A stretch of 64,000 bases of DNA from Chitinophaga niabensis (GCA_017849435.1 JAFIGY010000020.1:119425-183424), one strand, 5' to 3'. Positions 1 to 64,000 are shown, counted from the first letter of the stretch. The notes: a model not told the origin generated them from the letters alone. Made by a program: numbers and translations.

Positions 1-2
1 CA

Positions 3-98
3 CAGTACAACGGCGTATCGTCCATTACCACAGACAGCAAAGGTGTATTCTATATCGGTACAAACAGTGGTCGGATCAGAACACTCAGCCTTGAGTGA
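3..98 (+). CDS. 3' end (31 codons) of an unidentified upstream gene, partial at window edge
   Basis: Frame 3 is open from the window edge and reads QYNGVSSITTDSKGVFYIGTNSGRIRTLSLE, then TGA at 96-98. The sequence is repeat-like, in a propeller style. A hairpin terminator follows directly. It is absent from the ORF track because it is truncated. Confidence 0.4.
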   Translation, partial: QYNGVSSITTDSKGVFYIGTNSGRIRTLSLE

Positions 99-115
99 TA
101 ACCCCTAAAACAAAA

Positions 116-158
116 AACGGCCTGTTCTTTTCCGAAAAAAGGACGGGCCGTTGTGTTG
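116..158 (+). terminator. Hairpin (rho-independent type) terminator
   Basis: AACGGCCTGTTC (116-127) pairs with GGACGGGCCGTT (141-152), 12 bp including two G-U pairs. It is followed by T-rich TTGTGTTG. Confidence 0.5.
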
Positions 159-181
159 AATTTCCCGATCATTTAATTCCC

Positions 182-189
182 TACATTTG
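182..189 (+). promoter_or_regulatory. Bacteroidota -7 promoter box (TAnnTTTG)
   Basis: Exact TACATTTG, 23 nt upstream of the ATG at 212. Confidence 0.45.
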
Positions 190-211
190 CAGTTGATCTA
201 ATCGGACCAAC

Positions 212-1798
212 ATGCGAAAAGGATTTATTATCAGTGCAATTATCGGGATCATCGGGGCTTTTCTGCTCGGCTACTTTGCCAGCCCCTGGTGGTATGTGAT
301 CTTAGGAGCGATTATCGCCCTTTTTATCATGGGCATCAACGACATGATGCAAACCAAACATTCCATTATGCGTACCTACCCTGTATTCGGGCGGATGCGC
401 TACTGGATGGAAGCCCTCCGCCCCAAAATGTACCAGTATTTCGTGGAATCAGACATCGATGGCCGGCCGATCAACCGCATCGACCGCTCCACGATCTACC
501 AGCGTGCCAAACAGGAAATGGATACGATGCCCTTTGGTACACAACTGGACGTGTACGAAGAAGGATACGAATGGATGAGCCATTCCATCTCTCCCAAAGA
601 TTTTCACAAACTGGATCATAGTCCCCGCGTGACCTTCGGGAACAAAGACTGCAAGCAGCCTTATTCCGCGAGTATCTTCAACGTTTCCGCCATGAGCTTC
701 GGCTCTCTGAGCAGCAATGCCATCGAAGCGCTGAACGCAGGCGCAAAAATTGGCGGCTTCGCACACAATACCGGTGAAGGCGGTATCAGTCCGTATCACC
801 TGAAACACAACGGAGACATTATCTGGCAGATCGGCACCGGCTATTTCGGCTGCCGCGACGACGAAGGTAATTTCTCCGCGGAGCTTTTTGCCCAAACAGT
901 CTCCGCACCACAGATCAAAATGATCGAGCTGAAATTGTCGCAGGGCGCCAAGCCCGGCCACGGCGGCATATTACCGGCTAAAAAGAACACGCCGGAGATC
1001 GCCGCCATCCGTCATGTGAAACCTTATACCACCATCTATTCCCCACCGTATCACAGCGCTTTCAATACGCCGAAGGAACTGGTGCTGCTGTTGCAGCAAA
1101 TGCGCGAACTGTCCGGCGGTAAACCCGTAGGTTTCAAATTATGTATCGGCAGGAAGAGCGAGTTCATCGGCATCTGCAAAGCCATGATCGAGCTCAACCT
1201 GTATCCTGATTTCATTACCGTAGACGGCGGTGAAGGCGGCACTGGCGCGGCTCCGCAGGAATTCTCCAACCACGTGGGCGCTCCGCTGCTGGATGGACTG
1301 GCCTTTGTACATAACATGCTGATGGGATTCAATATCCGTCATCATATCAAGATCATCGCTTCCGGAAAGATATTATCAGGCTTCCATCTCCTGCGGGCAG
1401 TAGCGCTCGGCGCAGATGCCTGCAACAGCGCCCGCGCGATGATGATGGCGCTTGGATGCATTCAGGCTTTGCAATGCAATTCCAATAAATGTCCGACCGG
1501 CGTAGCTACGCAGGACCCTTCGCTGGCGGTTGGACTCGTGGTAGCAGATAAAAAACAGCGTGTGGCGAATTATCATGAAGATACGGTGAAGACCTTCGTG
1601 GAACTGATGGGCGCCGCGGGCATCGACGATTACAAGAAAATCACCCGTTCGCACATTTACCGCCGCGTTTTCATGAACGAAGTGCGCACCTTCGAAGATA
1701 TCTTCCCCTCGCTCGAGCCCAGCTGCATGGTGGAAAACCGGATACCAGCGCGGTACAAACAGGATTTTGACATGGCGTTCGCCGATAAATGGCACTAG
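212..1798 (+). CDS. FMN-binding glutamate synthase family protein (GltS central-domain-like, membrane anchored)
   Basis: 528 aa. N-terminal hydrophobic helices are followed by the signatures HNTGEGG, KLSQGAKPGHGGILP and ITVDGGEGGTGAAP. Confidence 0.85.
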   Translation: MRKGFIISAIIGIIGAFLLGYFASPWWYVILGAIIALFIMGINDMMQTKHSIMRTYPVFGRMRYWMEALRPKMYQYFVESDIDGRPINRIDRSTIYQRAKQEMDTMPFGTQLDVYEEGYEWMSHSISPKDFHKLDHSPRVTFGNKDCKQPYSASIFNVSAMSFGSLSSNAIEALNAGAKIGGFAHNTGEGGISPYHLKHNGDIIWQIGTGYFGCRDDEGNFSAELFAQTVSAPQIKMIELKLSQGAKPGHGGILPAKKNTPEIAAIRHVKPYTTIYSPPYHSAFNTPKELVLLLQQMRELSGGKPVGFKLCIGRKSEFIGICKAMIELNLYPDFITVDGGEGGTGAAPQEFSNHVGAPLLDGLAFVHNMLMGFNIRHHIKIIASGKILSGFHLLRAVALGADACNSARAMMMALGCIQALQCNSNKCPTGVATQDPSLAVGLVVADKKQRVANYHEDTVKTFVELMGAAGIDDYKKITRSHIYRRVFMNEVRTFEDIFPSLEPSCMVENRIPARYKQDFDMAFADKWH

Positions 1799-1799
1799 C

Positions 1800-2822
1800 A
1801 TGAAACCCGAAGACATTCTCCGGCAACGGCTGCACAACCAGCAGATCGCCGGCACTTCCTTTACCAGGCCGGAAGAACTTGTTTCCTGGATGGTAGCCAT
1901 GCAGGCACAGGAATATCAGCAGGCGAAATGGGCGATCGGTCTTCGGGTGCCCGGACTAACGGACACGGATATAGAAAAAGCTTTCAATGATGGCGCCATC
2001 CTGCGCACACACATCATGCGCCCGACCTGGCATTTTGTTTGTCCGGGCGATATCCGCTGGCTCCAGCAACTCACTGCGCACCGGGTGCACCAGCTCAACG
2101 GCACTTATTACCGCCGGGAGGAGCTGGATGCCAAAGTTTTCAGGAAGAGCCGCAGTCTCATCATCAAGGCACTGGAAGGCGGCCGGCATCTCACGCGTGC
2201 GGCTTTGAAAACCGTGCTGGAAAAAGGGAAGATTACCTGCAACCCGTTTCGGCTGGGATTGATCATGCTGCACGAAGAGCTGGATGGTATTCTCTGTAGT
2301 GGTCCGCGTGCGGGCAAGCAGTTCACCTATGCTTTGCTGGAAGAGCGTGTTGCGCCTGTGAAGCCCATTTCCGGGGGTGAAGCGCTTGCCGGGCTGACGG
2401 AAAGATATTTTGCCACGAGGGGGCCCGCTACTTTGCAGGACTTCTCGTGGTGGTCCGGGTTAAGTATAGCGGAAGCCAAAGCCGGTGTGGACACCCTGCC
2501 CGGAAGTTTTATTCGCGAGAAGAGCGGTAAGCTGGAATACATCTTTCAACCTGTTACCACCCGCCCGAAAGCCAGCGGTACCTTTCTCATGCCTGTTTAT
2601 GATGAATATGGCATCAGTTATAAGGACCGGGAAATATTGTTTGACAAAGACGCCGGACAATCCGTTTTCACCAATGTGCTCGTGGTGAACGGCAAGGAAG
2701 GCGGCAGCTGGCAGAAAAACCCCAGGAACGAACCCGAGGTAACTCCCTTTCCCTCTCTCCCCAAAGCGCGGCTGCAGGAAATAAACAATGCCGTGAAACG
2801 TTATAGGTTATTTATGAAATAG
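1800..2822 (+). CDS. Winged-helix DNA-binding domain protein, YcaQ/AlkZ (HTH_42) DNA glycosylase family
   Basis: The ORF-track start at 1767 overlaps the previous gene. The ATG at 1800 (MKPEDILRQRL) lies 1 nt after that gene's TAG. The N-terminal AMQAQEY (Q-x-Q) motif and overall pattern fit the family. Confidence 0.7.
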   Translation: MKPEDILRQRLHNQQIAGTSFTRPEELVSWMVAMQAQEYQQAKWAIGLRVPGLTDTDIEKAFNDGAILRTHIMRPTWHFVCPGDIRWLQQLTAHRVHQLNGTYYRREELDAKVFRKSRSLIIKALEGGRHLTRAALKTVLEKGKITCNPFRLGLIMLHEELDGILCSGPRAGKQFTYALLEERVAPVKPISGGEALAGLTERYFATRGPATLQDFSWWSGLSIAEAKAGVDTLPGSFIREKSGKLEYIFQPVTTRPKASGTFLMPVYDEYGISYKDREILFDKDAGQSVFTNVLVVNGKEGGSWQKNPRNEPEVTPFPSLPKARLQEINNAVKRYRLFMK

Positions 2823-2880
2823 ACAACCAAAATATTAGCAATTTTAGATATATTTATTCTGCGAAAGTTAACTTCCACAT

Positions 2881-3387
2881 ATGAAACCGAACGACCGATT
2901 TAGCTGGGCCGTAGAAATGTTGCATGTAGACCCCTCCGATCATATCCTTGAAATTGGCTGCGGGCATGGCATTGCCATATCGATGATAGCCGGAGTATTA
3001 AAAACAGGAACCATTACTGCTATTGATCAATCTGCAGCCATGATCAGCAAAGCTTCCCGTAAAAATCAGGGTAACGGTGCGGTGTTACTGAAAGGCACTT
3101 TCCCGGATGTGCATATGAACGGTCATCGTTTTGACAAGATATTTGCGTTCAATGTGAACGTTTTTCTGAAAGATCCCGGGCGGGAACTCCTGTCCATCAA
3201 ATCCCTCCTGGCCCCCGAAGGCGCCCTTTACCTTTTCTTTCAGCCGCCTCCTGCAGACGGCATGGCCATCACGCAACATATTGCCGATGAAGCCTGCGCC
3301 CGGCTCAGGAAAGCCAACTTCTCCATCATAGACGTCCTCTTCAAAAAGATACCTCCCAGCCCCTGCGCCTGCATTATTGCAAGATGA
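2881..3387 (+). CDS. Class I SAM-dependent methyltransferase
   Basis: 168 aa with SAM-binding motif I ILEIGCGHGIA. Confidence 0.7.
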   Translation: MKPNDRFSWAVEMLHVDPSDHILEIGCGHGIAISMIAGVLKTGTITAIDQSAAMISKASRKNQGNGAVLLKGTFPDVHMNGHRFDKIFAFNVNVFLKDPGRELLSIKSLLAPEGALYLFFQPPPADGMAITQHIADEACARLRKANFSIIDVLFKKIPPSPCACIIAR

Positions 3388-3392
3388 AAGCT

Positions 3393-3400
3393 TACCTTTG
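3393..3400 (+). promoter_or_regulatory. Bacteroidota -7 promoter box (TAnnTTTG)
   Basis: Exact TACCTTTG, 24 nt upstream of the ATG at 3425. Confidence 0.45.
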
Positions 3401-3424
3401 TAACCTTTAGCATAAGCTGCGCGC

Positions 3425-4666
3425 ATGAAATTCGAACAATACAGGATTGCAGAGGAGATTAAAAGAAGCCTGGAAGAACAGAGCTTCAAACGCCCTACGG
3501 ATATACAATACAAAGCCATCCCTTCCATTCTGAAAGGGGATGATGTGCTGGCCATCGCACAAACGGGCACCGGCAAAACCGCCGCCTTCGCCATTCCCGT
3601 ATTGCATTTGCTCCATCAGCAACGCCGTTCCCGAACAAAGGGAGAAGTGAAATGCCTGGTGATGGTGCCCACACGGGAACTGGCCATCCAGATCGCGGAT
3701 GTGTTCAAACAACTCGGTAAATACACGAAGGTGGATATCATGGGCCTTTACGGCGGTGTGGAACAGGAGGCCCAAATCAAAAAGCTCGATAAGGGAGTGG
3801 ATGTGCTCATCGCTACACCCGGACGTATGTTCGACCTCCGCAGTCAGGGTCACCTGGACCTCAGCCACGTGCAAACCCTCATCCTCGATGAAGCGGACCA
3901 TATGCTCGACCTTGGTTTCATCCGCGATATCCGCGATGTCATCAAACATCTCCCGCGCAATCACCAGACTCTTTTCTTCTCCGCCACGATCGATACGGAG
4001 ATCAAGGACCTGGCGTATTCCATCGTGCGCAATCCTATCCGTATACAGATCTCGCCTGACAATCCCGTTTCAAAGAATGTCAACCATTCCGTGGCCTTCG
4101 TGGAAATGGACGACAAGCGCTTTTTCCTCGAAAGGCTCGTGCGGGAATTCCCGGATAGCAAGATACTTGTGTTCGTACGTACCAAAGTGCGTGCGGAAAG
4201 GGTCTCCGCGGCCATGGGACGCGTGAACATCCCAAGCCTCATCATGCACGGTGGCAAAGAGCAAAACGACCGGCTGTCTGTGATGCAGGAATTCAAGAAG
4301 GGAGAAGTGAAAGTACTAATCACCACCGATGTAAATGCCCGCGGGATCGATATTCCGAATGTAGATTATGTTGTGAACTACGACCTTCCTGATGAACCCG
4401 AAAACTATGTACACCGTGTAGGCCGCACCGGCAGAGGGGTACAGAAAGGGCAGGCTGTTTCCTTTTGCAGTATGGAAGAAAAACCCGTGCTGGAAGCGAT
4501 TGAGAAATACCTGGATAAGAAGATCGATGTGATGACGATCCATAAAAGCGATTACCAGGAAACCATCCGCTTTTCCGAAGAAGTGCCCAACGAAAACTGG
4601 CAGCTGCTGATCGATCAGCATGAAGCGGCGATGAAAGGCGTTAAAAAGAAGAAGAAAAAGAAGTAA
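3425..4666 (+). CDS. DEAD-box ATP-dependent RNA helicase (RhlE-like)
   Basis: Motifs AQTGTGKT (I), PTRELA (Ia), DEAD (II), SAT (III) and HRVGRTGR (VI) are present. The C-terminus is a lysine-rich tail. Confidence 0.95.
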   Translation: MKFEQYRIAEEIKRSLEEQSFKRPTDIQYKAIPSILKGDDVLAIAQTGTGKTAAFAIPVLHLLHQQRRSRTKGEVKCLVMVPTRELAIQIADVFKQLGKYTKVDIMGLYGGVEQEAQIKKLDKGVDVLIATPGRMFDLRSQGHLDLSHVQTLILDEADHMLDLGFIRDIRDVIKHLPRNHQTLFFSATIDTEIKDLAYSIVRNPIRIQISPDNPVSKNVNHSVAFVEMDDKRFFLERLVREFPDSKILVFVRTKVRAERVSAAMGRVNIPSLIMHGGKEQNDRLSVMQEFKKGEVKVLITTDVNARGIDIPNVDYVVNYDLPDEPENYVHRVGRTGRGVQKGQAVSFCSMEEKPVLEAIEKYLDKKIDVMTIHKSDYQETIRFSEEVPNENWQLLIDQHEAAMKGVKKKKKKK

Positions 4667-4675
4667 ATTCAACCT

Positions 4676-5467
4676 ATGATCCGTATTGTTCTCTGCCTGT
4701 TGTTCATCACCGGCATCACGCATTCCACGCAAGCACAGGAAAAAGGGAAATGGCGCTCTCTTTTCAATGGTAAAGACATCAAAGACTGGTTCGTGAAGAT
4801 CCATCACTACGAAACAGGCGATAACTTCGGCAATACCTTTCGGGTAGAGGATGGTATGATCAAGGTCCGTTATGATCAGTACGGAGATTTCAATGATCAG
4901 TTCGGGCATCTGTATTTCAAACAGCCCTTTTCCTACTATCACCTCAAATTCGAATACCGCTTTGTGGGCGAATGGTACCGCAGCGCGCCGTCTTATACAG
5001 AACTGAATAGCGGCGTGATGTATCACTCACAGGACCCGCGCACCATGCCAAAGGAACAGGACTGGCCGATCTCTATCGAGATGCAGCTGCTGGGAGGCCT
5101 GGCGGACGGAAAACCGCGCCCCACCGGCAATATGTGTTCCCCCGGCACGCATATCGTTTATCAGGGCAAGCTGGACACCCGCCATTGCATCAATTCCTCT
5201 TCCCCCACCTATCGCGGTGAACAGTGGATCAAAGGGGAGCTGATCGTGCTTGGAGATTCGCTTATTACGCATATCATCAACGGAGATACCGTACTGCAAT
5301 ACTCCAAACCGCAGATAGGCGGACCGGTAGTACATAATTATGATCCCGCCATCAAACAGGATGGAAAGCTGCTCACTTCCGGGTTTATTGCATTGCAAAG
5401 TGAAGGGCAGCCGATCGATTTCCGGAATATCGAGATCATGGTGTTGGAGGATAAGAAGAAACGATAG
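4676..5467 (+). CDS. DUF1080 domain protein (3-keto-disaccharide hydrolase-like), secreted
   Basis: Signal peptide MIRIVLCLLFITGITHSTQAQ. WRSLFNGKDIKDW near the N-terminus and GFIALQSEGQPIDFRNIEI near the C-terminus are typical of DUF1080. Confidence 0.75.
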   Translation: MIRIVLCLLFITGITHSTQAQEKGKWRSLFNGKDIKDWFVKIHHYETGDNFGNTFRVEDGMIKVRYDQYGDFNDQFGHLYFKQPFSYYHLKFEYRFVGEWYRSAPSYTELNSGVMYHSQDPRTMPKEQDWPISIEMQLLGGLADGKPRPTGNMCSPGTHIVYQGKLDTRHCINSSSPTYRGEQWIKGELIVLGDSLITHIINGDTVLQYSKPQIGGPVVHNYDPAIKQDGKLLTSGFIALQSEGQPIDFRNIEIMVLEDKKKR

Positions 5468-5473
5468 CGGAAT

Positions 5474-6037
5474 TTAATTTATTATTGATCCCGCATACCT
5501 GCGTTCCTTTTCCTTTGCGAAGAAGGCAGCCACTTCCTCCCAGGTATCGTAGCGATTATAATCCATGTAATTCACATTGTGCGGCGCAGTGAAGAGCAGG
5601 CGTTCTCCTTTGAAGTAACGCAGGTTCTTGTCATAATCGTCAATCATATAATCCGCCTGCACGATCGTTTTCAAACCGCAGAACACGATGTTCTTCCAGC
5701 TGATAAAAGGAAAATGTTCCGCCAGCCAGTCGATCTTTTCGGTCAGCGACTGCGGGAATTCCACTGCGGCGGAAACGATGAACACTTCATAATCTTCCAT
5801 CAACTCACGGATCACTTCCTGGCTGCCCGGGATGACCGGCGCCGTTCTGAAGAAACCGGGTGTATGCAGGAATTTCGGCACAATCCCTTCCTGCGGGAAA
5901 CCCGTTGTTTCCGGTAATCCTTTCAACTGCTCCCTGTTGATCCGCTCTCCTGTCCGTTCTTCATACCAGTTGATGTAATGCTGATTCAAATCCGCCATCA
6001 CCCCGTCCATGTCAATTACGATTCGTTTTCTTGCCAT
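5474..6037 (-). CDS. 5'(3')-deoxyribonucleotidase (HAD superfamily, NT5C-like)
   Basis: 187 aa with HAD motif I DMDGVMAD at residues 9-16. Length and pattern fit NT5C-type nucleotidases. Confidence 0.65.
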   Translation of the reverse strand: MARKRIVIDMDGVMADLNQHYINWYEERTGERINREQLKGLPETTGFPQEGIVPKFLHTPGFFRTAPVIPGSQEVIRELMEDYEVFIVSAAVEFPQSLTEKIDWLAEHFPFISWKNIVFCGLKTIVQADYMIDDYDKNLRYFKGERLLFTAPHNVNYMDYNRYDTWEEVAAFFAKEKERRYAGSIIN

Positions 6038-6053
6038 ATTTTGCTATTTTATG

Positions 6054-6061
6054 CAAATTTA
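6054..6061 (-). promoter_or_regulatory. Bacteroidota -7 promoter box for the nucleotidase gene
   Basis: Forward CAAATTTA reads TAAATTTG on the minus strand, 17 nt upstream of the start at 6037. Confidence 0.4.
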
Positions 6062-6117
6062 TGCAATATTAAGCAAATAAAAGTCATAAAAACTGCAAAA
6101 ATTTACTTAATATTGCA
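6062..6117. promoter_or_regulatory. 12-bp perfect inverted repeat (candidate DeoR operator pair)
   Basis: TGCAATATTAAG (6062-6073) and CTTAATATTGCA (6106-6117) are exact reverse complements. They lie in the divergent region between the nucleotidase and DeoR genes. A 9-bp direct repeat TTTATGCAA also occurs at 6048 and 6058. Confidence 0.4.
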
Positions 6118-6132
6118 GGAAATGGCAAATAA

Positions 6133-6879
6133 ATGCTGAAAGAAGAGCGGCACGATTATATACTTCGGAAATTGCAGACGGATCATAAAGTACTGCAAAC
6201 CGAGCTGAGCAATGATCTGCAGGTATCGGAAGATACAGTGCGCCGGGACCTTGAATCACTGGCGCAAAATGGCCTGTTGATCAAAGTGCGCGGCGGGGCT
6301 ATCCCCCACTCTCCCAATCCGTATCCGTTCAAGGAAAGACTGCAATATCACGAAGACGATAAGCGGAACATGGCGCGTAAAGCGCTGGCGTTATTGCAAA
6401 ATGGACAAACGATCATCCTTGACGGCGGCACTTCTACCCTTACTCTTGTAAAACTTTTCCCGGCCACTCTGCAGTTGACTGTGATTACCAACAGCGTTCC
6501 CATTGTGATGCAGCTGATTGAACATCCGGGAGTGGTAGTGATCTTTACAGGTGGACGGGTGAATAAAGACTCCCAGACCAGCGGCGGCCTCAACACCATC
6601 CACACCCTCCAACATGTAAGAGCGGATATCTGCTTCCTCGGTATCTGCAGCCTGCATCCGGAGGTGGGTGTAACAGGACTCGATCTCGAAGAAGCCGAAG
6701 TGAAATCCGCCATGGTAAAATCCGCCAACCGCGTGGTTGCCCTCGCCACCAGCGACAAAATGGGTACGGCGGAGCCTTTCAAAGTATGCGAGATCACGGA
6801 CATTGATACGATCGTTACGGATAACCCGGAACAGGAACTCTTCAAAGCCTATACCCGCAAGGGATTGCAGGTGCTATAA
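6133..6879 (+). CDS. DeoR/GlpR family transcriptional regulator
   Basis: N-terminal HTH (LSNDLQVSEDTVRRDLESLAQNGLL) plus a DeoR C-terminal sensor domain (IILDGGTSTL). Confidence 0.9.
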   Translation: MLKEERHDYILRKLQTDHKVLQTELSNDLQVSEDTVRRDLESLAQNGLLIKVRGGAIPHSPNPYPFKERLQYHEDDKRNMARKALALLQNGQTIILDGGTSTLTLVKLFPATLQLTVITNSVPIVMQLIEHPGVVVIFTGGRVNKDSQTSGGLNTIHTLQHVRADICFLGICSLHPEVGVTGLDLEEAEVKSAMVKSANRVVALATSDKMGTAEPFKVCEITDIDTIVTDNPEQELFKAYTRKGLQVL

Positions 6880-6909
6880 AAAAATCCCCGCCACCTGACG
6901 TGACGGGGA
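6878..6909 (-). terminator. Hairpin terminator after the SusD-like gene (A-tract/T-tract flanked)
   Basis: TCCCCG (6885-6890) pairs with CGGGGA (6904-6909). On the minus strand the stem is followed by TTTTTTT (forward A-run 6878-6884). Confidence 0.5.
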
Positions 6910-6945
6910 AACGTTGCACTGTTTCTCAATTGGGGGTTAAATCCT

Positions 6946-8625
6946 TTAATTCCCCTCTCCGAAATTCGGATTCGTTTTATCGAACCACAACCGTTGCCCG
7001 CTTAAAGAAGGAATACTCCGGTCACCGGGCGTGAAACCCTGATCCTGTTGCGCCTTCTGCCAGTTTGCGGTATTTGTGCCTAAAGGCGGTTCATCTACCG
7101 GAAATCTGCGTGGGATGGGCTCATTCCAGGCATTGCGTTTATAGTAGGAGGAATTGTTTTTCGGATAACCTGTTCTTCTGCAGAAAGTAAACGCTTCATT
7201 ACCCAGGCGATAAAAATTCAGGTACTCCTGGATGTAAATCCGCTCCAGGTCGTTCACGCCATTGAGCTTTACATTGGGTTGCGCCTGATAAGCCTGTACC
7301 TCCGCATTACCATTGCCGGTGAACCCTGTTGTAGATTCCGCCGCTATGGCAATGTTATTCATGGTGCGGATAGAAGCCTCAATTCCCCGGTTGTACCAAT
7401 ACGCTGCATTACCCTTCGTGTCAAATCCCGCTCCATATCCTTTCTGGATGAACTCCGCGATATAGAAACAGGTTTCCGCCCAGGTGACCATATAGTCCAG
7501 CATGCGGCCGGTGGTGTTGGTACCATATCGCGGGGCGAAGAACTTCTTGTTGATATTTCCAAACAAACGGTATTTGTTTCCGCCTCCGGCATCGAAAGTG
7601 GTTTTGTACCAGGTAGCGGCGGCGGGGTCGGTGGTCCAGTCTGCCGGGCCGCCCTGGAACATGACCAGCGGATCATTGACGTTGATAAATGCCGGCAGTG
7701 TTTTACCGTATTTGGCCAGTGTATCTTTAAATGATCCCGTGAGATCGTTCGGACTGAAATAGATCGTTAATCGCGGATCGTTGGTGGATTTGAGGAAATT
7801 GATAATGGATGAAGTGCCGAAGCGCGGACTGCGATAGTCGATATCATTCCCGATGGGGTTGTGCTGCGGCTTGTCGTAAACAAACTGCGCCGCATCGCTG
7901 TCTATCGGTCCCAGCGCGCTCGTCATCACTTCTTTGAACACCCGTTTCGTCACATTTGCATCCTGCTTCTCATACCGAACGGCTATACGAAGTTTCAGTG
8001 TATTGGCCAGTTTCGCCCAGCCGGTCCAGTCATTCTTATAGAAGAAATCTGCGGAGCCGAAGTTAACCTGACCGGTAGCGGCAGCGGAGAGGGAATCCAC
8101 GGCTGTGCTCAATTCTGTGAGCCAGGTGTCGAACAGTTTTTTCTGTTCATCATATGCCGGCGTGAAAACCCCGTCTGTTCTGCCTCTCGCAGCTTCTGTA
8201 TAAGGAATGGATCCATTCATGTCCGTTACTTTCAGGCCATGATAGATCTGCGCGACCAGCGTAGCGGCGCGAATGTTCCGGTAGCGGTTCTTATCTGCTT
8301 TCGCATCCACCTGTTTGCGTATCTCGAACAGGTTTGGAAGGATGTTGTTGTAATATACCCGGTAACGGGCATTCGTGTTATTGGACAGCTCGTAAGGGTC
8401 CGTTGTAAGATGTTGTGTAAAACGCAGCAACTGTTCCAGGTTCTCCCATACCCATTCCGTACCCTGATAACTTTCCAGGTTCTCGAGGGAATAAGCGAAC
8501 AATGCGTTAATATCCGGCGACGTCACTACGCTGGGGTCTGTATTGGTCTCCCCGAAATCTTTCCTGCAGGAAGTTGCATACAGGAGTGCGGTAGTGATGA
8601 ACGTATATATGACAAGTTTTTTCAT
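6946..8625 (-). CDS. SusD/RagB family nutrient-binding outer-membrane lipoprotein
   Basis: 559 aa with a lipoprotein signal ending ALLYATSC. It starts 25 nt downstream of the SusC-like gene. Composition and length fit the SusD-like family. Confidence 0.85.
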   Translation of the reverse strand: MKKLVIYTFITTALLYATSCRKDFGETNTDPSVVTSPDINALFAYSLENLESYQGTEWVWENLEQLLRFTQHLTTDPYELSNNTNARYRVYYNNILPNLFEIRKQVDAKADKNRYRNIRAATLVAQIYHGLKVTDMNGSIPYTEAARGRTDGVFTPAYDEQKKLFDTWLTELSTAVDSLSAAATGQVNFGSADFFYKNDWTGWAKLANTLKLRIAVRYEKQDANVTKRVFKEVMTSALGPIDSDAAQFVYDKPQHNPIGNDIDYRSPRFGTSSIINFLKSTNDPRLTIYFSPNDLTGSFKDTLAKYGKTLPAFINVNDPLVMFQGGPADWTTDPAAATWYKTTFDAGGGNKYRLFGNINKKFFAPRYGTNTTGRMLDYMVTWAETCFYIAEFIQKGYGAGFDTKGNAAYWYNRGIEASIRTMNNIAIAAESTTGFTGNGNAEVQAYQAQPNVKLNGVNDLERIYIQEYLNFYRLGNEAFTFCRRTGYPKNNSSYYKRNAWNEPIPRRFPVDEPPLGTNTANWQKAQQDQGFTPGDRSIPSLSGQRLWFDKTNPNFGEGN

Positions 8626-8650
8626 GATGCCTCTTTTAAGTGTTTAACGA

Positions 8651-11600
8651 TCAGAATCCTGCGCGAATGGTAAATCCAAAGGAACGTGTCATGGGAGGCA
8701 CAAAGCCTTCTTCCTTGTTCACGCTTGTTCTGTTGGAATTGTTCGAGGCGGGATTGAAATGGTTCGGTAAAGTATTGTAGAGGTAGAAAAGATCACGGCC
8801 GATGAGGCTTGCGCTAAGGCTGGTCAGATGCAGCTTTGCGGCAATGCTTTGCGGCAGCGTATAATTCAGGGCCAGCTGGCGGAGGGATATCCAGGAGTTT
8901 TCCACTACCCAGTAATCGCCTACCGCTGTGGAAAAAGAACCGTAACGGTAACTGAATTGCGGGAGGTGTGTGGGCTCCACGTATCCTTTTTCATACGCCT
9001 GCCGGAAGGTCATACCACTTACGTCTACCTGCGTACCGTCCGGCTGTGTGATTTTCTGACCATTGTCGAACACACCATCGGGAATAATGCCATCGTCGTA
9101 GGTTTTGTTATCATATTTGCTTGTCCATACGATGCCGCCATGGTCTTTATCCCGGCCAAAAAGCGAGCTTTTAAAGATGCCGGTATGCGTGCCGTAGCGC
9201 ATGGAGTACATCACCATATCCCCGCCGATCTTGGCATCCAGCAGTACATTGAGGGAGAAGTTCTTATAGCGGAAGGTATTATCCCAGCTGCCGCGGAACT
9301 TGGGGTTGATGTCTCCCACATCCATCAGCACATTACTGCGTTTGGGGAATGCGGCGCGTGCGTCGGAACGCCAGTCCAGCACTACTTTCCCGTTATTAGG
9401 ATTATCCACCGCTTTACCGTTGGCATCCACTGCCTGGTAGCTTTTGGAATGAATACGTGTTCTGATGATCCCGTAAGCGCCGCCTACTTTGGCATAAGGG
9501 ATCTGATCATTCCCGGCGTTGTTCTCATCTTCCAGCGCATAGTATTCACGGTCGCCATACAGGTCGATCACTTTGTTACGATTTCGTGCATAGCTGACCG
9601 TTGAATTCCATTCGAAGTTCTTAGACCGGAAAGGCGTTCCGTTCAAAGCGATCTCCACACCTGTATTCTGCAGGTTACCGGCATTGATCAGCAGGTTGTT
9701 CACACCTGTTTCCGGAGCAGCGGGAATTTTGATGCCCTGGTTGTAGTTGTTATCCCGGTATACAGTTACATCGACCCCTAAGCGATCGTTGAGGAAACGC
9801 AGGTCCAGCCCCACTTCCTTGGCGATCTTGCGGAGCGGCTTGATATTCTTGTCCACCATGTAGGATTGCCCTTTATCATCCAGAACATAGGTCAGCAGCG
9901 GAATATTCCCGCCTCCTGCCTGTCCGAACCCACGCAGCGAAAAGCCGGGATTGATGATGAAAGGATCCACATCCCCGCCCAGCGCCGCAATGTTCGTGCG
10001 CAACTTACCGAAGGAAATGAATTTGGGCAGGTGGAAGGTTTCTGTGAAGATCCAGGAGAGGCTGACAGCTGGGTAATTGAAGAAATTATTGCCCGTGCCG
10101 TTAGTATATGTGAGTGCAGATGACCAGTCCCCGCGCCAGGTGGCCTGCAGGAACAATTGCTCCTTATATCCGAGGTCTGCGCTGGCGTAGATGGAGTTAA
10201 AGGTCTTCCTGGTTTTAATCCCCCCTTTTGCGATCTGCGGTTTCTGCGAGTTGTCCAGGAAATAGTTTCCGGGAAATATCAACCCGCCATCTGTTTCAGA
10301 GTAGTTATAGGATTGGGAATAGCGTTGCGTTTCACCGCCTACATAGCCATTGAAGGTAAGGTCTTTGGTAATAGGCTTGTTCACGATGGCCATCCATTTC
10401 AGGAAATAGCTTCGTTTGTTGGAATGGCCCAGTCCGTATTTTCCTCCTGCGGTATTATCATTCGAGCCGGTGAAATTGTATCCCTGCCCGAGTTCTTTCG
10501 TTTCATTCTGAATGGACAGGTTGCTGAGGTTCCCTTCCAGCTGTAGTTTCAGCCAGTTGGTCACATTGGCGTTGATGGTCAGGCGGCCGCGGAACATTTG
10601 CTCGTTCTGTAAATAATTGTTTTCAAAGATCCGGAACCAGTAATCCGCACCCGGCACCACATTGGTTTCCGCAGGATCATATACCTTCGGCACACCGCCA
10701 AGGGTGCTGGTATATTTGCTGCGCTGTTTCCAATACTTTGTATCGTAGTTGCGGGGGAATATCCAGATGTAATTGTTAAGACCCAGTTGCGGAGGGTTCT
10801 CTCCTTTCAGGCTGGTATAGTCTGCTCCTGCGTCGAGGGTGATAAAGCTGGTCAGGTTATGGGTGGCGCGCAGGGAGAAGGCATTCTTGTTCATCTTGTT
10901 CCGGAAATTGATCCCTTCTGCCTGGTTGCGGGAGTACGACAAACGGAAGGAGGACTTATCCGTTGCTCCATCCACTGCTACATTTGTTACATAGCCCAGT
11001 CCGGTCTGAAATGCATCCAGGTAGTTATTCGGTACAGCTTTATACTCCGTCCACGTACCATCATAGTTCCTTACTTTCTGGTTCGCGAATCGGGGCCCCC
11101 AGTTCTCCAGTTCCCTGTTCTTCTGCGGATCGATATAGGGTTCACCGGCGCTGTTGGTGGGAAAGACCTTCGTTTCCCAGTTCTGATCCGGTTTATAGCC
11201 CGGGTCACGGGTATCTGTGAAGAAAGCGCCTACCGATCCTCCTCCGTATTCATTTTGAAAATCAGGCCCGCGATAGGGTTGCTGTACATTGATGGTTTGC
11301 GACAGGCTTACTCCCCAACCTTTTTTCATACGGCCTTTCTTGGTAGTGATCAGTACCACGCCGTTAATTGCACGGGAACCGTACAATGCAGCGGCAGCGG
11401 AACCTTTAAGAATGGAAACGCTTTCAAACTCCTCCATGTTCAGGTTCTTCAGATCATTTCCGAAGTCCCGGCCCTTGCCGTCGAATGCATCATTATCCAT
11501 GATCACACCATCTATTACAAAGATCGGCTGGTTATTGGTGCTGAGGGTGGAGTTACCGCGGATAAGGATGCGGGAATTCCCGAACAATCCGCCGGAACCC

Positions 11601-12379
11601 TGATCAATACTAACGCCCGCGGCTTTCCCCTGTAATGCGTTGATCGGGTTCACTTCGTTAGTGGCGGCAACATCCGCTCCCTTTATTTCCGTCACGGAAA
11701 AACCCAGTGCACGTTTCTCTTTTTTAACCCCCAATGCCGTTACCACCACTTCTGCAAGCTCCTTTTTAGATTCCTGCAATACGATATCATAAGTCGCGGC
11801 ACTGCCTACCACCACTTCCTGTGTGGCAAACCCAATAGCGGAGAACACCAGCGTAGCGCCTTCTTCCGCATCGATCTGGTAACGTCCTTCTGCATTGGTC
11901 ACGGCGCCTTTCGCCGTTCCCTTCACGGCAACCGTTACGCCCGGCACCAGTGTTCCATCTGCGGCTTTCACCACACCGGTAATCCGTTTAAACCGGGCCA
12001 CAGGCTCATCTCCCGGGATCACCATCTTCATGCCGTTCCGCTGGATAATGATCTGGTTACCTACTACTTCATAAGAGACCTTGTAGGGAGCCAGCAATGT
12101 TTTCAGCACATCGCCGAGTCGTTCGTCTGCTACTTCAAGACTTACCTTGTTCGCCAGCGGTATGGTTTGTGAGGAATAGGCAAACTTCACGGCAGCAGCC
12201 TGCTCGATTCTGCCTAATACATTCTTGAGGTTTTTGTTGGCAACAGAAAGCGTGATCTTCTTGTCCAGCAACCCCTGCGCTTTTACACTCCTGGCGGAGG
12301 CGGCACTCATCAGTGCCAGTAACAGGCATAGCTTTAACAGCGCTACCCGCATCGTGAATGGAACGGTAATCATACGCAT
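8651..12379 (-). CDS. SusC/RagA family TonB-linked outer-membrane transporter with N-terminal STN signalling domain
   Basis: 1242 aa. Order is signal peptide, STN-like segment (LKNVLGRIEQAAAVKFAYSS...VSYEVVGNQIIIQR), carboxypeptidase-regulatory-like domain (ITGVVKAADGTLVPGVTVAVKGT), plug, then a beta-barrel ending FGFTIRAGF. Confidence 0.9.
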   Translation of the reverse strand: MRMITVPFTMRVALLKLCLLLALMSAASARSVKAQGLLDKKITLSVANKNLKNVLGRIEQAAAVKFAYSSQTIPLANKVSLEVADERLGDVLKTLLAPYKVSYEVVGNQIIIQRNGMKMVIPGDEPVARFKRITGVVKAADGTLVPGVTVAVKGTAKGAVTNAEGRYQIDAEEGATLVFSAIGFATQEVVVGSAATYDIVLQESKKELAEVVVTALGVKKEKRALGFSVTEIKGADVAATNEVNPINALQGKAAGVSIDQGSGGLFGNSRILIRGNSTLSTNNQPIFVIDGVIMDNDAFDGKGRDFGNDLKNLNMEEFESVSILKGSAAAALYGSRAINGVVLITTKKGRMKKGWGVSLSQTINVQQPYRGPDFQNEYGGGSVGAFFTDTRDPGYKPDQNWETKVFPTNSAGEPYIDPQKNRELENWGPRFANQKVRNYDGTWTEYKAVPNNYLDAFQTGLGYVTNVAVDGATDKSSFRLSYSRNQAEGINFRNKMNKNAFSLRATHNLTSFITLDAGADYTSLKGENPPQLGLNNYIWIFPRNYDTKYWKQRSKYTSTLGGVPKVYDPAETNVVPGADYWFRIFENNYLQNEQMFRGRLTINANVTNWLKLQLEGNLSNLSIQNETKELGQGYNFTGSNDNTAGGKYGLGHSNKRSYFLKWMAIVNKPITKDLTFNGYVGGETQRYSQSYNYSETDGGLIFPGNYFLDNSQKPQIAKGGIKTRKTFNSIYASADLGYKEQLFLQATWRGDWSSALTYTNGTGNNFFNYPAVSLSWIFTETFHLPKFISFGKLRTNIAALGGDVDPFIINPGFSLRGFGQAGGGNIPLLTYVLDDKGQSYMVDKNIKPLRKIAKEVGLDLRFLNDRLGVDVTVYRDNNYNQGIKIPAAPETGVNNLLINAGNLQNTGVEIALNGTPFRSKNFEWNSTVSYARNRNKVIDLYGDREYYALEDENNAGNDQIPYAKVGGAYGIIRTRIHSKSYQAVDANGKAVDNPNNGKVVLDWRSDARAAFPKRSNVLMDVGDINPKFRGSWDNTFRYKNFSLNVLLDAKIGGDMVMYSMRYGTHTGIFKSSLFGRDKDHGGIVWTSKYDNKTYDDGIIPDGVFDNGQKITQPDGTQVDVSGMTFRQAYEKGYVEPTHLPQFSYRYGSFSTAVGDYWVVENSWISLRQLALNYTLPQSIAAKLHLTSLSASLIGRDLFYLYNTLPNHFNPASNNSNRTSVNKEEGFVPPMTRSFGFTIRAGF

Positions 12380-12431
12380 ATTATTTTGGTTGACTTGAAT
12401 TGGCGGTTCTTCTGACGGAGGGGCGGAAAGA

Positions 12432-13490
12432 TCAGTTACATCCCTGCCCTGTTATATGGATCGTATCTTCAGTTACTTCATAAGTGGCGCCCAACACCTT
12501 GCACAGCACAGCCAGCTTGTCGTACAGCGATTCCTGGTCGAGAGATACGGTCACCCTGCATTTTGAGAACACGGCATGATCATATTGGATATCTGCAGCA
12601 TACATCCGCGCGAGCGTATCTATCACATCCCCTGCGGCGGCCTCATCAAAGTTCAGCACACCCTGTAAAGGCAACGGATTGCTCAGGAGCGCCATATTTG
12701 TGACATTCGTTTTTTCGAGAGTGTTGTTACTGCGGTTAAAAACTACCTGTTCATTCGGCAACAGGATGTAAGCCTCCGTTTCCGGGCGCTCCTTCCGCGA
12801 AACGGCCACCTTCCCTGACTTCACTGCTACCACAATCCTGTTCGCATCCGGATCGCTTTTTACACGGAAGCTGGTGCCTAATACCTTCGTCACAATACCG
12901 CCACTGTATACATAAAAAGGCCGGTCAGGGTCCCGTGCTACATCGAAGAAGGCCTCTCCTTCGAGCAGGACTTCCCGTTTGTTTGTGGGCGGGAGGCGGT
13001 TATAACGGACAGTACTGAGAGGGCTCAATGTGATGCGGGTACCGTCTGTAAGATAAATGACCTGCAGCCCCTTGCCTGTATTCCTGGCGATCGTTTCTCC
13101 CTTCTCATGCTTCTCCATCACAAAATAACTTAACGGAGCAGTGGCGGTCCGCGACAGCGCATACCACATGGCTCCCGCTCCCAGCAGCAGGATCACGGCC
13201 GCAGCGGTCAGGTACTTCTTCCAGGAAAGTTTTTTAACCGGCGTTTCCATTCCCACTGTTATCCGCTCCCATATCTGCGCTGCCAGTTCCGGGCTTCCTG
13301 CCTGCTCCGCTTCTGTTTCACGGATCATCACGATGATCTCCTGTGCTTTTTCGACCAAAGCAGGACGGTCCGGATGCTCCTGCATCCATTGATGCCAGCG
13401 GGCATCGTCCCCCGGTTGAGGAGCCGTGACCCAGCGAATGAATTCATCATGCTGCAACAGTGCTTCCAGTTCCTGTTTTGAATATGGCAT
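12432..13490 (-). CDS. FecR family anti-sigma factor / transmembrane sensor
   Basis: The preferred start is MPYSKQELEALLQHDEFIRW at 13490; the ORF-track start at 13547 is possible. There is a single TM helix (YLTAAAVILLLGAGAMWYAL) followed by a FecR periplasmic domain. The gene sits between the ECF sigma and SusC genes. Confidence 0.85.
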   Translation of the reverse strand: MPYSKQELEALLQHDEFIRWVTAPQPGDDARWHQWMQEHPDRPALVEKAQEIIVMIRETEAEQAGSPELAAQIWERITVGMETPVKKLSWKKYLTAAAVILLLGAGAMWYALSRTATAPLSYFVMEKHEKGETIARNTGKGLQVIYLTDGTRITLSPLSTVRYNRLPPTNKREVLLEGEAFFDVARDPDRPFYVYSGGIVTKVLGTSFRVKSDPDANRIVVAVKSGKVAVSRKERPETEAYILLPNEQVVFNRSNNTLEKTNVTNMALLSNPLPLQGVLNFDEAAAGDVIDTLARMYAADIQYDHAVFSKCRVTVSLDQESLYDKLAVLCKVLGATYEVTEDTIHITGQGCN

Positions 13491-13564
13491 GCGGAGAGAT
13501 TTTGCGCTTTTAATAACAAGTGTACCCGGGAAAGCCCGGATACTCATTTTTTGAAAACTTTTTT

Positions 13565-14146
13565 TTACGAGAAGAGGAAAGACAGGAGGATAATGCCGAT
13601 CTCCAGGTATTCCCGGAGTTGTAAAATGGCTCTGTGCAACAGATTGGCGACGGACTGATAATTCACGCCCATGATCTCTGCGGCGTCTTCCGTACTGCAG
13701 TTCTGAAAAAAACGAAGATTGATCACCTCCTGCTGACGCCGGGGTAGTTGTGCGATGGCGTGGCGGAGCCGCTCCTGCTGTTGCGAAGCCGTTTCCCGTT
13801 CCAGGATGTTTACTTCTATATTAAAGGGATCCATCTGATCAGGTACTTCCGCGTGGTAACGCATCCGCACTTTCGCATTCCGCATCAATTTATAGCGGAG
13901 CGCTCCGAGCAGATAAAAATGTATAGAACGGACAGGCTGTAGCTGCTCCCTGGAGCGCCACAGCTCCATAAAAAGATCCTGGATGGCATCTTTGACGATA
14001 CTCTGTTCACTGCTAAGTCTGTTACCATAAGCGATGAGCTTATGGACATGAACCTGGTACAATTGCGCAAATGCCTCCCGATCGCCTCTTTTGAAATCCT
14101 CCCATACTGTAAGGTCAGCCGAAGGTATTGTGTCGTGTTGCGGCAT
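13565..14146 (-). CDS. RNA polymerase ECF-type sigma-70 factor
   Basis: 193 aa with region 2 (AIQDLFMELWRSRE) and a region 4 HTH (STEDAAEIMGVNYQSVANLLHRA). It lies immediately upstream of the FecR gene. Confidence 0.9.
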   Translation of the reverse strand: MPQHDTIPSADLTVWEDFKRGDREAFAQLYQVHVHKLIAYGNRLSSEQSIVKDAIQDLFMELWRSREQLQPVRSIHFYLLGALRYKLMRNAKVRMRYHAEVPDQMDPFNIEVNILERETASQQQERLRHAIAQLPRRQQEVINLRFFQNCSTEDAAEIMGVNYQSVANLLHRAILQLREYLEIGIILLSFLFS

Positions 14147-14234
14147 TCTATTGGATGACAGCTTTCATCAGTAAGGTAGGCAATATTTTTAAAACCAATA
14201 GGAAGAAAAAAGACCGGATCAGAAAAGCCCTTCG

Positions 14235-15740
14235 TCATTTTAACCAGTCCTTCAGAATAGCAGCCTGTAATGAATTCGGTTGTGCGACCGGCCGGATATT
14301 GAATTGCTCATCGATATCCAGACCGGCATAAGCAAAGTACTTTTTGTAATCGATGGCCCTCACGGTGTTCGCATAGTCAAAGCACTCTGCCAACGAGGTA
14401 CCCGCTGTCTTCTCGCATACCGCGCGGAATTCCTGCTCCGTAAACCCTCTGCCGGCTTTCTGATAATACTCGCGGTACAAGGTCCGCATTACATCATCCA
14501 GCGAATACCGGTTTTTCGTTTCATGCCTGATCCGGAAATCCAGCAAAGCGCCCAGCACCGGGCCTTTATCGTAGTAAGAGATCGTTTGTTTACCTGCTTC
14601 TCCTGATCTGCCGAATGGACCGTCCGACCAGGTTTCATAACTTGCAGCAGCAGCTGATTGAACCAGTTTGCCGGGTTTTGATTCATAAGCAAGAATATTA
14701 GCCTTTAGTGCTTTGAATACATCTTCTGCTGTTGTAAGTCCTGCCCGTTTCAGGATGAGGTACTCGTAATAAACGGTGAATCCTTCGGACACCCAGAGCA
14801 GCCGGGTTTTGCTGCCGTGATCATAATCAAACGGCCCCAACTCAACAGGGCGGATGCGCTTTACATTGTAGTGATGGAAGTATTCATGCGCCAGGAAATT
14901 GTAGATGCGTATCTTTCCTTCCCTTGTATGAAGGCCATCTCCGCTGAAGGCTACAGCGGCACTGTTCAGATGTTCAATCCCGCCGCCGCCCGGACCAATG
15001 GCCAGGAAAGTGTAATGCTGATAAGGAATATCCCCGATGATCCCGGATGCTGTTTGTACGATCTTTTGCAGATCGGCCATGAACTGTGCACGATCGAAAT
15101 CCCCGGCCCTGTACGCTACAAAACGATGCCAGATACCCTTCACCGTAAAAGCCGGCAACTCTTCCAGCTTCCCCATCAGGATGGGGCTGTCATATAAAAT
15201 ATCAAAATCCGGTGCGCGAAAAACACCCTTCGTTCTATCCATTCCGCTTTCCACGACAGTCCAGCCTTCCGCCGGCCGTACGGATATGCTCACCGGCCGG
15301 CGAATATGCCCGTCAGGATACATGAACATCCCGGCCGGCGAGATATACGCCCGCTCTTTATCTGCATAATTAGCCGCTACGAAGGGACGTGTTGATCGCA
15401 CATCGTACTCCAGCACGAATGGCATTTTCTTACCGCCATAGATCATCCAGCCATTGTCTCCTTTCCGTTTCCATTGCAATGCATTGCCATGGGCATCCTT
15501 CGCATCAAAGTGCCGCACCTGGTCCGCATAATGCATGAGCTGGTAATATCCTGGCGTCCAGGCAGGCAGTTTGAACAGCAGGGAGTCTCCTGCAAAACCG
15601 CTGGCCTCCAGCTTTACATGGAAATAGGGCGTATCGGCCATTTCAACAGAAACGGTGTAATGCATTTTACCTTTCTGCCGGCTGTAGGCCAGCAGGCCCG
15701 GTAACATGCAGAGGCATAAGATGAGGTATATTTTTCGCAT
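14235..15740 (-). CDS. M61 family metallopeptidase (glycyl aminopeptidase-like), secreted
   Basis: Signal peptide present. Zinc motif LAHEYFHHYNVKRIRP (HExxH) and downstream VSEGFTVYYE are typical of M61. The start is 3 nt after the stop of the GH127 gene. Confidence 0.8.
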   Translation of the reverse strand: MRKIYLILCLCMLPGLLAYSRQKGKMHYTVSVEMADTPYFHVKLEASGFAGDSLLFKLPAWTPGYYQLMHYADQVRHFDAKDAHGNALQWKRKGDNGWMIYGGKKMPFVLEYDVRSTRPFVAANYADKERAYISPAGMFMYPDGHIRRPVSISVRPAEGWTVVESGMDRTKGVFRAPDFDILYDSPILMGKLEELPAFTVKGIWHRFVAYRAGDFDRAQFMADLQKIVQTASGIIGDIPYQHYTFLAIGPGGGGIEHLNSAAVAFSGDGLHTREGKIRIYNFLAHEYFHHYNVKRIRPVELGPFDYDHGSKTRLLWVSEGFTVYYEYLILKRAGLTTAEDVFKALKANILAYESKPGKLVQSAAAASYETWSDGPFGRSGEAGKQTISYYDKGPVLGALLDFRIRHETKNRYSLDDVMRTLYREYYQKAGRGFTEQEFRAVCEKTAGTSLAECFDYANTVRAIDYKKYFAYAGLDIDEQFNIRPVAQPNSLQAAILKDWLK

Positions 15741-15743
15741 ATG

Positions 15744-18167
15744 CTATTGTACGATCCATTCATGTATCCCGGCGGAATTATCCGCGGGCAGTTGCACTTC
15801 CAGTCTTAATGCAGTGGTGGTCACCGGTTCGAAATACACCGTATCATATCCGTCTTTTGTAATGCGGTATGGACCTGTATGCTTTACCGGTATCCAGTCG
15901 TTCCCTTTCCGGTAGTACAATTTCCAGGATGCCGGAATGCGGCAACCGCCCCAGGGGCCATCATCATACCAATATACACTCGATCGGGAAATAGTACAAG
16001 CGGTATCAAAATCATACTGCACCCATTCCAGGGAATTCTTTTTAGGCCACCAATGGAGATAAGCCGCGCTGTTGTCCCGCGAGTCCGCCGGTTCATACTG
16101 GTCGTTCAAGGCCCTGTACATACGGGCGTTCTGCACGGAGGCGTTTACCTTTGCGCGGGAAGCGATGGTGGGTGCAGGTTTCGGCCTTGCTGCAGAAGGC
16201 TCGCCGGGTATCCAGACCGTCATTTCACCGGGCCCGCGGTTTGCCCAGGCATAGTATGGAATGGCCGTGACAATCTGCTCTGAATATAAAAGTTCATTGC
16301 TGTTCAATTGCCTTTTGGTAGAAGAGCCCTTCATTTCCAGTACCGTTATTCCATTCAGTAAGGCAGGTTTACAGACGGCTTTCACCGTTGCATTTTTATC
16401 TACAACGATATTTTGCACTGTACTGTCCCGGTTATCCGCCCCCTCGAGGCAATACACCAACGGCCCCCGTTGCAGGGCAAAGCGATACCGGTCATCCTTC
16501 ACCCGGTCGTTCGCCAGCACTTTTGTTACTTCCATCGGAAGTTGCAAAGTTACCTTATCTCCTTTCCGCCAGCTGCGGCGTATTACGGCGTATCCTTTTT
16601 CCACCGGGTAAGCGTAAGGCTTATTATTTAAGTGTATCATTACTTTTCCGGCAGGGGTCGTTTGATCGTGATAGAGATCGCCTGGCACGGGGTTGTGCAA
16701 AGCCCATCCGGGAATACGGATCCGGAGCGTGAAAACCGCCGCCTTCTCCGGGTTTACGATAATCTCATCTTTTCCATCCCAGGGATAATCGGTGTGCTGT
16801 GTGATGCGGATGGCAGCCGCCGGTAAAGTGATGTTCGCCGTATTGCCCGCAAATAAGTTGATGTAGAGATCATTTTCCCGTTGGGCGTAGATATATCCCG
16901 GCATGGAAGGCAGGAAGCGGGTCATGTTGGAAATGCAGCAGGCACATCCGAACCATGCACTGCGTTGATGCTGCCCCACGGAAGCCAGCGGGTTCGGGTA
17001 GAAAAAACGGTCGCCGCTCAGTGATACGCCCGACAGCAAACCGTTGTACAGTGTACGTTCCAGCACATCCACATACTTTGCATCCCCATGCAGCAGGAAC
17101 ATACGGCTGTTCCAATATACATTCGCGATGGCGGCGCATGTTTCCGCATAAGCGCTCATGTTCGGCAGCTCATATGCTTTTCCGAAAGCCTCGCCTGCAC
17201 CTGTTGCACCGATACCGCCGGTGATGTAGAGTTTCTTTTGCACCACGTCCTGCCAGATATCATCGATGGCGTGAAGGTAATCCCCATTGCCGGTGAGTGC
17301 GGCTACATCGGCCATCCCTGTGTACATATAGGCCGCTCTGACGGCGTGGCCCACCGCTTCGTGCTGGTCTGTTACTTTTTTGTGTGCCTGGTTGTATTCC
17401 TGGCTGTAGGGTTTTCCCGGCCCTCTTACATCCAGAAAGAACTTTGCGAGATTGAGGTACTTTGTGTTACCAGTCACTCTGTACAGTTTCGTCAGCCCCG
17501 TTTCCACGATCTGGTGGCCGGGAAAACGTTCCGTCTTTCCAAAACCGAAATCATGCACCAGCAGATCCGCATTCCTGATGGCAACATCCAGAAGGGTTTT
17601 CTTTCCCGTTGCCTGGTAATGCGCAACAGCCGCTTCGAAGAGATGGCCGGAATTATACAACTCGTGGCTGAGGTCTTCTTCCTTCTCCCATCGCTTTGAG
17701 CCGATCCAGGGATGCGGCTTTGCGGCTTTCACGGTGCGGAATGTATAGAGATAGCCATCCGGTTCCTGAGCGGCGGCAATGTAAGCGATCAGCGTATCCA
17801 GGTATTTTTCGAGCGCCGGGTTCTGCTGTACCTGCAGACTGTAGGAGGCGCCTTCAATAACTTTATAAAGGTCCGTATCATCAAAAGTGAATTCCGTCAG
17901 CTGGTCTCCCGGAAGCTTTCCCGCAGCTCGCAGAAAATTATCTATCCGGCCGGTTTTCCGGCATTGTTCCAGCGTATAAGGGATGGTAACGTCTGCATTG
18001 ACTTTTATTTTCGGCGCCCAGAAACGATCCGAAACCTTCACCTGCGTGAACGCCACCGGCAGGATCGGGTAATCCCGTTCCGGCACAAGTTGCTGTGCTT
18101 CTGCCTGTACCATACCCCATAACAGGAAAGGTATTATCAGTCTTATAATTGTCATCCTGACCTGCAT
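15744..18167 (-). CDS. Glycoside hydrolase family 127 (beta-L-arabinofuranosidase, DUF1680) with C-terminal discoidin-like domain, secreted
   Basis: 807 aa with signal peptide MQVRMTIIRLIIPFLLWGMVQAEA. The GH127 Zn/catalytic motifs AETCA (E-x-C) and FGCACCISN (C-C) are present, as is RIRIPGWA. The C-terminal roughly 130 aa form a beta-sandwich-like domain (WVQYDF...GIHEW). Confidence 0.85.
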   Translation of the reverse strand: MQVRMTIIRLIIPFLLWGMVQAEAQQLVPERDYPILPVAFTQVKVSDRFWAPKIKVNADVTIPYTLEQCRKTGRIDNFLRAAGKLPGDQLTEFTFDDTDLYKVIEGASYSLQVQQNPALEKYLDTLIAYIAAAQEPDGYLYTFRTVKAAKPHPWIGSKRWEKEEDLSHELYNSGHLFEAAVAHYQATGKKTLLDVAIRNADLLVHDFGFGKTERFPGHQIVETGLTKLYRVTGNTKYLNLAKFFLDVRGPGKPYSQEYNQAHKKVTDQHEAVGHAVRAAYMYTGMADVAALTGNGDYLHAIDDIWQDVVQKKLYITGGIGATGAGEAFGKAYELPNMSAYAETCAAIANVYWNSRMFLLHGDAKYVDVLERTLYNGLLSGVSLSGDRFFYPNPLASVGQHQRSAWFGCACCISNMTRFLPSMPGYIYAQRENDLYINLFAGNTANITLPAAAIRITQHTDYPWDGKDEIIVNPEKAAVFTLRIRIPGWALHNPVPGDLYHDQTTPAGKVMIHLNNKPYAYPVEKGYAVIRRSWRKGDKVTLQLPMEVTKVLANDRVKDDRYRFALQRGPLVYCLEGADNRDSTVQNIVVDKNATVKAVCKPALLNGITVLEMKGSSTKRQLNSNELLYSEQIVTAIPYYAWANRGPGEMTVWIPGEPSAARPKPAPTIASRAKVNASVQNARMYRALNDQYEPADSRDNSAAYLHWWPKKNSLEWVQYDFDTACTISRSSVYWYDDGPWGGCRIPASWKLYYRKGNDWIPVKHTGPYRITKDGYDTVYFEPVTTTALRLEVQLPADNSAGIHEWIVQ

Positions 18168-18187
18168 TAAAATGATTCTTCCGGATA

Positions 18188-18195
18188 CAAATTTA
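18188..18195 (-). promoter_or_regulatory. Bacteroidota -7 promoter box for the GH127-M61 string
   Basis: Forward CAAATTTA reads TAAATTTG on the minus strand, 21 nt upstream of the start at 18167. Confidence 0.4.
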
Positions 18196-18362
18196 ATACT
18201 GTTCCGTCATGTCGGTTTTATCTATTTTGACAGGCTCTTATTAAATTTTATCTTTTCCTGCCGGTCTTTTATCGTGGATATCAAATAAAACATTAAGCGT
18301 CATATTGATATTTATTATCCTAAATATTTCCGCAAATGAACGCTGTAAAATATTAGCAATAC

Positions 18363-18378
18363 CGGTTAATAATTGAAA
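18363..18378 (+). promoter_or_regulatory. Shared 16-nt motif CGGYYAATAATTGAAA, copy 1 (upstream of permease)
   Basis: CGGTTAATAATTGAAA. A TAnnTTTAAG box (TAGCTTTAAG, 18401-18410) begins exactly 38 nt downstream of the motif start. The same arrangement recurs at 21093. Confidence 0.4.
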
Positions 18379-18423
18379 AGCCTTCTCCCTTGCGGTTATT
18401 TAGCTTTAAGTAACTATTCGCTT

Positions 18424-24861: not shown

Positions 24862-26574
24862 TCACAGATGGTAAAATTTCCAGTTCGTTTTAAAATCTCT
24901 CGTTAAAGGTTGCTTTAACAATATCGCTCTGACCATTTCCACAGGCATGGCATTTTCACGAATGATAGCATCATGGAACTGCTGGTAAGTCATTTTCCCG
25001 CTTTCCACCAGCTCTTTCCGCAATGCTTCAAACTGCAGACCACCGATCATATAAGCGACCTGATACAAAGGTCCATATCCTCCCGTGAAAGAACGGCGCA
25101 CCTCTCCTTCCGCGTTGGCACGTTCGTGATTGACACGGTCCACCAGGAAATCGATGCATTGCTGCGGCGTCCACTTACCGGTATGATAGCTGAGGGAAAA
25201 GATGATGCGCGCGCAACGATGCATCCGCCAGAAAAGCATGCCGATGCGATCTTCAGGAGACTGAGGAAATTTGAGATCCCACAAAAGCCGCTCCCAGTAC
25301 AAGGCCCAGCCTTCTATCCAGAAGGGAGTGTCGAAGTTCCGGTAGGACTTGTAACGCGCATTCATGAACTGTTGCAAAGCATGGCCCGCCAGCAATTCAT
25401 GATGAACCGTGGCACGGGAGAAATGCGGGTTATTGCCGCGCATGCTCATCATTTTATCATCGTGGCTCATGGTGTTGGTGGGATACGAAATGATGAACTC
25501 CTCTCCTCCGAGGAAAAAAGGGCTCACCAGCTGCCGTTCGGGAGACATCATGCTCATGCGCCAGGTCTCCTCGGCCAGCGGCGGTAATGTGATCAGATGG
25601 TGCTCTTTCAGGAAGGCAATGGATTCATTGTACAACTTCATCATCGCCTCCGGTTGTCTGGATGGCGGCACGAAAGTGTTCTTCACCTTTTCCACCGCAG
25701 CTTTCCAGTTATCTCCGAAACCCATTTCGCGGGAGGCTTTCAGCATCTCTGCATCACACCAGGCAAATTCCTTGTTCGCAATCGCGATCAGTTCTTCAGG
25801 CGTGTAAGGGATCATCTCCAGCTGCAACTGCCGGATGATCTCTTCCCTGCCGATAGGATAACCGATGATACCGCTGCCATCATCTTTCTGGGAGGAAGCA
25901 TTCTTTCCCTTTGCATTGAAGAGATTTGCATAATCTTCCAGCAGGCCGTCGAGGCGTTTATAAGGTGCAGGAACCCACCAGCTGAAGAGCGGATCGTAGC
26001 CATTGTAAAAATCATAAGTGCTTTTCAAAGCCGCCTGCAAACCCTTGGCAATACCGGAAGCCCTGCGGCTCAAGGCGAGAGAGAAAGAACTGTCTTTCTG
26101 CAGGGCTGCCTTCCTCTGCTCGATCTCTTTAGCGATATTGTTCAATTCCACTGCCAGCTTTTCCGCATCCGGCACAGTTCCCCGGCGACGGACCTTTTCG
26201 ATGGCATAAATGCGTTCTGCGAAAGGGAACCATTTTTCCACCTGCGTATATTCTTTCTTTTCCTGATCCAGCTGATACAATTCACTTTTCAGATCGCGCT
26301 GAAAAAGAGTGTAATCTACCCGCGAACCAACCGGCAATTGCTCGAAACCAAGCGCCGATAATCGCTTCAGATAATCCTCCTGCAGCGTCTTCATCCGTTC
26401 CCTGCGTTCGGGAGAATTGCGGATGGCGTAGAAGCGGTTCAATGCGCCTCTGTCCGCATAATACTGCACCATGATGTTATTCACCTCACTGGACTGGTTG
26501 TAAAGATCCGTATCCTGCGCATAGGTAAGGAACTGTGCCAGTAACAGACTGATACAGCAAAGCAGTTTTCTCAT
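24862..26574 (-). CDS. DUF885 domain protein (putative metallopeptidase-like), secreted
   Basis: 570 aa with signal peptide MRKLLCCISLLLAQFLTYAQ. It has a DUF885-type HExx(x)GH segment (TVHHELLAGHALQ). It is the last gene of the hydroxyproline operon, 19 nt from the previous gene. Confidence 0.7.
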   Translation of the reverse strand: MRKLLCCISLLLAQFLTYAQDTDLYNQSSEVNNIMVQYYADRGALNRFYAIRNSPERRERMKTLQEDYLKRLSALGFEQLPVGSRVDYTLFQRDLKSELYQLDQEKKEYTQVEKWFPFAERIYAIEKVRRRGTVPDAEKLAVELNNIAKEIEQRKAALQKDSSFSLALSRRASGIAKGLQAALKSTYDFYNGYDPLFSWWVPAPYKRLDGLLEDYANLFNAKGKNASSQKDDGSGIIGYPIGREEIIRQLQLEMIPYTPEELIAIANKEFAWCDAEMLKASREMGFGDNWKAAVEKVKNTFVPPSRQPEAMMKLYNESIAFLKEHHLITLPPLAEETWRMSMMSPERQLVSPFFLGGEEFIISYPTNTMSHDDKMMSMRGNNPHFSRATVHHELLAGHALQQFMNARYKSYRNFDTPFWIEGWALYWERLLWDLKFPQSPEDRIGMLFWRMHRCARIIFSLSYHTGKWTPQQCIDFLVDRVNHERANAEGEVRRSFTGGYGPLYQVAYMIGGLQFEALRKELVESGKMTYQQFHDAIIRENAMPVEMVRAILLKQPLTRDFKTNWKFYHL

Positions 26575-26593
26575 GATAAAAGATTTTGTGTAT

Positions 26594-27838
26594 TCAAAAA
26601 CGTTCAGGGTTAAAAGGCTGAATGTCCATACTCAAAGGAGTTTCATTTACCAGCTCGCTTACGAGTTTTCCGGTTCCCGCGCCCAAACTTAATCCCAGCA
26701 TGGAATGGCCTGTTGCCAGCACACAGTTGTCCAGCTTCTTCAACCGCCCGATATACGGCAAACCATCGGCAGAGCAAGGGCGATAACCAAACCATACCTG
26801 TTCTTTCGCCGGTAATGGTATATCATATTCCGGGATAAAATTCCTGACCGCCCGGAGAATACCCTTCACCCGGTTCATGTTCGGAGGAGCATTCAACCCG
26901 GTGATCTCCATGGTACCGCCAAAGCGGATCTTGTTGCCGTTCATCGGTGTGATGGCTACACGGCCTTCTGTGAGTATAGCCGGATGATGGAGATGGTAAG
27001 GCGCATCTTCGTAAGTTACCGAATATCCCCTTCCGCCTACCAATGGCAGATTCAGGCCTATCTTCGCTGCCATTTCCCGGCTCCATGATCCTGTTGCGAT
27101 CACTACCATGTCACTTTCGTATGTGCTTCTCCGTGTGGTCACTTTTTTTATCTTCCCCTCCCCTTGCTCAAAACCCGTCACTTCTTCATCCGGTACTAAT
27201 TGCACGTTTTTTTCCTTCAATATCTGCAACAGATTCCGCATGAGCTTATTGGGATAGAGATGTGCATCGCATTTAAAATAAATAGCGCCGAGGATATTCA
27301 GTTTTACCTGCGGCTCCAGGGCCTGCACCTGTTCAGCAGTAAGATATTCAGCATCCAGCCCCAATGCCAGCGCTTTTTCCACCGTATGATGCGCATGCTC
27401 TGCGTTCAACGGAGTCTGGAACATCTCCAGCAAACCTTTCTGTTCGTAAGCAAAATCAAATCCGGGTTGCCGTAGCCAGTCCTCGTACGTCCGCTTGCTC
27501 AGCACGGCAATATCCCGCAAAGGCACGGCACTGCGTTCCACATGCTGCGCATTGGCGCTGCGCATGAACTTCAAACCCCAGTCGATCAGCCCGAAGTTCA
27601 GACGGGGCTTCACGTAAAAAGGACTTTCAGGATTCAGCATCCACTTAAATCCCTGTTTCACGATGCCCGGCGCTGCCATGGGAATGAAATGGCTTGGACA
27701 AACATACCCTGCATTGCCATACGAGCAATTGTTCTGAAAATCGCCTTTATCGATCACGGTAACATTCCAGCCGCTTTGTTGCAGAAAGTAAGCCGAGCTT
27801 AATCCGATAATGCCTCCACCGATAACAATAACGTTCAT
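26594..27838 (-). CDS. FAD-dependent oxidoreductase (D-amino acid dehydrogenase family; candidate cis-4-hydroxy-D-proline dehydrogenase)
   Basis: The N-terminus has the dinucleotide fold MNVIVIGGGIIGLSSAYFL and the length is that of the DadA/DAO family. The specific role is inferred from operon context. Confidence 0.75.
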   Translation of the reverse strand: MNVIVIGGGIIGLSSAYFLQQSGWNVTVIDKGDFQNNCSYGNAGYVCPSHFIPMAAPGIVKQGFKWMLNPESPFYVKPRLNFGLIDWGLKFMRSANAQHVERSAVPLRDIAVLSKRTYEDWLRQPGFDFAYEQKGLLEMFQTPLNAEHAHHTVEKALALGLDAEYLTAEQVQALEPQVKLNILGAIYFKCDAHLYPNKLMRNLLQILKEKNVQLVPDEEVTGFEQGEGKIKKVTTRRSTYESDMVVIATGSWSREMAAKIGLNLPLVGGRGYSVTYEDAPYHLHHPAILTEGRVAITPMNGNKIRFGGTMEITGLNAPPNMNRVKGILRAVRNFIPEYDIPLPAKEQVWFGYRPCSADGLPYIGRLKKLDNCVLATGHSMLGLSLGAGTGKLVSELVNETPLSMDIQPFNPERF

Positions 27839-27853
27839 GCCTATACGATTTTT

Positions 27854-28867
27854 TTAAAGGACCTGGAATCCGTACGCATAGGGATCGTCATCCGGATCTA
27901 TGCTGATGGTGTTGTATCCGTAAACTCTTGCCCATCCTTCAATGCTCGGGCGGATAGCGGGCTTTCCGGCTACGGTGGTTTCTTCCTCTATACGCCCGGT
28001 AAACGTTGAACCGATGATACTTTCATGGATAAAGGCGTCTCCTTTCTTCAGCTTCCCCTTTGCGTACCATTGCGCCATGCGGGCGGAAGTGCCGGTACCG
28101 CAGGGGGACCGGTCAATGGCCTTGTCTCCGTAAAAAACGGCATTCCGCGCCGTAGAAGCCGGATCCATTACCGCGCCCGTCCACAATACATGCGAGCAAC
28201 CGCGAATGGTAGGATCGTCCGGGTGGACAAAACTATATTTTTCGTTGATGCGTTTCCGTAATTCCCTCGCCCAACTGATCAATTTATCCGCCGGATAATG
28301 CTCCAGCCCTGCAAAATTCCGTTGCACATCCACGATCGCATAGAAGTTGCCGCCATAGGACACATCAAACACCAACTCTCCCAGCTCAGGACAGTCTATG
28401 GTCAGATCAACAGCTTCGAGGAAGGAAGGAACGTTGGTCAGTTTCACGGAGCGCACTTTGTTACCGATGGTCTGGTAACTGATATGCACCAGTCCTGCCG
28501 GTGTCTCCATCCGCACCGTTCCATGCTGTTTCGGCAAAAGAAGCCCTTCTTCAATGGCGATGGTGATCGTGCCGATGGTACCATGGCCGCACATGGGCAG
28601 GCAGCCGCTGGTTTCGATGAACAGCACTGCAACATCATTCTGCGAATCGTGCGGTGCGTAGAGGATACTGCCGCTCATCATATCATGCCCCCGCGGTTCA
28701 AACATCAGGCCTTTCCGGATCCAGTCGAATTCTTCCAGGAAGTGCTGTCTTTTTTCGCTCATGTTATTGCCTTTCAGCACCGGTCCGCCTCCGGCTACCA
28801 GTCGTACCGGGTTTCCGCAGGTATGGGCGTCGATGCAGAAGAAGGTTTTTTTGCCTGAGGGTTTCAT
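27854..28867 (-). CDS. Proline racemase family protein, 4-hydroxyproline 2-epimerase type
   Basis: Both catalytic cysteines of the racemase/epimerase subclass are present: LPMCGHGTIG and DRSPCGTGTSA. Confidence 0.85.
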   Translation of the reverse strand: MKPSGKKTFFCIDAHTCGNPVRLVAGGGPVLKGNNMSEKRQHFLEEFDWIRKGLMFEPRGHDMMSGSILYAPHDSQNDVAVLFIETSGCLPMCGHGTIGTITIAIEEGLLLPKQHGTVRMETPAGLVHISYQTIGNKVRSVKLTNVPSFLEAVDLTIDCPELGELVFDVSYGGNFYAIVDVQRNFAGLEHYPADKLISWARELRKRINEKYSFVHPDDPTIRGCSHVLWTGAVMDPASTARNAVFYGDKAIDRSPCGTGTSARMAQWYAKGKLKKGDAFIHESIIGSTFTGRIEEETTVAGKPAIRPSIEGWARVYGYNTISIDPDDDPYAYGFQVL

Positions 28868-28898
28868 CTACTCAAAATAATAAAAAAGTAAAAAGATT

Positions 28899-30341
28899 TT
28901 ATGTGTTCTTCCATTCATTGTTCCAGAGCCGCCAGATCTTCCGCGGATTGGCGTTCTGCAATTCCGGCGGGAGCAATGCATCCGGAAATCCCTGGAAGCA
29001 GACCGGCCTCACCCAGCGCCGGATAGCGCCGGTGCCTACAGAGGTGAATCGCGCGTCCGTAGTGGCCGGATAAGGTCCCCCGTGTACCATGCTGCTGCAA
29101 ACTTCCACACCGGTAGGCACATCATTGATGATCACTCTGCCGGCCAGAGAGGTTTGCAATGCGATAATATCACGGTGCGCGGCAAGATCCGCGTCTGTTC
29201 CCATGATCGTGGCGGTAAGCTGACCTTTCACACTTTCCAGCACCTGCTTCATTTCGGTTTTATCCCTGCAAACCACTGCCAGTGAAAATGGACCGAAGAC
29301 TTCCTCTCTGAAATGCGGTGTGCTCAGGAAGCCGGCTGCACTTACGCGCGCCAGCGCAGGTGAAGGCATTACATCACTTTTAAAGATATGCCTGATCCCC
29401 TGCTGCTGCAACATCGTATGCAAACCCTCCGAATAATTGGACAGGATCCCTTCATGCAACATCTCCTGCGGCTGCACCGCGCTGATCTCTTCCCCCAGCT
29501 GTTGGAGAAATACTTCCAGCGCCTCACTTTCTACCGCCACCAGCAAACCGGGATTGGTACAGAATTGCCCCATGCCCAGGGTGATGGAGGCTGCGTATGT
29601 TTTGGCCAGTGCGAAGGCGTTTTGCCGAAGGGTGTCAGGCAGCAGCACTACGGGATTAATGCTGCTCATTTCGGCAAACACAGGTATCGGCCGCTCTCTT
29701 TCCGCTGCATAGTGTACCAGCGCAGTTCCCCCGTTGAGCGAACCGGTAAAGCCAACGCCGGTCGTATGAGGATGCATCACCAATTCCCGGCCTACAGTGT
29801 TTCCCGCTCCCAACACATGCTGTACGGTATGCGCCGGCATGCCTGAGTGCGCAATGGCCGCCTGTATTGCTGCAAAAACCAGTGAAGAAGTGCCGGCATG
29901 CGCAGAATGTCCTTTCACCACTACCGTTGAACCGGAAGCCAATGCACTGGCGGTATCACCACCTGCTGTCGAAAAAGCAAAAGGAAAATTACTCGCCCCG
30001 AAAACCACTACCGGTCCTACCGGCATCAACATCCGACGGGTATCGGGTTTGGGTGGCGTTCTGCCGGCATCCGCCGTATCAATGGCCGCATCTACCCAGC
30101 TTCCTTCCTGCAGCAGGCGGGCAAACATCTTCAGCTGGTTGATGGTACGACTCAGCTCTCCGTTCAAACGTGGCATGGGCAGATGTGTTTCCGCATGTGC
30201 TTTTGCCGTCAGCTCTTCCCGTCCCGCTTCCAGCTGTTCCCCGATATTTTCCAGAAAACGCGCACGTTGTTCCGGGGATGTTTGATGGTATTGTGTAAAA
30301 GCGGCCTGCGACCGCTGCATGATATCATTCACCTGGATCAT
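28899..30341 (-). CDS. Aldehyde dehydrogenase (NADP+) family; candidate alpha-ketoglutarate semialdehyde dehydrogenase
   Basis: 480 aa with the catalytic Cys motif GMGQFCTNPG and the EMSSINP glutamate segment. The ATG overlaps the stop of the upstream gene by 4 nt. Confidence 0.8.
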   Translation of the reverse strand: MIQVNDIMQRSQAAFTQYHQTSPEQRARFLENIGEQLEAGREELTAKAHAETHLPMPRLNGELSRTINQLKMFARLLQEGSWVDAAIDTADAGRTPPKPDTRRMLMPVGPVVVFGASNFPFAFSTAGGDTASALASGSTVVVKGHSAHAGTSSLVFAAIQAAIAHSGMPAHTVQHVLGAGNTVGRELVMHPHTTGVGFTGSLNGGTALVHYAAERERPIPVFAEMSSINPVVLLPDTLRQNAFALAKTYAASITLGMGQFCTNPGLLVAVESEALEVFLQQLGEEISAVQPQEMLHEGILSNYSEGLHTMLQQQGIRHIFKSDVMPSPALARVSAAGFLSTPHFREEVFGPFSLAVVCRDKTEMKQVLESVKGQLTATIMGTDADLAAHRDIIALQTSLAGRVIINDVPTGVEVCSSMVHGGPYPATTDARFTSVGTGAIRRWVRPVCFQGFPDALLPPELQNANPRKIWRLWNNEWKNT

Positions 30342-31267
30342 GATGCCGTTACGTTCAGTTTTTTGTATTCCGGTAATACTGGTCTGGTAGCCAGCGCCTG
30401 CTCAATGATCCCGAGGATACGCTTGCGCTCTTCACCCACCAGCGTGAGCCGGGGCGCTCTCACAAATTCACTGCCGATGCCTGTTTGCGCTTCCGCCAGT
30501 TTGATATACTGCACCAGCTTAGGATGAATATCCAGCTCCAGCAGTGGCATAAACCAGCGATAGAGCAGCAGGGCTTCCTGTATCTTTCCGGCTTTGATCA
30601 GTTTGTAAAGTGCCACGGTCTCCGCGGGGAAAGCGCACACCAATCCCGCCACCAGGCCGTCCGCGCCTGTTACGAGTTCTTCGAGGGTGAGGGTATCCAC
30701 TCCGCAAAGCAGACTGAAACGGTCTCCGAAGCGGTTCCGCATGCGGATCACGTTCGTTACATCGCGGGTAGATTCTTTCACTGCCTGTATATTATCGATC
30801 CCCGCCAGTTCTTCGAACATATCCGGCGTGATCTCCGTTTTGTAATCCACCGGGTTGTTATACAGCATGATGGGTAGCTCCGTGGAAGCGGCCACTACGC
30901 GGAAGTACTCCAGGGTTTCCCTGTCGTCGGAGCGATAGCGCATCGGTGGCAGCAGCATCAGGCCGGAAGCGCCCCATTTTTCGGCAAGGGCAGCCTGCTT
31001 CACCGCTTCTTTTGTTGCGCCTTCTGCAATATTAAGCACCACCGGTACTTTTCCGGCGATCTGCTGAACCGCATATTGCACGAGTTCCGCTTTTTCTTCC
31101 ACAGCAAGTGTGCTGGCCTCTCCCAGCGATCCGCCGAGGATCACACCTTCCACTCCCGCATCCAGTTGTGCCTGCAGGTTCTTGCCGAACAATGAAAGAT
31201 CCAGTTCATCCTCTGCTGTGAACTTGGTAGTGAGTGCGGGAAATACTCCCTTCCATCTGATTGCCAT
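30338..31267 (-). CDS. Dihydrodipicolinate synthase/N-acetylneuraminate lyase family; candidate Delta1-pyrroline-4-hydroxy-2-carboxylate deaminase
   Basis: DapA-family pattern (FPALTTKF, Schiff-base Lys in IQAVKEST). The preferred start is MAIRWKG at 31267, because a TAnnTTTG box overlaps the longer ORF-track start at 31285. Confidence 0.8.
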   Translation of the reverse strand: MAIRWKGVFPALTTKFTAEDELDLSLFGKNLQAQLDAGVEGVILGGSLGEASTLAVEEKAELVQYAVQQIAGKVPVVLNIAEGATKEAVKQAALAEKWGASGLMLLPPMRYRSDDRETLEYFRVVAASTELPIMLYNNPVDYKTEITPDMFEELAGIDNIQAVKESTRDVTNVIRMRNRFGDRFSLLCGVDTLTLEELVTGADGLVAGLVCAFPAETVALYKLIKAGKIQEALLLYRWFMPLLELDIHPKLVQYIKLAEAQTGIGSEFVRAPRLTLVGEERKRILGIIEQALATRPVLPEYKKLNVTAS

Positions 31268-31282
31268 TGATTTCTTTTTTTT

Positions 31283-31290
31283 CAAAAATA
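31283..31290 (-). promoter_or_regulatory. Bacteroidota -7 promoter box for the hydroxyproline operon
   Basis: Forward CAAAAATA reads TATTTTTG on the minus strand, 16 nt upstream of the ATG at 31267. Confidence 0.4.
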
Positions 31291-31348
31291 CCGGGAATGA
31301 CTTGTATCAGATAAGCGGTTTTTAATCAGTTCTACTCATATTTTGATC

Positions 31349-31389
31349 AAACAAAATTATTTTTTTGTGATTCGGGTTAAATTTTGTTT
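31349..31389. promoter_or_regulatory. 10-bp inverted repeat in the divergent hyp/AraC control region
   Basis: AAACAAAATT (31349-31358) and AATTTTGTTT (31380-31389) are exact reverse complements. The sequence is AT-rich, so chance is not excluded. Confidence 0.25.
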
Positions 31390-31401
31390 AAATTAGGGAT
31401 C

Positions 31402-32274
31402 ATGAAAGTATTACAGTTTACGATTCCTGTTGCCCATGAGAAAAACATCCTGGTACAAAAGGAGCACTTACCGCATTTCTATCCCCATTTTCATCGCCAC
31501 GACGAGATCCAGCTGACCTGGATACAACGGGGCAAAGGCACTCTTATCGCGGAAAACAGCATGCAAACTTTTCGTTCCAATGAAATATTCTGGCTGGCGA
31601 GCAATCAGCCGCATGTTTTTAAAAGTGATATGGAAGGGAAAATAACGCCGGAGGAAAAAGGCGTGCAGTCACTGACCATGTATTTCAATCCCAATGGCAA
31701 GCTCGCACCTGTATTTGAATTAACGGAACTGAAAAAGATCAGTCTTTTCATCCGGAAATTCTCGAACGGGTTCAAGGTACCCGACCATCATGTAACGGAA
31801 ATAGGCAGATTGATGGCGGATGTGGAACGTGCGCAGGGAGCGCGGCAGTTCATGTACTTCCTGTCGCTTTTAAGCTCGCTGCAATCCTTACCCGACCTGC
31901 AGCCGCTGGTATCGGGCTCCCAGCTGTCCAGCGTAAACGATGTGGAAGGTATCCGTATCGGCAATATCTATGACTACATCATGAAAAATTACGACACGGA
32001 TATCATGCTCGAAGATGTGGCCCGCCATGCCAATATGACTCCGCAGGCCTTTTGCCGGTATTTCAAGAAACATACGCGGTTGACCTTCGTGACCTTCCTG
32101 AATGAAGTGCGTATTCATGAAGCCTGTAAGAAACTCTCCGGCGGCATCAATGACAACATCTCCACCATTGCTTATCAAAGCGGGTTCAACAGCATCGCTA
32201 CATTTAACCGGGTATTCAAAAGCATCACCGGCAGGGCGCCGCGTGAGTATATGCGGGAGATGGCAGAAGGTTGA
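31402..32274 (+). CDS. AraC family transcriptional regulator (cupin-like sensor + HTH)
   Basis: The ATG at 31402 (MKVLQFTIP) is preferred over the TTG at 31384. The C-terminus is a double AraC HTH (LEDVARHANMTPQAFCRYFKK...IAYQSGFNSIATFNRVFK). Confidence 0.9.
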   Translation: MKVLQFTIPVAHEKNILVQKEHLPHFYPHFHRHDEIQLTWIQRGKGTLIAENSMQTFRSNEIFWLASNQPHVFKSDMEGKITPEEKGVQSLTMYFNPNGKLAPVFELTELKKISLFIRKFSNGFKVPDHHVTEIGRLMADVERAQGARQFMYFLSLLSSLQSLPDLQPLVSGSQLSSVNDVEGIRIGNIYDYIMKNYDTDIMLEDVARHANMTPQAFCRYFKKHTRLTFVTFLNEVRIHEACKKLSGGINDNISTIAYQSGFNSIATFNRVFKSITGRAPREYMREMAEG

Positions 32275-32278
32275 TATT

Positions 32279-32310
32279 AAAAAGGCGCAGCCCGGAGGAT
32301 ACGCCTTTTT
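32279..32310. terminator. Bidirectional hairpin terminator
   Basis: AAAAAGGCG (32279-32287) pairs with CGCCTTTTT (32302-32310), between convergent genes. Confidence 0.55.
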
Positions 32311-32333
32311 AATTGCTTATCATGTTATCGTGA

Positions 32334-33797
32334 TCAATGTACGTTGAGTTGTTTGGATTCTCCTTTGTTCTCCACGCCGATCACACCAGTGGTTCCACCG
32401 CCTTTCAATGTCAGTTCCACCGGAGCGTTCGTTTTCCACGCGCCCCTGGTGAAGTCCGGAATATCCACGCTGGTAGAGCGTTTGGACACAGACTTCTCGC
32501 TGAGCGGCACTATGCAGCTCCATGCAGCGGCATCATATACGTTCTGATCCAGCGGAAGACCGTTACGGAGACAGTCGATCAGGCGCCAGTCCATCATAAA
32601 GTCCATACCGCCGTGGCCGCCTACTTTCTTCGCGATCTCACCCACCCGTTTAACGATCTCCGGTGTATATTGTTCGTATAATTTTTTCAGTTCTTCATCC
32701 TTGATCCACTCATGACCGAAAGCGATGCGCTCCGGACTGGGCCATTTGGAAGCCACGCCTTTGGTACCGCTCACAAGGTGAATGCGGGAGTACGGGCGGG
32801 GCGAAGTTACATCATGCTGGATCATGAGGGTTTTGCCCTTGTTGGTGCGGATGGTGGTAGTGTTCATATCACCACGATAGGGCTTGCCGACGAATTCATT
32901 GAAGAAAGGATCCTGAGCGGCTTTCTCCTTCGCGGTGACACCCATCAGGAAATCGTTGCTGGACATGGAAACGAGATAATCCATTTTGTCGCCGCGGTTG
33001 ATGTTCATGCATTGCGCGATGGGACCCAGACCGTGCGTGGGATAAAGGTTTCCATTGTGGGAAGCGTTCTGGCGGAGCCTCCACATGTTCTGATACCCGT
33101 TCTTGGAGAAGTTCAGGTCGAGCAGATTGTGGATGTATGCGCCTTCTGCATGAACGAGCTCACCGAACAATCCCTGGCGGGCCATGTTAAGCGTGAGCAG
33201 TTCAAAGAAGTCGTAGCAACAGTTTTCCAGCATCATACAATGCTTTTTCGTGCGCTCGGAAGTTTCCACGAGCTTCCAGCAATCGTCCAGCGTGAGGGCG
33301 ATGGGCACTTCGGAAGCGGCGTGGCAACCATGTTCCATGGCGTACAAAGCCATAATTGTGTGGAGGTGCCAGGGTGTAGTGATGTACACCAGGTCCAGTT
33401 TTTCCTTCCCGATCATTTCTTTCCAGCCGTTCTCGCCAGAATACTCTTTGGCGGCGGGTCTTCCGGATTTAGTAACGATCTTGTTGGATTTCGTGGCGCG
33501 TTCCGGGAGCAGATCGCAGATGGCTACGATCTCTACGCCGTCGATGAAAGACATGCGCTGTACAGCGCCCGGTCCACGCATCCCCTGGCCGATGAAGCCG
33601 ATGCGCACCTTGTCGATCTTCGGAGCGGCGTATCCGCTCATGTTGAAACGTTGTTGCTTGTTAGATTGCTCCAGGGCCCTCTCCAGTTCACGATCGCTGG
33701 GGGCAAGAGTAGCGGAAGCAAATGCGGGGATCCCTGCTGCAAGGGCCCCGGAACCTACCGCCAGCTGGCGGAGGAAATTTCTGCGGTTAGAACTCAT
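32334..33797 (-). CDS. Gfo/Idh/MocA family oxidoreductase with Tat signal (GH109-like architecture)
   Basis: Twin-arginine signal MSSNRRNFLRQLAVGSGALAAGIPAFA, followed by the Rossmann segment VRIGFIGQGMRG. Confidence 0.8.
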   Translation of the reverse strand: MSSNRRNFLRQLAVGSGALAAGIPAFASATLAPSDRELERALEQSNKQQRFNMSGYAAPKIDKVRIGFIGQGMRGPGAVQRMSFIDGVEIVAICDLLPERATKSNKIVTKSGRPAAKEYSGENGWKEMIGKEKLDLVYITTPWHLHTIMALYAMEHGCHAASEVPIALTLDDCWKLVETSERTKKHCMMLENCCYDFFELLTLNMARQGLFGELVHAEGAYIHNLLDLNFSKNGYQNMWRLRQNASHNGNLYPTHGLGPIAQCMNINRGDKMDYLVSMSSNDFLMGVTAKEKAAQDPFFNEFVGKPYRGDMNTTTIRTNKGKTLMIQHDVTSPRPYSRIHLVSGTKGVASKWPSPERIAFGHEWIKDEELKKLYEQYTPEIVKRVGEIAKKVGGHGGMDFMMDWRLIDCLRNGLPLDQNVYDAAAWSCIVPLSEKSVSKRSTSVDIPDFTRGAWKTNAPVELTLKGGGTTGVIGVENKGESKQLNVH

Positions 33798-33931
33798 AAT
33801 TTTGTTGGTTGAGCTGTAGACAAAATTTGAAGGGGGTAAAATAACAAAGTTTTAAAATTAACGGGTGTTTTTTTGATGAGCGTCAAGAAAACAGGTATTT
33901 TATTACCATATCCTGTATCAATGTTCGCTGA

Positions 33932-35239
33932 TCAGGGTAAAGACAGTTCAAGTACCACCGTTGTTCCTTTCCCTACTTCGCTCTGCAATCTTATCTTCCC
34001 CTCATTCAGCGTTACCAGCTCTTTCACTACCATCAATCCTAAACCCACTCCCCGCTCATTGCCGGTACCATAACGGGTAAAATGCTGTTCCAGATCGAAA
34101 AGCTTTTCCAGCATCTCCTGATCCATACCAATGCCGGTGTCGGCCACGGTAACGACGAGATGTTCCGCTTCCAATGCTACAGTGATCCGGATCTCTCCTC
34201 CTTCCCTGGTGAATTTTATCGCATTGGAAAGCAGGTTGCGCATAACGATGGTGAGATGCTCGGGATCTACATAAGCCTTATACTCCGGAGAAACGGACAG
34301 GGAAAGCGTGATCTGCTTGTTCCGCAATTGCTCGGCGAATTGCTGTGGGAGCGGCAACAGGGCTTCTTCCATGCTCACATCCTGCGGCAGCAATGTGATG
34401 CCCTTCATCTGGGAATAGGACCAGCGAAGGGTGTTCTCGAGCGTCAGCATCACATTGTCCACATGCGTTTCCACTCTCTTCGTAAAAGTGGAAAAATATT
34501 CCGGCCCCACGTCATCTGCCATAGAGAGCAGGGTTTTCATGGATGCAAGCGGCTGGCGGAGGTCGTGGGACAAAATAGACAATATCTTTTCCTTTACCCG
34601 GTTCAGGTTCTCCAGGGTGGCGGCCTTCTCTTTCAATTCCAGGTTCATGGCTTCGAGCTGACGACGATTCCGTTGCTGCTCCCGCTTGTAGTAACCGATA
34701 AGAATACCCAAGATCAGGCTTCCGTTCACATAACTGAGGATATGCCGGCTGAAGGGGGCCTGCGCGATCAGGGGAGGGTAATGATCATTATAATAGCGGA
34801 TCCAGGTGAACAGGGCTACATTCATAAGACTCAGTACCCATTGTTCCCGGCGCATTTCAAACAACAGCACCACAGCCAGGATATTTAACAGCAACAATAT
34901 TTCCATGCTGTTGTGATAGGCTATCGCAGCAAAACAGGAAATGATCATGATCTCCAGCACCCCTACATAATGCGCGACACGGTAAAGACCGCGGCCTTGC
35001 AGCAGAATGATACAACATGATACCAGTATTACGCTGAAATGCAGCACCGCCAGCGGATAAAACCCGGTAACCGCGTTCAGTATCGCCAGCAGGAACGCGA
35101 CGGCCATACCCAGCAGGCAACCCATGTTCAGGCCCCGTATCTTTTTAAGCTCATCGATGTCCTGTGCCGGCCGAATCCCGGCGTTGATGGCGGCTAGAAA
35201 TATTTTCCTCATAAACCCTGCCTGTAAAACAGCGGCCAA
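33932..35239 (-). CDS. Sensor histidine kinase with polytopic membrane N-terminus
   Basis: About 6 hydrophobic helices, then a coiled coil. H-box LSILSHDLRQPL, N-box LLSNAIKFT and G-boxes DTGIGM and GLGLMVV are present. Confidence 0.9.
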   Translation of the reverse strand: MAAVLQAGFMRKIFLAAINAGIRPAQDIDELKKIRGLNMGCLLGMAVAFLLAILNAVTGFYPLAVLHFSVILVSCCIILLQGRGLYRVAHYVGVLEIMIISCFAAIAYHNSMEILLLLNILAVVLLFEMRREQWVLSLMNVALFTWIRYYNDHYPPLIAQAPFSRHILSYVNGSLILGILIGYYKREQQRNRRQLEAMNLELKEKAATLENLNRVKEKILSILSHDLRQPLASMKTLLSMADDVGPEYFSTFTKRVETHVDNVMLTLENTLRWSYSQMKGITLLPQDVSMEEALLPLPQQFAEQLRNKQITLSLSVSPEYKAYVDPEHLTIVMRNLLSNAIKFTREGGEIRITVALEAEHLVVTVADTGIGMDQEMLEKLFDLEQHFTRYGTGNERGVGLGLMVVKELVTLNEGKIRLQSEVGKGTTVVLELSLP

Positions 35240-35411
35240 CAGAGCGTATCCCGGCCGCGGTTATGAGGGAGCGAAAGTACCATTAATTTCCAATCCGGGT
35301 ACTGATTTAACATAATTGCTTCATCACGGCTTTCTTACAGAACGATTTCCGGTTATATGTAGTATTAGTTCGATTATTCGGGTTGCAAACCGGCAGGGTT
35401 CCAAAATATGC

Positions 35412-35419
35412 TATTTTTG
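35412..35419 (+). promoter_or_regulatory. Bacteroidota -7 promoter box for the response-regulator gene
   Basis: Exact TATTTTTG, 42 nt upstream of the ATG at 35462. Confidence 0.45.
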
Positions 35420-35432
35420 CCCGTTGAAACAG

Positions 35433-35446
35433 GCCTTGATCAAGGC
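35433..35446. promoter_or_regulatory. 14-bp perfect palindrome in the leader of the response-regulator gene
   Basis: GCCTTGATCAAGGC is its own reverse complement. It lies between the -7 box and the start codon. Confidence 0.35.
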
Positions 35447-35461
35447 ATTTAACTATACCCA

Positions 35462-36100
35462 ATGAAAACGATCCTTGTTGCGGATGATCATACCATTGTA
35501 CGATTGGGCATCACGCACATCATTTCAACATTGCCCATCCCTGCCACTGTGGTTGAAGCGGAAAACTTCGACAGAGTGATTCATTTGCTGGAAACACAGG
35601 ATGTGGACCTGTTGGTGCTGGACATCAATATCCCCGGCGGCAACAATTCCCAGATGATTGACGCTATCAGGCTACGCCAGCCTTCCGTCCGGATACTGAT
35701 CTTCTCCGGCTACGACGAGCAGCTTTTTGCGATCAATTACATGCAGGCCGGTGCGGATGGTTATCTCGTGAAATATTCACCGGAAGAGGAGATCAAAATA
35801 GCGATCCGAACAGTATTGAATGGGGAAAAATATATGAGCGCCGCTACCCGTCAGCAAATGCTGAATATGCTCAACACCCATCGGGAACCTTTTGCCAACC
35901 CGCTTTCCACACTTTCCGCACGGGAGATAGAAGTGATGAACCTGCTGACAAAAGGTGTGCAGGTAGCGAGGATAGCTGAAATGCTGCATTTGCAGATCAC
36001 GACCGTGAGCACCTACAAAACGCGCATCTTCGAAAAACTGGGCATCTCCAACATCGTGGAGTTACTGGAAAAAGTAAAGATGTACAGCACGTCTATTTAA
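35462..36100 (+). CDS. Response regulator transcription factor, NarL/LuxR family
   Basis: Receiver domain (ILVADDH, LLVLDINIPGG) plus a LuxR HTH (LSAREIEVMNLLTKGVQVARIAEMLHLQITTVSTYKTRIFEKLG). Confidence 0.92.
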   Translation: MKTILVADDHTIVRLGITHIISTLPIPATVVEAENFDRVIHLLETQDVDLLVLDINIPGGNNSQMIDAIRLRQPSVRILIFSGYDEQLFAINYMQAGADGYLVKYSPEEEIKIAIRTVLNGEKYMSAATRQQMLNMLNTHREPFANPLSTLSAREIEVMNLLTKGVQVARIAEMLHLQITTVSTYKTRIFEKLGISNIVELLEKVKMYSTSI

Positions 36101-39100
36101 GTACCTGCAACATGATGGTCAGCTGTGTGCCGCCATCCGGAACAGGCTGCACGGCCAGCTTCCCATGGATCAGCTGCGTCAGTTCCATAACCATCAGCAA
36201 ACCAATGCCATTATGTAAATGCGGCCGGCGCGTCTCATCTTCACCAGCCTCCTCCATACTGTAACGATTCACCCATTCCGCGATAGCCGGCTGCATACCG
36301 ATACCTGTATCTCTGAAATGCAGCTCCAGTTGTTGTCCGTTCAGGGAAGCAGATACACGGATGCTCCCCTGCACAGTATATTTAACGGCATTATCCAGGA
36401 GGTTGTGAACCACTACTGCCAATAGCTGCCCGTTCACCAGCAGCTTTGTTCCGGGCGTCACTTCATTGATCAGGGCTATTTGGCGGCTATCCGCAATGGG
36501 TCTGAAAATACTCAGTTTCTCTTCCAGCAGATCATGCAGATCCGTTATTTCCTGTATCGCGTTGTGATCCTTTACATTCGTTTTCATATACTGGATAAGA
36601 TTATCCACCAGGTGATACATCCTGTAGAGTGCATCGTACATGGCCGTATGCTGCTTATCTTCGCTTCCTGCACTACTCCGTTTCAGTGTACCGGCCATCA
36701 GCATCAGGTACTTCATGGGCGTCTTAATATCGTGGGTCACTGCAGTGATCATACGCTGCTGCATCAGCCCCTGCTGCCGCAGCTGTTCTTCCGAAACCTG
36801 CAGGTCCTGCAAGGTATCTTTCAGCTCCTGCGTTCTTTCAGATACGCGCACCTCCAGTATCCTGTTCTGCCTGCTTACCCGTTTCATACGGAAATGGATA
36901 TACGCAAATATCAGCAGTACGGTTAACATGATCGCCAGCAGACGGAACCAGATCGTTTCATACCAGGCATGCGCAATAATGATCACCCATACTTTCTCTG
37001 TATAGTTACGCTGCCCGAAACCATTGATCTTCCGGACACGCAGGTGATAAGCGCCGGAGGGCATGGCCGAAAAAGAGATGCTCCGGTCGTTTTCCGCAGG
37101 CAACCATACGGACGCCTCATCGTGCGAAAGGGAATAAAGGATCTGCAGGTTGTAGGGGTTGCCGAAATATGGCGAGCTGATCTGAAAGCGGAAACGGGTA
37201 AAACTGTTGGGCAAGCGGAAAGTATCCGCTACGGGAAAGTCCCTGGCATCCAGCTCTGCCCTATCGAGGAACAGTCCTTGGCCCGGTATTTCAGCCGACT
37301 GCCGCCCGGGGTTGAATAGTACCAGTCCTTCCAATGAAGGCAGAGAAATATCCCCGTTCTTCCATTGCCATCCACAGGGTTCGCAGCCGCCATTGAATTC
37401 ATTGGTACTGAATCCCTGGTCTGTGTTATAATATTGATAGTATACGGATGACTGTTTCCCTTCCGCATAGGCCAGCAAATCCGCCCGGGAAGCCTGGAAC
37501 AACCCTTTATTGGTAGTGATCCAGAAAAAACCCTGATGATCCTGCGTAATGCAATGCGTTGCAAGCAGGTACTGGTACCGGTCCACCGGCATAGATGTTA
37601 CTTTCCCGTTCCTGTAGAGAAAGAAACCGCGATCATAGGTAGTGATCCATACTTCATTTTCTGCCGGTACAAAAAGGCTTCTGACATATTGTTTATCAAA
37701 ATAGCTGATCGTATTTATTTGTTTTGTACGGAGGTTCAGACGATGCAAACCCTCTCCCGAAGCCACCCACAACAGCTCAGGCGTCTCCTGCATCATATAG
37801 GTAACGTCCTTCGGGCTGGCGCTGTACAAAGATGGAACGGGGTATTCTTCCGCAGTTTGCAGGCAATACAGCCCTGCATACTTTATGCCGATCCACAAGC
37901 AACCTTCGGCGGAGAGATACAACTGGTTGATCTCTGTGCCCATGTCTTTCTCCCATAGCTTCGCTGTACAATCATTGTTATACTTGTACAGCAGATTCTT
38001 TTTCTTGACCCAGTAATTTCCCTGGTGATCCATCAGCATGCTGTACAGGTCGTGATTGATGCCGGCTTTATGAAGCAAAGGCAGCGTTTTCGTTGTACCG
38101 TCCCGGTTAAATACGATTCCATGCGGCGTAACCACCCCATTCTGCCCATAAGGGGCCTGAGCATAACAAACATCATCCACACCATTGCCGGTCTTCAACA
38201 CCCTGAACTTCTTCCATTCCACCACATACAGACCTTTGGTACGGCTGCCGAGGAAAATACGCTGATCCCCTTCCTGTTGATAGATGGATACAATATGCAG
38301 CTGATCGAAGTCAAAATCCCTCGTGACCAGACTCGTATAGACATCCCCGTTAGCCTGCACCTGCAGGCGGTAGCATTTCTTCCGGAAATAGATGAAAACC
38401 TGCTCCGCCACCAGGTTCCAGTACAGCCGCATTTCCTTCCGGTGGCCGGCGAAATCGCGATGCTGCAGGATATCGCCGGTAAGCTGTACCGCGGTCGCCT
38501 GGTTGTCGCCGAAGACGATCAAACGGCCATCCGCCTGCATATGATACAACTGCCGCTGCATTATGAAAAAACTCCAACGATTGGTGTGCCGGTAGGGATA
38601 ATGACGATACAGGCGCCCTGCCCTTATCCATGTTACCGTATCCCTTTTGGTGAGAAAATATTCTTCCTTCGAAAGCGGGATCAGAAATTGATCCGCCTTG
38701 ACGGAGGCCGGAAAAAAAACATTGGGAAGTCCAACGAGGGAAAAAACTTCGGTGGTGTCATTACAGACAAGGTATTCGTAGCGGTTATCCGTAGAAGGAG
38801 GAGGTACCTGTACAGGCTGTCCTCCCCGGATGGAGATCACTTCCCTTTTCTCCGTGCGGGCCAGCAACTGCTGCCGATCGGCACTCGGATATATGTAGGA
38901 AATGCGGCTGGTGAGCAACTGCATACGGTTGCTGTTGAAAGTATTGAAGCGGGCTCCGTCAAAGCGCACCAGCCCGTTCTCTGTAGCCAGCCAGAGGAAG
39001 CCTTCTTTATCGGGCGCGATCAGCTTGACGCTGTTCTGCGGTAAACCGTTCTCGTCCGTATAATGCGATATGGTATAGGGCAGGGTATCTGTCTCTTTCC

Positions 39101-39164
39101 TGGCCTGCGCGGGCAGAGCAAAAAATATACCTGCGTATAAGATCAGGGCTCGAAATTTCTTCAT
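36093..39164 (-). CDS. Sensor histidine kinase with periplasmic two-component-regulator propeller / Y_Y_Y-type domains
   Basis: The preferred start is MKKFRALILYAGIFFALPAQA at 39164. About 700 aa of repeat-rich periplasmic region (ENGLPQNSV, GFLWLATENGL, GFFWITTNKGL) are followed by a TM helix. H-box ITAVTHDIKTPM and ATPase boxes LLDNAVKYT and DTGIGM are present. There is no receiver or HTH domain. Confidence 0.85.
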   Translation of the reverse strand: MKKFRALILYAGIFFALPAQARKETDTLPYTISHYTDENGLPQNSVKLIAPDKEGFLWLATENGLVRFDGARFNTFNSNRMQLLTSRISYIYPSADRQQLLARTEKREVISIRGGQPVQVPPPSTDNRYEYLVCNDTTEVFSLVGLPNVFFPASVKADQFLIPLSKEEYFLTKRDTVTWIRAGRLYRHYPYRHTNRWSFFIMQRQLYHMQADGRLIVFGDNQATAVQLTGDILQHRDFAGHRKEMRLYWNLVAEQVFIYFRKKCYRLQVQANGDVYTSLVTRDFDFDQLHIVSIYQQEGDQRIFLGSRTKGLYVVEWKKFRVLKTGNGVDDVCYAQAPYGQNGVVTPHGIVFNRDGTTKTLPLLHKAGINHDLYSMLMDHQGNYWVKKKNLLYKYNNDCTAKLWEKDMGTEINQLYLSAEGCLWIGIKYAGLYCLQTAEEYPVPSLYSASPKDVTYMMQETPELLWVASGEGLHRLNLRTKQINTISYFDKQYVRSLFVPAENEVWITTYDRGFFLYRNGKVTSMPVDRYQYLLATHCITQDHQGFFWITTNKGLFQASRADLLAYAEGKQSSVYYQYYNTDQGFSTNEFNGGCEPCGWQWKNGDISLPSLEGLVLFNPGRQSAEIPGQGLFLDRAELDARDFPVADTFRLPNSFTRFRFQISSPYFGNPYNLQILYSLSHDEASVWLPAENDRSISFSAMPSGAYHLRVRKINGFGQRNYTEKVWVIIIAHAWYETIWFRLLAIMLTVLLIFAYIHFRMKRVSRQNRILEVRVSERTQELKDTLQDLQVSEEQLRQQGLMQQRMITAVTHDIKTPMKYLMLMAGTLKRSSAGSEDKQHTAMYDALYRMYHLVDNLIQYMKTNVKDHNAIQEITDLHDLLEEKLSIFRPIADSRQIALINEVTPGTKLLVNGQLLAVVVHNLLDNAVKYTVQGSIRVSASLNGQQLELHFRDTGIGMQPAIAEWVNRYSMEEAGEDETRRPHLHNGIGLLMVMELTQLIHGKLAVQPVPDGGTQLTIMLQVLK

Positions 39165-39285
39165 GATCCGGATAGCTGCTGTTTCTTTGGCTATTCTGCA
39201 GCCATGTCTTCCATGGCTGCAGATCTGTTCGTTCATCTGTCCTCAAAGATAGAAAGCTTATTCAGATTCCTTAGCGGTGTGCGGA

Positions 39286-39990
39286 TTATAATATGTTCAG
39301 TGAGGCGCCGGCATCCAGTTCGTAGGGCGTTGCGGCGGGTTTGAAGATACGGGCGGTGAGGGGGCCTTCCAGCCGGATGGTAGTACCGTTGACGCTGATC
39401 CAGCTGCCTTCCCGCAAGCCTACCACGGGAACGTCCTGCTGGGTATGGAATTCCCTGATACGTGTTTCACGGGTTTCACCCATATGCATGGTATCGGGCA
39501 ACGGATCGATATAATGGGGGTTGAGGTTGAAGGGGACCAAACCCATGGTCTCGAAGCTGGGCGGGTAAACAATAGGCATGTCGTTGGTCGTTTGCATGTT
39601 GACACCTCCGATGTTACTGCCGGCGCTGGTACCAAGATAAGGCGCACCGGCTTCTACCGCTGCCTTGAGCGCTTCCATTAGTCCCAGTTCATGCAATTGT
39701 TTAACAAGCAGGAATGTATTACCGCCACCGGTAAAGAATCCACGGGCATTCCGTATTGCGGATGCCGGATTCTCGAACGTATGTAATCCTTTCACCTGTA
39801 TCCCGGCAGCTGCAAAGGATGCGGCGGCACGACTGGTATAATCATCGTGAGAGATACCACCGGGGCGGGCGTATGGTATAAAAATGATCTCGGGAATGCC
39901 TGCAAACAGCGCTTTCATCGCGGGTTGCAGGTAGGCCAGATAGTCCTGGCCATATAAAGTGGAAGTGCTGGCTAAAATGATCCTTTTCAT
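39286..39990 (-). CDS. pepE: Dipeptidase E (peptidase family S51)
   Basis: 234 aa with the S51 pattern, including GGGNTF and the nucleophile segment GTSAGS. Confidence 0.8.
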   Translation of the reverse strand: MKRIILASTSTLYGQDYLAYLQPAMKALFAGIPEIIFIPYARPGGISHDDYTSRAAASFAAAGIQVKGLHTFENPASAIRNARGFFTGGGNTFLLVKQLHELGLMEALKAAVEAGAPYLGTSAGSNIGGVNMQTTNDMPIVYPPSFETMGLVPFNLNPHYIDPLPDTMHMGETRETRIREFHTQQDVPVVGLREGSWISVNGTTIRLEGPLTARIFKPAATPYELDAGASLNIL

Positions 39991-40000
39991 CTTCCAAAAA

Positions 40001-40030
40001 TAAAAAAACTCTCCCTTTTCAGGGAGAGTT
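40001..40030 (-). terminator. Rho-independent terminator
   Basis: A 10-bp perfect stem, AACTCTCCCT (40007-40016) with AGGGAGAGTT (40021-40030), and loop TTTC. On the minus strand it is followed by TTTTTTTA. Confidence 0.7.
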
Positions 40031-40120
40031 ATGGTTCCACAGTTACCATCAGGCTAGAATGGCCGGCCCGATCTTGACAGTGGCTGATACATGGTTTCCC
40101 GAATAATAACCTGGTCCAAC

Positions 40121-40600
40121 CTACATGAACAGAAGGTCGTCACCGTCTGATGCTGTCAATACAGCTTTCTCGAAACGGGAGAATAGTACAGGTATAGGAA
40201 GATTGGATGTAACATCCAGCCGCTGCAGCATTGCTTGCTGCGCCAGCAGGGAGATGCGGAACACCGGTACACCGATCACCATCACCGCCTGTTCCAGCGG
40301 GTGGTACCACACATATTGTTGCGACCAGCCGGAGAACCGCATGGAGGCCACTTTGAAAAGGTAGGCTCCCCCATGTTCGGCCAGCCACTGCCTGAAAACA
40401 TCAGGCTGTGCAGTATTCCGGGCTTCCGACAGGATCGCGTCGAGTATGTGTAAACTGTTCTGCGAATAGTTCAGCTGGTAACCAAAACGTTCTTCATAAA
40501 AATCTCTGAATTCCTCCGCTCTCCGCTCTACCAGGGAAGCATGTTCAATGGAAGGCCGGTTGTGTTGCACTCGTTTACGGAAAAAGCGGCTGGAAAACAT
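40121..40600 (-). CDS. Hypothetical protein (159 aa, no recognisable motif)
   Basis: Long ORF with local codon character. It lies 25 nt downstream of the preceding small gene and is followed by a strong terminator. Confidence 0.55.
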   Translation of the reverse strand: MFSSRFFRKRVQHNRPSIEHASLVERRAEEFRDFYEERFGYQLNYSQNSLHILDAILSEARNTAQPDVFRQWLAEHGGAYLFKVASMRFSGWSQQYVWYHPLEQAVMVIGVPVFRISLLAQQAMLQRLDVTSNLPIPVLFSRFEKAVLTASDGDDLLFM

Positions 40601-40625
40601 ACCTGCTGGTTTATAAAAAGTGGGC

Positions 40626-40964
40626 TCACGATAGCTTCGCCCTGATAGCCTCTGCTACTTCTTTCTCCAATTTGTTCCAGGATGATGTTAACAGCAGCCG
40701 GGTAGCGAAATTGTTAAAGAATATCTTTTCGATGACCTGATTGGGAACGATGCCGTCAACATCGATCTTTTTATTTTTTTCATTTACTGCCACACAAATC
40801 CCAACGGTGCCGGACTTTTTCACCAGCACACATTGTGCTCCGGAGAAATTGAGCGTCCAGCGATCGTGTACCACCCTGCATTCGTATTTAGCACCCAGCT
40901 GGGTCTGTAACACGGTTTGCAATTGCGTTAAGGTGGGTACCTCATTGTTGTATTGCAGTGTCAT
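40626..40964 (-). CDS. Hypothetical protein (112 aa, no recognisable motif)
   Basis: The ORF is preceded by a TAnnTTTG box at 41005-41012. No signal peptide or TM helix is present. Confidence 0.55.
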   Translation of the reverse strand: MTLQYNNEVPTLTQLQTVLQTQLGAKYECRVVHDRWTLNFSGAQCVLVKKSGTVGICVAVNEKNKKIDVDGIVPNQVIEKIFFNNFATRLLLTSSWNKLEKEVAEAIRAKLS

Positions 40965-41004
40965 TGTTGAAAGGTTTTTTAAGACAGGTATATTCTTTAT
41001 GGCA

Positions 41005-41012
41005 CAAAAATA
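41005..41012 (-). promoter_or_regulatory. Bacteroidota -7 promoter box for the two-gene hypothetical cassette
   Basis: Forward CAAAAATA reads TATTTTTG on the minus strand, 41 nt upstream of the ATG at 40964. Confidence 0.45.
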
Positions 41013-41044
41013 CGCCCGACTTTATCTTGTGAACGGGAGAATAT

Positions 41045-41078
41045 AAAAGCGCGCGGACTTTTTCCAAATCCGCGCGCT
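41045..41078 (-). terminator. Rho-independent terminator after the LytS-type kinase gene
   Basis: A 10-bp perfect GC-rich stem, AGCGCGCGGA (41048-41057) with TCCGCGCGCT (41069-41078). On the minus strand it is followed by TTTTAT. Confidence 0.65.
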
Positions 41079-41099
41079 TCAGGGCAAAATCCGAAAAAT

Positions 41100-42965
41100 T
41101 TACTTTTCCCGGCGAAAAGGAATATCCAGTAACACCCTGATCCCCTGCCCTTCTTCATTTTTCTTGTCCAGAATACGGAGGCTGGCCGGGCGGCGGGTTT
41201 GCCTGCTAAGCATGTTGAGCCTTTCCTGGGTGATGATGGTGGACAGGGATTGTTTCCCGGTAACGGTTGCCTGGGGCTGCAACCCGTTGCCATTATCTTC
41301 TATGATGCAATGCAACACATGCTGATCCCGTTGTACGCTCACCTGTATCCGGCCTTTATAAGTGATCTGTCGCAGACCGTGCAGAATAGCATTCTCCACA
41401 AAAGGTTGCAGCAACATGGGGGGTATCAGCAGGTCATCCTCCTCATAATGTTCATACACATCGATATTGTATTCAAATGCGCCTTCAAAGCGCATGGCCT
41501 GGAGGCTCAGATAGCTGTCTAACGCAGCGATCTCGTCTTTCAACGGCACGAAGCTTTCACGTGCGTTTTCCAGGCTGATCCGCACCAGCCGCGCAAATTT
41601 GTTCAAATAGCGGATGGATTTCTCCCGCTCATCGTTCCGGATGAAACTTTGAAGCACACTGAGAGTATTGAAAATAAAATGCGGTTCCATCTGGCTGCGC
41701 AGCAAACGCTGCTGCAAGGCCACTTCCCGCAGTTGCTGCTGCATCTTCCTTCTGCGCGAGAGCAGCACTACCAGTGCTCCCAATAGCAATGCCCCGATGA
41801 TCATGGCAATGATGATCCATTGCTGCTGGCGGTGTATCTTCTGGTTCACCTTATTCTCAAAGGCAAGCGCCGCAATTTCATCATCCTTGGCCTTTACCGC
41901 ATACTGTGTTTCCAGCTCCCTGGCCTTCAGCGCAATGGAGGAATCTACTTCCTTACCGAATTGCCTGTAAGCCGAATCCAGGAAGGCATATCCCTGCTGA
42001 TAAAACCCCTGCTTTGCCTGATGCCTGGCCCGTAACTTCCATATCGAAGTAATGGTGGGCTGGTCATGCTCGGCGCGGGCCATCTGCATCGCCGTATCCA
42101 GATAAGCGGCCGCACGTGCGTATTGTCCCAGTTCTCCGTAGGTAACGGCAAGACTGTAAACAGATTCCCCGTCCAGCTGCGCCAGCTCCTTGTTCAATGC
42201 CATGGCTTTCAACTGATATTGAAGGCCTTCCGCCAGTTTTTTCTGTCGCGTCAGCAAAATGCCAAGGTTCTCATACTTTACGGCATCGAAGTAAGGATTG
42301 GAAAAGGTGGTATCTGTTTCCATCGCTTTGAAAAAAATGATGGCGGAGTCCGGCATGCCGTTGTCGTCATAATATTTGGCTATATTATTGGCGAACACCG
42401 TTTTCAGTTTGGGCTGTGTACTGCGCCGCAGACCTTCAAAAAGGTACCTTCGCACGGCGAAGGCATCCCCTATGCGGCCGTAGATCTCGGACAGCCGCAG
42501 GCAGATGATGGGCAGGCCGGCAGTATCCATTTTCCCGGCAAGGTAATAAGCCTCCCGTGCATAATGCAAAGCACTGTCCGGCGGATGCTGATCCTTGAGG
42601 ATGTCCGCCATCTGCACCATTCCTGCGATCACCTGTTTCCTCGTGCTGTCTTTTTCCTGCGCCAGCTTCATGGACTGATCGATGAAATACCGCGCGCTGT
42701 CAAATTTCTTCTCCATACCATATTGAACGCCTCTGAAACGCAGGTAGGAGCAGGTCAGCGGGTAAGCATCGATCTGTTTCACAATGGGATATATGCTATC
42801 CAGCAGCAGCCCCGCCTCTTTCGGACGATGGTCGTGAAAATAAGGGTTGATCTTTCCCTTCATGAAGGCGATAAGCGTATCTGCGTTAGCGTTAGCAGCC
42901 GGTTTGTTCCGTTGCCGGCAGGACGCGAAAGCGATGAGCAGCAATAATGGTAATAAACGATGCAT
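41100..42965 (-). CDS. Sensor histidine kinase, LytS/YehU type (His_kinase PF06580-like) with TPR-rich periplasmic domain
   Basis: Order is signal or lipoprotein N-terminus (LLLIAFASC), repeated TPR-like helices, one TM helix (WIIIAMIIGALLLGALVVLL), then MEPHFIFNTLSVLQSFI and the ATPase segment VENAILHG. Confidence 0.85.
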   Translation of the reverse strand: MHRLLPLLLLIAFASCRQRNKPAANANADTLIAFMKGKINPYFHDHRPKEAGLLLDSIYPIVKQIDAYPLTCSYLRFRGVQYGMEKKFDSARYFIDQSMKLAQEKDSTRKQVIAGMVQMADILKDQHPPDSALHYAREAYYLAGKMDTAGLPIICLRLSEIYGRIGDAFAVRRYLFEGLRRSTQPKLKTVFANNIAKYYDDNGMPDSAIIFFKAMETDTTFSNPYFDAVKYENLGILLTRQKKLAEGLQYQLKAMALNKELAQLDGESVYSLAVTYGELGQYARAAAYLDTAMQMARAEHDQPTITSIWKLRARHQAKQGFYQQGYAFLDSAYRQFGKEVDSSIALKARELETQYAVKAKDDEIAALAFENKVNQKIHRQQQWIIIAMIIGALLLGALVVLLSRRRKMQQQLREVALQQRLLRSQMEPHFIFNTLSVLQSFIRNDEREKSIRYLNKFARLVRISLENARESFVPLKDEIAALDSYLSLQAMRFEGAFEYNIDVYEHYEEDDLLIPPMLLQPFVENAILHGLRQITYKGRIQVSVQRDQHVLHCIIEDNGNGLQPQATVTGKQSLSTIITQERLNMLSRQTRRPASLRILDKKNEEGQGIRVLLDIPFRREK

Positions 42966-42975
42966 GTTCCTGGGA

Positions 42976-43722
42976 TTATCGGTTGCCCGTAAGGTATTCG
43001 ATCACAAAATCCTTTCGGCGGGTAGACACGGGAATTTCCGCTCCGTTCCGCAACACGAGATAACCATCCTTATGGTACCGGTCAATAAAATGATGATTGA
43101 CGAGATAAGACTGATGCGGGCGCATGAACCAGGCCGGAGGTAACAATTCTTCATACTCCTTGATGGATTTGGATACCACGATCTTCCTCCCGTCTGTCAA
43201 AAAGAACGTGGTGTAACCGGCATCGCTCTGGCAATAAACGATCTCCTCAAACGCTACCACCTGCAGGTATTGCTGGGAACGCAACACGATCCTGTTCTGA
43301 AGCCCTCCCTGCCTGAACTGCTGCTGCACCAGCGCCAGCTGCTCCTGTTCCGGGGGAGCCGTCCTTAATACTTTTTCCAGCGCAAGCTGAAGCTCGCTTT
43401 CGTCCAGCGGTTTCAACAGATAATCCAGCGCACCGTACTTGATCGCTTTAATGGCAAAATCCTGGTGGGCCGTTATGAAGATCACTTTGTAGGGTAATGG
43501 CGCCACATCCTGCAAAACATCGAATCCCGTACCATCGCCGAGGGAAATATCCAGCAATACCAGATCAGGCTGCGTGGCGGGCAATAAAACACGGGCTTCC
43601 TGCACACTGCCGCAGGCGCCTACTACAATAAAATCAGGGTGTTGCTGCATCAGCACCTGGATGTCCTTGCGAATAGCCGGCTCATCGTCGATAATCACGA
43701 CCCTTATCAAGGCAGGTTTCAT
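42976..43722 (-). CDS. LytR/AlgR (LytTR) family response regulator
   Basis: The preferred start is MKPALIRVVIIDDEP at 43722. It has a receiver domain (LVLLDISLGDGTG) plus a C-terminal LytTR domain (FMRPHQSYLVNHHFI). Confidence 0.88.
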   Translation of the reverse strand: MKPALIRVVIIDDEPAIRKDIQVLMQQHPDFIVVGACGSVQEARVLLPATQPDLVLLDISLGDGTGFDVLQDVAPLPYKVIFITAHQDFAIKAIKYGALDYLLKPLDESELQLALEKVLRTAPPEQEQLALVQQQFRQGGLQNRIVLRSQQYLQVVAFEEIVYCQSDAGYTTFFLTDGRKIVVSKSIKEYEELLPPAWFMRPHQSYLVNHHFIDRYHKDGYLVLRNGAEIPVSTRRKDFVIEYLTGNR

Positions 43723-43849
43723 AGTTTGATCCGTTTCAACTGTTAATACTTGTTTTTCTCTTATGGTTAAAATACCACCGGGCAGGAACCCGATCGGCAC
43801 CGCTAAAGTAGCCAATTTCGTATATTGCACCTATACCAAAAGGAACACC

Positions 43850-44614
43850 ATGTCAATTACTTCACAAGCAGAGTTGCAGGGCATGCAAAACGCCAGCGAG
43901 GCCGTAGCCCTCACCCTCCGGCAGATGCGGGAATATGCGAAGCCCGGAATGTCCACAGCGGAGCTGGATGAATTCGGCCGCTCCGTACTGGCGGGTTTTG
44001 GTGCAAGGTCTGCGCCAAAGCTGACCTATGGGTTCCCTGGCTGGACCTGCATCAGTGTGAATCATGAGATAGCGCATGGCATACCCGCCGCCAAAACTAT
44101 CCTCCGGGAAGGCGACCTGGTGAATGTGGATGTATCTGCTGAGCTGGAGGGATTCTGGGCGGATAACGGCGGCTCATTCGTACTGGGAGAAGACCTGCAC
44201 AAACATCAGCAACTGGTGGATGCTTCCAAAAAGATCCTTCAGCTCGCGATCGCCAATATCCGGAATGGGGTAAAAGTAGCGGAGATCGGCGGCCTGATAG
44301 AAGCCGAAGCAAGGAAAAGAGGGTATAAAGTGATCAAAAACCTTACCGGGCATGGCATTGGCCGCGGTCTTCATGAAGAGCCGCATTCCATTGCCAATTA
44401 CTACGATAAATATAATAAGTCCCGCTTCCGCGCGAACGATGTGGTGGCTATCGAAACCTTCATATCCACCAAAGCGACCTGGGCGTATGACGCCGGCGAC
44501 GGATGGACGCTCATTGCAAAGGACGGGAGTTACGTGGCGCAGCATGAACACACGATCATGGTCACAGAAGAAGCTCCTGTAATACTGACAGCGGTGAATG
44601 GAATATGGAATTAG
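43850..44614 (+). CDS. map: Type I methionyl aminopeptidase
   Basis: The preferred start is MSITSQAELQGM at 43850. Metal-ligand segments are NHEIAHGIP, DLVNVDVSA, TGHGIGRGLHEEP and EHTIMVT. Confidence 0.88.
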   Translation: MSITSQAELQGMQNASEAVALTLRQMREYAKPGMSTAELDEFGRSVLAGFGARSAPKLTYGFPGWTCISVNHEIAHGIPAAKTILREGDLVNVDVSAELEGFWADNGGSFVLGEDLHKHQQLVDASKKILQLAIANIRNGVKVAEIGGLIEAEARKRGYKVIKNLTGHGIGRGLHEEPHSIANYYDKYNKSRFRANDVVAIETFISTKATWAYDAGDGWTLIAKDGSYVAQHEHTIMVTEEAPVILTAVNGIWN

Positions 44615-44643
44615 CCGGTTTATCCCGATAAATAAATCCCGTT

Positions 44644-45822
44644 ATGAATCTACCGCAACGTATCGCCGCGATTGATATCACCCGTGCGCTCACCATGCTT
44701 TTGATGATCTTTGTGAATGACCTGTGGACCCTGCACGATATCCCTCAATGGCTGGAGCATACCGAAGCGAATGAAGACGGTATGGGCCTTGCCGACACCG
44801 TATTCCCCGCTTTCCTTTTCATTGTAGGCATGAGTATTCCCTATGCCATCGGCAACCGTATCAAAAAAGGAGATACTACCTGGCCATTGATCCGGCATGT
44901 ACTGGAGCGCTCGATCGCATTGCTGGTGATGGGACTTTTCTTTGTGAACGGAGAATACCTCAACCCCGCGGCTACCGGAATTTCCCGGAGTGCATGGAAT
45001 ATCTTCTGCTGCATCTCCTTCATCTTCATCTGGAATCAATATTCCCCTGCTTTCCCCAGAACCGCCAGGTACCTCATCAAAGGCACCGGCATTGCCGCAT
45101 TGGTTTTGATGGCTATTTTCTGCCGGAGCGGTAAAGCCGATCACCTGCACTATTTCTCCACTTACTGGTGGGGTATCCTCGGATTAATCGGATGGGCTTA
45201 CCTGGCGAGTGCACTGGTCTACGTGCTCGGAAAAGGCCGGCTGACCGTATGTATCATTGCCTGGATCGTTTTCAATGGCTGCAGTATGGGAGCCCATGCC
45301 GGCCTCATCCCTGATGGCAATATTATACGCGTACTCCTCGATCCTATGGAAGACGGCGCCATGCCCGGATTGGTGTTGGGTGGCGTGATCACGTCCCGGA
45401 TATTCCGTCACTATACAGCAGCCGGCAAACCGGCATCTGTATTTGTGGTACTGGGGTCTTTAGCTGTCATGTTGCTGGCTGCCGGTTTCCTCACCCGCCC
45501 GATATGGGAGATATCCAAGATCAGAGCGACACCCAGCTGGGTATTGATCTGCAGCGCCATTACCATCGGCCTGTTCCTGTTCACTTACTGGCTGGCGGAT
45601 CTCCGGCAAAAAGCAGGATGGTTCAAACTGATTGGACCAGCGGGATCGGATACCCTGCTTTGTTACCTCCTGCCCTACTTCGCGTACGGCCTGTTGGGAA
45701 GCCTGATCACGCGTATCTCACCGGGCGGAGACATCGGTCTGGTGAAATCGTTGCTATTCTCCATATTGATGATACAAGCAGCAGGATGGGTTAGTAAAGC
45801 GGGAATCCGTTTGAAACTGTAA
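44644..45822 (+). CDS. DUF5009/DUF1624-type polytopic membrane protein (heparan-alpha-glucosaminide N-acetyltransferase-like acyltransferase)
   Basis: 392 aa with about 10 TM helices. The N-terminal RIAAIDITRALTMLLMIFVNDLW is typical of this family. Confidence 0.6.
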   Translation: MNLPQRIAAIDITRALTMLLMIFVNDLWTLHDIPQWLEHTEANEDGMGLADTVFPAFLFIVGMSIPYAIGNRIKKGDTTWPLIRHVLERSIALLVMGLFFVNGEYLNPAATGISRSAWNIFCCISFIFIWNQYSPAFPRTARYLIKGTGIAALVLMAIFCRSGKADHLHYFSTYWWGILGLIGWAYLASALVYVLGKGRLTVCIIAWIVFNGCSMGAHAGLIPDGNIIRVLLDPMEDGAMPGLVLGGVITSRIFRHYTAAGKPASVFVVLGSLAVMLLAAGFLTRPIWEISKIRATPSWVLICSAITIGLFLFTYWLADLRQKAGWFKLIGPAGSDTLLCYLLPYFAYGLLGSLITRISPGGDIGLVKSLLFSILMIQAAGWVSKAGIRLKL

Positions 45823-45853
45823 CTTAGTGTCCTGAAAACCCGGGATACTTATC

Positions 45854-46723
45854 ATGTTACAAATAACGAACGAATACCTGCAGGTTACTGTCAGTGCTAA
45901 CGGAGCAGAACTGCAAAGCATTATCCGGAAAGACAACCAGCTGGAATACCTGTGGAGCGGGGATCCTGCGTTCTGGGGCAGGAAGAGTCCCGTACTTTTC
46001 CCTATTGTAGGCGGACTGAAACACAATGCCTATCAATACCGGGGAAAAACCTACCAGATGGGCCGCCACGGCTTTGCGCGGGATATGGTGTTCAATGTGA
46101 TCCAGCAAACGGCTGCCAGCATTGTGTTCAATATCACAGATACGGATGAAACGTTGTTGAAATACCCTTTCCCATTCAGTCTTAATATCCGCTACACGGT
46201 GAAAGACGCCACGCTGGTGGTGGATTATGAAGTGCAGAATACAGGAGACGCGCAAATGTACTTTTCCATCGGCGCCCATCCTGCATTCAGGATTCCCCTG
46301 ACCGAAGGACTGCAATATGAGGATTATGCCCTGTATTTCAGCGAGCCGGAAACGGCCGACCTGTGGGTGCTTTCCGCATCCGGGCAATTATCAGATACCC
46401 CTGTCCCTTTCCTGCAGAATACCTCCCGCCTCCCACTGGAAAAACCGATGTTCTATAACGATGCGCTCGTCTTCAAACAACTGGCATCCACTTCCGTTTC
46501 TATTCAGAGTGGAGGAAATCCGCATGGCGTTGCCGTTGATTTTGCGGGTTTTCCATACCTCGGCATCTGGGCAGCCAGGGATGCTGATTTCGTGTGCATA
46601 GAGCCGTGGTGCGGGTTAGCAGATCATGAGAGCGCCAGCGGGAAACTGGAAGAGAAAGAGGGAATTATAGCGCTGGGACCGGAGGAAGTTTTTCATAAGC
46701 AGTGGTCTGCGATATTTTTTTAA
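45854..46723 (+). CDS. Aldose 1-epimerase family protein (LacX/YihR-like), cytoplasmic
   Basis: 289 aa with the segments GRHGFAR, IGAHPAF and CIEPWCG. Confidence 0.8.
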   Translation: MLQITNEYLQVTVSANGAELQSIIRKDNQLEYLWSGDPAFWGRKSPVLFPIVGGLKHNAYQYRGKTYQMGRHGFARDMVFNVIQQTAASIVFNITDTDETLLKYPFPFSLNIRYTVKDATLVVDYEVQNTGDAQMYFSIGAHPAFRIPLTEGLQYEDYALYFSEPETADLWVLSASGQLSDTPVPFLQNTSRLPLEKPMFYNDALVFKQLASTSVSIQSGGNPHGVAVDFAGFPYLGIWAARDADFVCIEPWCGLADHESASGKLEEKEGIIALGPEEVFHKQWSAIFF

Positions 46724-46749
46724 CTTTGAGAAAATAAATCCCTTTATCT

Positions 46750-47634
46750 ATGAAAAAGGCGTTAACCGTCATTGCCTGCATTGCTTTCGCAGGCACTTTA
46801 AAAGCCCAGCAACCAACAGAAGTAATTTATACGGATCAACGGATCGTGCAATCCAGCACTGCCGACCCGGCGTCAAATTTCACCTATTCACGCCTTGCCT
46901 GGAAGTACAACAATGCGGAGCAGGGGTATGTTGGATTTGGGAGTAACAATGGTACGCTTTTCCTGCATAACGGTATCGGAAACCTCGCCCTTGGCACCTA
47001 TGGATCCGCCAAAGGCATCTCATTTTATACATTGACCGGCGAAAAAATGTGGCTTTCTCCGGACGGCATGTTCGGCATCGGAACAAACGTTCCCGAAACG
47101 AAACTGGATGTGGCAGGCAGGATGAGAGGAATCGGGCAATTATTTCTGCGCAGCAATCAGACCTCTTCCACTGAATTAGTCCTTGAAAAACCTAACGGAG
47201 CTTACTACAGTATAGGATGCGATGCCCTGAGCATGAACTTCTATAATCATTCCACCGGAAATGTTTTTCTGAAAGCTGACGCTAATAACAACATCGGCAT
47301 CGGCACCAGCGATACCTATGGTAACAAGCTTGCCGTAAACGGCAGCATCCTTGCCGAAAAAGTAAAAGTGAAACTGCGGGCTAACTGGCCGGATTATGTA
47401 TTTGAGCCTGCTTATCAACTGCCCAACCTGCAAGCGCTTGAGGCGTATGTGCGCACGCACAAACATTTGCCGGACGTTCCCTCGGCCCGGGAAGTCGCTG
47501 AAAAAGGTCTGGACCTCGGCGACACACAGGCCACTCTCCTGAAAAAAATCGAAGAGCTGACATTGCTGCTGATTGAACAGAATAAAAAACTGGAAGATCA
47601 GGAAAAGCGGTTAAAAGCGCTGGAAAAGCAATAG
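46750..47634 (+). CDS. Secreted hypothetical protein with tail-fibre-like GIGT repeats and C-terminal coiled coil
   Basis: Signal peptide MKKALTVIACIAFAGTLKAQ. Repeats GMFGIGTNVPETKLDVAG and NNIGIGTSDTYGNKLAVNG are followed by the tail WPDYVFEPAYQLPNLQALEAYVRTHKHLPDVPSA...KKIEELTLLLIEQNKKLE. Confidence 0.6.
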   Translation: MKKALTVIACIAFAGTLKAQQPTEVIYTDQRIVQSSTADPASNFTYSRLAWKYNNAEQGYVGFGSNNGTLFLHNGIGNLALGTYGSAKGISFYTLTGEKMWLSPDGMFGIGTNVPETKLDVAGRMRGIGQLFLRSNQTSSTELVLEKPNGAYYSIGCDALSMNFYNHSTGNVFLKADANNNIGIGTSDTYGNKLAVNGSILAEKVKVKLRANWPDYVFEPAYQLPNLQALEAYVRTHKHLPDVPSAREVAEKGLDLGDTQATLLKKIEELTLLLIEQNKKLEDQEKRLKALEKQ

Positions 47635-47644
47635 GGGCGTTTGC

Positions 47645-48349
47645 TTAACATTTGATCGTTTTCTTTTTCTTTCCACCGGTGCGGGTGCGTGCGGCTTTGA
47701 TATATTCTTCGGCAGCGGGTACCTTACAGGCAGTGCCATTCATATCCACCGTCACTTCCCCGACCTTGCGCGCCACCTCCACAGCCTGCGCCTGGAGCGA
47801 TTCCACGTAAGTGCCCACGGAAATGACAAACGCATTCATCGTATAGCGTACCCTGTTAGGAGACTTGTGAATGCCGGTCTCCACTCTTTTCAGGAGCTGT
47901 TTAACAGTCGCTATATCCAGATCCTCATCCGCTTTCATGGACACGATACCGCCCAGCGTGCTCCATCCGCTGCTGGCAATGCGTTCATCCGGCGAATCGA
48001 TCCATTGCAGGCCGAGGGCCCATCCCTGCGGATTTTCCGCCGTCACCCAGGGAACACTGTATTCACTGATGGTTTGCGATCTGGATTTTTTAGCCCATTG
48101 CTGAAGTTGCTGTTCGGTCATGAGGGAGCCGTCGGCGAGGAGGCCTGCGAGATACATGGCATCAAACACACCACTATCATATAACGCCAGCGCCAATGCC
48201 TGATCTTTTTTGATCTTCTTCTGCAGCAGTTTAAGATCAGCTACTTTGGTTCCGTATAAAGGCTCGCTGGCACCGTGTTTCAGCAGTATGTTCTTCGTAG
48301 ATGCGCTTCCGTAACCTTTGATCGCATCCAGCACTTCTTCCAGTGTCAT
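47645..48349 (-). CDS. DNA alkylation repair protein (AlkD-like HEAT-repeat family)
   Basis: 234 aa. The pattern (GVFDAMYLAGLLADG, ASSGWSTLGGIV) and a lysine-rich C-terminus fit PF08713-type proteins. Confidence 0.65.
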   Translation of the reverse strand: MTLEEVLDAIKGYGSASTKNILLKHGASEPLYGTKVADLKLLQKKIKKDQALALALYDSGVFDAMYLAGLLADGSLMTEQQLQQWAKKSRSQTISEYSVPWVTAENPQGWALGLQWIDSPDERIASSGWSTLGGIVSMKADEDLDIATVKQLLKRVETGIHKSPNRVRYTMNAFVISVGTYVESLQAQAVEVARKVGEVTVDMNGTACKVPAAEEYIKAARTRTGGKKKKTIKC

Positions 48350-48378
48350 ATGGCAGAGATTTACTTTTAAATGAAGGA

Positions 48379-49266
48379 TTATTCTTCAATCAGAATGCCC
48401 ATCTTCCCCATCTGAAAATCGCGCATCGCTTCCAGCACTTCTGTTTCGGTGTTCATCACATAAGGTCCCTGTGCTGCGATCTTTTCGCCGATCGGTGCAC
48501 CGGAAGCGATGAACACACGGGTATCTTCTTCCGCCGTCAAACCAATTCCCTCCCCGTCTTCATTGAATACCACGGCATGAAACCCGGTGTACACGCTGGC
48601 GCCTTCCACTTTCATCTCTCCATCCAGCAGGTACATGAAAGCATGATGACTGGCCGGGAGCGGAAAATAGAACCGGCCGCCTTTCCGGAACGTTGCTGTA
48701 AAAGCATTAACAGGCGTAATAGTGGGAATAGGACCTTTTACCTGTTCCAGCTGCCCTGCGATCACGTTCACCGTCACCAGACCATCTTCACTGTGCAATT
48801 GCGGAGTATCCGCGGCATGCAGAGGGTAATATGAGGGCTGATCTTTTTTATGACTGGCAGGTGAGTTCACCCATAGCTGCAACAGTTCCTGTTCACCGCC
48901 GCTTTCGTGTATGTCTTCCGGCGGCCTTTCACTGTGGATGATCCCCATACCGGCATGCATCCATTGTGTGCCGCCTGCCCTCACTACACTGTTGTTACCG
49001 CGACTATCCCGATGATGTACCCCGCCCTTGAAAATGAAGGTAACGGGCGAGAACCCGCGATGCGGATGCGGCGCAGCGCCTGCCAGTCGTGGTGGCATAT
49101 AATCCGGTATTGTAATATCGATGTGATGCAGGAGCAGAAAGGGATCTATCCTGTCGGCATGCACGGAAGGAAACGGCTGCCGCACGGGAAAATCTCCGGC
49201 ATCCTTCATATCCGCGTACAAGATGGTTTTTACGCTTCGATACTTATGCATTTTTCTTGTCGGCAT
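48379..49266 (-). CDS. Pirin family protein
   Basis: Cupin metal motif PHPHRGF, then the second cupin half. The start is uncertain because the ORF-track start overlaps the upstream gene by 23 nt. Confidence 0.85.
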   Translation of the reverse strand: MPTRKMHKYRSVKTILYADMKDAGDFPVRQPFPSVHADRIDPFLLLHHIDITIPDYMPPRLAGAAPHPHRGFSPVTFIFKGGVHHRDSRGNNSVVRAGGTQWMHAGMGIIHSERPPEDIHESGGEQELLQLWVNSPASHKKDQPSYYPLHAADTPQLHSEDGLVTVNVIAGQLEQVKGPIPTITPVNAFTATFRKGGRFYFPLPASHHAFMYLLDGEMKVEGASVYTGFHAVVFNEDGEGIGLTAEEDTRVFIASGAPIGEKIAAQGPYVMNTETEVLEAMRDFQMGKMGILIEE

Positions 49267-49474
49267 TCATGTAGTAACTCAATGCGCCGGAGGGGCATTT
49301 CTTCACCTGTTCCACCAATGCAGAAGTAGTGGCGGCATCGATCTTAATCCATGGCTTTTCGGCCGGCTTGAACACGTCCGGCAGTCCCCGCACGCAAATG
49401 CCGGAATGGCGGCACAGATAAGGTTTCCAGACGATGGTTACTTCACCGTTGCTATATTCGACCTTTGCTTCCAT
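49244..49474 (-). CDS. Small divergent 4Fe-4S mono-cluster (Fer4_19-like) protein
   Basis: 76 aa with the pattern WKPYLCRHSGICVRGLP...KKCPSGAL. Confidence 0.6.
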   Translation of the reverse strand: MEAKVEYSNGEVTIVWKPYLCRHSGICVRGLPDVFKPAEKPWIKIDAATTSALVEQVKKCPSGALSYYMNADKKNA

Positions 49475-49476
49475 AA

Positions 49477-49848
49477 TCAGATTTTTAAGAGACTTCTTTT
49501 AAAGGATTTGAATGACTCCCGCAGTTCCACGAACAGCCGGTCGAAAGTCTCCATATCGTCTTTCAGTTTGTTGTGCAGCATTTGCAGTTCTGCTTCGTTG
49601 CCATTGCCTTCGGCCATCAGTTTATCCGACTTGATGATCAGCTGCAGTTCATCGTTCACCACTTCTTTCTGGCGGATGAGCGCGTTCTGGAAATGTTCCA
49701 CTTGTACCTGTTGTTCCCGGTCAAGGGGTTGTGCGGCGAGTTGAGTAAGTTCTGTGTTGAGGGATTTAATCTCTTTTTCGCTCAGTAATAAATCCTTTTT
49801 CCATTCCTGATGCAGGTGATGGAGCTCGTCAAAATTTTTCAAGGGCAT
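49477..49848 (-). CDS. Hypothetical coiled-coil protein
   Basis: 123 aa with heptad-rich E/K/L/Q composition. It is tightly packed between neighbours (gaps of 2 and 15 nt). Confidence 0.5.
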   Translation of the reverse strand: MPLKNFDELHHLHQEWKKDLLLSEKEIKSLNTELTQLAAQPLDREQQVQVEHFQNALIRQKEVVNDELQLIIKSDKLMAEGNGNEAELQMLHNKLKDDMETFDRLFVELRESFKSFKRSLLKI

Positions 49849-49863
49849 ATATCTCAGGATTTT

Positions 49864-50163
49864 TTAAACATTGATACCGTGTGCCAATAACCGTTTCCAT
49901 TCCGGATGTTTCCGGAGGTATGTGGTCACATACGGACATAAAGGCACCATTTTCAATTTTCTTTCTTCCACCATTTCCAGCACCTTTTCCACCAGGGCTG
50001 CCGCAATTCCCTGTCCCTCCAGCGCTGGCGGAATCTCCGTATGGGTCAGGAAGATCTTGTTTCCCCCCATCATATATTCCACTTTCGCTAACTGCCCGTT
50101 GATGCGCGTTTCAAATTGCCGGGCATTCACATTGTCTGTAACCACCAACTGCTTCGTATCCAT
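49864..50163 (-). CDS. GNAT family N-acetyltransferase, short YjdJ-like type
   Basis: 99 aa. The segment HTEIPPALEGQGIAAALVEKVL...VPLCPYV is typical of the single-domain GNAT (Acetyltransf_CG) family. Confidence 0.7.
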   Translation of the reverse strand: MDTKQLVVTDNVNARQFETRINGQLAKVEYMMGGNKIFLTHTEIPPALEGQGIAAALVEKVLEMVEERKLKMVPLCPYVTTYLRKHPEWKRLLAHGINV

Positions 50164-50292
50164 ATTATTCCGGTTTAATATCCGGCCGGTTTTTTATAAC
50201 ATAAATTTACGGAATTGGTTGCAGCTGTAAATTATTATCATTTCAATGTATGTTATGTTTTCCTCATTTCATAGCATTTATACAACAATCCT

Positions 50293-50300
50293 TACTTTTG
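50293..50300 (+). promoter_or_regulatory. Bacteroidota -7 promoter box abutting the bioA start codon
   Basis: Exact TACTTTTG, ending 4 nt before the ATG at 50305. This implies a leaderless or near-leaderless mRNA. Confidence 0.4.
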
Positions 50301-50304
50301 GTCC

Positions 50305-51591
50305 ATGCAAAAGAATTTGAGTGAACGGGACTTAGCAGTGATCTGGCATCCCTATACACAGATGCAGACCGCTCCGGCACCTGTGGGCATTGTACGGGGA
50401 GAAGGCGCCCTTCTTTTTGACGAGGACGGGAACAGTTACCTCGATGCCACTTCCAGCTGGTGGGTAAATATACACGGGCATGCGCATCCCTATATCAGCG
50501 AGCGGATGGCGGCGCAGGCAGCGCAATTACATCATTGCATCTTTGCCGGTTATACGCATGAACCGGCCGTGTTGCTGGCGGAAAAGCTCCTGCCCGTATT
50601 GCCCGGCAGGCAGGAAAAAGTGTTCTATTCTGATAATGGTTCCACCGCCATTGAGGTGGCATTGAAAATGACCATTCAATACTGGCAGAACAAGGGAACT
50701 CCTAAAACAAAGCTCCTGGCCTTCCGCCACGCCTACCACGGTGATACCTTTGGCGCCATGAGCGTGAGCGGCAGAAGCGTGTTCACGAAAGCCTTCGATC
50801 ATTATCTTTTCAATGTGCATTTTATTGATGTGCCTTCTCCGGAAAATATCGATGGGCTGATCAGCGAGATAGACACGATCGCGGAAGATACCGCCGCTTT
50901 CATTTTTGAGCCGCTGGTATTGGGTTCCGGCGGGATGATCATGTACGATGCGGCTGCATTTGAGATGCTGCTGGCACATTGTCGCAGTCGTAACATCCTG
51001 CTGATTGCGGATGAGGTGATGACGGGCTTTGGCAGAACCGGCACCAACTTCGCAATGGAGCAGGTACAAACGCCGCCGGACATCATCGCGCTTTCCAAGG
51101 GCCTCACCGGCGGAACGATCGCCATGGGCGTGACCACCTGCACGAACAATATCTACAATGCATTCTTATCGACTGACAAGCTGAAAACCCTCTTCCACGG
51201 GCACTCTTACACTGCCAATCCGCTCACCTGCGCCATTGCGCTGGCCAGCCTCGAACTTTTTCTGCATCCCTCCTGCCGTGAGAACCGCGAGCGGATACAG
51301 TCCCGCCACAGACATTTTGCAGTGGAGCTTGCCTATCAACCGGATGTGAAGAACGTACGCACGCTGGGAACGATCCTTGCCTTTGAGATCACTACAGGGG
51401 AAGCAGACAGTTATACCAATACACTCGGAGATTTCCTCCACCGGTTCTTCCGTGAAAAACGCGTGATGTTGCGACCGTTGGGGAACACGCTGTATATCCT
51501 GCCGCCTTACTGTATCACGGACGAACAGCTGGATGTGGTGTATGAGAGTATCATGGAGATGCTGGAGGTGTATCAACAGCAGTGGGTGTAA
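50305..51591 (+). CDS. bioA: Adenosylmethionine-8-amino-7-oxononanoate aminotransferase
   Basis: 428 aa with the segments IWHPYTQM, SWWVNIHGH, DEVMTGFGRTG and the PLP-lysine segment LSKGLTGG. Confidence 0.9.
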   Translation: MQKNLSERDLAVIWHPYTQMQTAPAPVGIVRGEGALLFDEDGNSYLDATSSWWVNIHGHAHPYISERMAAQAAQLHHCIFAGYTHEPAVLLAEKLLPVLPGRQEKVFYSDNGSTAIEVALKMTIQYWQNKGTPKTKLLAFRHAYHGDTFGAMSVSGRSVFTKAFDHYLFNVHFIDVPSPENIDGLISEIDTIAEDTAAFIFEPLVLGSGGMIMYDAAAFEMLLAHCRSRNILLIADEVMTGFGRTGTNFAMEQVQTPPDIIALSKGLTGGTIAMGVTTCTNNIYNAFLSTDKLKTLFHGHSYTANPLTCAIALASLELFLHPSCRENRERIQSRHRHFAVELAYQPDVKNVRTLGTILAFEITTGEADSYTNTLGDFLHRFFREKRVMLRPLGNTLYILPPYCITDEQLDVVYESIMEMLEVYQQQWV

Positions 51592-51596
51592 TGCAC

Positions 51597-51630
51597 GAAG
51601 CGGTTGCCCCTCATCCGGAACAACCGCTTC
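51597..51630. terminator. Hairpin between convergent genes (no clear U-tract)
   Basis: A 10-bp perfect stem, GAAGCGGTTG (51597-51606) with CAACCGCTTC (51621-51630). Confidence 0.45.
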
Positions 51631-51651
51631 GCAACAACAAAATATCTTCCA

Positions 51652-52146
51652 TCAAAACGTTAACGGCACGCTCAGTTTTGTATCGTCCCACTCAAACTGC
51701 CATTGCCCTTTCGGGAAGGAGTATGTCAGCTTTTCAACCGTCTGTGCGGTTTTCTGACGGGGTACTTTTACATGCAGCACATCTTTATCCTTGTTCTTCT
51801 CATATTCAAATGCGCCGCTCTGAGCGGGTACACTGTTCAGGATTACGGTGAACTCCTTTTCCCCCGGAATAATAAACAAGGCATAAGTGCCCGCCTTCAC
51901 TGCCTTTCCACCGAACCTGGCGTCTTTCGTAAAAGTGATATCAGTGGATTTGTTCGCTCCCGCACGCCATACCTTACCATAGGCTTCGAGGTCCGGGAAA
52001 ATAACGCGTCCTCTTTTGGAGGGTTGGCCGTAGGCGATAGATACATTCTCCCCGTTTGTGGTCACACGCGGACTCTTGGGAGGATCCTGAGCGAATACAG
52101 CACTGGCTGTCAGCAGGAAAGCCAGGCCGAATAACATGCTTTTCAT
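51652..52146 (-). CDS. DUF2911 domain protein, secreted
   Basis: Signal peptide present. The segments VSIAYGQPSKRGR, VWRAGANKSTDITF and AGTYALFIIPGEKEFTVILN are typical of DUF2911. Confidence 0.7.
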   Translation of the reverse strand: MKSMLFGLAFLLTASAVFAQDPPKSPRVTTNGENVSIAYGQPSKRGRVIFPDLEAYGKVWRAGANKSTDITFTKDARFGGKAVKAGTYALFIIPGEKEFTVILNSVPAQSGAFEYEKNKDKDVLHVKVPRQKTAQTVEKLTYSFPKGQWQFEWDDTKLSVPLTF

Positions 52147-52216
52147 AAAAAATAGGATTTTGATTATGTTGAAATTACAGCCTTACAGTCACAATTACCA
52201 TACCGTTCATAGAAAA

Positions 52217-52765
52217 TCAGTCTTTTTCAGACAGTGTGCGGAGCTTGTTCAGGCCTTCTTCCATGGAAGCACCGTACATCCGGTCCATCATGAACCCTCT
52301 TAGTTTCCACCAGGGCGTCATACCCACTTTCGTCTCCAGCCGCCATTGAATGGCCGTGCCCTTCCCATCAGCCGTGGGTTTCAGTTCTATAAATCCTTTC
52401 ACGGGTTTCATGGAAGGATGGGTCATATTGTAAACGATGCCTTTGGTGGAATCCGCAGAAACGATCTCTACTCTTCCGGATTCTTCGCTGCCCACGGTAT
52501 TGCTCCAGGTGAACCAGGCGCCCAGACCGGTGGCCGGTTTGGAATATTGTTGAAGGATATTGCCGGTATGAAGGTAACCCGGGTCCCAGGGATTCCAGGC
52601 CTGCCAGGTTTCCAGGTTACTGATCCGGGCATATACGGCGGAAACCGGTGCGTCGATGGAGCCGGAACGTTCCAGAGTGGCCGTGGAGGGGAACATCAGG
52701 GATAAAAGGAAGATCAGTATCCCGAATACAATGGCCGCAGCCAGGAACATTTTTAGAAATCGCAT
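52217..52765 (-). CDS. SRPBCC family protein with N-terminal membrane anchor
   Basis: 182 aa. An N-terminal TM helix is followed by a START/polyketide-cyclase-like pattern. It is a paralog of 53510-54046. Confidence 0.65.
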   Translation of the reverse strand: MRFLKMFLAAAIVFGILIFLLSLMFPSTATLERSGSIDAPVSAVYARISNLETWQAWNPWDPGYLHTGNILQQYSKPATGLGAWFTWSNTVGSEESGRVEIVSADSTKGIVYNMTHPSMKPVKGFIELKPTADGKGTAIQWRLETKVGMTPWWKLRGFMMDRMYGASMEEGLNKLRTLSEKD

Positions 52766-52847
52766 GGCTCAAAGTAAAAAATAAAAAGTCAATGTAACAA
52801 GCTGTTGCACCCGAAAACAGGAATTCAACACTGCGGCATGTTCGCAG

Positions 52848-52855
52848 TAATTTTG
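52848..52855 (+). promoter_or_regulatory. Bacteroidota -7 promoter box
   Basis: Exact TAATTTTG, 27 nt upstream of the ATG at 52883. Confidence 0.45.
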
Positions 52856-52882
52856 TAGATTGTGTGACAAAATTTTCCTTCC

Positions 52883-53506
52883 ATGCCTGCCGCCGTTAAC
52901 TGGCCAAAAGCCATTCAACCTTTATTGAAAAAATACAAGAACGAGAAGCATCCGCTGGATTACGGGAATACCTATCAGCTGGTGGTGATGGTGGTACTGT
53001 CAGCCCAGGATTCCGACAAACATATTAACAAGATCGCGCCGGCCTTTTTCAAAGCATTCCCCCATATGCAGGCGCTTTCCAAAGCCACTCCGGAAGCGTT
53101 GTACGAATTCATCGGGGATGTGCGGAATTTTGCCAACAAGGCCAAATGGCTGACGGGTATCGCAAAGACGGTAAAAAAGGACAGTAACATCCCGCTAAAC
53201 CTCGATGCTTTAACAGAGATGTCCGGCATCGGCAGAAAATCTGCGAACGTGATCCTGCGGGAATCCGGCCGGCCGGCGGAGGGGGTGATCGTGGATCTGC
53301 ATGTGGTGCGGGTAGCGCCGCGACTCGGCATTGCATCCGGAACCGATCCCAAAAAAATCGAGAAACAGATCATGGAAACGTTACCTCCGAAAGATTGGGA
53401 TGCGGGGATGGCTATGTCTTTCCTTGGCAGGGAAATATGCAGGCCGAAACCCAAGTGCGATGAATGCCTGATGAATAAAGTCTGCGCATTTTACCTCGGG
53501 CGATAG
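52883..53506 (+). CDS. Endonuclease III-like HhH-GPD DNA glycosylase domain protein
   Basis: HhH motif LTEMSGIGRKSANVIL and a C-terminal four-Cys cluster CRPKPKCDECLMNKVC. Confidence 0.8.
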   Translation: MPAAVNWPKAIQPLLKKYKNEKHPLDYGNTYQLVVMVVLSAQDSDKHINKIAPAFFKAFPHMQALSKATPEALYEFIGDVRNFANKAKWLTGIAKTVKKDSNIPLNLDALTEMSGIGRKSANVILRESGRPAEGVIVDLHVVRVAPRLGIASGTDPKKIEKQIMETLPPKDWDAGMAMSFLGREICRPKPKCDECLMNKVCAFYLGR

Positions 53507-53509
53507 TAC

Positions 53510-54046
53510 TCATTTCTTTTCCGTGAGAGACCGGAGGTTCTGTAATCCCTTCTCGAAGTCCCGCCCCACCCATTTATCCATTAGCTTCCCCATCAATTTG
53601 CGGAGGGGATTGGAACCCAGGTTGGCTTCCATGCCCCAGGTGACCAATGTTCCTTCCGCCAGCGCATCAAAGCGGAAATAACCTTTTGCAGCGCCCTGCT
53701 GCATAAAATTCATTTCGCAGCCGATATATTCATAAGGGCGGGATTCCGTGAGCATCAGGCTGCCTTTGCCAACATTACGATGCCGGCTTTCCCAGGAATA
53801 CCCGGCGCCCTGACCAGTATCATTGGGCGTATATACGATCTTCATTTCCGGGTCATAGGCATGCCATGGCGACCAGTGCGGCCAGTTGTGCAGAACGTTC
53901 ACCTCATTAAAAATCCCGGATGCCGGCGCGGCGATCAGCAGGGAGCGTTCCACCCTTACACGGGATGGCAGATAGAAAGAAAAGATGAAAAAACCCAGCA
54001 AGAGCACAGCCACAGCCCCCAGCAATACGAACAAGGCTTGTTGCAT
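53510..54046 (-). CDS. SRPBCC family protein with N-terminal membrane anchor
   Basis: 178 aa with the same architecture and a similar C-terminus (GLQNLRSLTEKK versus GLNKLRTLSEKD) as 52217-52765. Confidence 0.65.
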   Translation of the reverse strand: MQQALFVLLGAVAVLLLGFFIFSFYLPSRVRVERSLLIAAPASGIFNEVNVLHNWPHWSPWHAYDPEMKIVYTPNDTGQGAGYSWESRHRNVGKGSLMLTESRPYEYIGCEMNFMQQGAAKGYFRFDALAEGTLVTWGMEANLGSNPLRKLMGKLMDKWVGRDFEKGLQNLRSLTEKK

Positions 54047-54108
54047 AGAGTGCGTTTTAAGCGTGAGCAGACCTATAAGTTACGCTTATTCTGGTAAAAT
54101 TCCCGGAT

Positions 54109-55209
54109 TTATTCCCATTTGAAAACTTTCACCGCAGCGGCGTAAACGATCACGCCCCAGATGGTCAATACCAGTAATTGCGGACCAACGTCCCACAAAT
54201 GCAGCCCTTCAAAAGCTATTTTCCGGAGCGCATCGTTGAGATAAGTGAGTGGCAATATCTTGCAGAAAGGCTGGAGCCACGACGGGAAGACGTCCACGGA
54301 AAAGAAAGTGCCTGCCAGCAGGAATTGCGGCAGGGTGATAATGTTGGCCAGCGGTGGAATCGTGCTCTCCGCTTTGGCGATGCCGCTGACAATGAAGCCA
54401 AAGCCCATGAAAACGATCAGCCCGAAAAGACACAGCAATATCATTTCAAGGAAAGTGACAAAGCCGTTTATCAGGGTGAACCCAAATAAAAAGTGTCCGA
54501 TGCCGATGATGATCACGGAGCCGAATGACTGGAACAGGAGGCGGCTGAAGGCTTCTCCGAGGATGATATAGGTACGGTTGATCGGCGTGGCGAAAAAACG
54601 TTTGAGAACGAGGGTCTGGCGGAGGCTGAAAAATAAAAAAGCCGTTCCGAAAACGGCTGCGCTCAGCAGGGAAAAGCCCAGCTGGCCGGGCAGGATGAAG
54701 TCGATCGTTTTATACGCGCGGCCGGGGACCACTTCGGGTACTATCCGGGCCACCGAGGGGCGAGGGAACTGCGCATCATTAGCTTTGTTAATGCTGCTAC
54801 CCAGGAGGTTGAACACAATGCCGGTATTGTCGCCGCTGGCAGTGGATGTTTTCACATGGATCGCATACTGCGGGGCTGGTGGAGCCATATGGCTGTCCTC
54901 GATCTTGAGGATGGCAGTGATCCTGCCTTTCCGGAGATCATCTTCCATCTGCGCCTGAGGAACATCCGTGATCAGGCGCAGTCCCTTCCCCGCCTGCAAA
55001 GCCTTGTACACCGGATTGGCCGTATCGGAAGATTTATCCACGCCTACCCTTACGGATCCTCCCCGGCCTCCGATAAACCCGAATACGAGGATGAAAATGA
55101 GCGGGAAAGCAAGACTGAAAACCACAGCGGAAGGACTTCTGAAGATCCCCTTGATGCTCGCCTTCGTGATCGCCCACATCGCCCTCCACTGATTATATTT
55201 CACTGCCAT
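54109..55209 (-). CDS. ABC-2 type transporter permease
   Basis: 366 aa with one N-terminal TM helix, a large loop and 5 C-terminal TM helices, which is the ABC-2 topology. No ATPase gene is adjacent. Confidence 0.75.
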   Translation of the reverse strand: MAVKYNQWRAMWAITKASIKGIFRSPSAVVFSLAFPLIFILVFGFIGGRGGSVRVGVDKSSDTANPVYKALQAGKGLRLITDVPQAQMEDDLRKGRITAILKIEDSHMAPPAPQYAIHVKTSTASGDNTGIVFNLLGSSINKANDAQFPRPSVARIVPEVVPGRAYKTIDFILPGQLGFSLLSAAVFGTAFLFFSLRQTLVLKRFFATPINRTYIILGEAFSRLLFQSFGSVIIIGIGHFLFGFTLINGFVTFLEMILLCLFGLIVFMGFGFIVSGIAKAESTIPPLANIITLPQFLLAGTFFSVDVFPSWLQPFCKILPLTYLNDALRKIAFEGLHLWDVGPQLLVLTIWGVIVYAAAVKVFKWE

Positions 55210-55267
55210 GTATATTTTTTTAATGGCTGTAAAGCTAAATATTCAATTACGAATTTTCAAATACGAA

Positions 55268-55300
55268 AAGGCCCCTCAGCACTTGCCTGCCGGGGGCCTT
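55268..55300 (-). terminator. Hairpin terminator after the lipoprotein gene
   Basis: AAGGCCCC (55268-55275) pairs with GGGGCCTT (55293-55300). On the minus strand it is followed by TTTCGTATTT. Confidence 0.55.
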
Positions 55301-55327
55301 GATTATTCCTATACCCAATGAACGAAC

Positions 55328-56299
55328 TTAAAATGTATCCAGCGCCGTGATCTCCGCCTGCAAAGCAGCCTGCGTGGTCTCTTCCAGCGTCAGGGTCTCT
55401 GACTGGTTCGCGGTGATGGTAATATCTTTTTTGGCGAAATAGAATTTACCTTCCTTGATACAGAAAGAGAACAACCGCCCCGTTGCGCCCACCGGCATCA
55501 TATTGTCGTAGCTCTTCACTTTACCGGGCCCGTCCGGTGTATACAGTTGAGCGGCTACGTTATCATTCTTTCCTTTTGCTACAAAGAACACAAAGGTTTC
55601 TCCGGCAAAGGCCCTGAAACTGGCCATGGTGCCGGGGTTATTCAATACCGTGATGTGAATGGTGGTTTTAGGATTGACCATGGCCCAGAAGACATCGCAG
55701 TTGATCCAGCCCAGATTCCCAAAATCGAAAATAAATTTCTGCGCATTCACTTTCACTTCCTGCGCCTGCCCCGCGGCCTGCCTGGGAGCCTGCCATGCGA
55801 ATTGATTGCCCTGCACGGTATCAGTGCCGGCCCATATCTGTGTGAAGCCATCCCGACTGGTAGGCACTTCCACGTGAATAGGCACTTGCAACTGCGCATC
55901 CACAGACTGGCCATTGGATTTCACATCCACGAAAATCGAACCGTCTGATTTCAGCGGAGCCCCTGAAATATGATTGGTGTTGGCGCCAAAGGATACAAAG
56001 TCCGCACGTTTGAATAGTTCAAAAGCTTCAATAGACACCTGGCCGGTGACCGGCGTACCGTTCTTCGCCAGTGAACCAACCGGGAAAGTTATTTTAGTGC
56101 CTCCAGCCAGTGTGATGGTTCTCGGCAGTTCTGATGCATTAATGGTAAAGGTCTGTTTCTGGGGACCCAGCTTTTCTGTAAAAGCACGGGTATTCCGGAT
56201 AGGGTTGTTCTGTGGCTCAGTGGAATCATTCTTCATGCAGGATGCAAATAATAGGGATGTACCGGCTATGACCGCTGCTAATAAACTTTGCTTTTTCAT
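55328..56299 (-). CDS. Hypothetical lipoprotein
   Basis: Lipobox MKKQSLLAAVIAGTSLLFASC. 323 aa with beta-rich composition and no recognisable catalytic motif. Confidence 0.6.
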   Translation of the reverse strand: MKKQSLLAAVIAGTSLLFASCMKNDSTEPQNNPIRNTRAFTEKLGPQKQTFTINASELPRTITLAGGTKITFPVGSLAKNGTPVTGQVSIEAFELFKRADFVSFGANTNHISGAPLKSDGSIFVDVKSNGQSVDAQLQVPIHVEVPTSRDGFTQIWAGTDTVQGNQFAWQAPRQAAGQAQEVKVNAQKFIFDFGNLGWINCDVFWAMVNPKTTIHITVLNNPGTMASFRAFAGETFVFFVAKGKNDNVAAQLYTPDGPGKVKSYDNMMPVGATGRLFSFCIKEGKFYFAKKDITITANQSETLTLEETTQAALQAEITALDTF

Positions 56300-56534
56300 G
56301 AGATATTGATTTAAGTGATTGCCTACTCTTTTTGGGCTTTTCGGCGTCCGCCATGAAGCAAGTTTGAAAGAGGATCAACGACCGGAATATTTTGTTACCC
56401 CCTGCCGGGGATTTTTTTGAGAAAAGGTCAATAACGGCTGGTTAACAAATTTGGTTGCTGCGCCTATATAACTTTTGTTAAGTTTGGATTGGATCAGTTT
56501 GATCGCACCATATGTTATAATTAACTCATCTGGT

Positions 56535-56876
56535 ATGCCTGAAAAAGTACTACAGTCCACCGGAGTGGAACAGACCAGCATCATTGAAAAAATGTGTGAA
56601 TGTTATGATGATATCCTGACCCGTTTACACGAGTTTGATGCTTTCAGCGCTTCACAAATCATTTGCAATGTGATCAATGAGCACATTAAAAGGCTGTCCA
56701 CTTTCATCCGCCATCATAACGAGATGGCAGAATCCGCGGAAAAAAGCATGGAGGCTCTGGCGGATGGCCTTCGTCGCCTGCGCATGCAGGCGCAAAAGGA
56801 AGTGGATGACAATCACAACAATGTGATCCGCCTTAGCAAGGAAGAACGGGACCCTGTATATACAGACGAGGGCTGA
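56535..56876 (+). CDS. Hypothetical protein (helical, cytoplasmic)
   Basis: The ATG at 56535 (MPEKVLQSTG) is preferred over the TTG at 56475. 113 aa with no motif recognised. Confidence 0.45.
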   Translation: MPEKVLQSTGVEQTSIIEKMCECYDDILTRLHEFDAFSASQIICNVINEHIKRLSTFIRHHNEMAESAEKSMEALADGLRRLRMQAQKEVDDNHNNVIRLSKEERDPVYTDEG

Positions 56877-56882
56877 CCGGCG

Positions 56883-57647
56883 CTAGTGGCGGGGCGTCAG
56901 ACGCACGAACCGTGTATTTTCGCGCATCTCCGGGTCATTGTGGACATAATAATGTTGCAGCGCAAAAAGGGTATTTGCATCTTTCCATTTGATCGTTTCA
57001 GGCCCCCAGCTTTCCAGGTCCTGATCCTGGAGGAGTTGTACCTTTCCTTCTGCCAACACTTCATACAGCTGGAACCCGTTCTGCGTAAACGCTGCCTCCA
57101 GGTCCGTGTTGCTGCAAATAAAATATTTATTGTCCGGTGAGAACTGTGGAATACCAATGGTGCTGATCACCTCCCCTGTACGCGCACTTACCAGGTCATA
57201 GGCATACCATTCATAGCCGGCATGGAACACCAGCCAGCTTTGGATGGCGGGTAGATAAGCGTTGTAAGTATACTCCACATAATCGTCTCCATCTGTCTTG
57301 TTATTATTTACCAACGCCTTCTCCTGCCCGTTCTCCAGCCTGAAGATCAGGGAATCGCCCGAGCGGCGCACTTTCCCCGCTGCAGTACGGATATTCACCG
57401 CTTCACTGGTATCCGGTTTTATCTCCGGCACTTTGTTATATTCCGCTTCTGTTATCTCTGCAGCGTCATACAAAAGACCTTTGATCGTAACCGTATCCCT
57501 TCTCCCCGGCCCTGCAGCAGCTGCGGTGGTGGGCTGAACGGACGTAGCAGCAGAATCCCGCGCCGCCTGTCCGCCACTTTCCGAAGTAGTGGTCTGATTG
57601 CAGGCAACAAATGAAAATACAATGGCTGTAACAAGGATGCGTTTCAT
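56883..57647 (-). CDS. Hypothetical lipoprotein
   Basis: Lipobox MKRILVTAIVFSFVAC followed by a low-complexity linker. 254 aa. Confidence 0.6.
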   Translation of the reverse strand: MKRILVTAIVFSFVACNQTTTSESGGQAARDSAATSVQPTTAAAAGPGRRDTVTIKGLLYDAAEITEAEYNKVPEIKPDTSEAVNIRTAAGKVRRSGDSLIFRLENGQEKALVNNNKTDGDDYVEYTYNAYLPAIQSWLVFHAGYEWYAYDLVSARTGEVISTIGIPQFSPDNKYFICSNTDLEAAFTQNGFQLYEVLAEGKVQLLQDQDLESWGPETIKWKDANTLFALQHYYVHNDPEMRENTRFVRLTPRH

Positions 57648-57706
57648 GGGTAATGATATAATAGTTGTCAGCTGTAAATATACTTTTAAAGTTCAGATCG
57701 CAAAGT

Positions 57707-60088
57707 TTAGTTCTTCAATACCGGCGTTTTCAGTTTGTTCTTCTGCGGGGAAGGCTTTATTCCGCTGAATGCATCAAATACCTGGTCCCAATCCTGAGTA
57801 AAGCCAAGCTCCAGTATCTTTCCATCCGGAGAGATCACGTATTTGGAGGGATACCCCTTCACCTTGTAACTGCCCTGTACTTTGCCATCAGACATTCCTA
57901 CCGGTATATCATATCCCTCTTTGCTGAAAAGCGCCTGTACATCTGCAGGTGTATCACTACAGGAAATGGTCAGCAGCGAGCGCTCCGTGCTCCCGGCTAT
58001 CTTCTTTGCATAAGCATTGATCCGGGGCAGTTCTCTTCTGCAGGGACTGCACCAGGTGCCCCAGAAATCCAGCAGCACCCACTTTCCACGGTAATCGGAT
58101 AATTTGTACGTTTTCCCATCCACCCCCGTTAACGCAAAGTCGGGAGCCGTTTTCCATGATTTGCTGATCACTTTGTCAAAAAAGGTCTTGAAATCCTGGT
58201 CCGGCAAATGCTTCTCAAACGCTTTTTGCACTTCAGGCAGCATGGAAGGGTTTGCATTGACCTGCTGCGTAAGCACCATCATAGCTTCCCGTGTATCGCC
58301 TTTCCTGAACAGCTCATTTGCAAAGGCCTGCCGATAACTTTCCTCCGACCCCAGCATCAGCCGGTCATAAAAACTGTCGTATGCTTTCTCCTCAACGGAC
58401 CGCGGGGATACGGCTGCCGCTTTCCCCAGGTACTCAAGCGCTTTGCGGGAATCTGTGGTTTTCAGGGATGCCGACTTCAGCTGATACGCATAAGCCAGCA
58501 TATTCTGATCCTCATAACGCCTGTTACTGGTAGAGTCCACTGCATCTCTCTCCAGTTTTGCAATAGCATTGTCCAATACCGCTGCGGCTTCCACGTTATG
58601 CCCGCGCGCCGTAAGTAACTTTTGCAACATCAGGAAATAGCGGTTACTGTTGCCGTTCTGTGAATACGTAGTAGGCAGTGCTTTAAATGCATTTATCAGC
58701 TTGCGCAGGGAATCGATATGCGTTTGTTGCGTAGCCTTATAATAGAGATTAATGGGATAGGCAGCACTGCTAACAGCAGCATCCGTGCTACCCGCCATCC
58801 TTGTGGCCAGGGTCTTAGCGACCTTTCGCCGTACCTTGTCCTCCTCCAGTATCCGGTTGATCCTTTCTTCAGACAGGCCCTCCTTGCGCCAGGATGCTAC
58901 CGCTTCATCCCGGTTTTTTTCCGTCCATTCATACAACAAGGTTTGCGCATAACTGCGTTGTATCCAGTCTCTGTATAAACTGCCGGGCGCATGCGCCAGA
59001 TAGCCTATCACTGTCATGGCACTATCTGCATCCTGATTGATGGCGTCCTGCAGCTTATTATGCAAATGTGAGCCGTTCCCTTCGAGCAAATAATTAGGCG
59101 TATTACGCAAAGAATCATCATACACCTGGTAACTCATTGTACCCTGCAGGCTCTGGAGCATGCTAAGTTTTCGTTGTACATAAAACTTTTGTCTGCCCAA
59201 CAAAGGATCATACTTTGCCATGAAAGCATACAGGCGGGCAGAATCCATATCCCGGCCATTCTTGAGCGCATTACTCCAAAAGGAAGTTTTAATGGCTACC
59301 TCTTTCAATTCCACGGAGACGGGCGGCGGAACAGCTGCATCGTCTATCAGTTCCAGTCTGGTGGAGCTGTATAAAGGTTCGGCTCCTGTCATCCTGTACT
59401 CCTCCAATGCCTTCAATATTTTTCCGTTGGATTCATCCCAATCATATTTGCAATTAATTTCTGACGAAGGATATTTCCTGACATACACTGGTCCGAACTT
59501 GACAACGATCTGCCGGATGCCTCCCGGTGTACCGGAAATCGCATACAACATGGTAGAGTCCATATTAGACCATGCTGTTTCTTTTTGCAGGGTGAACGGA
59601 AAAAATATGGCGGCGGCTTCACTTCTCAGGTACATGTTGAATCCTGTCATCATGGTGTTCATATGTTCTTCCAATACGCCGAACGCCGCTATCTTTTCTT
59701 CCATACGTTTTTTTGTTGCGGGCTCAAGGGAAGTGCTCCCATCCTTGTTCACAATTAACGCCACCGGCTCATTCAGCAACACAACCTGCAACAACAGGTT
59801 TGTACTGTTGATGGAACAACCCAGTATCCTTTCCCTGTCAAGATGGGTATTCTCAACGCTGTCATGATAATCCAGCAAAGTACTTTCCACCCGTACCCCG
59901 CCGTCCGGCAACTTATCCAGCAGCCTGAAACGGTAAATGGCGGAAGACCTGACTACATACGCCTGTTTAAAGTTTTGCGCTACCCTGTAGGTAAGCGTCG
60001 TTCCTGTCTTCAGGGGGACAGACTGGCTGAAAGCAGCTTCCAGGGGAAACAGGATCAGTAAGAGCAGCAATAGTTTCCTTTGTTTCAT
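57707..60088 (-). CDS. TlpA family thiol-disulfide oxidoreductase with about 620-aa N-terminal extension, secreted
   Basis: Signal peptide present. The C-terminal thioredoxin fold has LLDFWGTWCSPCRRELP (CxxC). The N-terminal two thirds are unassigned. Confidence 0.8.
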   Translation of the reverse strand: MKQRKLLLLLLILFPLEAAFSQSVPLKTGTTLTYRVAQNFKQAYVVRSSAIYRFRLLDKLPDGGVRVESTLLDYHDSVENTHLDRERILGCSINSTNLLLQVVLLNEPVALIVNKDGSTSLEPATKKRMEEKIAAFGVLEEHMNTMMTGFNMYLRSEAAAIFFPFTLQKETAWSNMDSTMLYAISGTPGGIRQIVVKFGPVYVRKYPSSEINCKYDWDESNGKILKALEEYRMTGAEPLYSSTRLELIDDAAVPPPVSVELKEVAIKTSFWSNALKNGRDMDSARLYAFMAKYDPLLGRQKFYVQRKLSMLQSLQGTMSYQVYDDSLRNTPNYLLEGNGSHLHNKLQDAINQDADSAMTVIGYLAHAPGSLYRDWIQRSYAQTLLYEWTEKNRDEAVASWRKEGLSEERINRILEEDKVRRKVAKTLATRMAGSTDAAVSSAAYPINLYYKATQQTHIDSLRKLINAFKALPTTYSQNGNSNRYFLMLQKLLTARGHNVEAAAVLDNAIAKLERDAVDSTSNRRYEDQNMLAYAYQLKSASLKTTDSRKALEYLGKAAAVSPRSVEEKAYDSFYDRLMLGSEESYRQAFANELFRKGDTREAMMVLTQQVNANPSMLPEVQKAFEKHLPDQDFKTFFDKVISKSWKTAPDFALTGVDGKTYKLSDYRGKWVLLDFWGTWCSPCRRELPRINAYAKKIAGSTERSLLTISCSDTPADVQALFSKEGYDIPVGMSDGKVQGSYKVKGYPSKYVISPDGKILELGFTQDWDQVFDAFSGIKPSPQKNKLKTPVLKN

Positions 60089-60126
60089 AGATAAACGTAT
60101 AACATGGATTTATTAAAAATAAAAAA

Positions 60127-60165
60127 AACGGGCGTGAAAAAGCAATGCTCTTCTCACTTCCCGTT
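60127..60165 (-). terminator. Rho-independent terminator after sppA
   Basis: AACGGG..GTGA (60127-60137) pairs with TCAC..CCCGTT (60154-60165). On the minus strand it is followed by TTTTTTTTATTTTT. Confidence 0.6.
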
Positions 60166-60194
60166 CATTAAAAAAAATTTTTACAGTCGATCCG

Positions 60195-61946
60195 TTACTG
60201 GATGGTCATATCATATGGTAGTTTCGCCTGCACACCTTTCGTAAGATTCCTCAGCCCCTGGATCGTTTTGTACAGCTGATAGTGCTCGCCCAGTTCGTCT
60301 TTCACCATGCTTTCCTTCACGCTCGCGCCAAATCCTTTCAGCAACCGCTGGTAGGGGTTCTTGGGCTTGGGATAGGCCACTACTTTCGCTTCGGGCAGGT
60401 TCGCCATTTTAGCGGCACAGGCCAGGGCGTCATTCACACCTCCGATCCGGTCTACCAGTCCCAGTTCTTTCGCGCGGATACCGGTCCAAACCCGGCCCTG
60501 CGAAATACTGTCCACCACCGCGCTGCTCAGTTTGCGGCCTTCCACCACACGATTCTTGAAGGTTACATAGATACTGTCTACCGCACGCTGCACCAGCGCG
60601 TTTTCTTTTGCGGTAAGGGGGCGGGTGGCATTTCCGAGATCAGCATACTGGGCTGTTTTCACACCATCAAAGGTGATACCCAGTTTGTGATTGAAGAAAC
60701 CCTGCATGTTCGGCAGCACCGCAAACACGCCGATAGAGCCCGTAAGCGTACCTTTTTCCGCGAAAATGGAATCCGCCATACAAGCGATATAGTAACCGCC
60801 GGAAGCGGCATAATTTCCCATGGAAACGATCACCGGTTTGCTTTTACGGGCCAGGCTCAGCTCACGCCAGATCCCCTCGGCCGCCAGCGCACTACCTCCC
60901 GGTGAGTTCACCCGCAACACAATGGCTTTGATATCTTTATCCTGCCGCGCCTCCCGGATCACCTTGATGTAGTCATCACTTGCAATAGTGGTTTCATTGT
61001 TGGCTGTTCCGCTAACGATGTCGCCCTGCGCATAGATAAGCGCCACGTTCCCGCTTACATCGGAAAGACCGTTGGCGGTATTGTAGGTAGCGAGGGATAC
61101 GAAATTCACTTTCTCATCCCCTTTGAGCGCCAGGTTACGCTTGATCTCGTCCATCACCTGGTCATCATACTTCAAACCATCTACCAGTTTATATTTCAGG
61201 GCGTCTTCCGGGAACTGGATGCTGCCTTCATTGGCATACTGGTGTAAAGTAGCGGTGTCAATACCCCTGGAAACACTCACTTTCTGCAGGAATTCACCAT
61301 ACAGTTCGTTGAGGAAAGCGGTGGTCTGGATACGGTTGGCATCGGTCATTTTTGTTTCGCGTAAAGGCTCGGTAGCGCTCTTGAACTTGCCGTTGTAGAA
61401 GATCTGCGGCTGAATCTCGAGCTTTTCAAGGGTACCTTTCAGATACATCATGGTCATGGCATATCCGTTGAAATCGAAGCCCCCCTTGGGATGCAGGTAT
61501 ATTTTATCCGCTGTGGACGCCAGGTAATAAGCGTTCTGGGACATTCCTTCCGCATACGCATATACGAACTTCCTGCTTTTCCTGAAATCGGCGATGGCAT
61601 TGCGCAGTTCTTCATTGCTCGCAAATCCGTTGCTGTTGCCTTCGGCCTTGAGATAGATGCCTTTCACATTATCGTCTGTGGCCGCATACCGGATCAGTCG
61701 CACAACATCATATAATCCGGGCACCACGCCCGGCTCATCGTCGAACATCTCTTTCCAGGGCTGCTCTATCCGCTGTTCGTTGAACGTTTGGGTCAGGTCT
61801 ACCACCAGTACGGCATTTGGACTGATCACCACCTTGCGGGCGGAGGTAATGCGTGCCAGCATCATCAGCGAGAAAAAGAAAGCGATAATGGTAAAGAAAA
61901 TGAGGGCCAGAAAGGATGCAAAGAAAAACTTGAGGAAACTGCGCAT
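60195..61946 (-). CDS. sppA: Signal peptide peptidase SppA, 67K type
   Basis: The preferred start is MRSFLKFFFASFLALIFF at 61946. Two S49 domains are present: VNSPGGSALAAE and the GNYAASGGYYIA segment. Confidence 0.88.
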   Translation of the reverse strand: MRSFLKFFFASFLALIFFTIIAFFFSLMMLARITSARKVVISPNAVLVVDLTQTFNEQRIEQPWKEMFDDEPGVVPGLYDVVRLIRYAATDDNVKGIYLKAEGNSNGFASNEELRNAIADFRKSRKFVYAYAEGMSQNAYYLASTADKIYLHPKGGFDFNGYAMTMMYLKGTLEKLEIQPQIFYNGKFKSATEPLRETKMTDANRIQTTAFLNELYGEFLQKVSVSRGIDTATLHQYANEGSIQFPEDALKYKLVDGLKYDDQVMDEIKRNLALKGDEKVNFVSLATYNTANGLSDVSGNVALIYAQGDIVSGTANNETTIASDDYIKVIREARQDKDIKAIVLRVNSPGGSALAAEGIWRELSLARKSKPVIVSMGNYAASGGYYIACMADSIFAEKGTLTGSIGVFAVLPNMQGFFNHKLGITFDGVKTAQYADLGNATRPLTAKENALVQRAVDSIYVTFKNRVVEGRKLSSAVVDSISQGRVWTGIRAKELGLVDRIGGVNDALACAAKMANLPEAKVVAYPKPKNPYQRLLKGFGASVKESMVKDELGEHYQLYKTIQGLRNLTKGVQAKLPYDMTIQ

Positions 61947-62056
61947 GTTATTGTATTGTTTATATTCTGAAACACCGGGAGAACACTTTCGGACGCTCCC
62001 ATAGCGGCTCAAAATGCGAAATCTTCATTAATTTTTCCAAAAATAAGGAATATGGC

Positions 62057-62064
62057 TACTTTTG
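62057..62064 (+). promoter_or_regulatory. Bacteroidota -7 promoter box for folK
   Basis: Exact TACTTTTG, 15 nt upstream of the ATG at 62080. Confidence 0.45.
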
Positions 62065-62079
62065 GGCCGTTAAAAATAC

Positions 62080-62574
62080 ATGAATACAGTAATATTACTT
62101 ATAGGTGGCAATATTGGTGACCGCCCTAAATACCTGCAGCAGGCCGTTACGCTGATAGCGGCCAGAACAGGGCGCGTTACCCGCGAATCGGCATTATATG
62201 AAACCGCTCCCTGGGGAGAGGTACAGCAACCGGATTACCTCAATCAGGCTCTGATACTGGAAACGGAAATGGATGCCCCCGCCCTGCTGGAAGAACTGCT
62301 GCTTATTGAACGAACGATCGGCCGGATCCGCCGCCGGAAATGGGATTCCCGGGTGATCGACATCGATATAATCTTCTTTAACCAGGAAGTGATCACGCTT
62401 CCGCAACTGAAAGTGCCGCATCCGCGCATGCAGCTCCGCCGCTTTGTGCTGGCGCCCTTGCAGGAGATCATCCCGGACTGGGCACACCCTATCCTGCAAC
62501 TTACAGTGAACCAGTTGCTGGAAGCCTGTCCTGACCCCTTACCCGTTCATAAATTCGTTGCCGCCGCCCACTGA
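62080..62574 (+). CDS. folK: 2-amino-4-hydroxy-6-hydroxymethyldihydropteridine diphosphokinase
   Basis: 164 aa with the HPPK pattern: IGGNIGDR, YETAPWG, WDSRVIDIDIIF and VPHPRM. Confidence 0.9.
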   Translation: MNTVILLIGGNIGDRPKYLQQAVTLIAARTGRVTRESALYETAPWGEVQQPDYLNQALILETEMDAPALLEELLLIERTIGRIRRRKWDSRVIDIDIIFFNQEVITLPQLKVPHPRMQLRRFVLAPLQEIIPDWAHPILQLTVNQLLEACPDPLPVHKFVAAAH

Positions 62575-62576
62575 AG

Positions 62577-63200
62577 ATGCAATACCGCTTTATTACCATA
62601 GAAGGCAATATCGGCGCGGGCAAAACCACGCTCGCCGCCAGGCTCGCAGAACATCTGCAGGCAAAGCTCATCCTCGAAGGCTTTGCGGATAATCCCTTTC
62701 TTCCCAAGTTCTACGCGCAGCCGGATCAGTATGCCTTTCCGCTGGAATTGTTCTTCATGGCCGAACGCTACAAGCAGTTAAAAGAAATGCTCACTACGCG
62801 CGACCTTTTTACGCAGTACACCGTCAGCGATTATCTCTTCATCAAAAGCCTGCTCTTCGCCAAAATGAACCTGCAGGAAGATGAATTTTCCCTCTACCAG
62901 AAACTCTTCGATATCATCAATCCCCAACTTCCGCAACCGGACCTGCTGATCTTCCTCAACGCGCCCGTGAACCGTTTGCAGCAGAACATCCGGAAGCGCA
63001 ACCGCTCCTATGAGCAACAAATACCCGACGCTTATCTCAGCCGGGTGCACGATATGTATATGCAGTTCCTCCGCCAGCATGCCGTACGCACGCTCATGAT
63101 CGATACCACCAAAATGGATTTCCTGCATAGCTCCGAAGATTTTCAGGCATTGCTCACCGCGCTGGAAAACGATTATCCGGCCGGTATTCATTATTTGTAA
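62577..63200 (+). CDS. Deoxynucleoside kinase
   Basis: 207 aa with the P-loop IEGNIGAGKTTLA. The dNK-family pattern includes the ERY and RxRxxE (IRKRNRSYEQ) segments. Confidence 0.85.
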   Translation: MQYRFITIEGNIGAGKTTLAARLAEHLQAKLILEGFADNPFLPKFYAQPDQYAFPLELFFMAERYKQLKEMLTTRDLFTQYTVSDYLFIKSLLFAKMNLQEDEFSLYQKLFDIINPQLPQPDLLIFLNAPVNRLQQNIRKRNRSYEQQIPDAYLSRVHDMYMQFLRQHAVRTLMIDTTKMDFLHSSEDFQALLTALENDYPAGIHYL

Positions 63201-63270
63201 GTCAGCTTTTCAACATAATTCATCCGCCGTTGCGTCGCACACTGCATCGGCAGGGCATATATCTTCTATC

Positions 63271-63282
63271 TATATCGATATA
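63271..63282. promoter_or_regulatory. 12-bp perfect palindrome upstream of the catalase promoter
   Basis: TATATCGATATA is its own reverse complement. It lies just upstream of a TTG (63291) and a TACATTTG box (63318). Confidence 0.3.
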
Positions 63283-63317
63283 AATATTTATTGTTTCTGT
63301 CTATAATCACAACCGGC

Positions 63318-63325
63318 TACATTTG
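63318..63325 (+). promoter_or_regulatory. Bacteroidota -7 promoter box for catalase
   Basis: Exact TACATTTG, 60 nt upstream of the ATG at 63386. Confidence 0.45.
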
Positions 63326-63385
63326 TCAGTGTAATATATGTACGCACTGAAACCCGATCCGATCACTTTAAAATGTTAATGGTTT

Positions 63386-64000
63386 ATGTCTGAAAAGAAA
63401 AAACTGACAACCGCTTCCGGCATCCCCTACGTGGAGCACGAGAACTCCATGACCGCCGGCCCCCGCGGCCCTATTTTGCTGCAGGATTTCATATTGCATG
63501 AAAAAATGGCTCATTTCAACCGGGAAAGGATCCCGGAGCGCGTGGTACACGCCAAAGGAACAGGCGCTTACGGTACTTTCAGGGTTACGAAGGATCTCTC
63601 ACAATATACTAAGGCAAAGCTTTTCAATAAGGTGGGCAAAGAAACCCGCGTGTTCGTACGCTTTTCCACCGTGGGCGGAGAAAAAGGTTCGGCTGATTCC
63701 GAGCGCGATCCCCGCGGCTTTGCCGTGAAGTTCTATACGGAAGAAGGGAACTGGGACCTGGTAGGGAACAACACACCGGTGTTCTTTATCAAAGACCCGA
63801 AAAAATTCAGCGATTTCATTCACACGCAGAAACGTGATCCGCGCACGAATACCAAAAGTCCTACCATGATGTGGGATTTCTGGAGCCTCAACCCGGAAAG
63901 TCTTCACCAGGTAATGACCCTGATGAGCGACCGTGGCACGCCTTTCAGCTACCGCCATATGCACGGCTTCGGTAGTCATACCTTCTCCTTCCTTAACAGC
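63386..64000 (+). CDS. Catalase (monofunctional haem catalase), 5' part, partial at window edge
   Basis: My own translation from the ATG at 63386 is open to the window end (205 codons). It reads [65 protein letters not shown]...[45 protein letters not shown]. It is missing from the ORF track because it has no stop codon in the window. Confidence 0.93.

Follow-up and report, generated by a model that had tools for sequence, protein, structure and literature searches.

A 64,000-nt stretch of Chitinophaga niabensis DNA (the window) brings together, at positions 6946-32274, genes of the beta-L-arabinofuranosidase families, a secreted peptidase and SusCD-type uptake with a complete operon for hydroxyproline (Hyp) catabolism (Table 1). 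We consider this region to be, probably, one lineage-specific form of a modular and widespread Bacteroidota system for using Hyp-rich, O-arabinosylated plant glycopeptides. Comparison of gene neighborhoods supports functional coupling of the arabinosidase/peptidase/SusCD part to the Hyp operon over a chance association; the link appears real because many other soil Bacteroidota carry this gene set too, and often they interleave its members within a single operon. Such coupling of beta-L-arabinofuranosidases to a Hyp catabolic operon is apparently undescribed: as an earlier note on this DNA had supposed, a literature search found no account of beta-L-arabinofuranosidase/SusCD loci coupled with Hyp catabolism.

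ORF calling and searches of Pfam and NCBIfam confirmed the gene content of the cluster. The minus-strand string of GH127, M61, ECF sigma, FecR, STN-SusC and SusD genes that the earlier note had read from 18167 down to 6946 is present (ORFs, Pfam), as are the APC permease, the lipoprotein mutarotase, and the five-gene, minus-strand Hyp operon with DUF885 and a divergent AraC regulator (Pfam, NCBIfam). Signal or lipoprotein peptides were seen on SusD, SusC, M61, GH127, GH146, GalM and DUF885, and the same inspection of window proteins found none on the four Hyp enzymes, which is the division between secreted and non-secreted proteins first described. We also agree that araA, araB, araD and GH121 are lacking among the annotated ORFs of the 64-kb window, as are an alpha-L-arabinofuranosidase and an arabinose transporter.

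Table 1. Features of the C. niabensis cluster, in window coordinates.
Feature	Position	Strand	Basis
Terminator-like hairpin	6885..6909	-	10-bp stem, 7 GC pairs, T-run; just past SusD stop
SusD-like lipoprotein (SusD-like_2/SusD-like)	6946..8625	-	Pfam; lipoprotein signal
SusC-type TonB-dependent transporter, N-terminal STN signaling domain	8651..12379	-	Pfam STN, CarboxypepD_reg, Plug
FecR-type anti-sigma factor	12432..13547	-	Pfam FecR + FecR_C
ECF sigma factor, Bacteroidetes type	13565..14146	-	Pfam; NCBIfam TIGR02985/TIGR02937
Secreted M61 metallo-aminopeptidase	14235..15740	-	Pfam; HEYFH at residue 285
Secreted GH127 (GH127a), beta-L-arabinofuranosidase family	15744..18167	-	Pfam; weak C-terminal F5/8-type C domain
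APC-family amino-acid permease	18424..19857	+	Pfam
Lipoprotein aldose 1-epimerase (GalM; AraM-like periplasmic mutarotase)	19829..20965	-	Pfam; NCBIfam
GH146 gene (BT0349-like), interrupted	21162..23510	+	Pfam; in-frame TGA 22629-22631
AraR, NrtR-family L-arabinose-responsive repressor	23542..24252	+	Pfam NUDIX + NrtR_WHD + AraR_C (PF19368/PF21906)
Small ORF in 0.6-kb lineage-specific insert	24428..24799	-	No family assigned
Secreted DUF885 protein, zincin-like	24862..26574	-	Pfam; alignment; last gene of Hyp operon
FAD-dependent D-amino-acid oxidoreductase (DAO), putative D-hydroxyproline dehydrogenase/oxidase	26594..27838	-	Pfam DAO; conserved operon position
4-Hydroxyproline 2-epimerase (HypE)	27854..28867	-	NCBIfam NF010578 equivalog
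Aldehyde dehydrogenase (ALDH), putative alpha-ketoglutarate semialdehyde (KGSA) dehydrogenase	28899..30341	-	Pfam Aldedh; conserved operon position
DHDPS-family enzyme, putative delta1-pyrroline-4-hydroxy-2-carboxylate deaminase	30338..31267	-	Pfam DHDPS; conserved operon position
Conserved motif TTTAATCAGTTCTACTCATATTTT	31321..31344	+	Gibbs sampling on 9 AraC-divergent regions
AraC-family regulator	31402..32274	+	Pfam; divergent from Hyp operon

The string has the layout of a polysaccharide utilization locus (PUL). The susC-like and susD-like genes are neighbors (25 nt apart, by Pfam), GH127a lies on the same strand with the ECF sigma and FecR genes between it and SusC, M61 begins 3 nt after GH127a, and the strong terminator-like hairpin after SusD closes the string. 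GH127a consists of a catalytic domain (PF07944, 368 bits), a middle domain (PF20736, 77 bits) and a C-terminal domain (PF20737, 91 bits), and it shares at least 70% identity with its orthologs from Chitinophagaceae and Sphingobacteriaceae. Alignment to 6EX6 and 4QJY shows that the catalytic and Zn motifs GE (GAGEAFG), ETCA and CACC are conserved; work on HypBA1 assigned to these residues the roles of acid/base Glu, nucleophile Cys, and Zn-binding Glu and Cys. The best PDB match is 6EX6 (722 bits), which we take to be BT3674 of the Bacteroides thetaiotaomicron AGP PUL, and HypBA1 (3WKW) is a distant homolog at 309 bits. BT3674 is active on larch AG (PMC10850190). Because the GH127 family also holds an aceric-acid hydrolase (BT1003), specificity cannot be read from membership in it.

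The anchor of the Hyp operon is the epimerase, which scores 590 bits against NF010578 (cut-off 376) and retains the Cys93 (MCGH) and Cys256 (SPCGTG) pair. The DAO, DHDPS and Aldedh superfamilies share the operon with it, an arrangement kept in 12 other loci. The best NCBIfam matches of the aldehyde dehydrogenase are 2,5-dioxovalerate/KGSA dehydrogenases, far under cut-off, and the DAO protein has a D-amino acid dehydrogenase match, also below cut-off. Since no equivalog model scored above its cut-off for the DAO, DHDPS and ALDH proteins, their specific activities are assigned putatively from this context. In the fifth protein, DUF885, alignment reveals the invariant residues H392-E393-x3-G397-H398, E421-G422 and Y426-W427-E428; in other genomes its gene shares an operon with the Hyp genes, M61/DPP-IV or GH127-GH51. 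Orthologs of the AraC regulator (43-64% identity) adjoin GH127a-M61 (L084), DPP-IV-GH127a (L085), DUF885 (L123, L148) and GH127a (L135).

Between these two parts lie the permease, mutarotase, GH146 and AraR genes. The permease, for which the ATG in Table 1 is probably the true start, is already in the database as an identical 477-aa protein. In 17 of 80 genome loci its neighbor is DUF885, the Hyp operon or both, and this conserved proximity to the Hyp operon makes it a fitting candidate for an inner-membrane importer of Hyp, a Hyp dipeptide or a small Hyp peptide. The gene first described as a second GH127/146-like gene belongs to GH146, matching BT0349 (5OPJ) with 529 bits over residues 34-781, full length including the C-terminal DUF4986/DUF6805 region, but it is not intact. 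As a single in-frame TGA replaces a Trp that is conserved in the alignment with an intact ortholog, it is either a pseudogene or the product of a sequencing error. The accompanying Nudix-type regulator is a clear ortholog of BtAraR of B. thetaiotaomicron (5BS6, 235 bits over 215 residues), and AraM has been described as a periplasmic mutarotase (PMC4666351). The 0.6-kb segment that follows is indeed an insert, since in a relative (L170) the DUF885 stop lies 7 bp from the AraR stop, but its identification as HicB was not confirmed: the ORF has no HicB match in Pfam (E <= 0.01), NCBIfam, PHROGs or PDB, no HicA partner ORF was found beside it, and PHROGs returned one family of unknown function (E = 0.0015).

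The cluster carries three different kinds of regulator (ECF/FecR, AraR and AraC), and a search of the 64-kb window found no operator in common. The motif TTTAATCAGTTCTACTCATATTTT occurs 60-100 bp upstream of araC orthologs in most of the 9 divergent regions compared, and its sole strong site in the window is the one in Table 1. AraR-like palindromes are weak or degenerate in the window, where neither GH127a nor the ECF gene has one upstream, whereas relatives conserve them in the intergenic regions at GalM.

A synteny survey covering 160 anchored genome and metagenome loci revealed a core, composed of the Hyp operon, secreted DUF885, APC permease and AraC, that Sphingobacteriales, Cytophagales and Chitinophagales all keep. 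Added to it time and again are GH127, GH146, GH51/GH43, M61, DPP-IV and SusCD, and the resulting gene orders number at least 12. In the fully interleaved locus L135 the order is DHDPS-HypE-GH146-SusC-SusD-M61-DAO-<AraC-GH127a (GH127a 72%). Other arrangements are HypE-GH51-GH127-GalM-GH146-M61-DAO (L094), M20-GH51-GH127a-GH146-DUF885-M61-AraC-M1 (L106), GH127a-GH146-AraC-DUF885-APC-GH43 (L023, Mucilaginibacter), GH146-M1-Hyp operon-AraC-APC-DPP-IV (L015, Pedobacter), GH127-SusD-SusC<>APC..DUF885-Hyp operon (L045, L064) and GH97-GH127a-GH51-DUF885 (L173, Filimonas); arabinofuranosidase genes are likewise joined to the core in L089, L091 and L100. The earlier note had named a lack of synteny between the PUL part and the Hyp operon in related genomes as grounds for refutation; instead, the association recurs over three orders of Bacteroidota, in many gene orders that are independent of each other and that include interleaved operons. 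A GH127/146 gene lies within 10 kb in 7 of the 17 loci with Hyp genes or DUF885 and in 0 of the 63 without (Fisher p = 6e-6, ignoring phylogenetic non-independence), and the counts for M61-anchored loci are 4/10 versus 2/70 (Fisher p = 0.0017, with non-independence again ignored). Overall, of 80 metagenome loci with an M61 ortholog, about 20% place it beside DUF885, DPP-IV, GH127/146, Hyp genes or the permease, and about 80% have none of these partners.

Closer relatives are variable, and the association does not hold everywhere, a point against the Hyp-arabinoside reading. On the same chromosomal backbone, one Chitinophaga relative has DUF885><AraR-GalM-DPP-IV-ECF-FecR-SusC-SusD (L170; orthologous SusD 78%) and another has AraR-GH146-GalM-APC-AraC-DPP-IV-GH127a (L085). 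The GH127a ortholog of C. pinensis is isolated, and in C. alhagiae only AraR and GalM accompany the ECF-SusCD block. SusD shares 72-79% identity with its orthologs from other Chitinophaga and 61-73% with those from Pedobacter/Dyadobacter/Larkinella, and the SusCD orthologs of Pedobacter and Dyadobacter are isolated pairs. The ECF/FecR/SusCD block of the window is a candidate member of the proposed Hyp-arabinoside unit.

The CAZymes at the related loci are arabinose-only (GH127, GH146, GH51, GH43). In Hyp-Ara4, three beta-Araf residues carry an alpha-1,3 cap, and it is by its arabinose-only content that the CAZyme set matches this glycan. The gene content therein points to Hyp-Ara1-4 of the extensin, lectin or peptide-hormone type as the likely substrate class.

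Alternatively, the two parts may be loosely related neighbors: a Hyp-peptide module indifferent to substrate (the Hyp operon with AraC, DUF885, APC and prolyl/glycyl peptidases), serving any peptides that contain Hyp, soil-fauna collagen or gelatin among them, joined in a detritus regulon to GH127/GH146/AraR/AraM genes for the arabinose of arabinan, AGP or RG-II, so that the target would be plant and animal detritus and not one two-moiety molecule. We regard this as unlikely, though several observations fit it. The core order [DHDPS-ALDH-HypE-DAO]-AraC-DUF885-APC(-DPP-IV), found also in uncultured Sphingobacteriia/Chitinophagaceae (L045, L064), occurs with peptidases and without GH127/146 in many loci of Pedobacter (L014, L019, L054) and Dyadobacter (L068, L070, L077); M61, a glycyl aminopeptidase family, and DPP-IV suit Gly-Pro-Hyp repeats; the regulators in the window are separate and share no operator that we could find; and AraR regulons in Bacteroides span arabinan, arabinoxylan and pectic-galactan PULs (PMC4666351). 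The one-strand interleaved strings, however, put the genes for Hyp enzymes, GH51/127/146 and M61 into what looks like a single operon (L135, L094, L106), DUF885 belongs to the GH127a-GH51 operon in Filimonas and to the Hyp operon in other genomes, and arabinanase (GH43 endo), galactanase and pectinase are absent from these loci. The Pedobacter and Dyadobacter loci without GH127 would suit collagen-derived Hyp peptides equally. The nearest characterized glycosidase homologs act on AGP (6EX6) and pectic arabinan (BT0349), which fits the detritus regulon and is a point against the Hyp-arabinoside reading. Further points against that reading are the alpha-L-arabinofuranosidase, GH121, arabinose transporter and araABD genes missing from the window's annotated ORFs, its interrupted GH146, and its three kinds of regulator.

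Use of AGP instead of an extensin-type substrate, with GH127a trimming beta-L-Araf caps like BT3674 and the Hyp-rich AGP core peptide being catabolized, seems improbable. The 722-bit match to 6EX6 and the Hyp-rich nature of AGPs, shared with extensins, would suit it, but the galactanases needed for AGP are absent from the related loci: GH43_24/GH30/GH16 galactanase, beta-galactosidase, beta-glucuronidase and rhamnosidase occur in 0 of about 16 GH127/146-bearing modules. Hyp-O-galactan would then not be removable, so Hyp would not be freed.

That a rearrangement hot spot from DeoR-NT5C to GH109 gathered by coincidence an ECF-SusCD PUL, an arabinose module under AraR and an unrelated Hyp operon is already disfavored and very improbable, for although the interval is arranged differently in each of the Chitinophaga relatives compared (window, L085, L167, L170), contains a broken gene and a 0.6-kb insert particular to the lineage, and in C. 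alhagiae is without GH127, M61, APC and Hyp parts, the same families meet in distant genera in unrelated gene orders, both enrichments above speak against chance, and the pieces in the hot spot always come from one small set (DPP-IV or M61, GH127a, GH146, APC, AraC, DUF885).

Among known systems, the hypBA1-hypBA2-hypAA cluster of Bifidobacterium longum (GH127, GH121, GH43, ABC transporter) and XeHypBA1/BA2/AA of Xanthomonas euvesicatoria (PMC7263609, PMC6085000) have the same proposed substrate class, HRGP Hyp-arabinosides, and share with the window the use of a GH127-family cysteine beta-L-arabinofuranosidase with the same Zn/Cys/Glu motifs. The window's annotated ORFs do not place GH121 and GH43 beside GH127; GH146 and GH127 exo-enzymes are found instead of the GH121 beta-L-arabinobiosidase, and the GH51/GH43 alpha-L-arabinofuranosidase that could uncap Ara4-Hyp is encoded only in related loci. 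Uptake here is of the SusCD/TonB type, whereas B. longum uses an ABC importer of Ara2. Moreover, the HypBA systems harvest arabinose only, and according to the Xanthomonas paper that bacterium is unable even to use arabinose, whereas here peptidases and a complete Hyp catabolic operon are coupled.

The araMPRDAB/arabinan PUL of B. thetaiotaomicron shares AraR, an AraM-like mutarotase, a BT0349-like GH146 and SusCD uptake with the window, which lacks its araP, araA, araB, araD and arabinanases. In contrast to B. thetaiotaomicron PULs, including the one encoding BT3674, the enzyme nearest to GH127a, the window has ECF/anti-sigma in place of HTCS and its neighborhood includes peptidases and an amino-acid catabolic operon. 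The epimerase-route Hyp operons of Pseudomonas and Sinorhizobium contain the same four enzyme families in one operon, and the neighborhood study of the proline-racemase superfamily makes no mention of DUF885 (PMC4113996). Here regulation is of the AraC type, an APC permease takes the place of ABC/TRAP transport, secreted DUF885 is a fifth gene, and the operon is associated with glycosidases, peptidases and SusCD. In Bacteroides, SusCD loci linked to ECF sigma and anti-sigma factors target host O-glycans and glycoproteins. The window resembles them in that genes for an ECF sigma, a FecR-type anti-sigma and an STN-bearing SusC share a string with glycosidase and peptidase genes, but its CAZymes are plant-type (beta-L-Araf), not mucin-type, and it is linked to catabolism of the glycan-bearing amino acid.

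The first interpretation of this locus is therefore partly supported: its coupling is borne out, and Hyp-arabinosides are the substrate that the gene content suggests. For the proposed Hyp-arabinoside system, we infer how the steps follow each other, what DUF885, the permease and the SusCD pair do, and all regulation as follows. The STN-SusC/SusD pair would take up glycopeptides, with the transport signal passing from SusC through FecR to the ECF sigma factor. In the periplasm, the exo-acting GH127a (and GH146 when intact) would strip beta-L-Araf, and the AraM-like lipoprotein would mutarotate the freed L-arabinose, relieving AraR repression. Secreted peptidases (M61 here, DPP-IV/M1 in relatives, together with zincin-like DUF885) would cleave the deglycosylated Hyp-rich peptide, and the APC permease would bring in Hyp or a small Hyp peptide. 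In the cytoplasm, under control of the AraC-family regulator, the epimerase would convert trans-4-L-Hyp to cis-4-D-Hyp, the FAD oxidoreductase would yield delta1-pyrroline-4-hydroxy-2-carboxylate, the DHDPS-family deaminase alpha-ketoglutarate semialdehyde, and the ALDH 2-oxoglutarate.

A broader proposal, which we hold tentatively and with slightly more doubt than belief, is that this is a widespread regulon of soil and rhizosphere Bacteroidota, not described before and dedicated to plant Hyp-O-arabinoside glycopeptides, in which AraC senses Hyp or Hyp-Ara. If so, the regulon would consume both the glycan (as L-arabinose) and the glycosylated amino acid (Hyp to 2-oxoglutarate), DUF885 would be a new metallopeptidase specialized for poly-Hyp (polyproline-II) peptides, and GH127 and GH146 exo-enzymes would stand in for the bifidobacterial GH121 route.

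The gene list of the earlier note was recovered in full by ORF listing combined with Pfam and NCBIfam, and the remaining genes of the 64-kb window are unrelated housekeeping and two-component genes. ORF coordinates also reproduced the short GH127-M61 spacing that had been read from the sequence. As the note had stated for the glycosidases and peptidases, signal or lipoprotein peptides were seen on inspection of N-termini, here for SusC, SusD, M61, both glycosidases, the lipoprotein aldose 1-epimerase (GalM) and DUF885; the four hydroxyproline (Hyp) enzymes have no signal peptide. The proposed five-gene Hyp operon with a divergent AraC gene was likewise found. Its epimerase (HypE) passed the NCBIfam 4-hydroxyproline-epimerase equivalog (590 bits vs a cut-off of 376) and carries Cys93/Cys256, the pair of true epimerases, which together argue against a trans-3-Hyp dehydratase. 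The 477-aa permease product is also on record in metagenome contigs. No araABD, GH51, GH43 or DPP-IV gene was found within the window, and no α-L-arabinofuranosidase, GH121 or arabinose transporter gene appeared among its annotated ORFs, in line with the caveat already raised for araABD and GH121. Elsewhere in the window, an Rfam DUF805b RNA motif (56320-56354, minus strand; 45 bits vs a gathering threshold of 35.6) lies just upstream of an ORF at 55328-56299.

Features of the cluster and their window positions
Feature	Position	Orientation	Remark
GH127 (GH127a)	15744-18167	minus	first gene of string
M61 peptidase	14235-15740	minus	3 nt after GH127
ECF sigma	13565-14146	minus	
FecR	12432-13547	minus	
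STN-SusC	8651-12379	minus	
SusD	6946-8625	minus	last gene of string
Hairpin, 10-bp, GC-rich, with T-run	6909-6885		closes GH127-to-SusD string
APC permease	18424-19857; probable start ATG 18424	divergent from string	477 aa
Lipoprotein aldose-1-epimerase (GalM)	19829-20965	converges on permease	
Second glycosidase, GH146	21162-23510		TGA-interrupted
Nudix/wHTH regulator, AraR orthologue	23542-24252		
Small ORF	24428-24799		in 0.6-kb insert
Operon: DHDPS-family, ALDH, Hyp epimerase, FAD oxidoreductase (DAO), DUF885	31267 down to 24862		
AraC gene	31402-32274	divergent from Hyp operon	

The nearest PDB entry to GH127a is 6EX6 (722 bits), which we take to be BT3674 of an arabinogalactan-protein (AGP) utilization locus; HypBA1 is much farther away (309 bits). 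GH127a keeps the GE, ETCA and CACC catalytic/Zn motifs. The second glycosidase, previously described only as GH127/146-like, matches BT0349 over its whole length (5OPJ, 529 bits) and is a GH146 gene. Its reading frame is broken by a single in-frame TGA (22629-22631) at a conserved Trp codon. Recoding found no support, and in an intact orthologue (L085, 799 aa) this position is occupied by a TGG-encoded Trp. Because the gene is otherwise undamaged, the TGA points to a pseudogene of very recent origin or else to a base-call/sequencing error. The Nudix-type regulator reported earlier matches Bacteroides thetaiotaomicron AraR (5BS6, 235 bits) and can now be assigned as its orthologue. In B. thetaiotaomicron, AraR represses araMPRDAB and responds to L-arabinose; among the products of this operon is the periplasmic mutarotase AraM (PMC4666351). 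Given the orthology and this precedent, GalM, GH146 and AraR form a predicted arabinose-responsive module.

The 0.6 kb that separates AraR from DUF885 had been called a HicB insert. It is a true insert, since the two stop codons are only 7 bp apart in the relative L170. The HicB label found no support, as the small ORF matched no HicB model in Pfam, NCBIfam, PHROGs or PDB; its single-sequence AlphaFold model (pLDDT 48) was unusable.

We then examined how often these genes occur together across Bacteroidota, comparing window proteins by tblastn and blastp. A permease-anchored scan (one genome per species, 80 loci kept) revealed a conserved core, [DHDPS-ALDH-HypE-DAO]-(AraC)-DUF885-APC, often followed by a DPP-IV-type S9 peptidase (Pfam). 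This core was seen in Pedobacter, Dyadobacter, Olivibacter, Mucilaginibacter and C. polysaccharea, and also in uncultured Sphingobacteriia and Chitinophagaceae. GH127 or GH146 lay within 10 kb in 7/17 permease loci with Hyp genes or DUF885 vs 0/63 without (Fisher p = 6e-6, which ignores shared ancestry and is indicative only). About one fifth of the loci in an M61-anchored scan of metagenome contigs (80 loci kept) carry partners from the set, with GH127/146 in 4/10 of those with Hyp genes or DUF885 vs 2/70 of the others (p = 0.0017, again indicative only because shared ancestry is ignored). The most telling loci (L135, L094, L106, L089 and L091) are single-strand, tightly spaced strings. We counted at least 12 distinct architectures, so the association arose or was kept many times. 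The synteny whose absence from relatives would have spoken against the earlier idea is therefore present, with the same gene set recurring in both scans.

Gene order in selected loci from other genomes and metagenomes (percentages are given for GH127a)
Locus	Gene order
L135	DHDPS-HypE-GH146-SusC-SusD-M61-DAO-<AraC-GH127a (72%)
L094	HypE-GH51-GH127-GalM-GH146-M61-DAO
L106	M20-GH51-GH127a (70%)-GH146-DUF885-M61-AraC-M1
L089	GH146-DUF885-M61-AraC
L091	GH127a-GH146-DPP-IV-M61-<DHDPS
L085	DeoR-BrkB / GH127a-DPP-IV / AraC-APC / GalM / GH146-AraR / FGGY...
L170	DeoR-BrkB / SusD-SusC-FecR-ECF-DPP-IV-GalM / AraR / DUF885...
L167 (C. alhagiae)	DeoR-BrkB / SusD-SusC-FecR-ECF / GalM / AraR / GH109-S51
L084	AraC <> GH127a-M61

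The ECF-FecR-SusCD block of the window is the part least securely attached to the module. Its orthologues in Pedobacter and Dyadobacter are isolated SusCD pairs, and in C. alhagiae its sole neighbors are AraR-GalM. In L170, a second lineage with orthologous SusCD, AraR-GalM-peptidase-ECF-FecR-SusCD directly adjoins the Hyp operon at its DUF885 end. Elsewhere the module contains SusCD pairs that are not orthologous to those of the window, namely in L135, L045, L064 and L004 and in three Dyadobacter-type loci (L122, L125, L130). These last three, from Dyadobacter-like metagenomes, also encode a 1258-aa hydantoinase/oxoprolinase fusion and an Nramp-like transporter (e.g., L130:4581-9559) between Hyp operon-APC and M61-SusD-SusC-AraC, which may add a ring-opening or transport function. 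In two uncultured lineages, a gene for a multihaem cytochrome c-like protein of ~410 aa (L045:11388-12626, L064:11426-12652) separates the permease from the DUF885-Hyp operon; its product may serve as electron acceptor for D-Hyp dehydrogenase.

For the permease, GH127a and SusD, the highest similarity was to proteins of Chitinophaga. Relatives keep the flanks on one side (AlkZ, DEAD helicase, 3-keto-disaccharide hydrolase, NT5C, DeoR) and on the other (GH109, S51), and the interval between them varies in each relative, with the variable pieces always drawn from one small set. The interval from DeoR-NT5C to GH109-S51 (6133-6879 to 32334-33797 in the window) is a Chitinophaga rearrangement hot spot, where each of four relatives has its own combination of the same modules (L085, L167 and L170 among the loci cited); BrkB, which adjoins DeoR in relatives, is absent from the window. 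Two flanking genes, a 3-keto-disaccharide hydrolase family gene (4676-5467) and a TAT-signal GH109/GFO-IDH-MocA oxidoreductase (32334-33797) with weak NCBIfam similarity to glycoside 3-dehydrogenases, look like backbone rather than cluster parts.

Three regulators coexist in the window (ECF/FecR, AraR and AraC). A 24-nt AT-rich motif, TTTAATMAnTTnTTnnCnnATATT, lies 60-100 bp upstream of araC orthologues in the window (31321-31344), L004, L084, L123, L135 and L148, and is a candidate AraC operator or araC promoter; in L084 and L135 it falls within the intergenic region shared with GH127a. Within the window this is the only strong site, none being found upstream of GH127a/APC, the ECF gene or GalM, so the motif gives no evidence of one regulon here; no operator shared by the whole cluster was found. 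AraR-like palindromes occur in relatives in the intergenic regions next to GalM; in the window they are degenerate, and the PUL string has none upstream of it.

DUF885, placed by Pfam in the zincin clan (PMC12572635), has an H-E-x3-G-H ... E-G ... Y-W-E pattern that is invariant across 13 orthologues. PDB profile and sequence searches returned only uncharacterized structural-genomics entries (3IUK, 3O0Y, 3U24), the single-sequence AlphaFold model had a pLDDT of 42.6, and no characterized member was found in the literature searched. It is the sole gene seen both within Hyp operons and within GH127-GH51 operons, which makes it the leading candidate for linking the two halves by cleaving Hyp-rich peptides. 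Filimonas lacunae (L173:10001-16728) has a tightly packed GH97-GH127a (73%)-GH51-DUF885 string, in which DUF885 is co-operonic with arabinofuranosidases even though Hyp genes are missing from the 10 kb on either side. The APC permease likely imports Hyp or a Hyp dipeptide, because no other inner-membrane transporter is conserved in the core and the Hyp enzymes are cytoplasmic.

The earlier note had read the arabinofuranosidase/peptidase/SusCD string and the Hyp operon as one Hyp-arabinoside utilization cluster. Judged from the co-localization scans, their coupling is real and recurrent; the substrate and mechanism we infer. The closest characterized relatives of the window glycosidases are active on AGP (GH127a) and arabinan (GH146); the loci contain no galactan-, pectin- or arabinan-backbone enzymes, which makes it less likely that AGP or arabinan is the main substrate. 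The peptide/Hyp core may be substrate-agnostic, with the arabinofuranosidases a plant-specific add-on, since core loci without glycosidases could equally serve collagen peptides. Extensin-type Hyp-Ara4 consists of three β-L-Araf capped by an α-1,3-Araf. The only CAZymes in these loci are arabinofuranosidases, GH127 and GH146 (β-L) and GH51 or GH43 (α-L), a set that would be enough to strip Hyp-Ara4, and they are accompanied by M61, DPP-IV, M1, M20 and secreted DUF885 peptidases. We consider utilization of Hyp-arabinoside glycopeptides moderately probable.

The Hyp-arabinoside systems of Bifidobacterium longum and Xanthomonas euvesicatoria release arabinose only and use GH121; in contrast to the loci described here, neither peptidases nor Hyp catabolism is tied to them (PMC7263609, PMC6085000). 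In a Latescibacteria paper, GH127 is listed as an enzyme family for deglycosylating extensin, with no tie to Hyp catabolism, and a proline-racemase neighborhood study mentions neither DUF885 nor glycosidases. Hydroxyproline epimerase and arabinofuranosidase were not found together in the literature searched. Within this literature, the claim that no PUL coupling β-L-arabinofuranosidases to a Hyp operon has been described holds, and the union of a PUL with an operon for amino-acid catabolism is apparently not yet described.

Extensins and other hydroxyproline-rich glycoproteins (HRGPs) are a large, protease-resistant plant cell-wall pool of carbon and nitrogen. We know of characterized Hyp-arabinoside systems only in Bifidobacterium and Xanthomonas, both of which stop at arabinose release. 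If the proposed function is true, this would be the first (SusCD-based) glycopeptide utilization locus uniting glycan and aglycone-amino-acid catabolism, and the large DUF885 family would gain a function. The retention of Hyp-arabinosidases by bacteria that do not consume arabinose could also be explained in this way. Related loci occur in the culturable genera Chitinophaga, Pedobacter, Mucilaginibacter and Filimonas, and would provide rhizosphere ecology with a genetic marker of HRGP turnover, possibly also of the breakdown of Hyp-arabinosylated plant peptide hormones.
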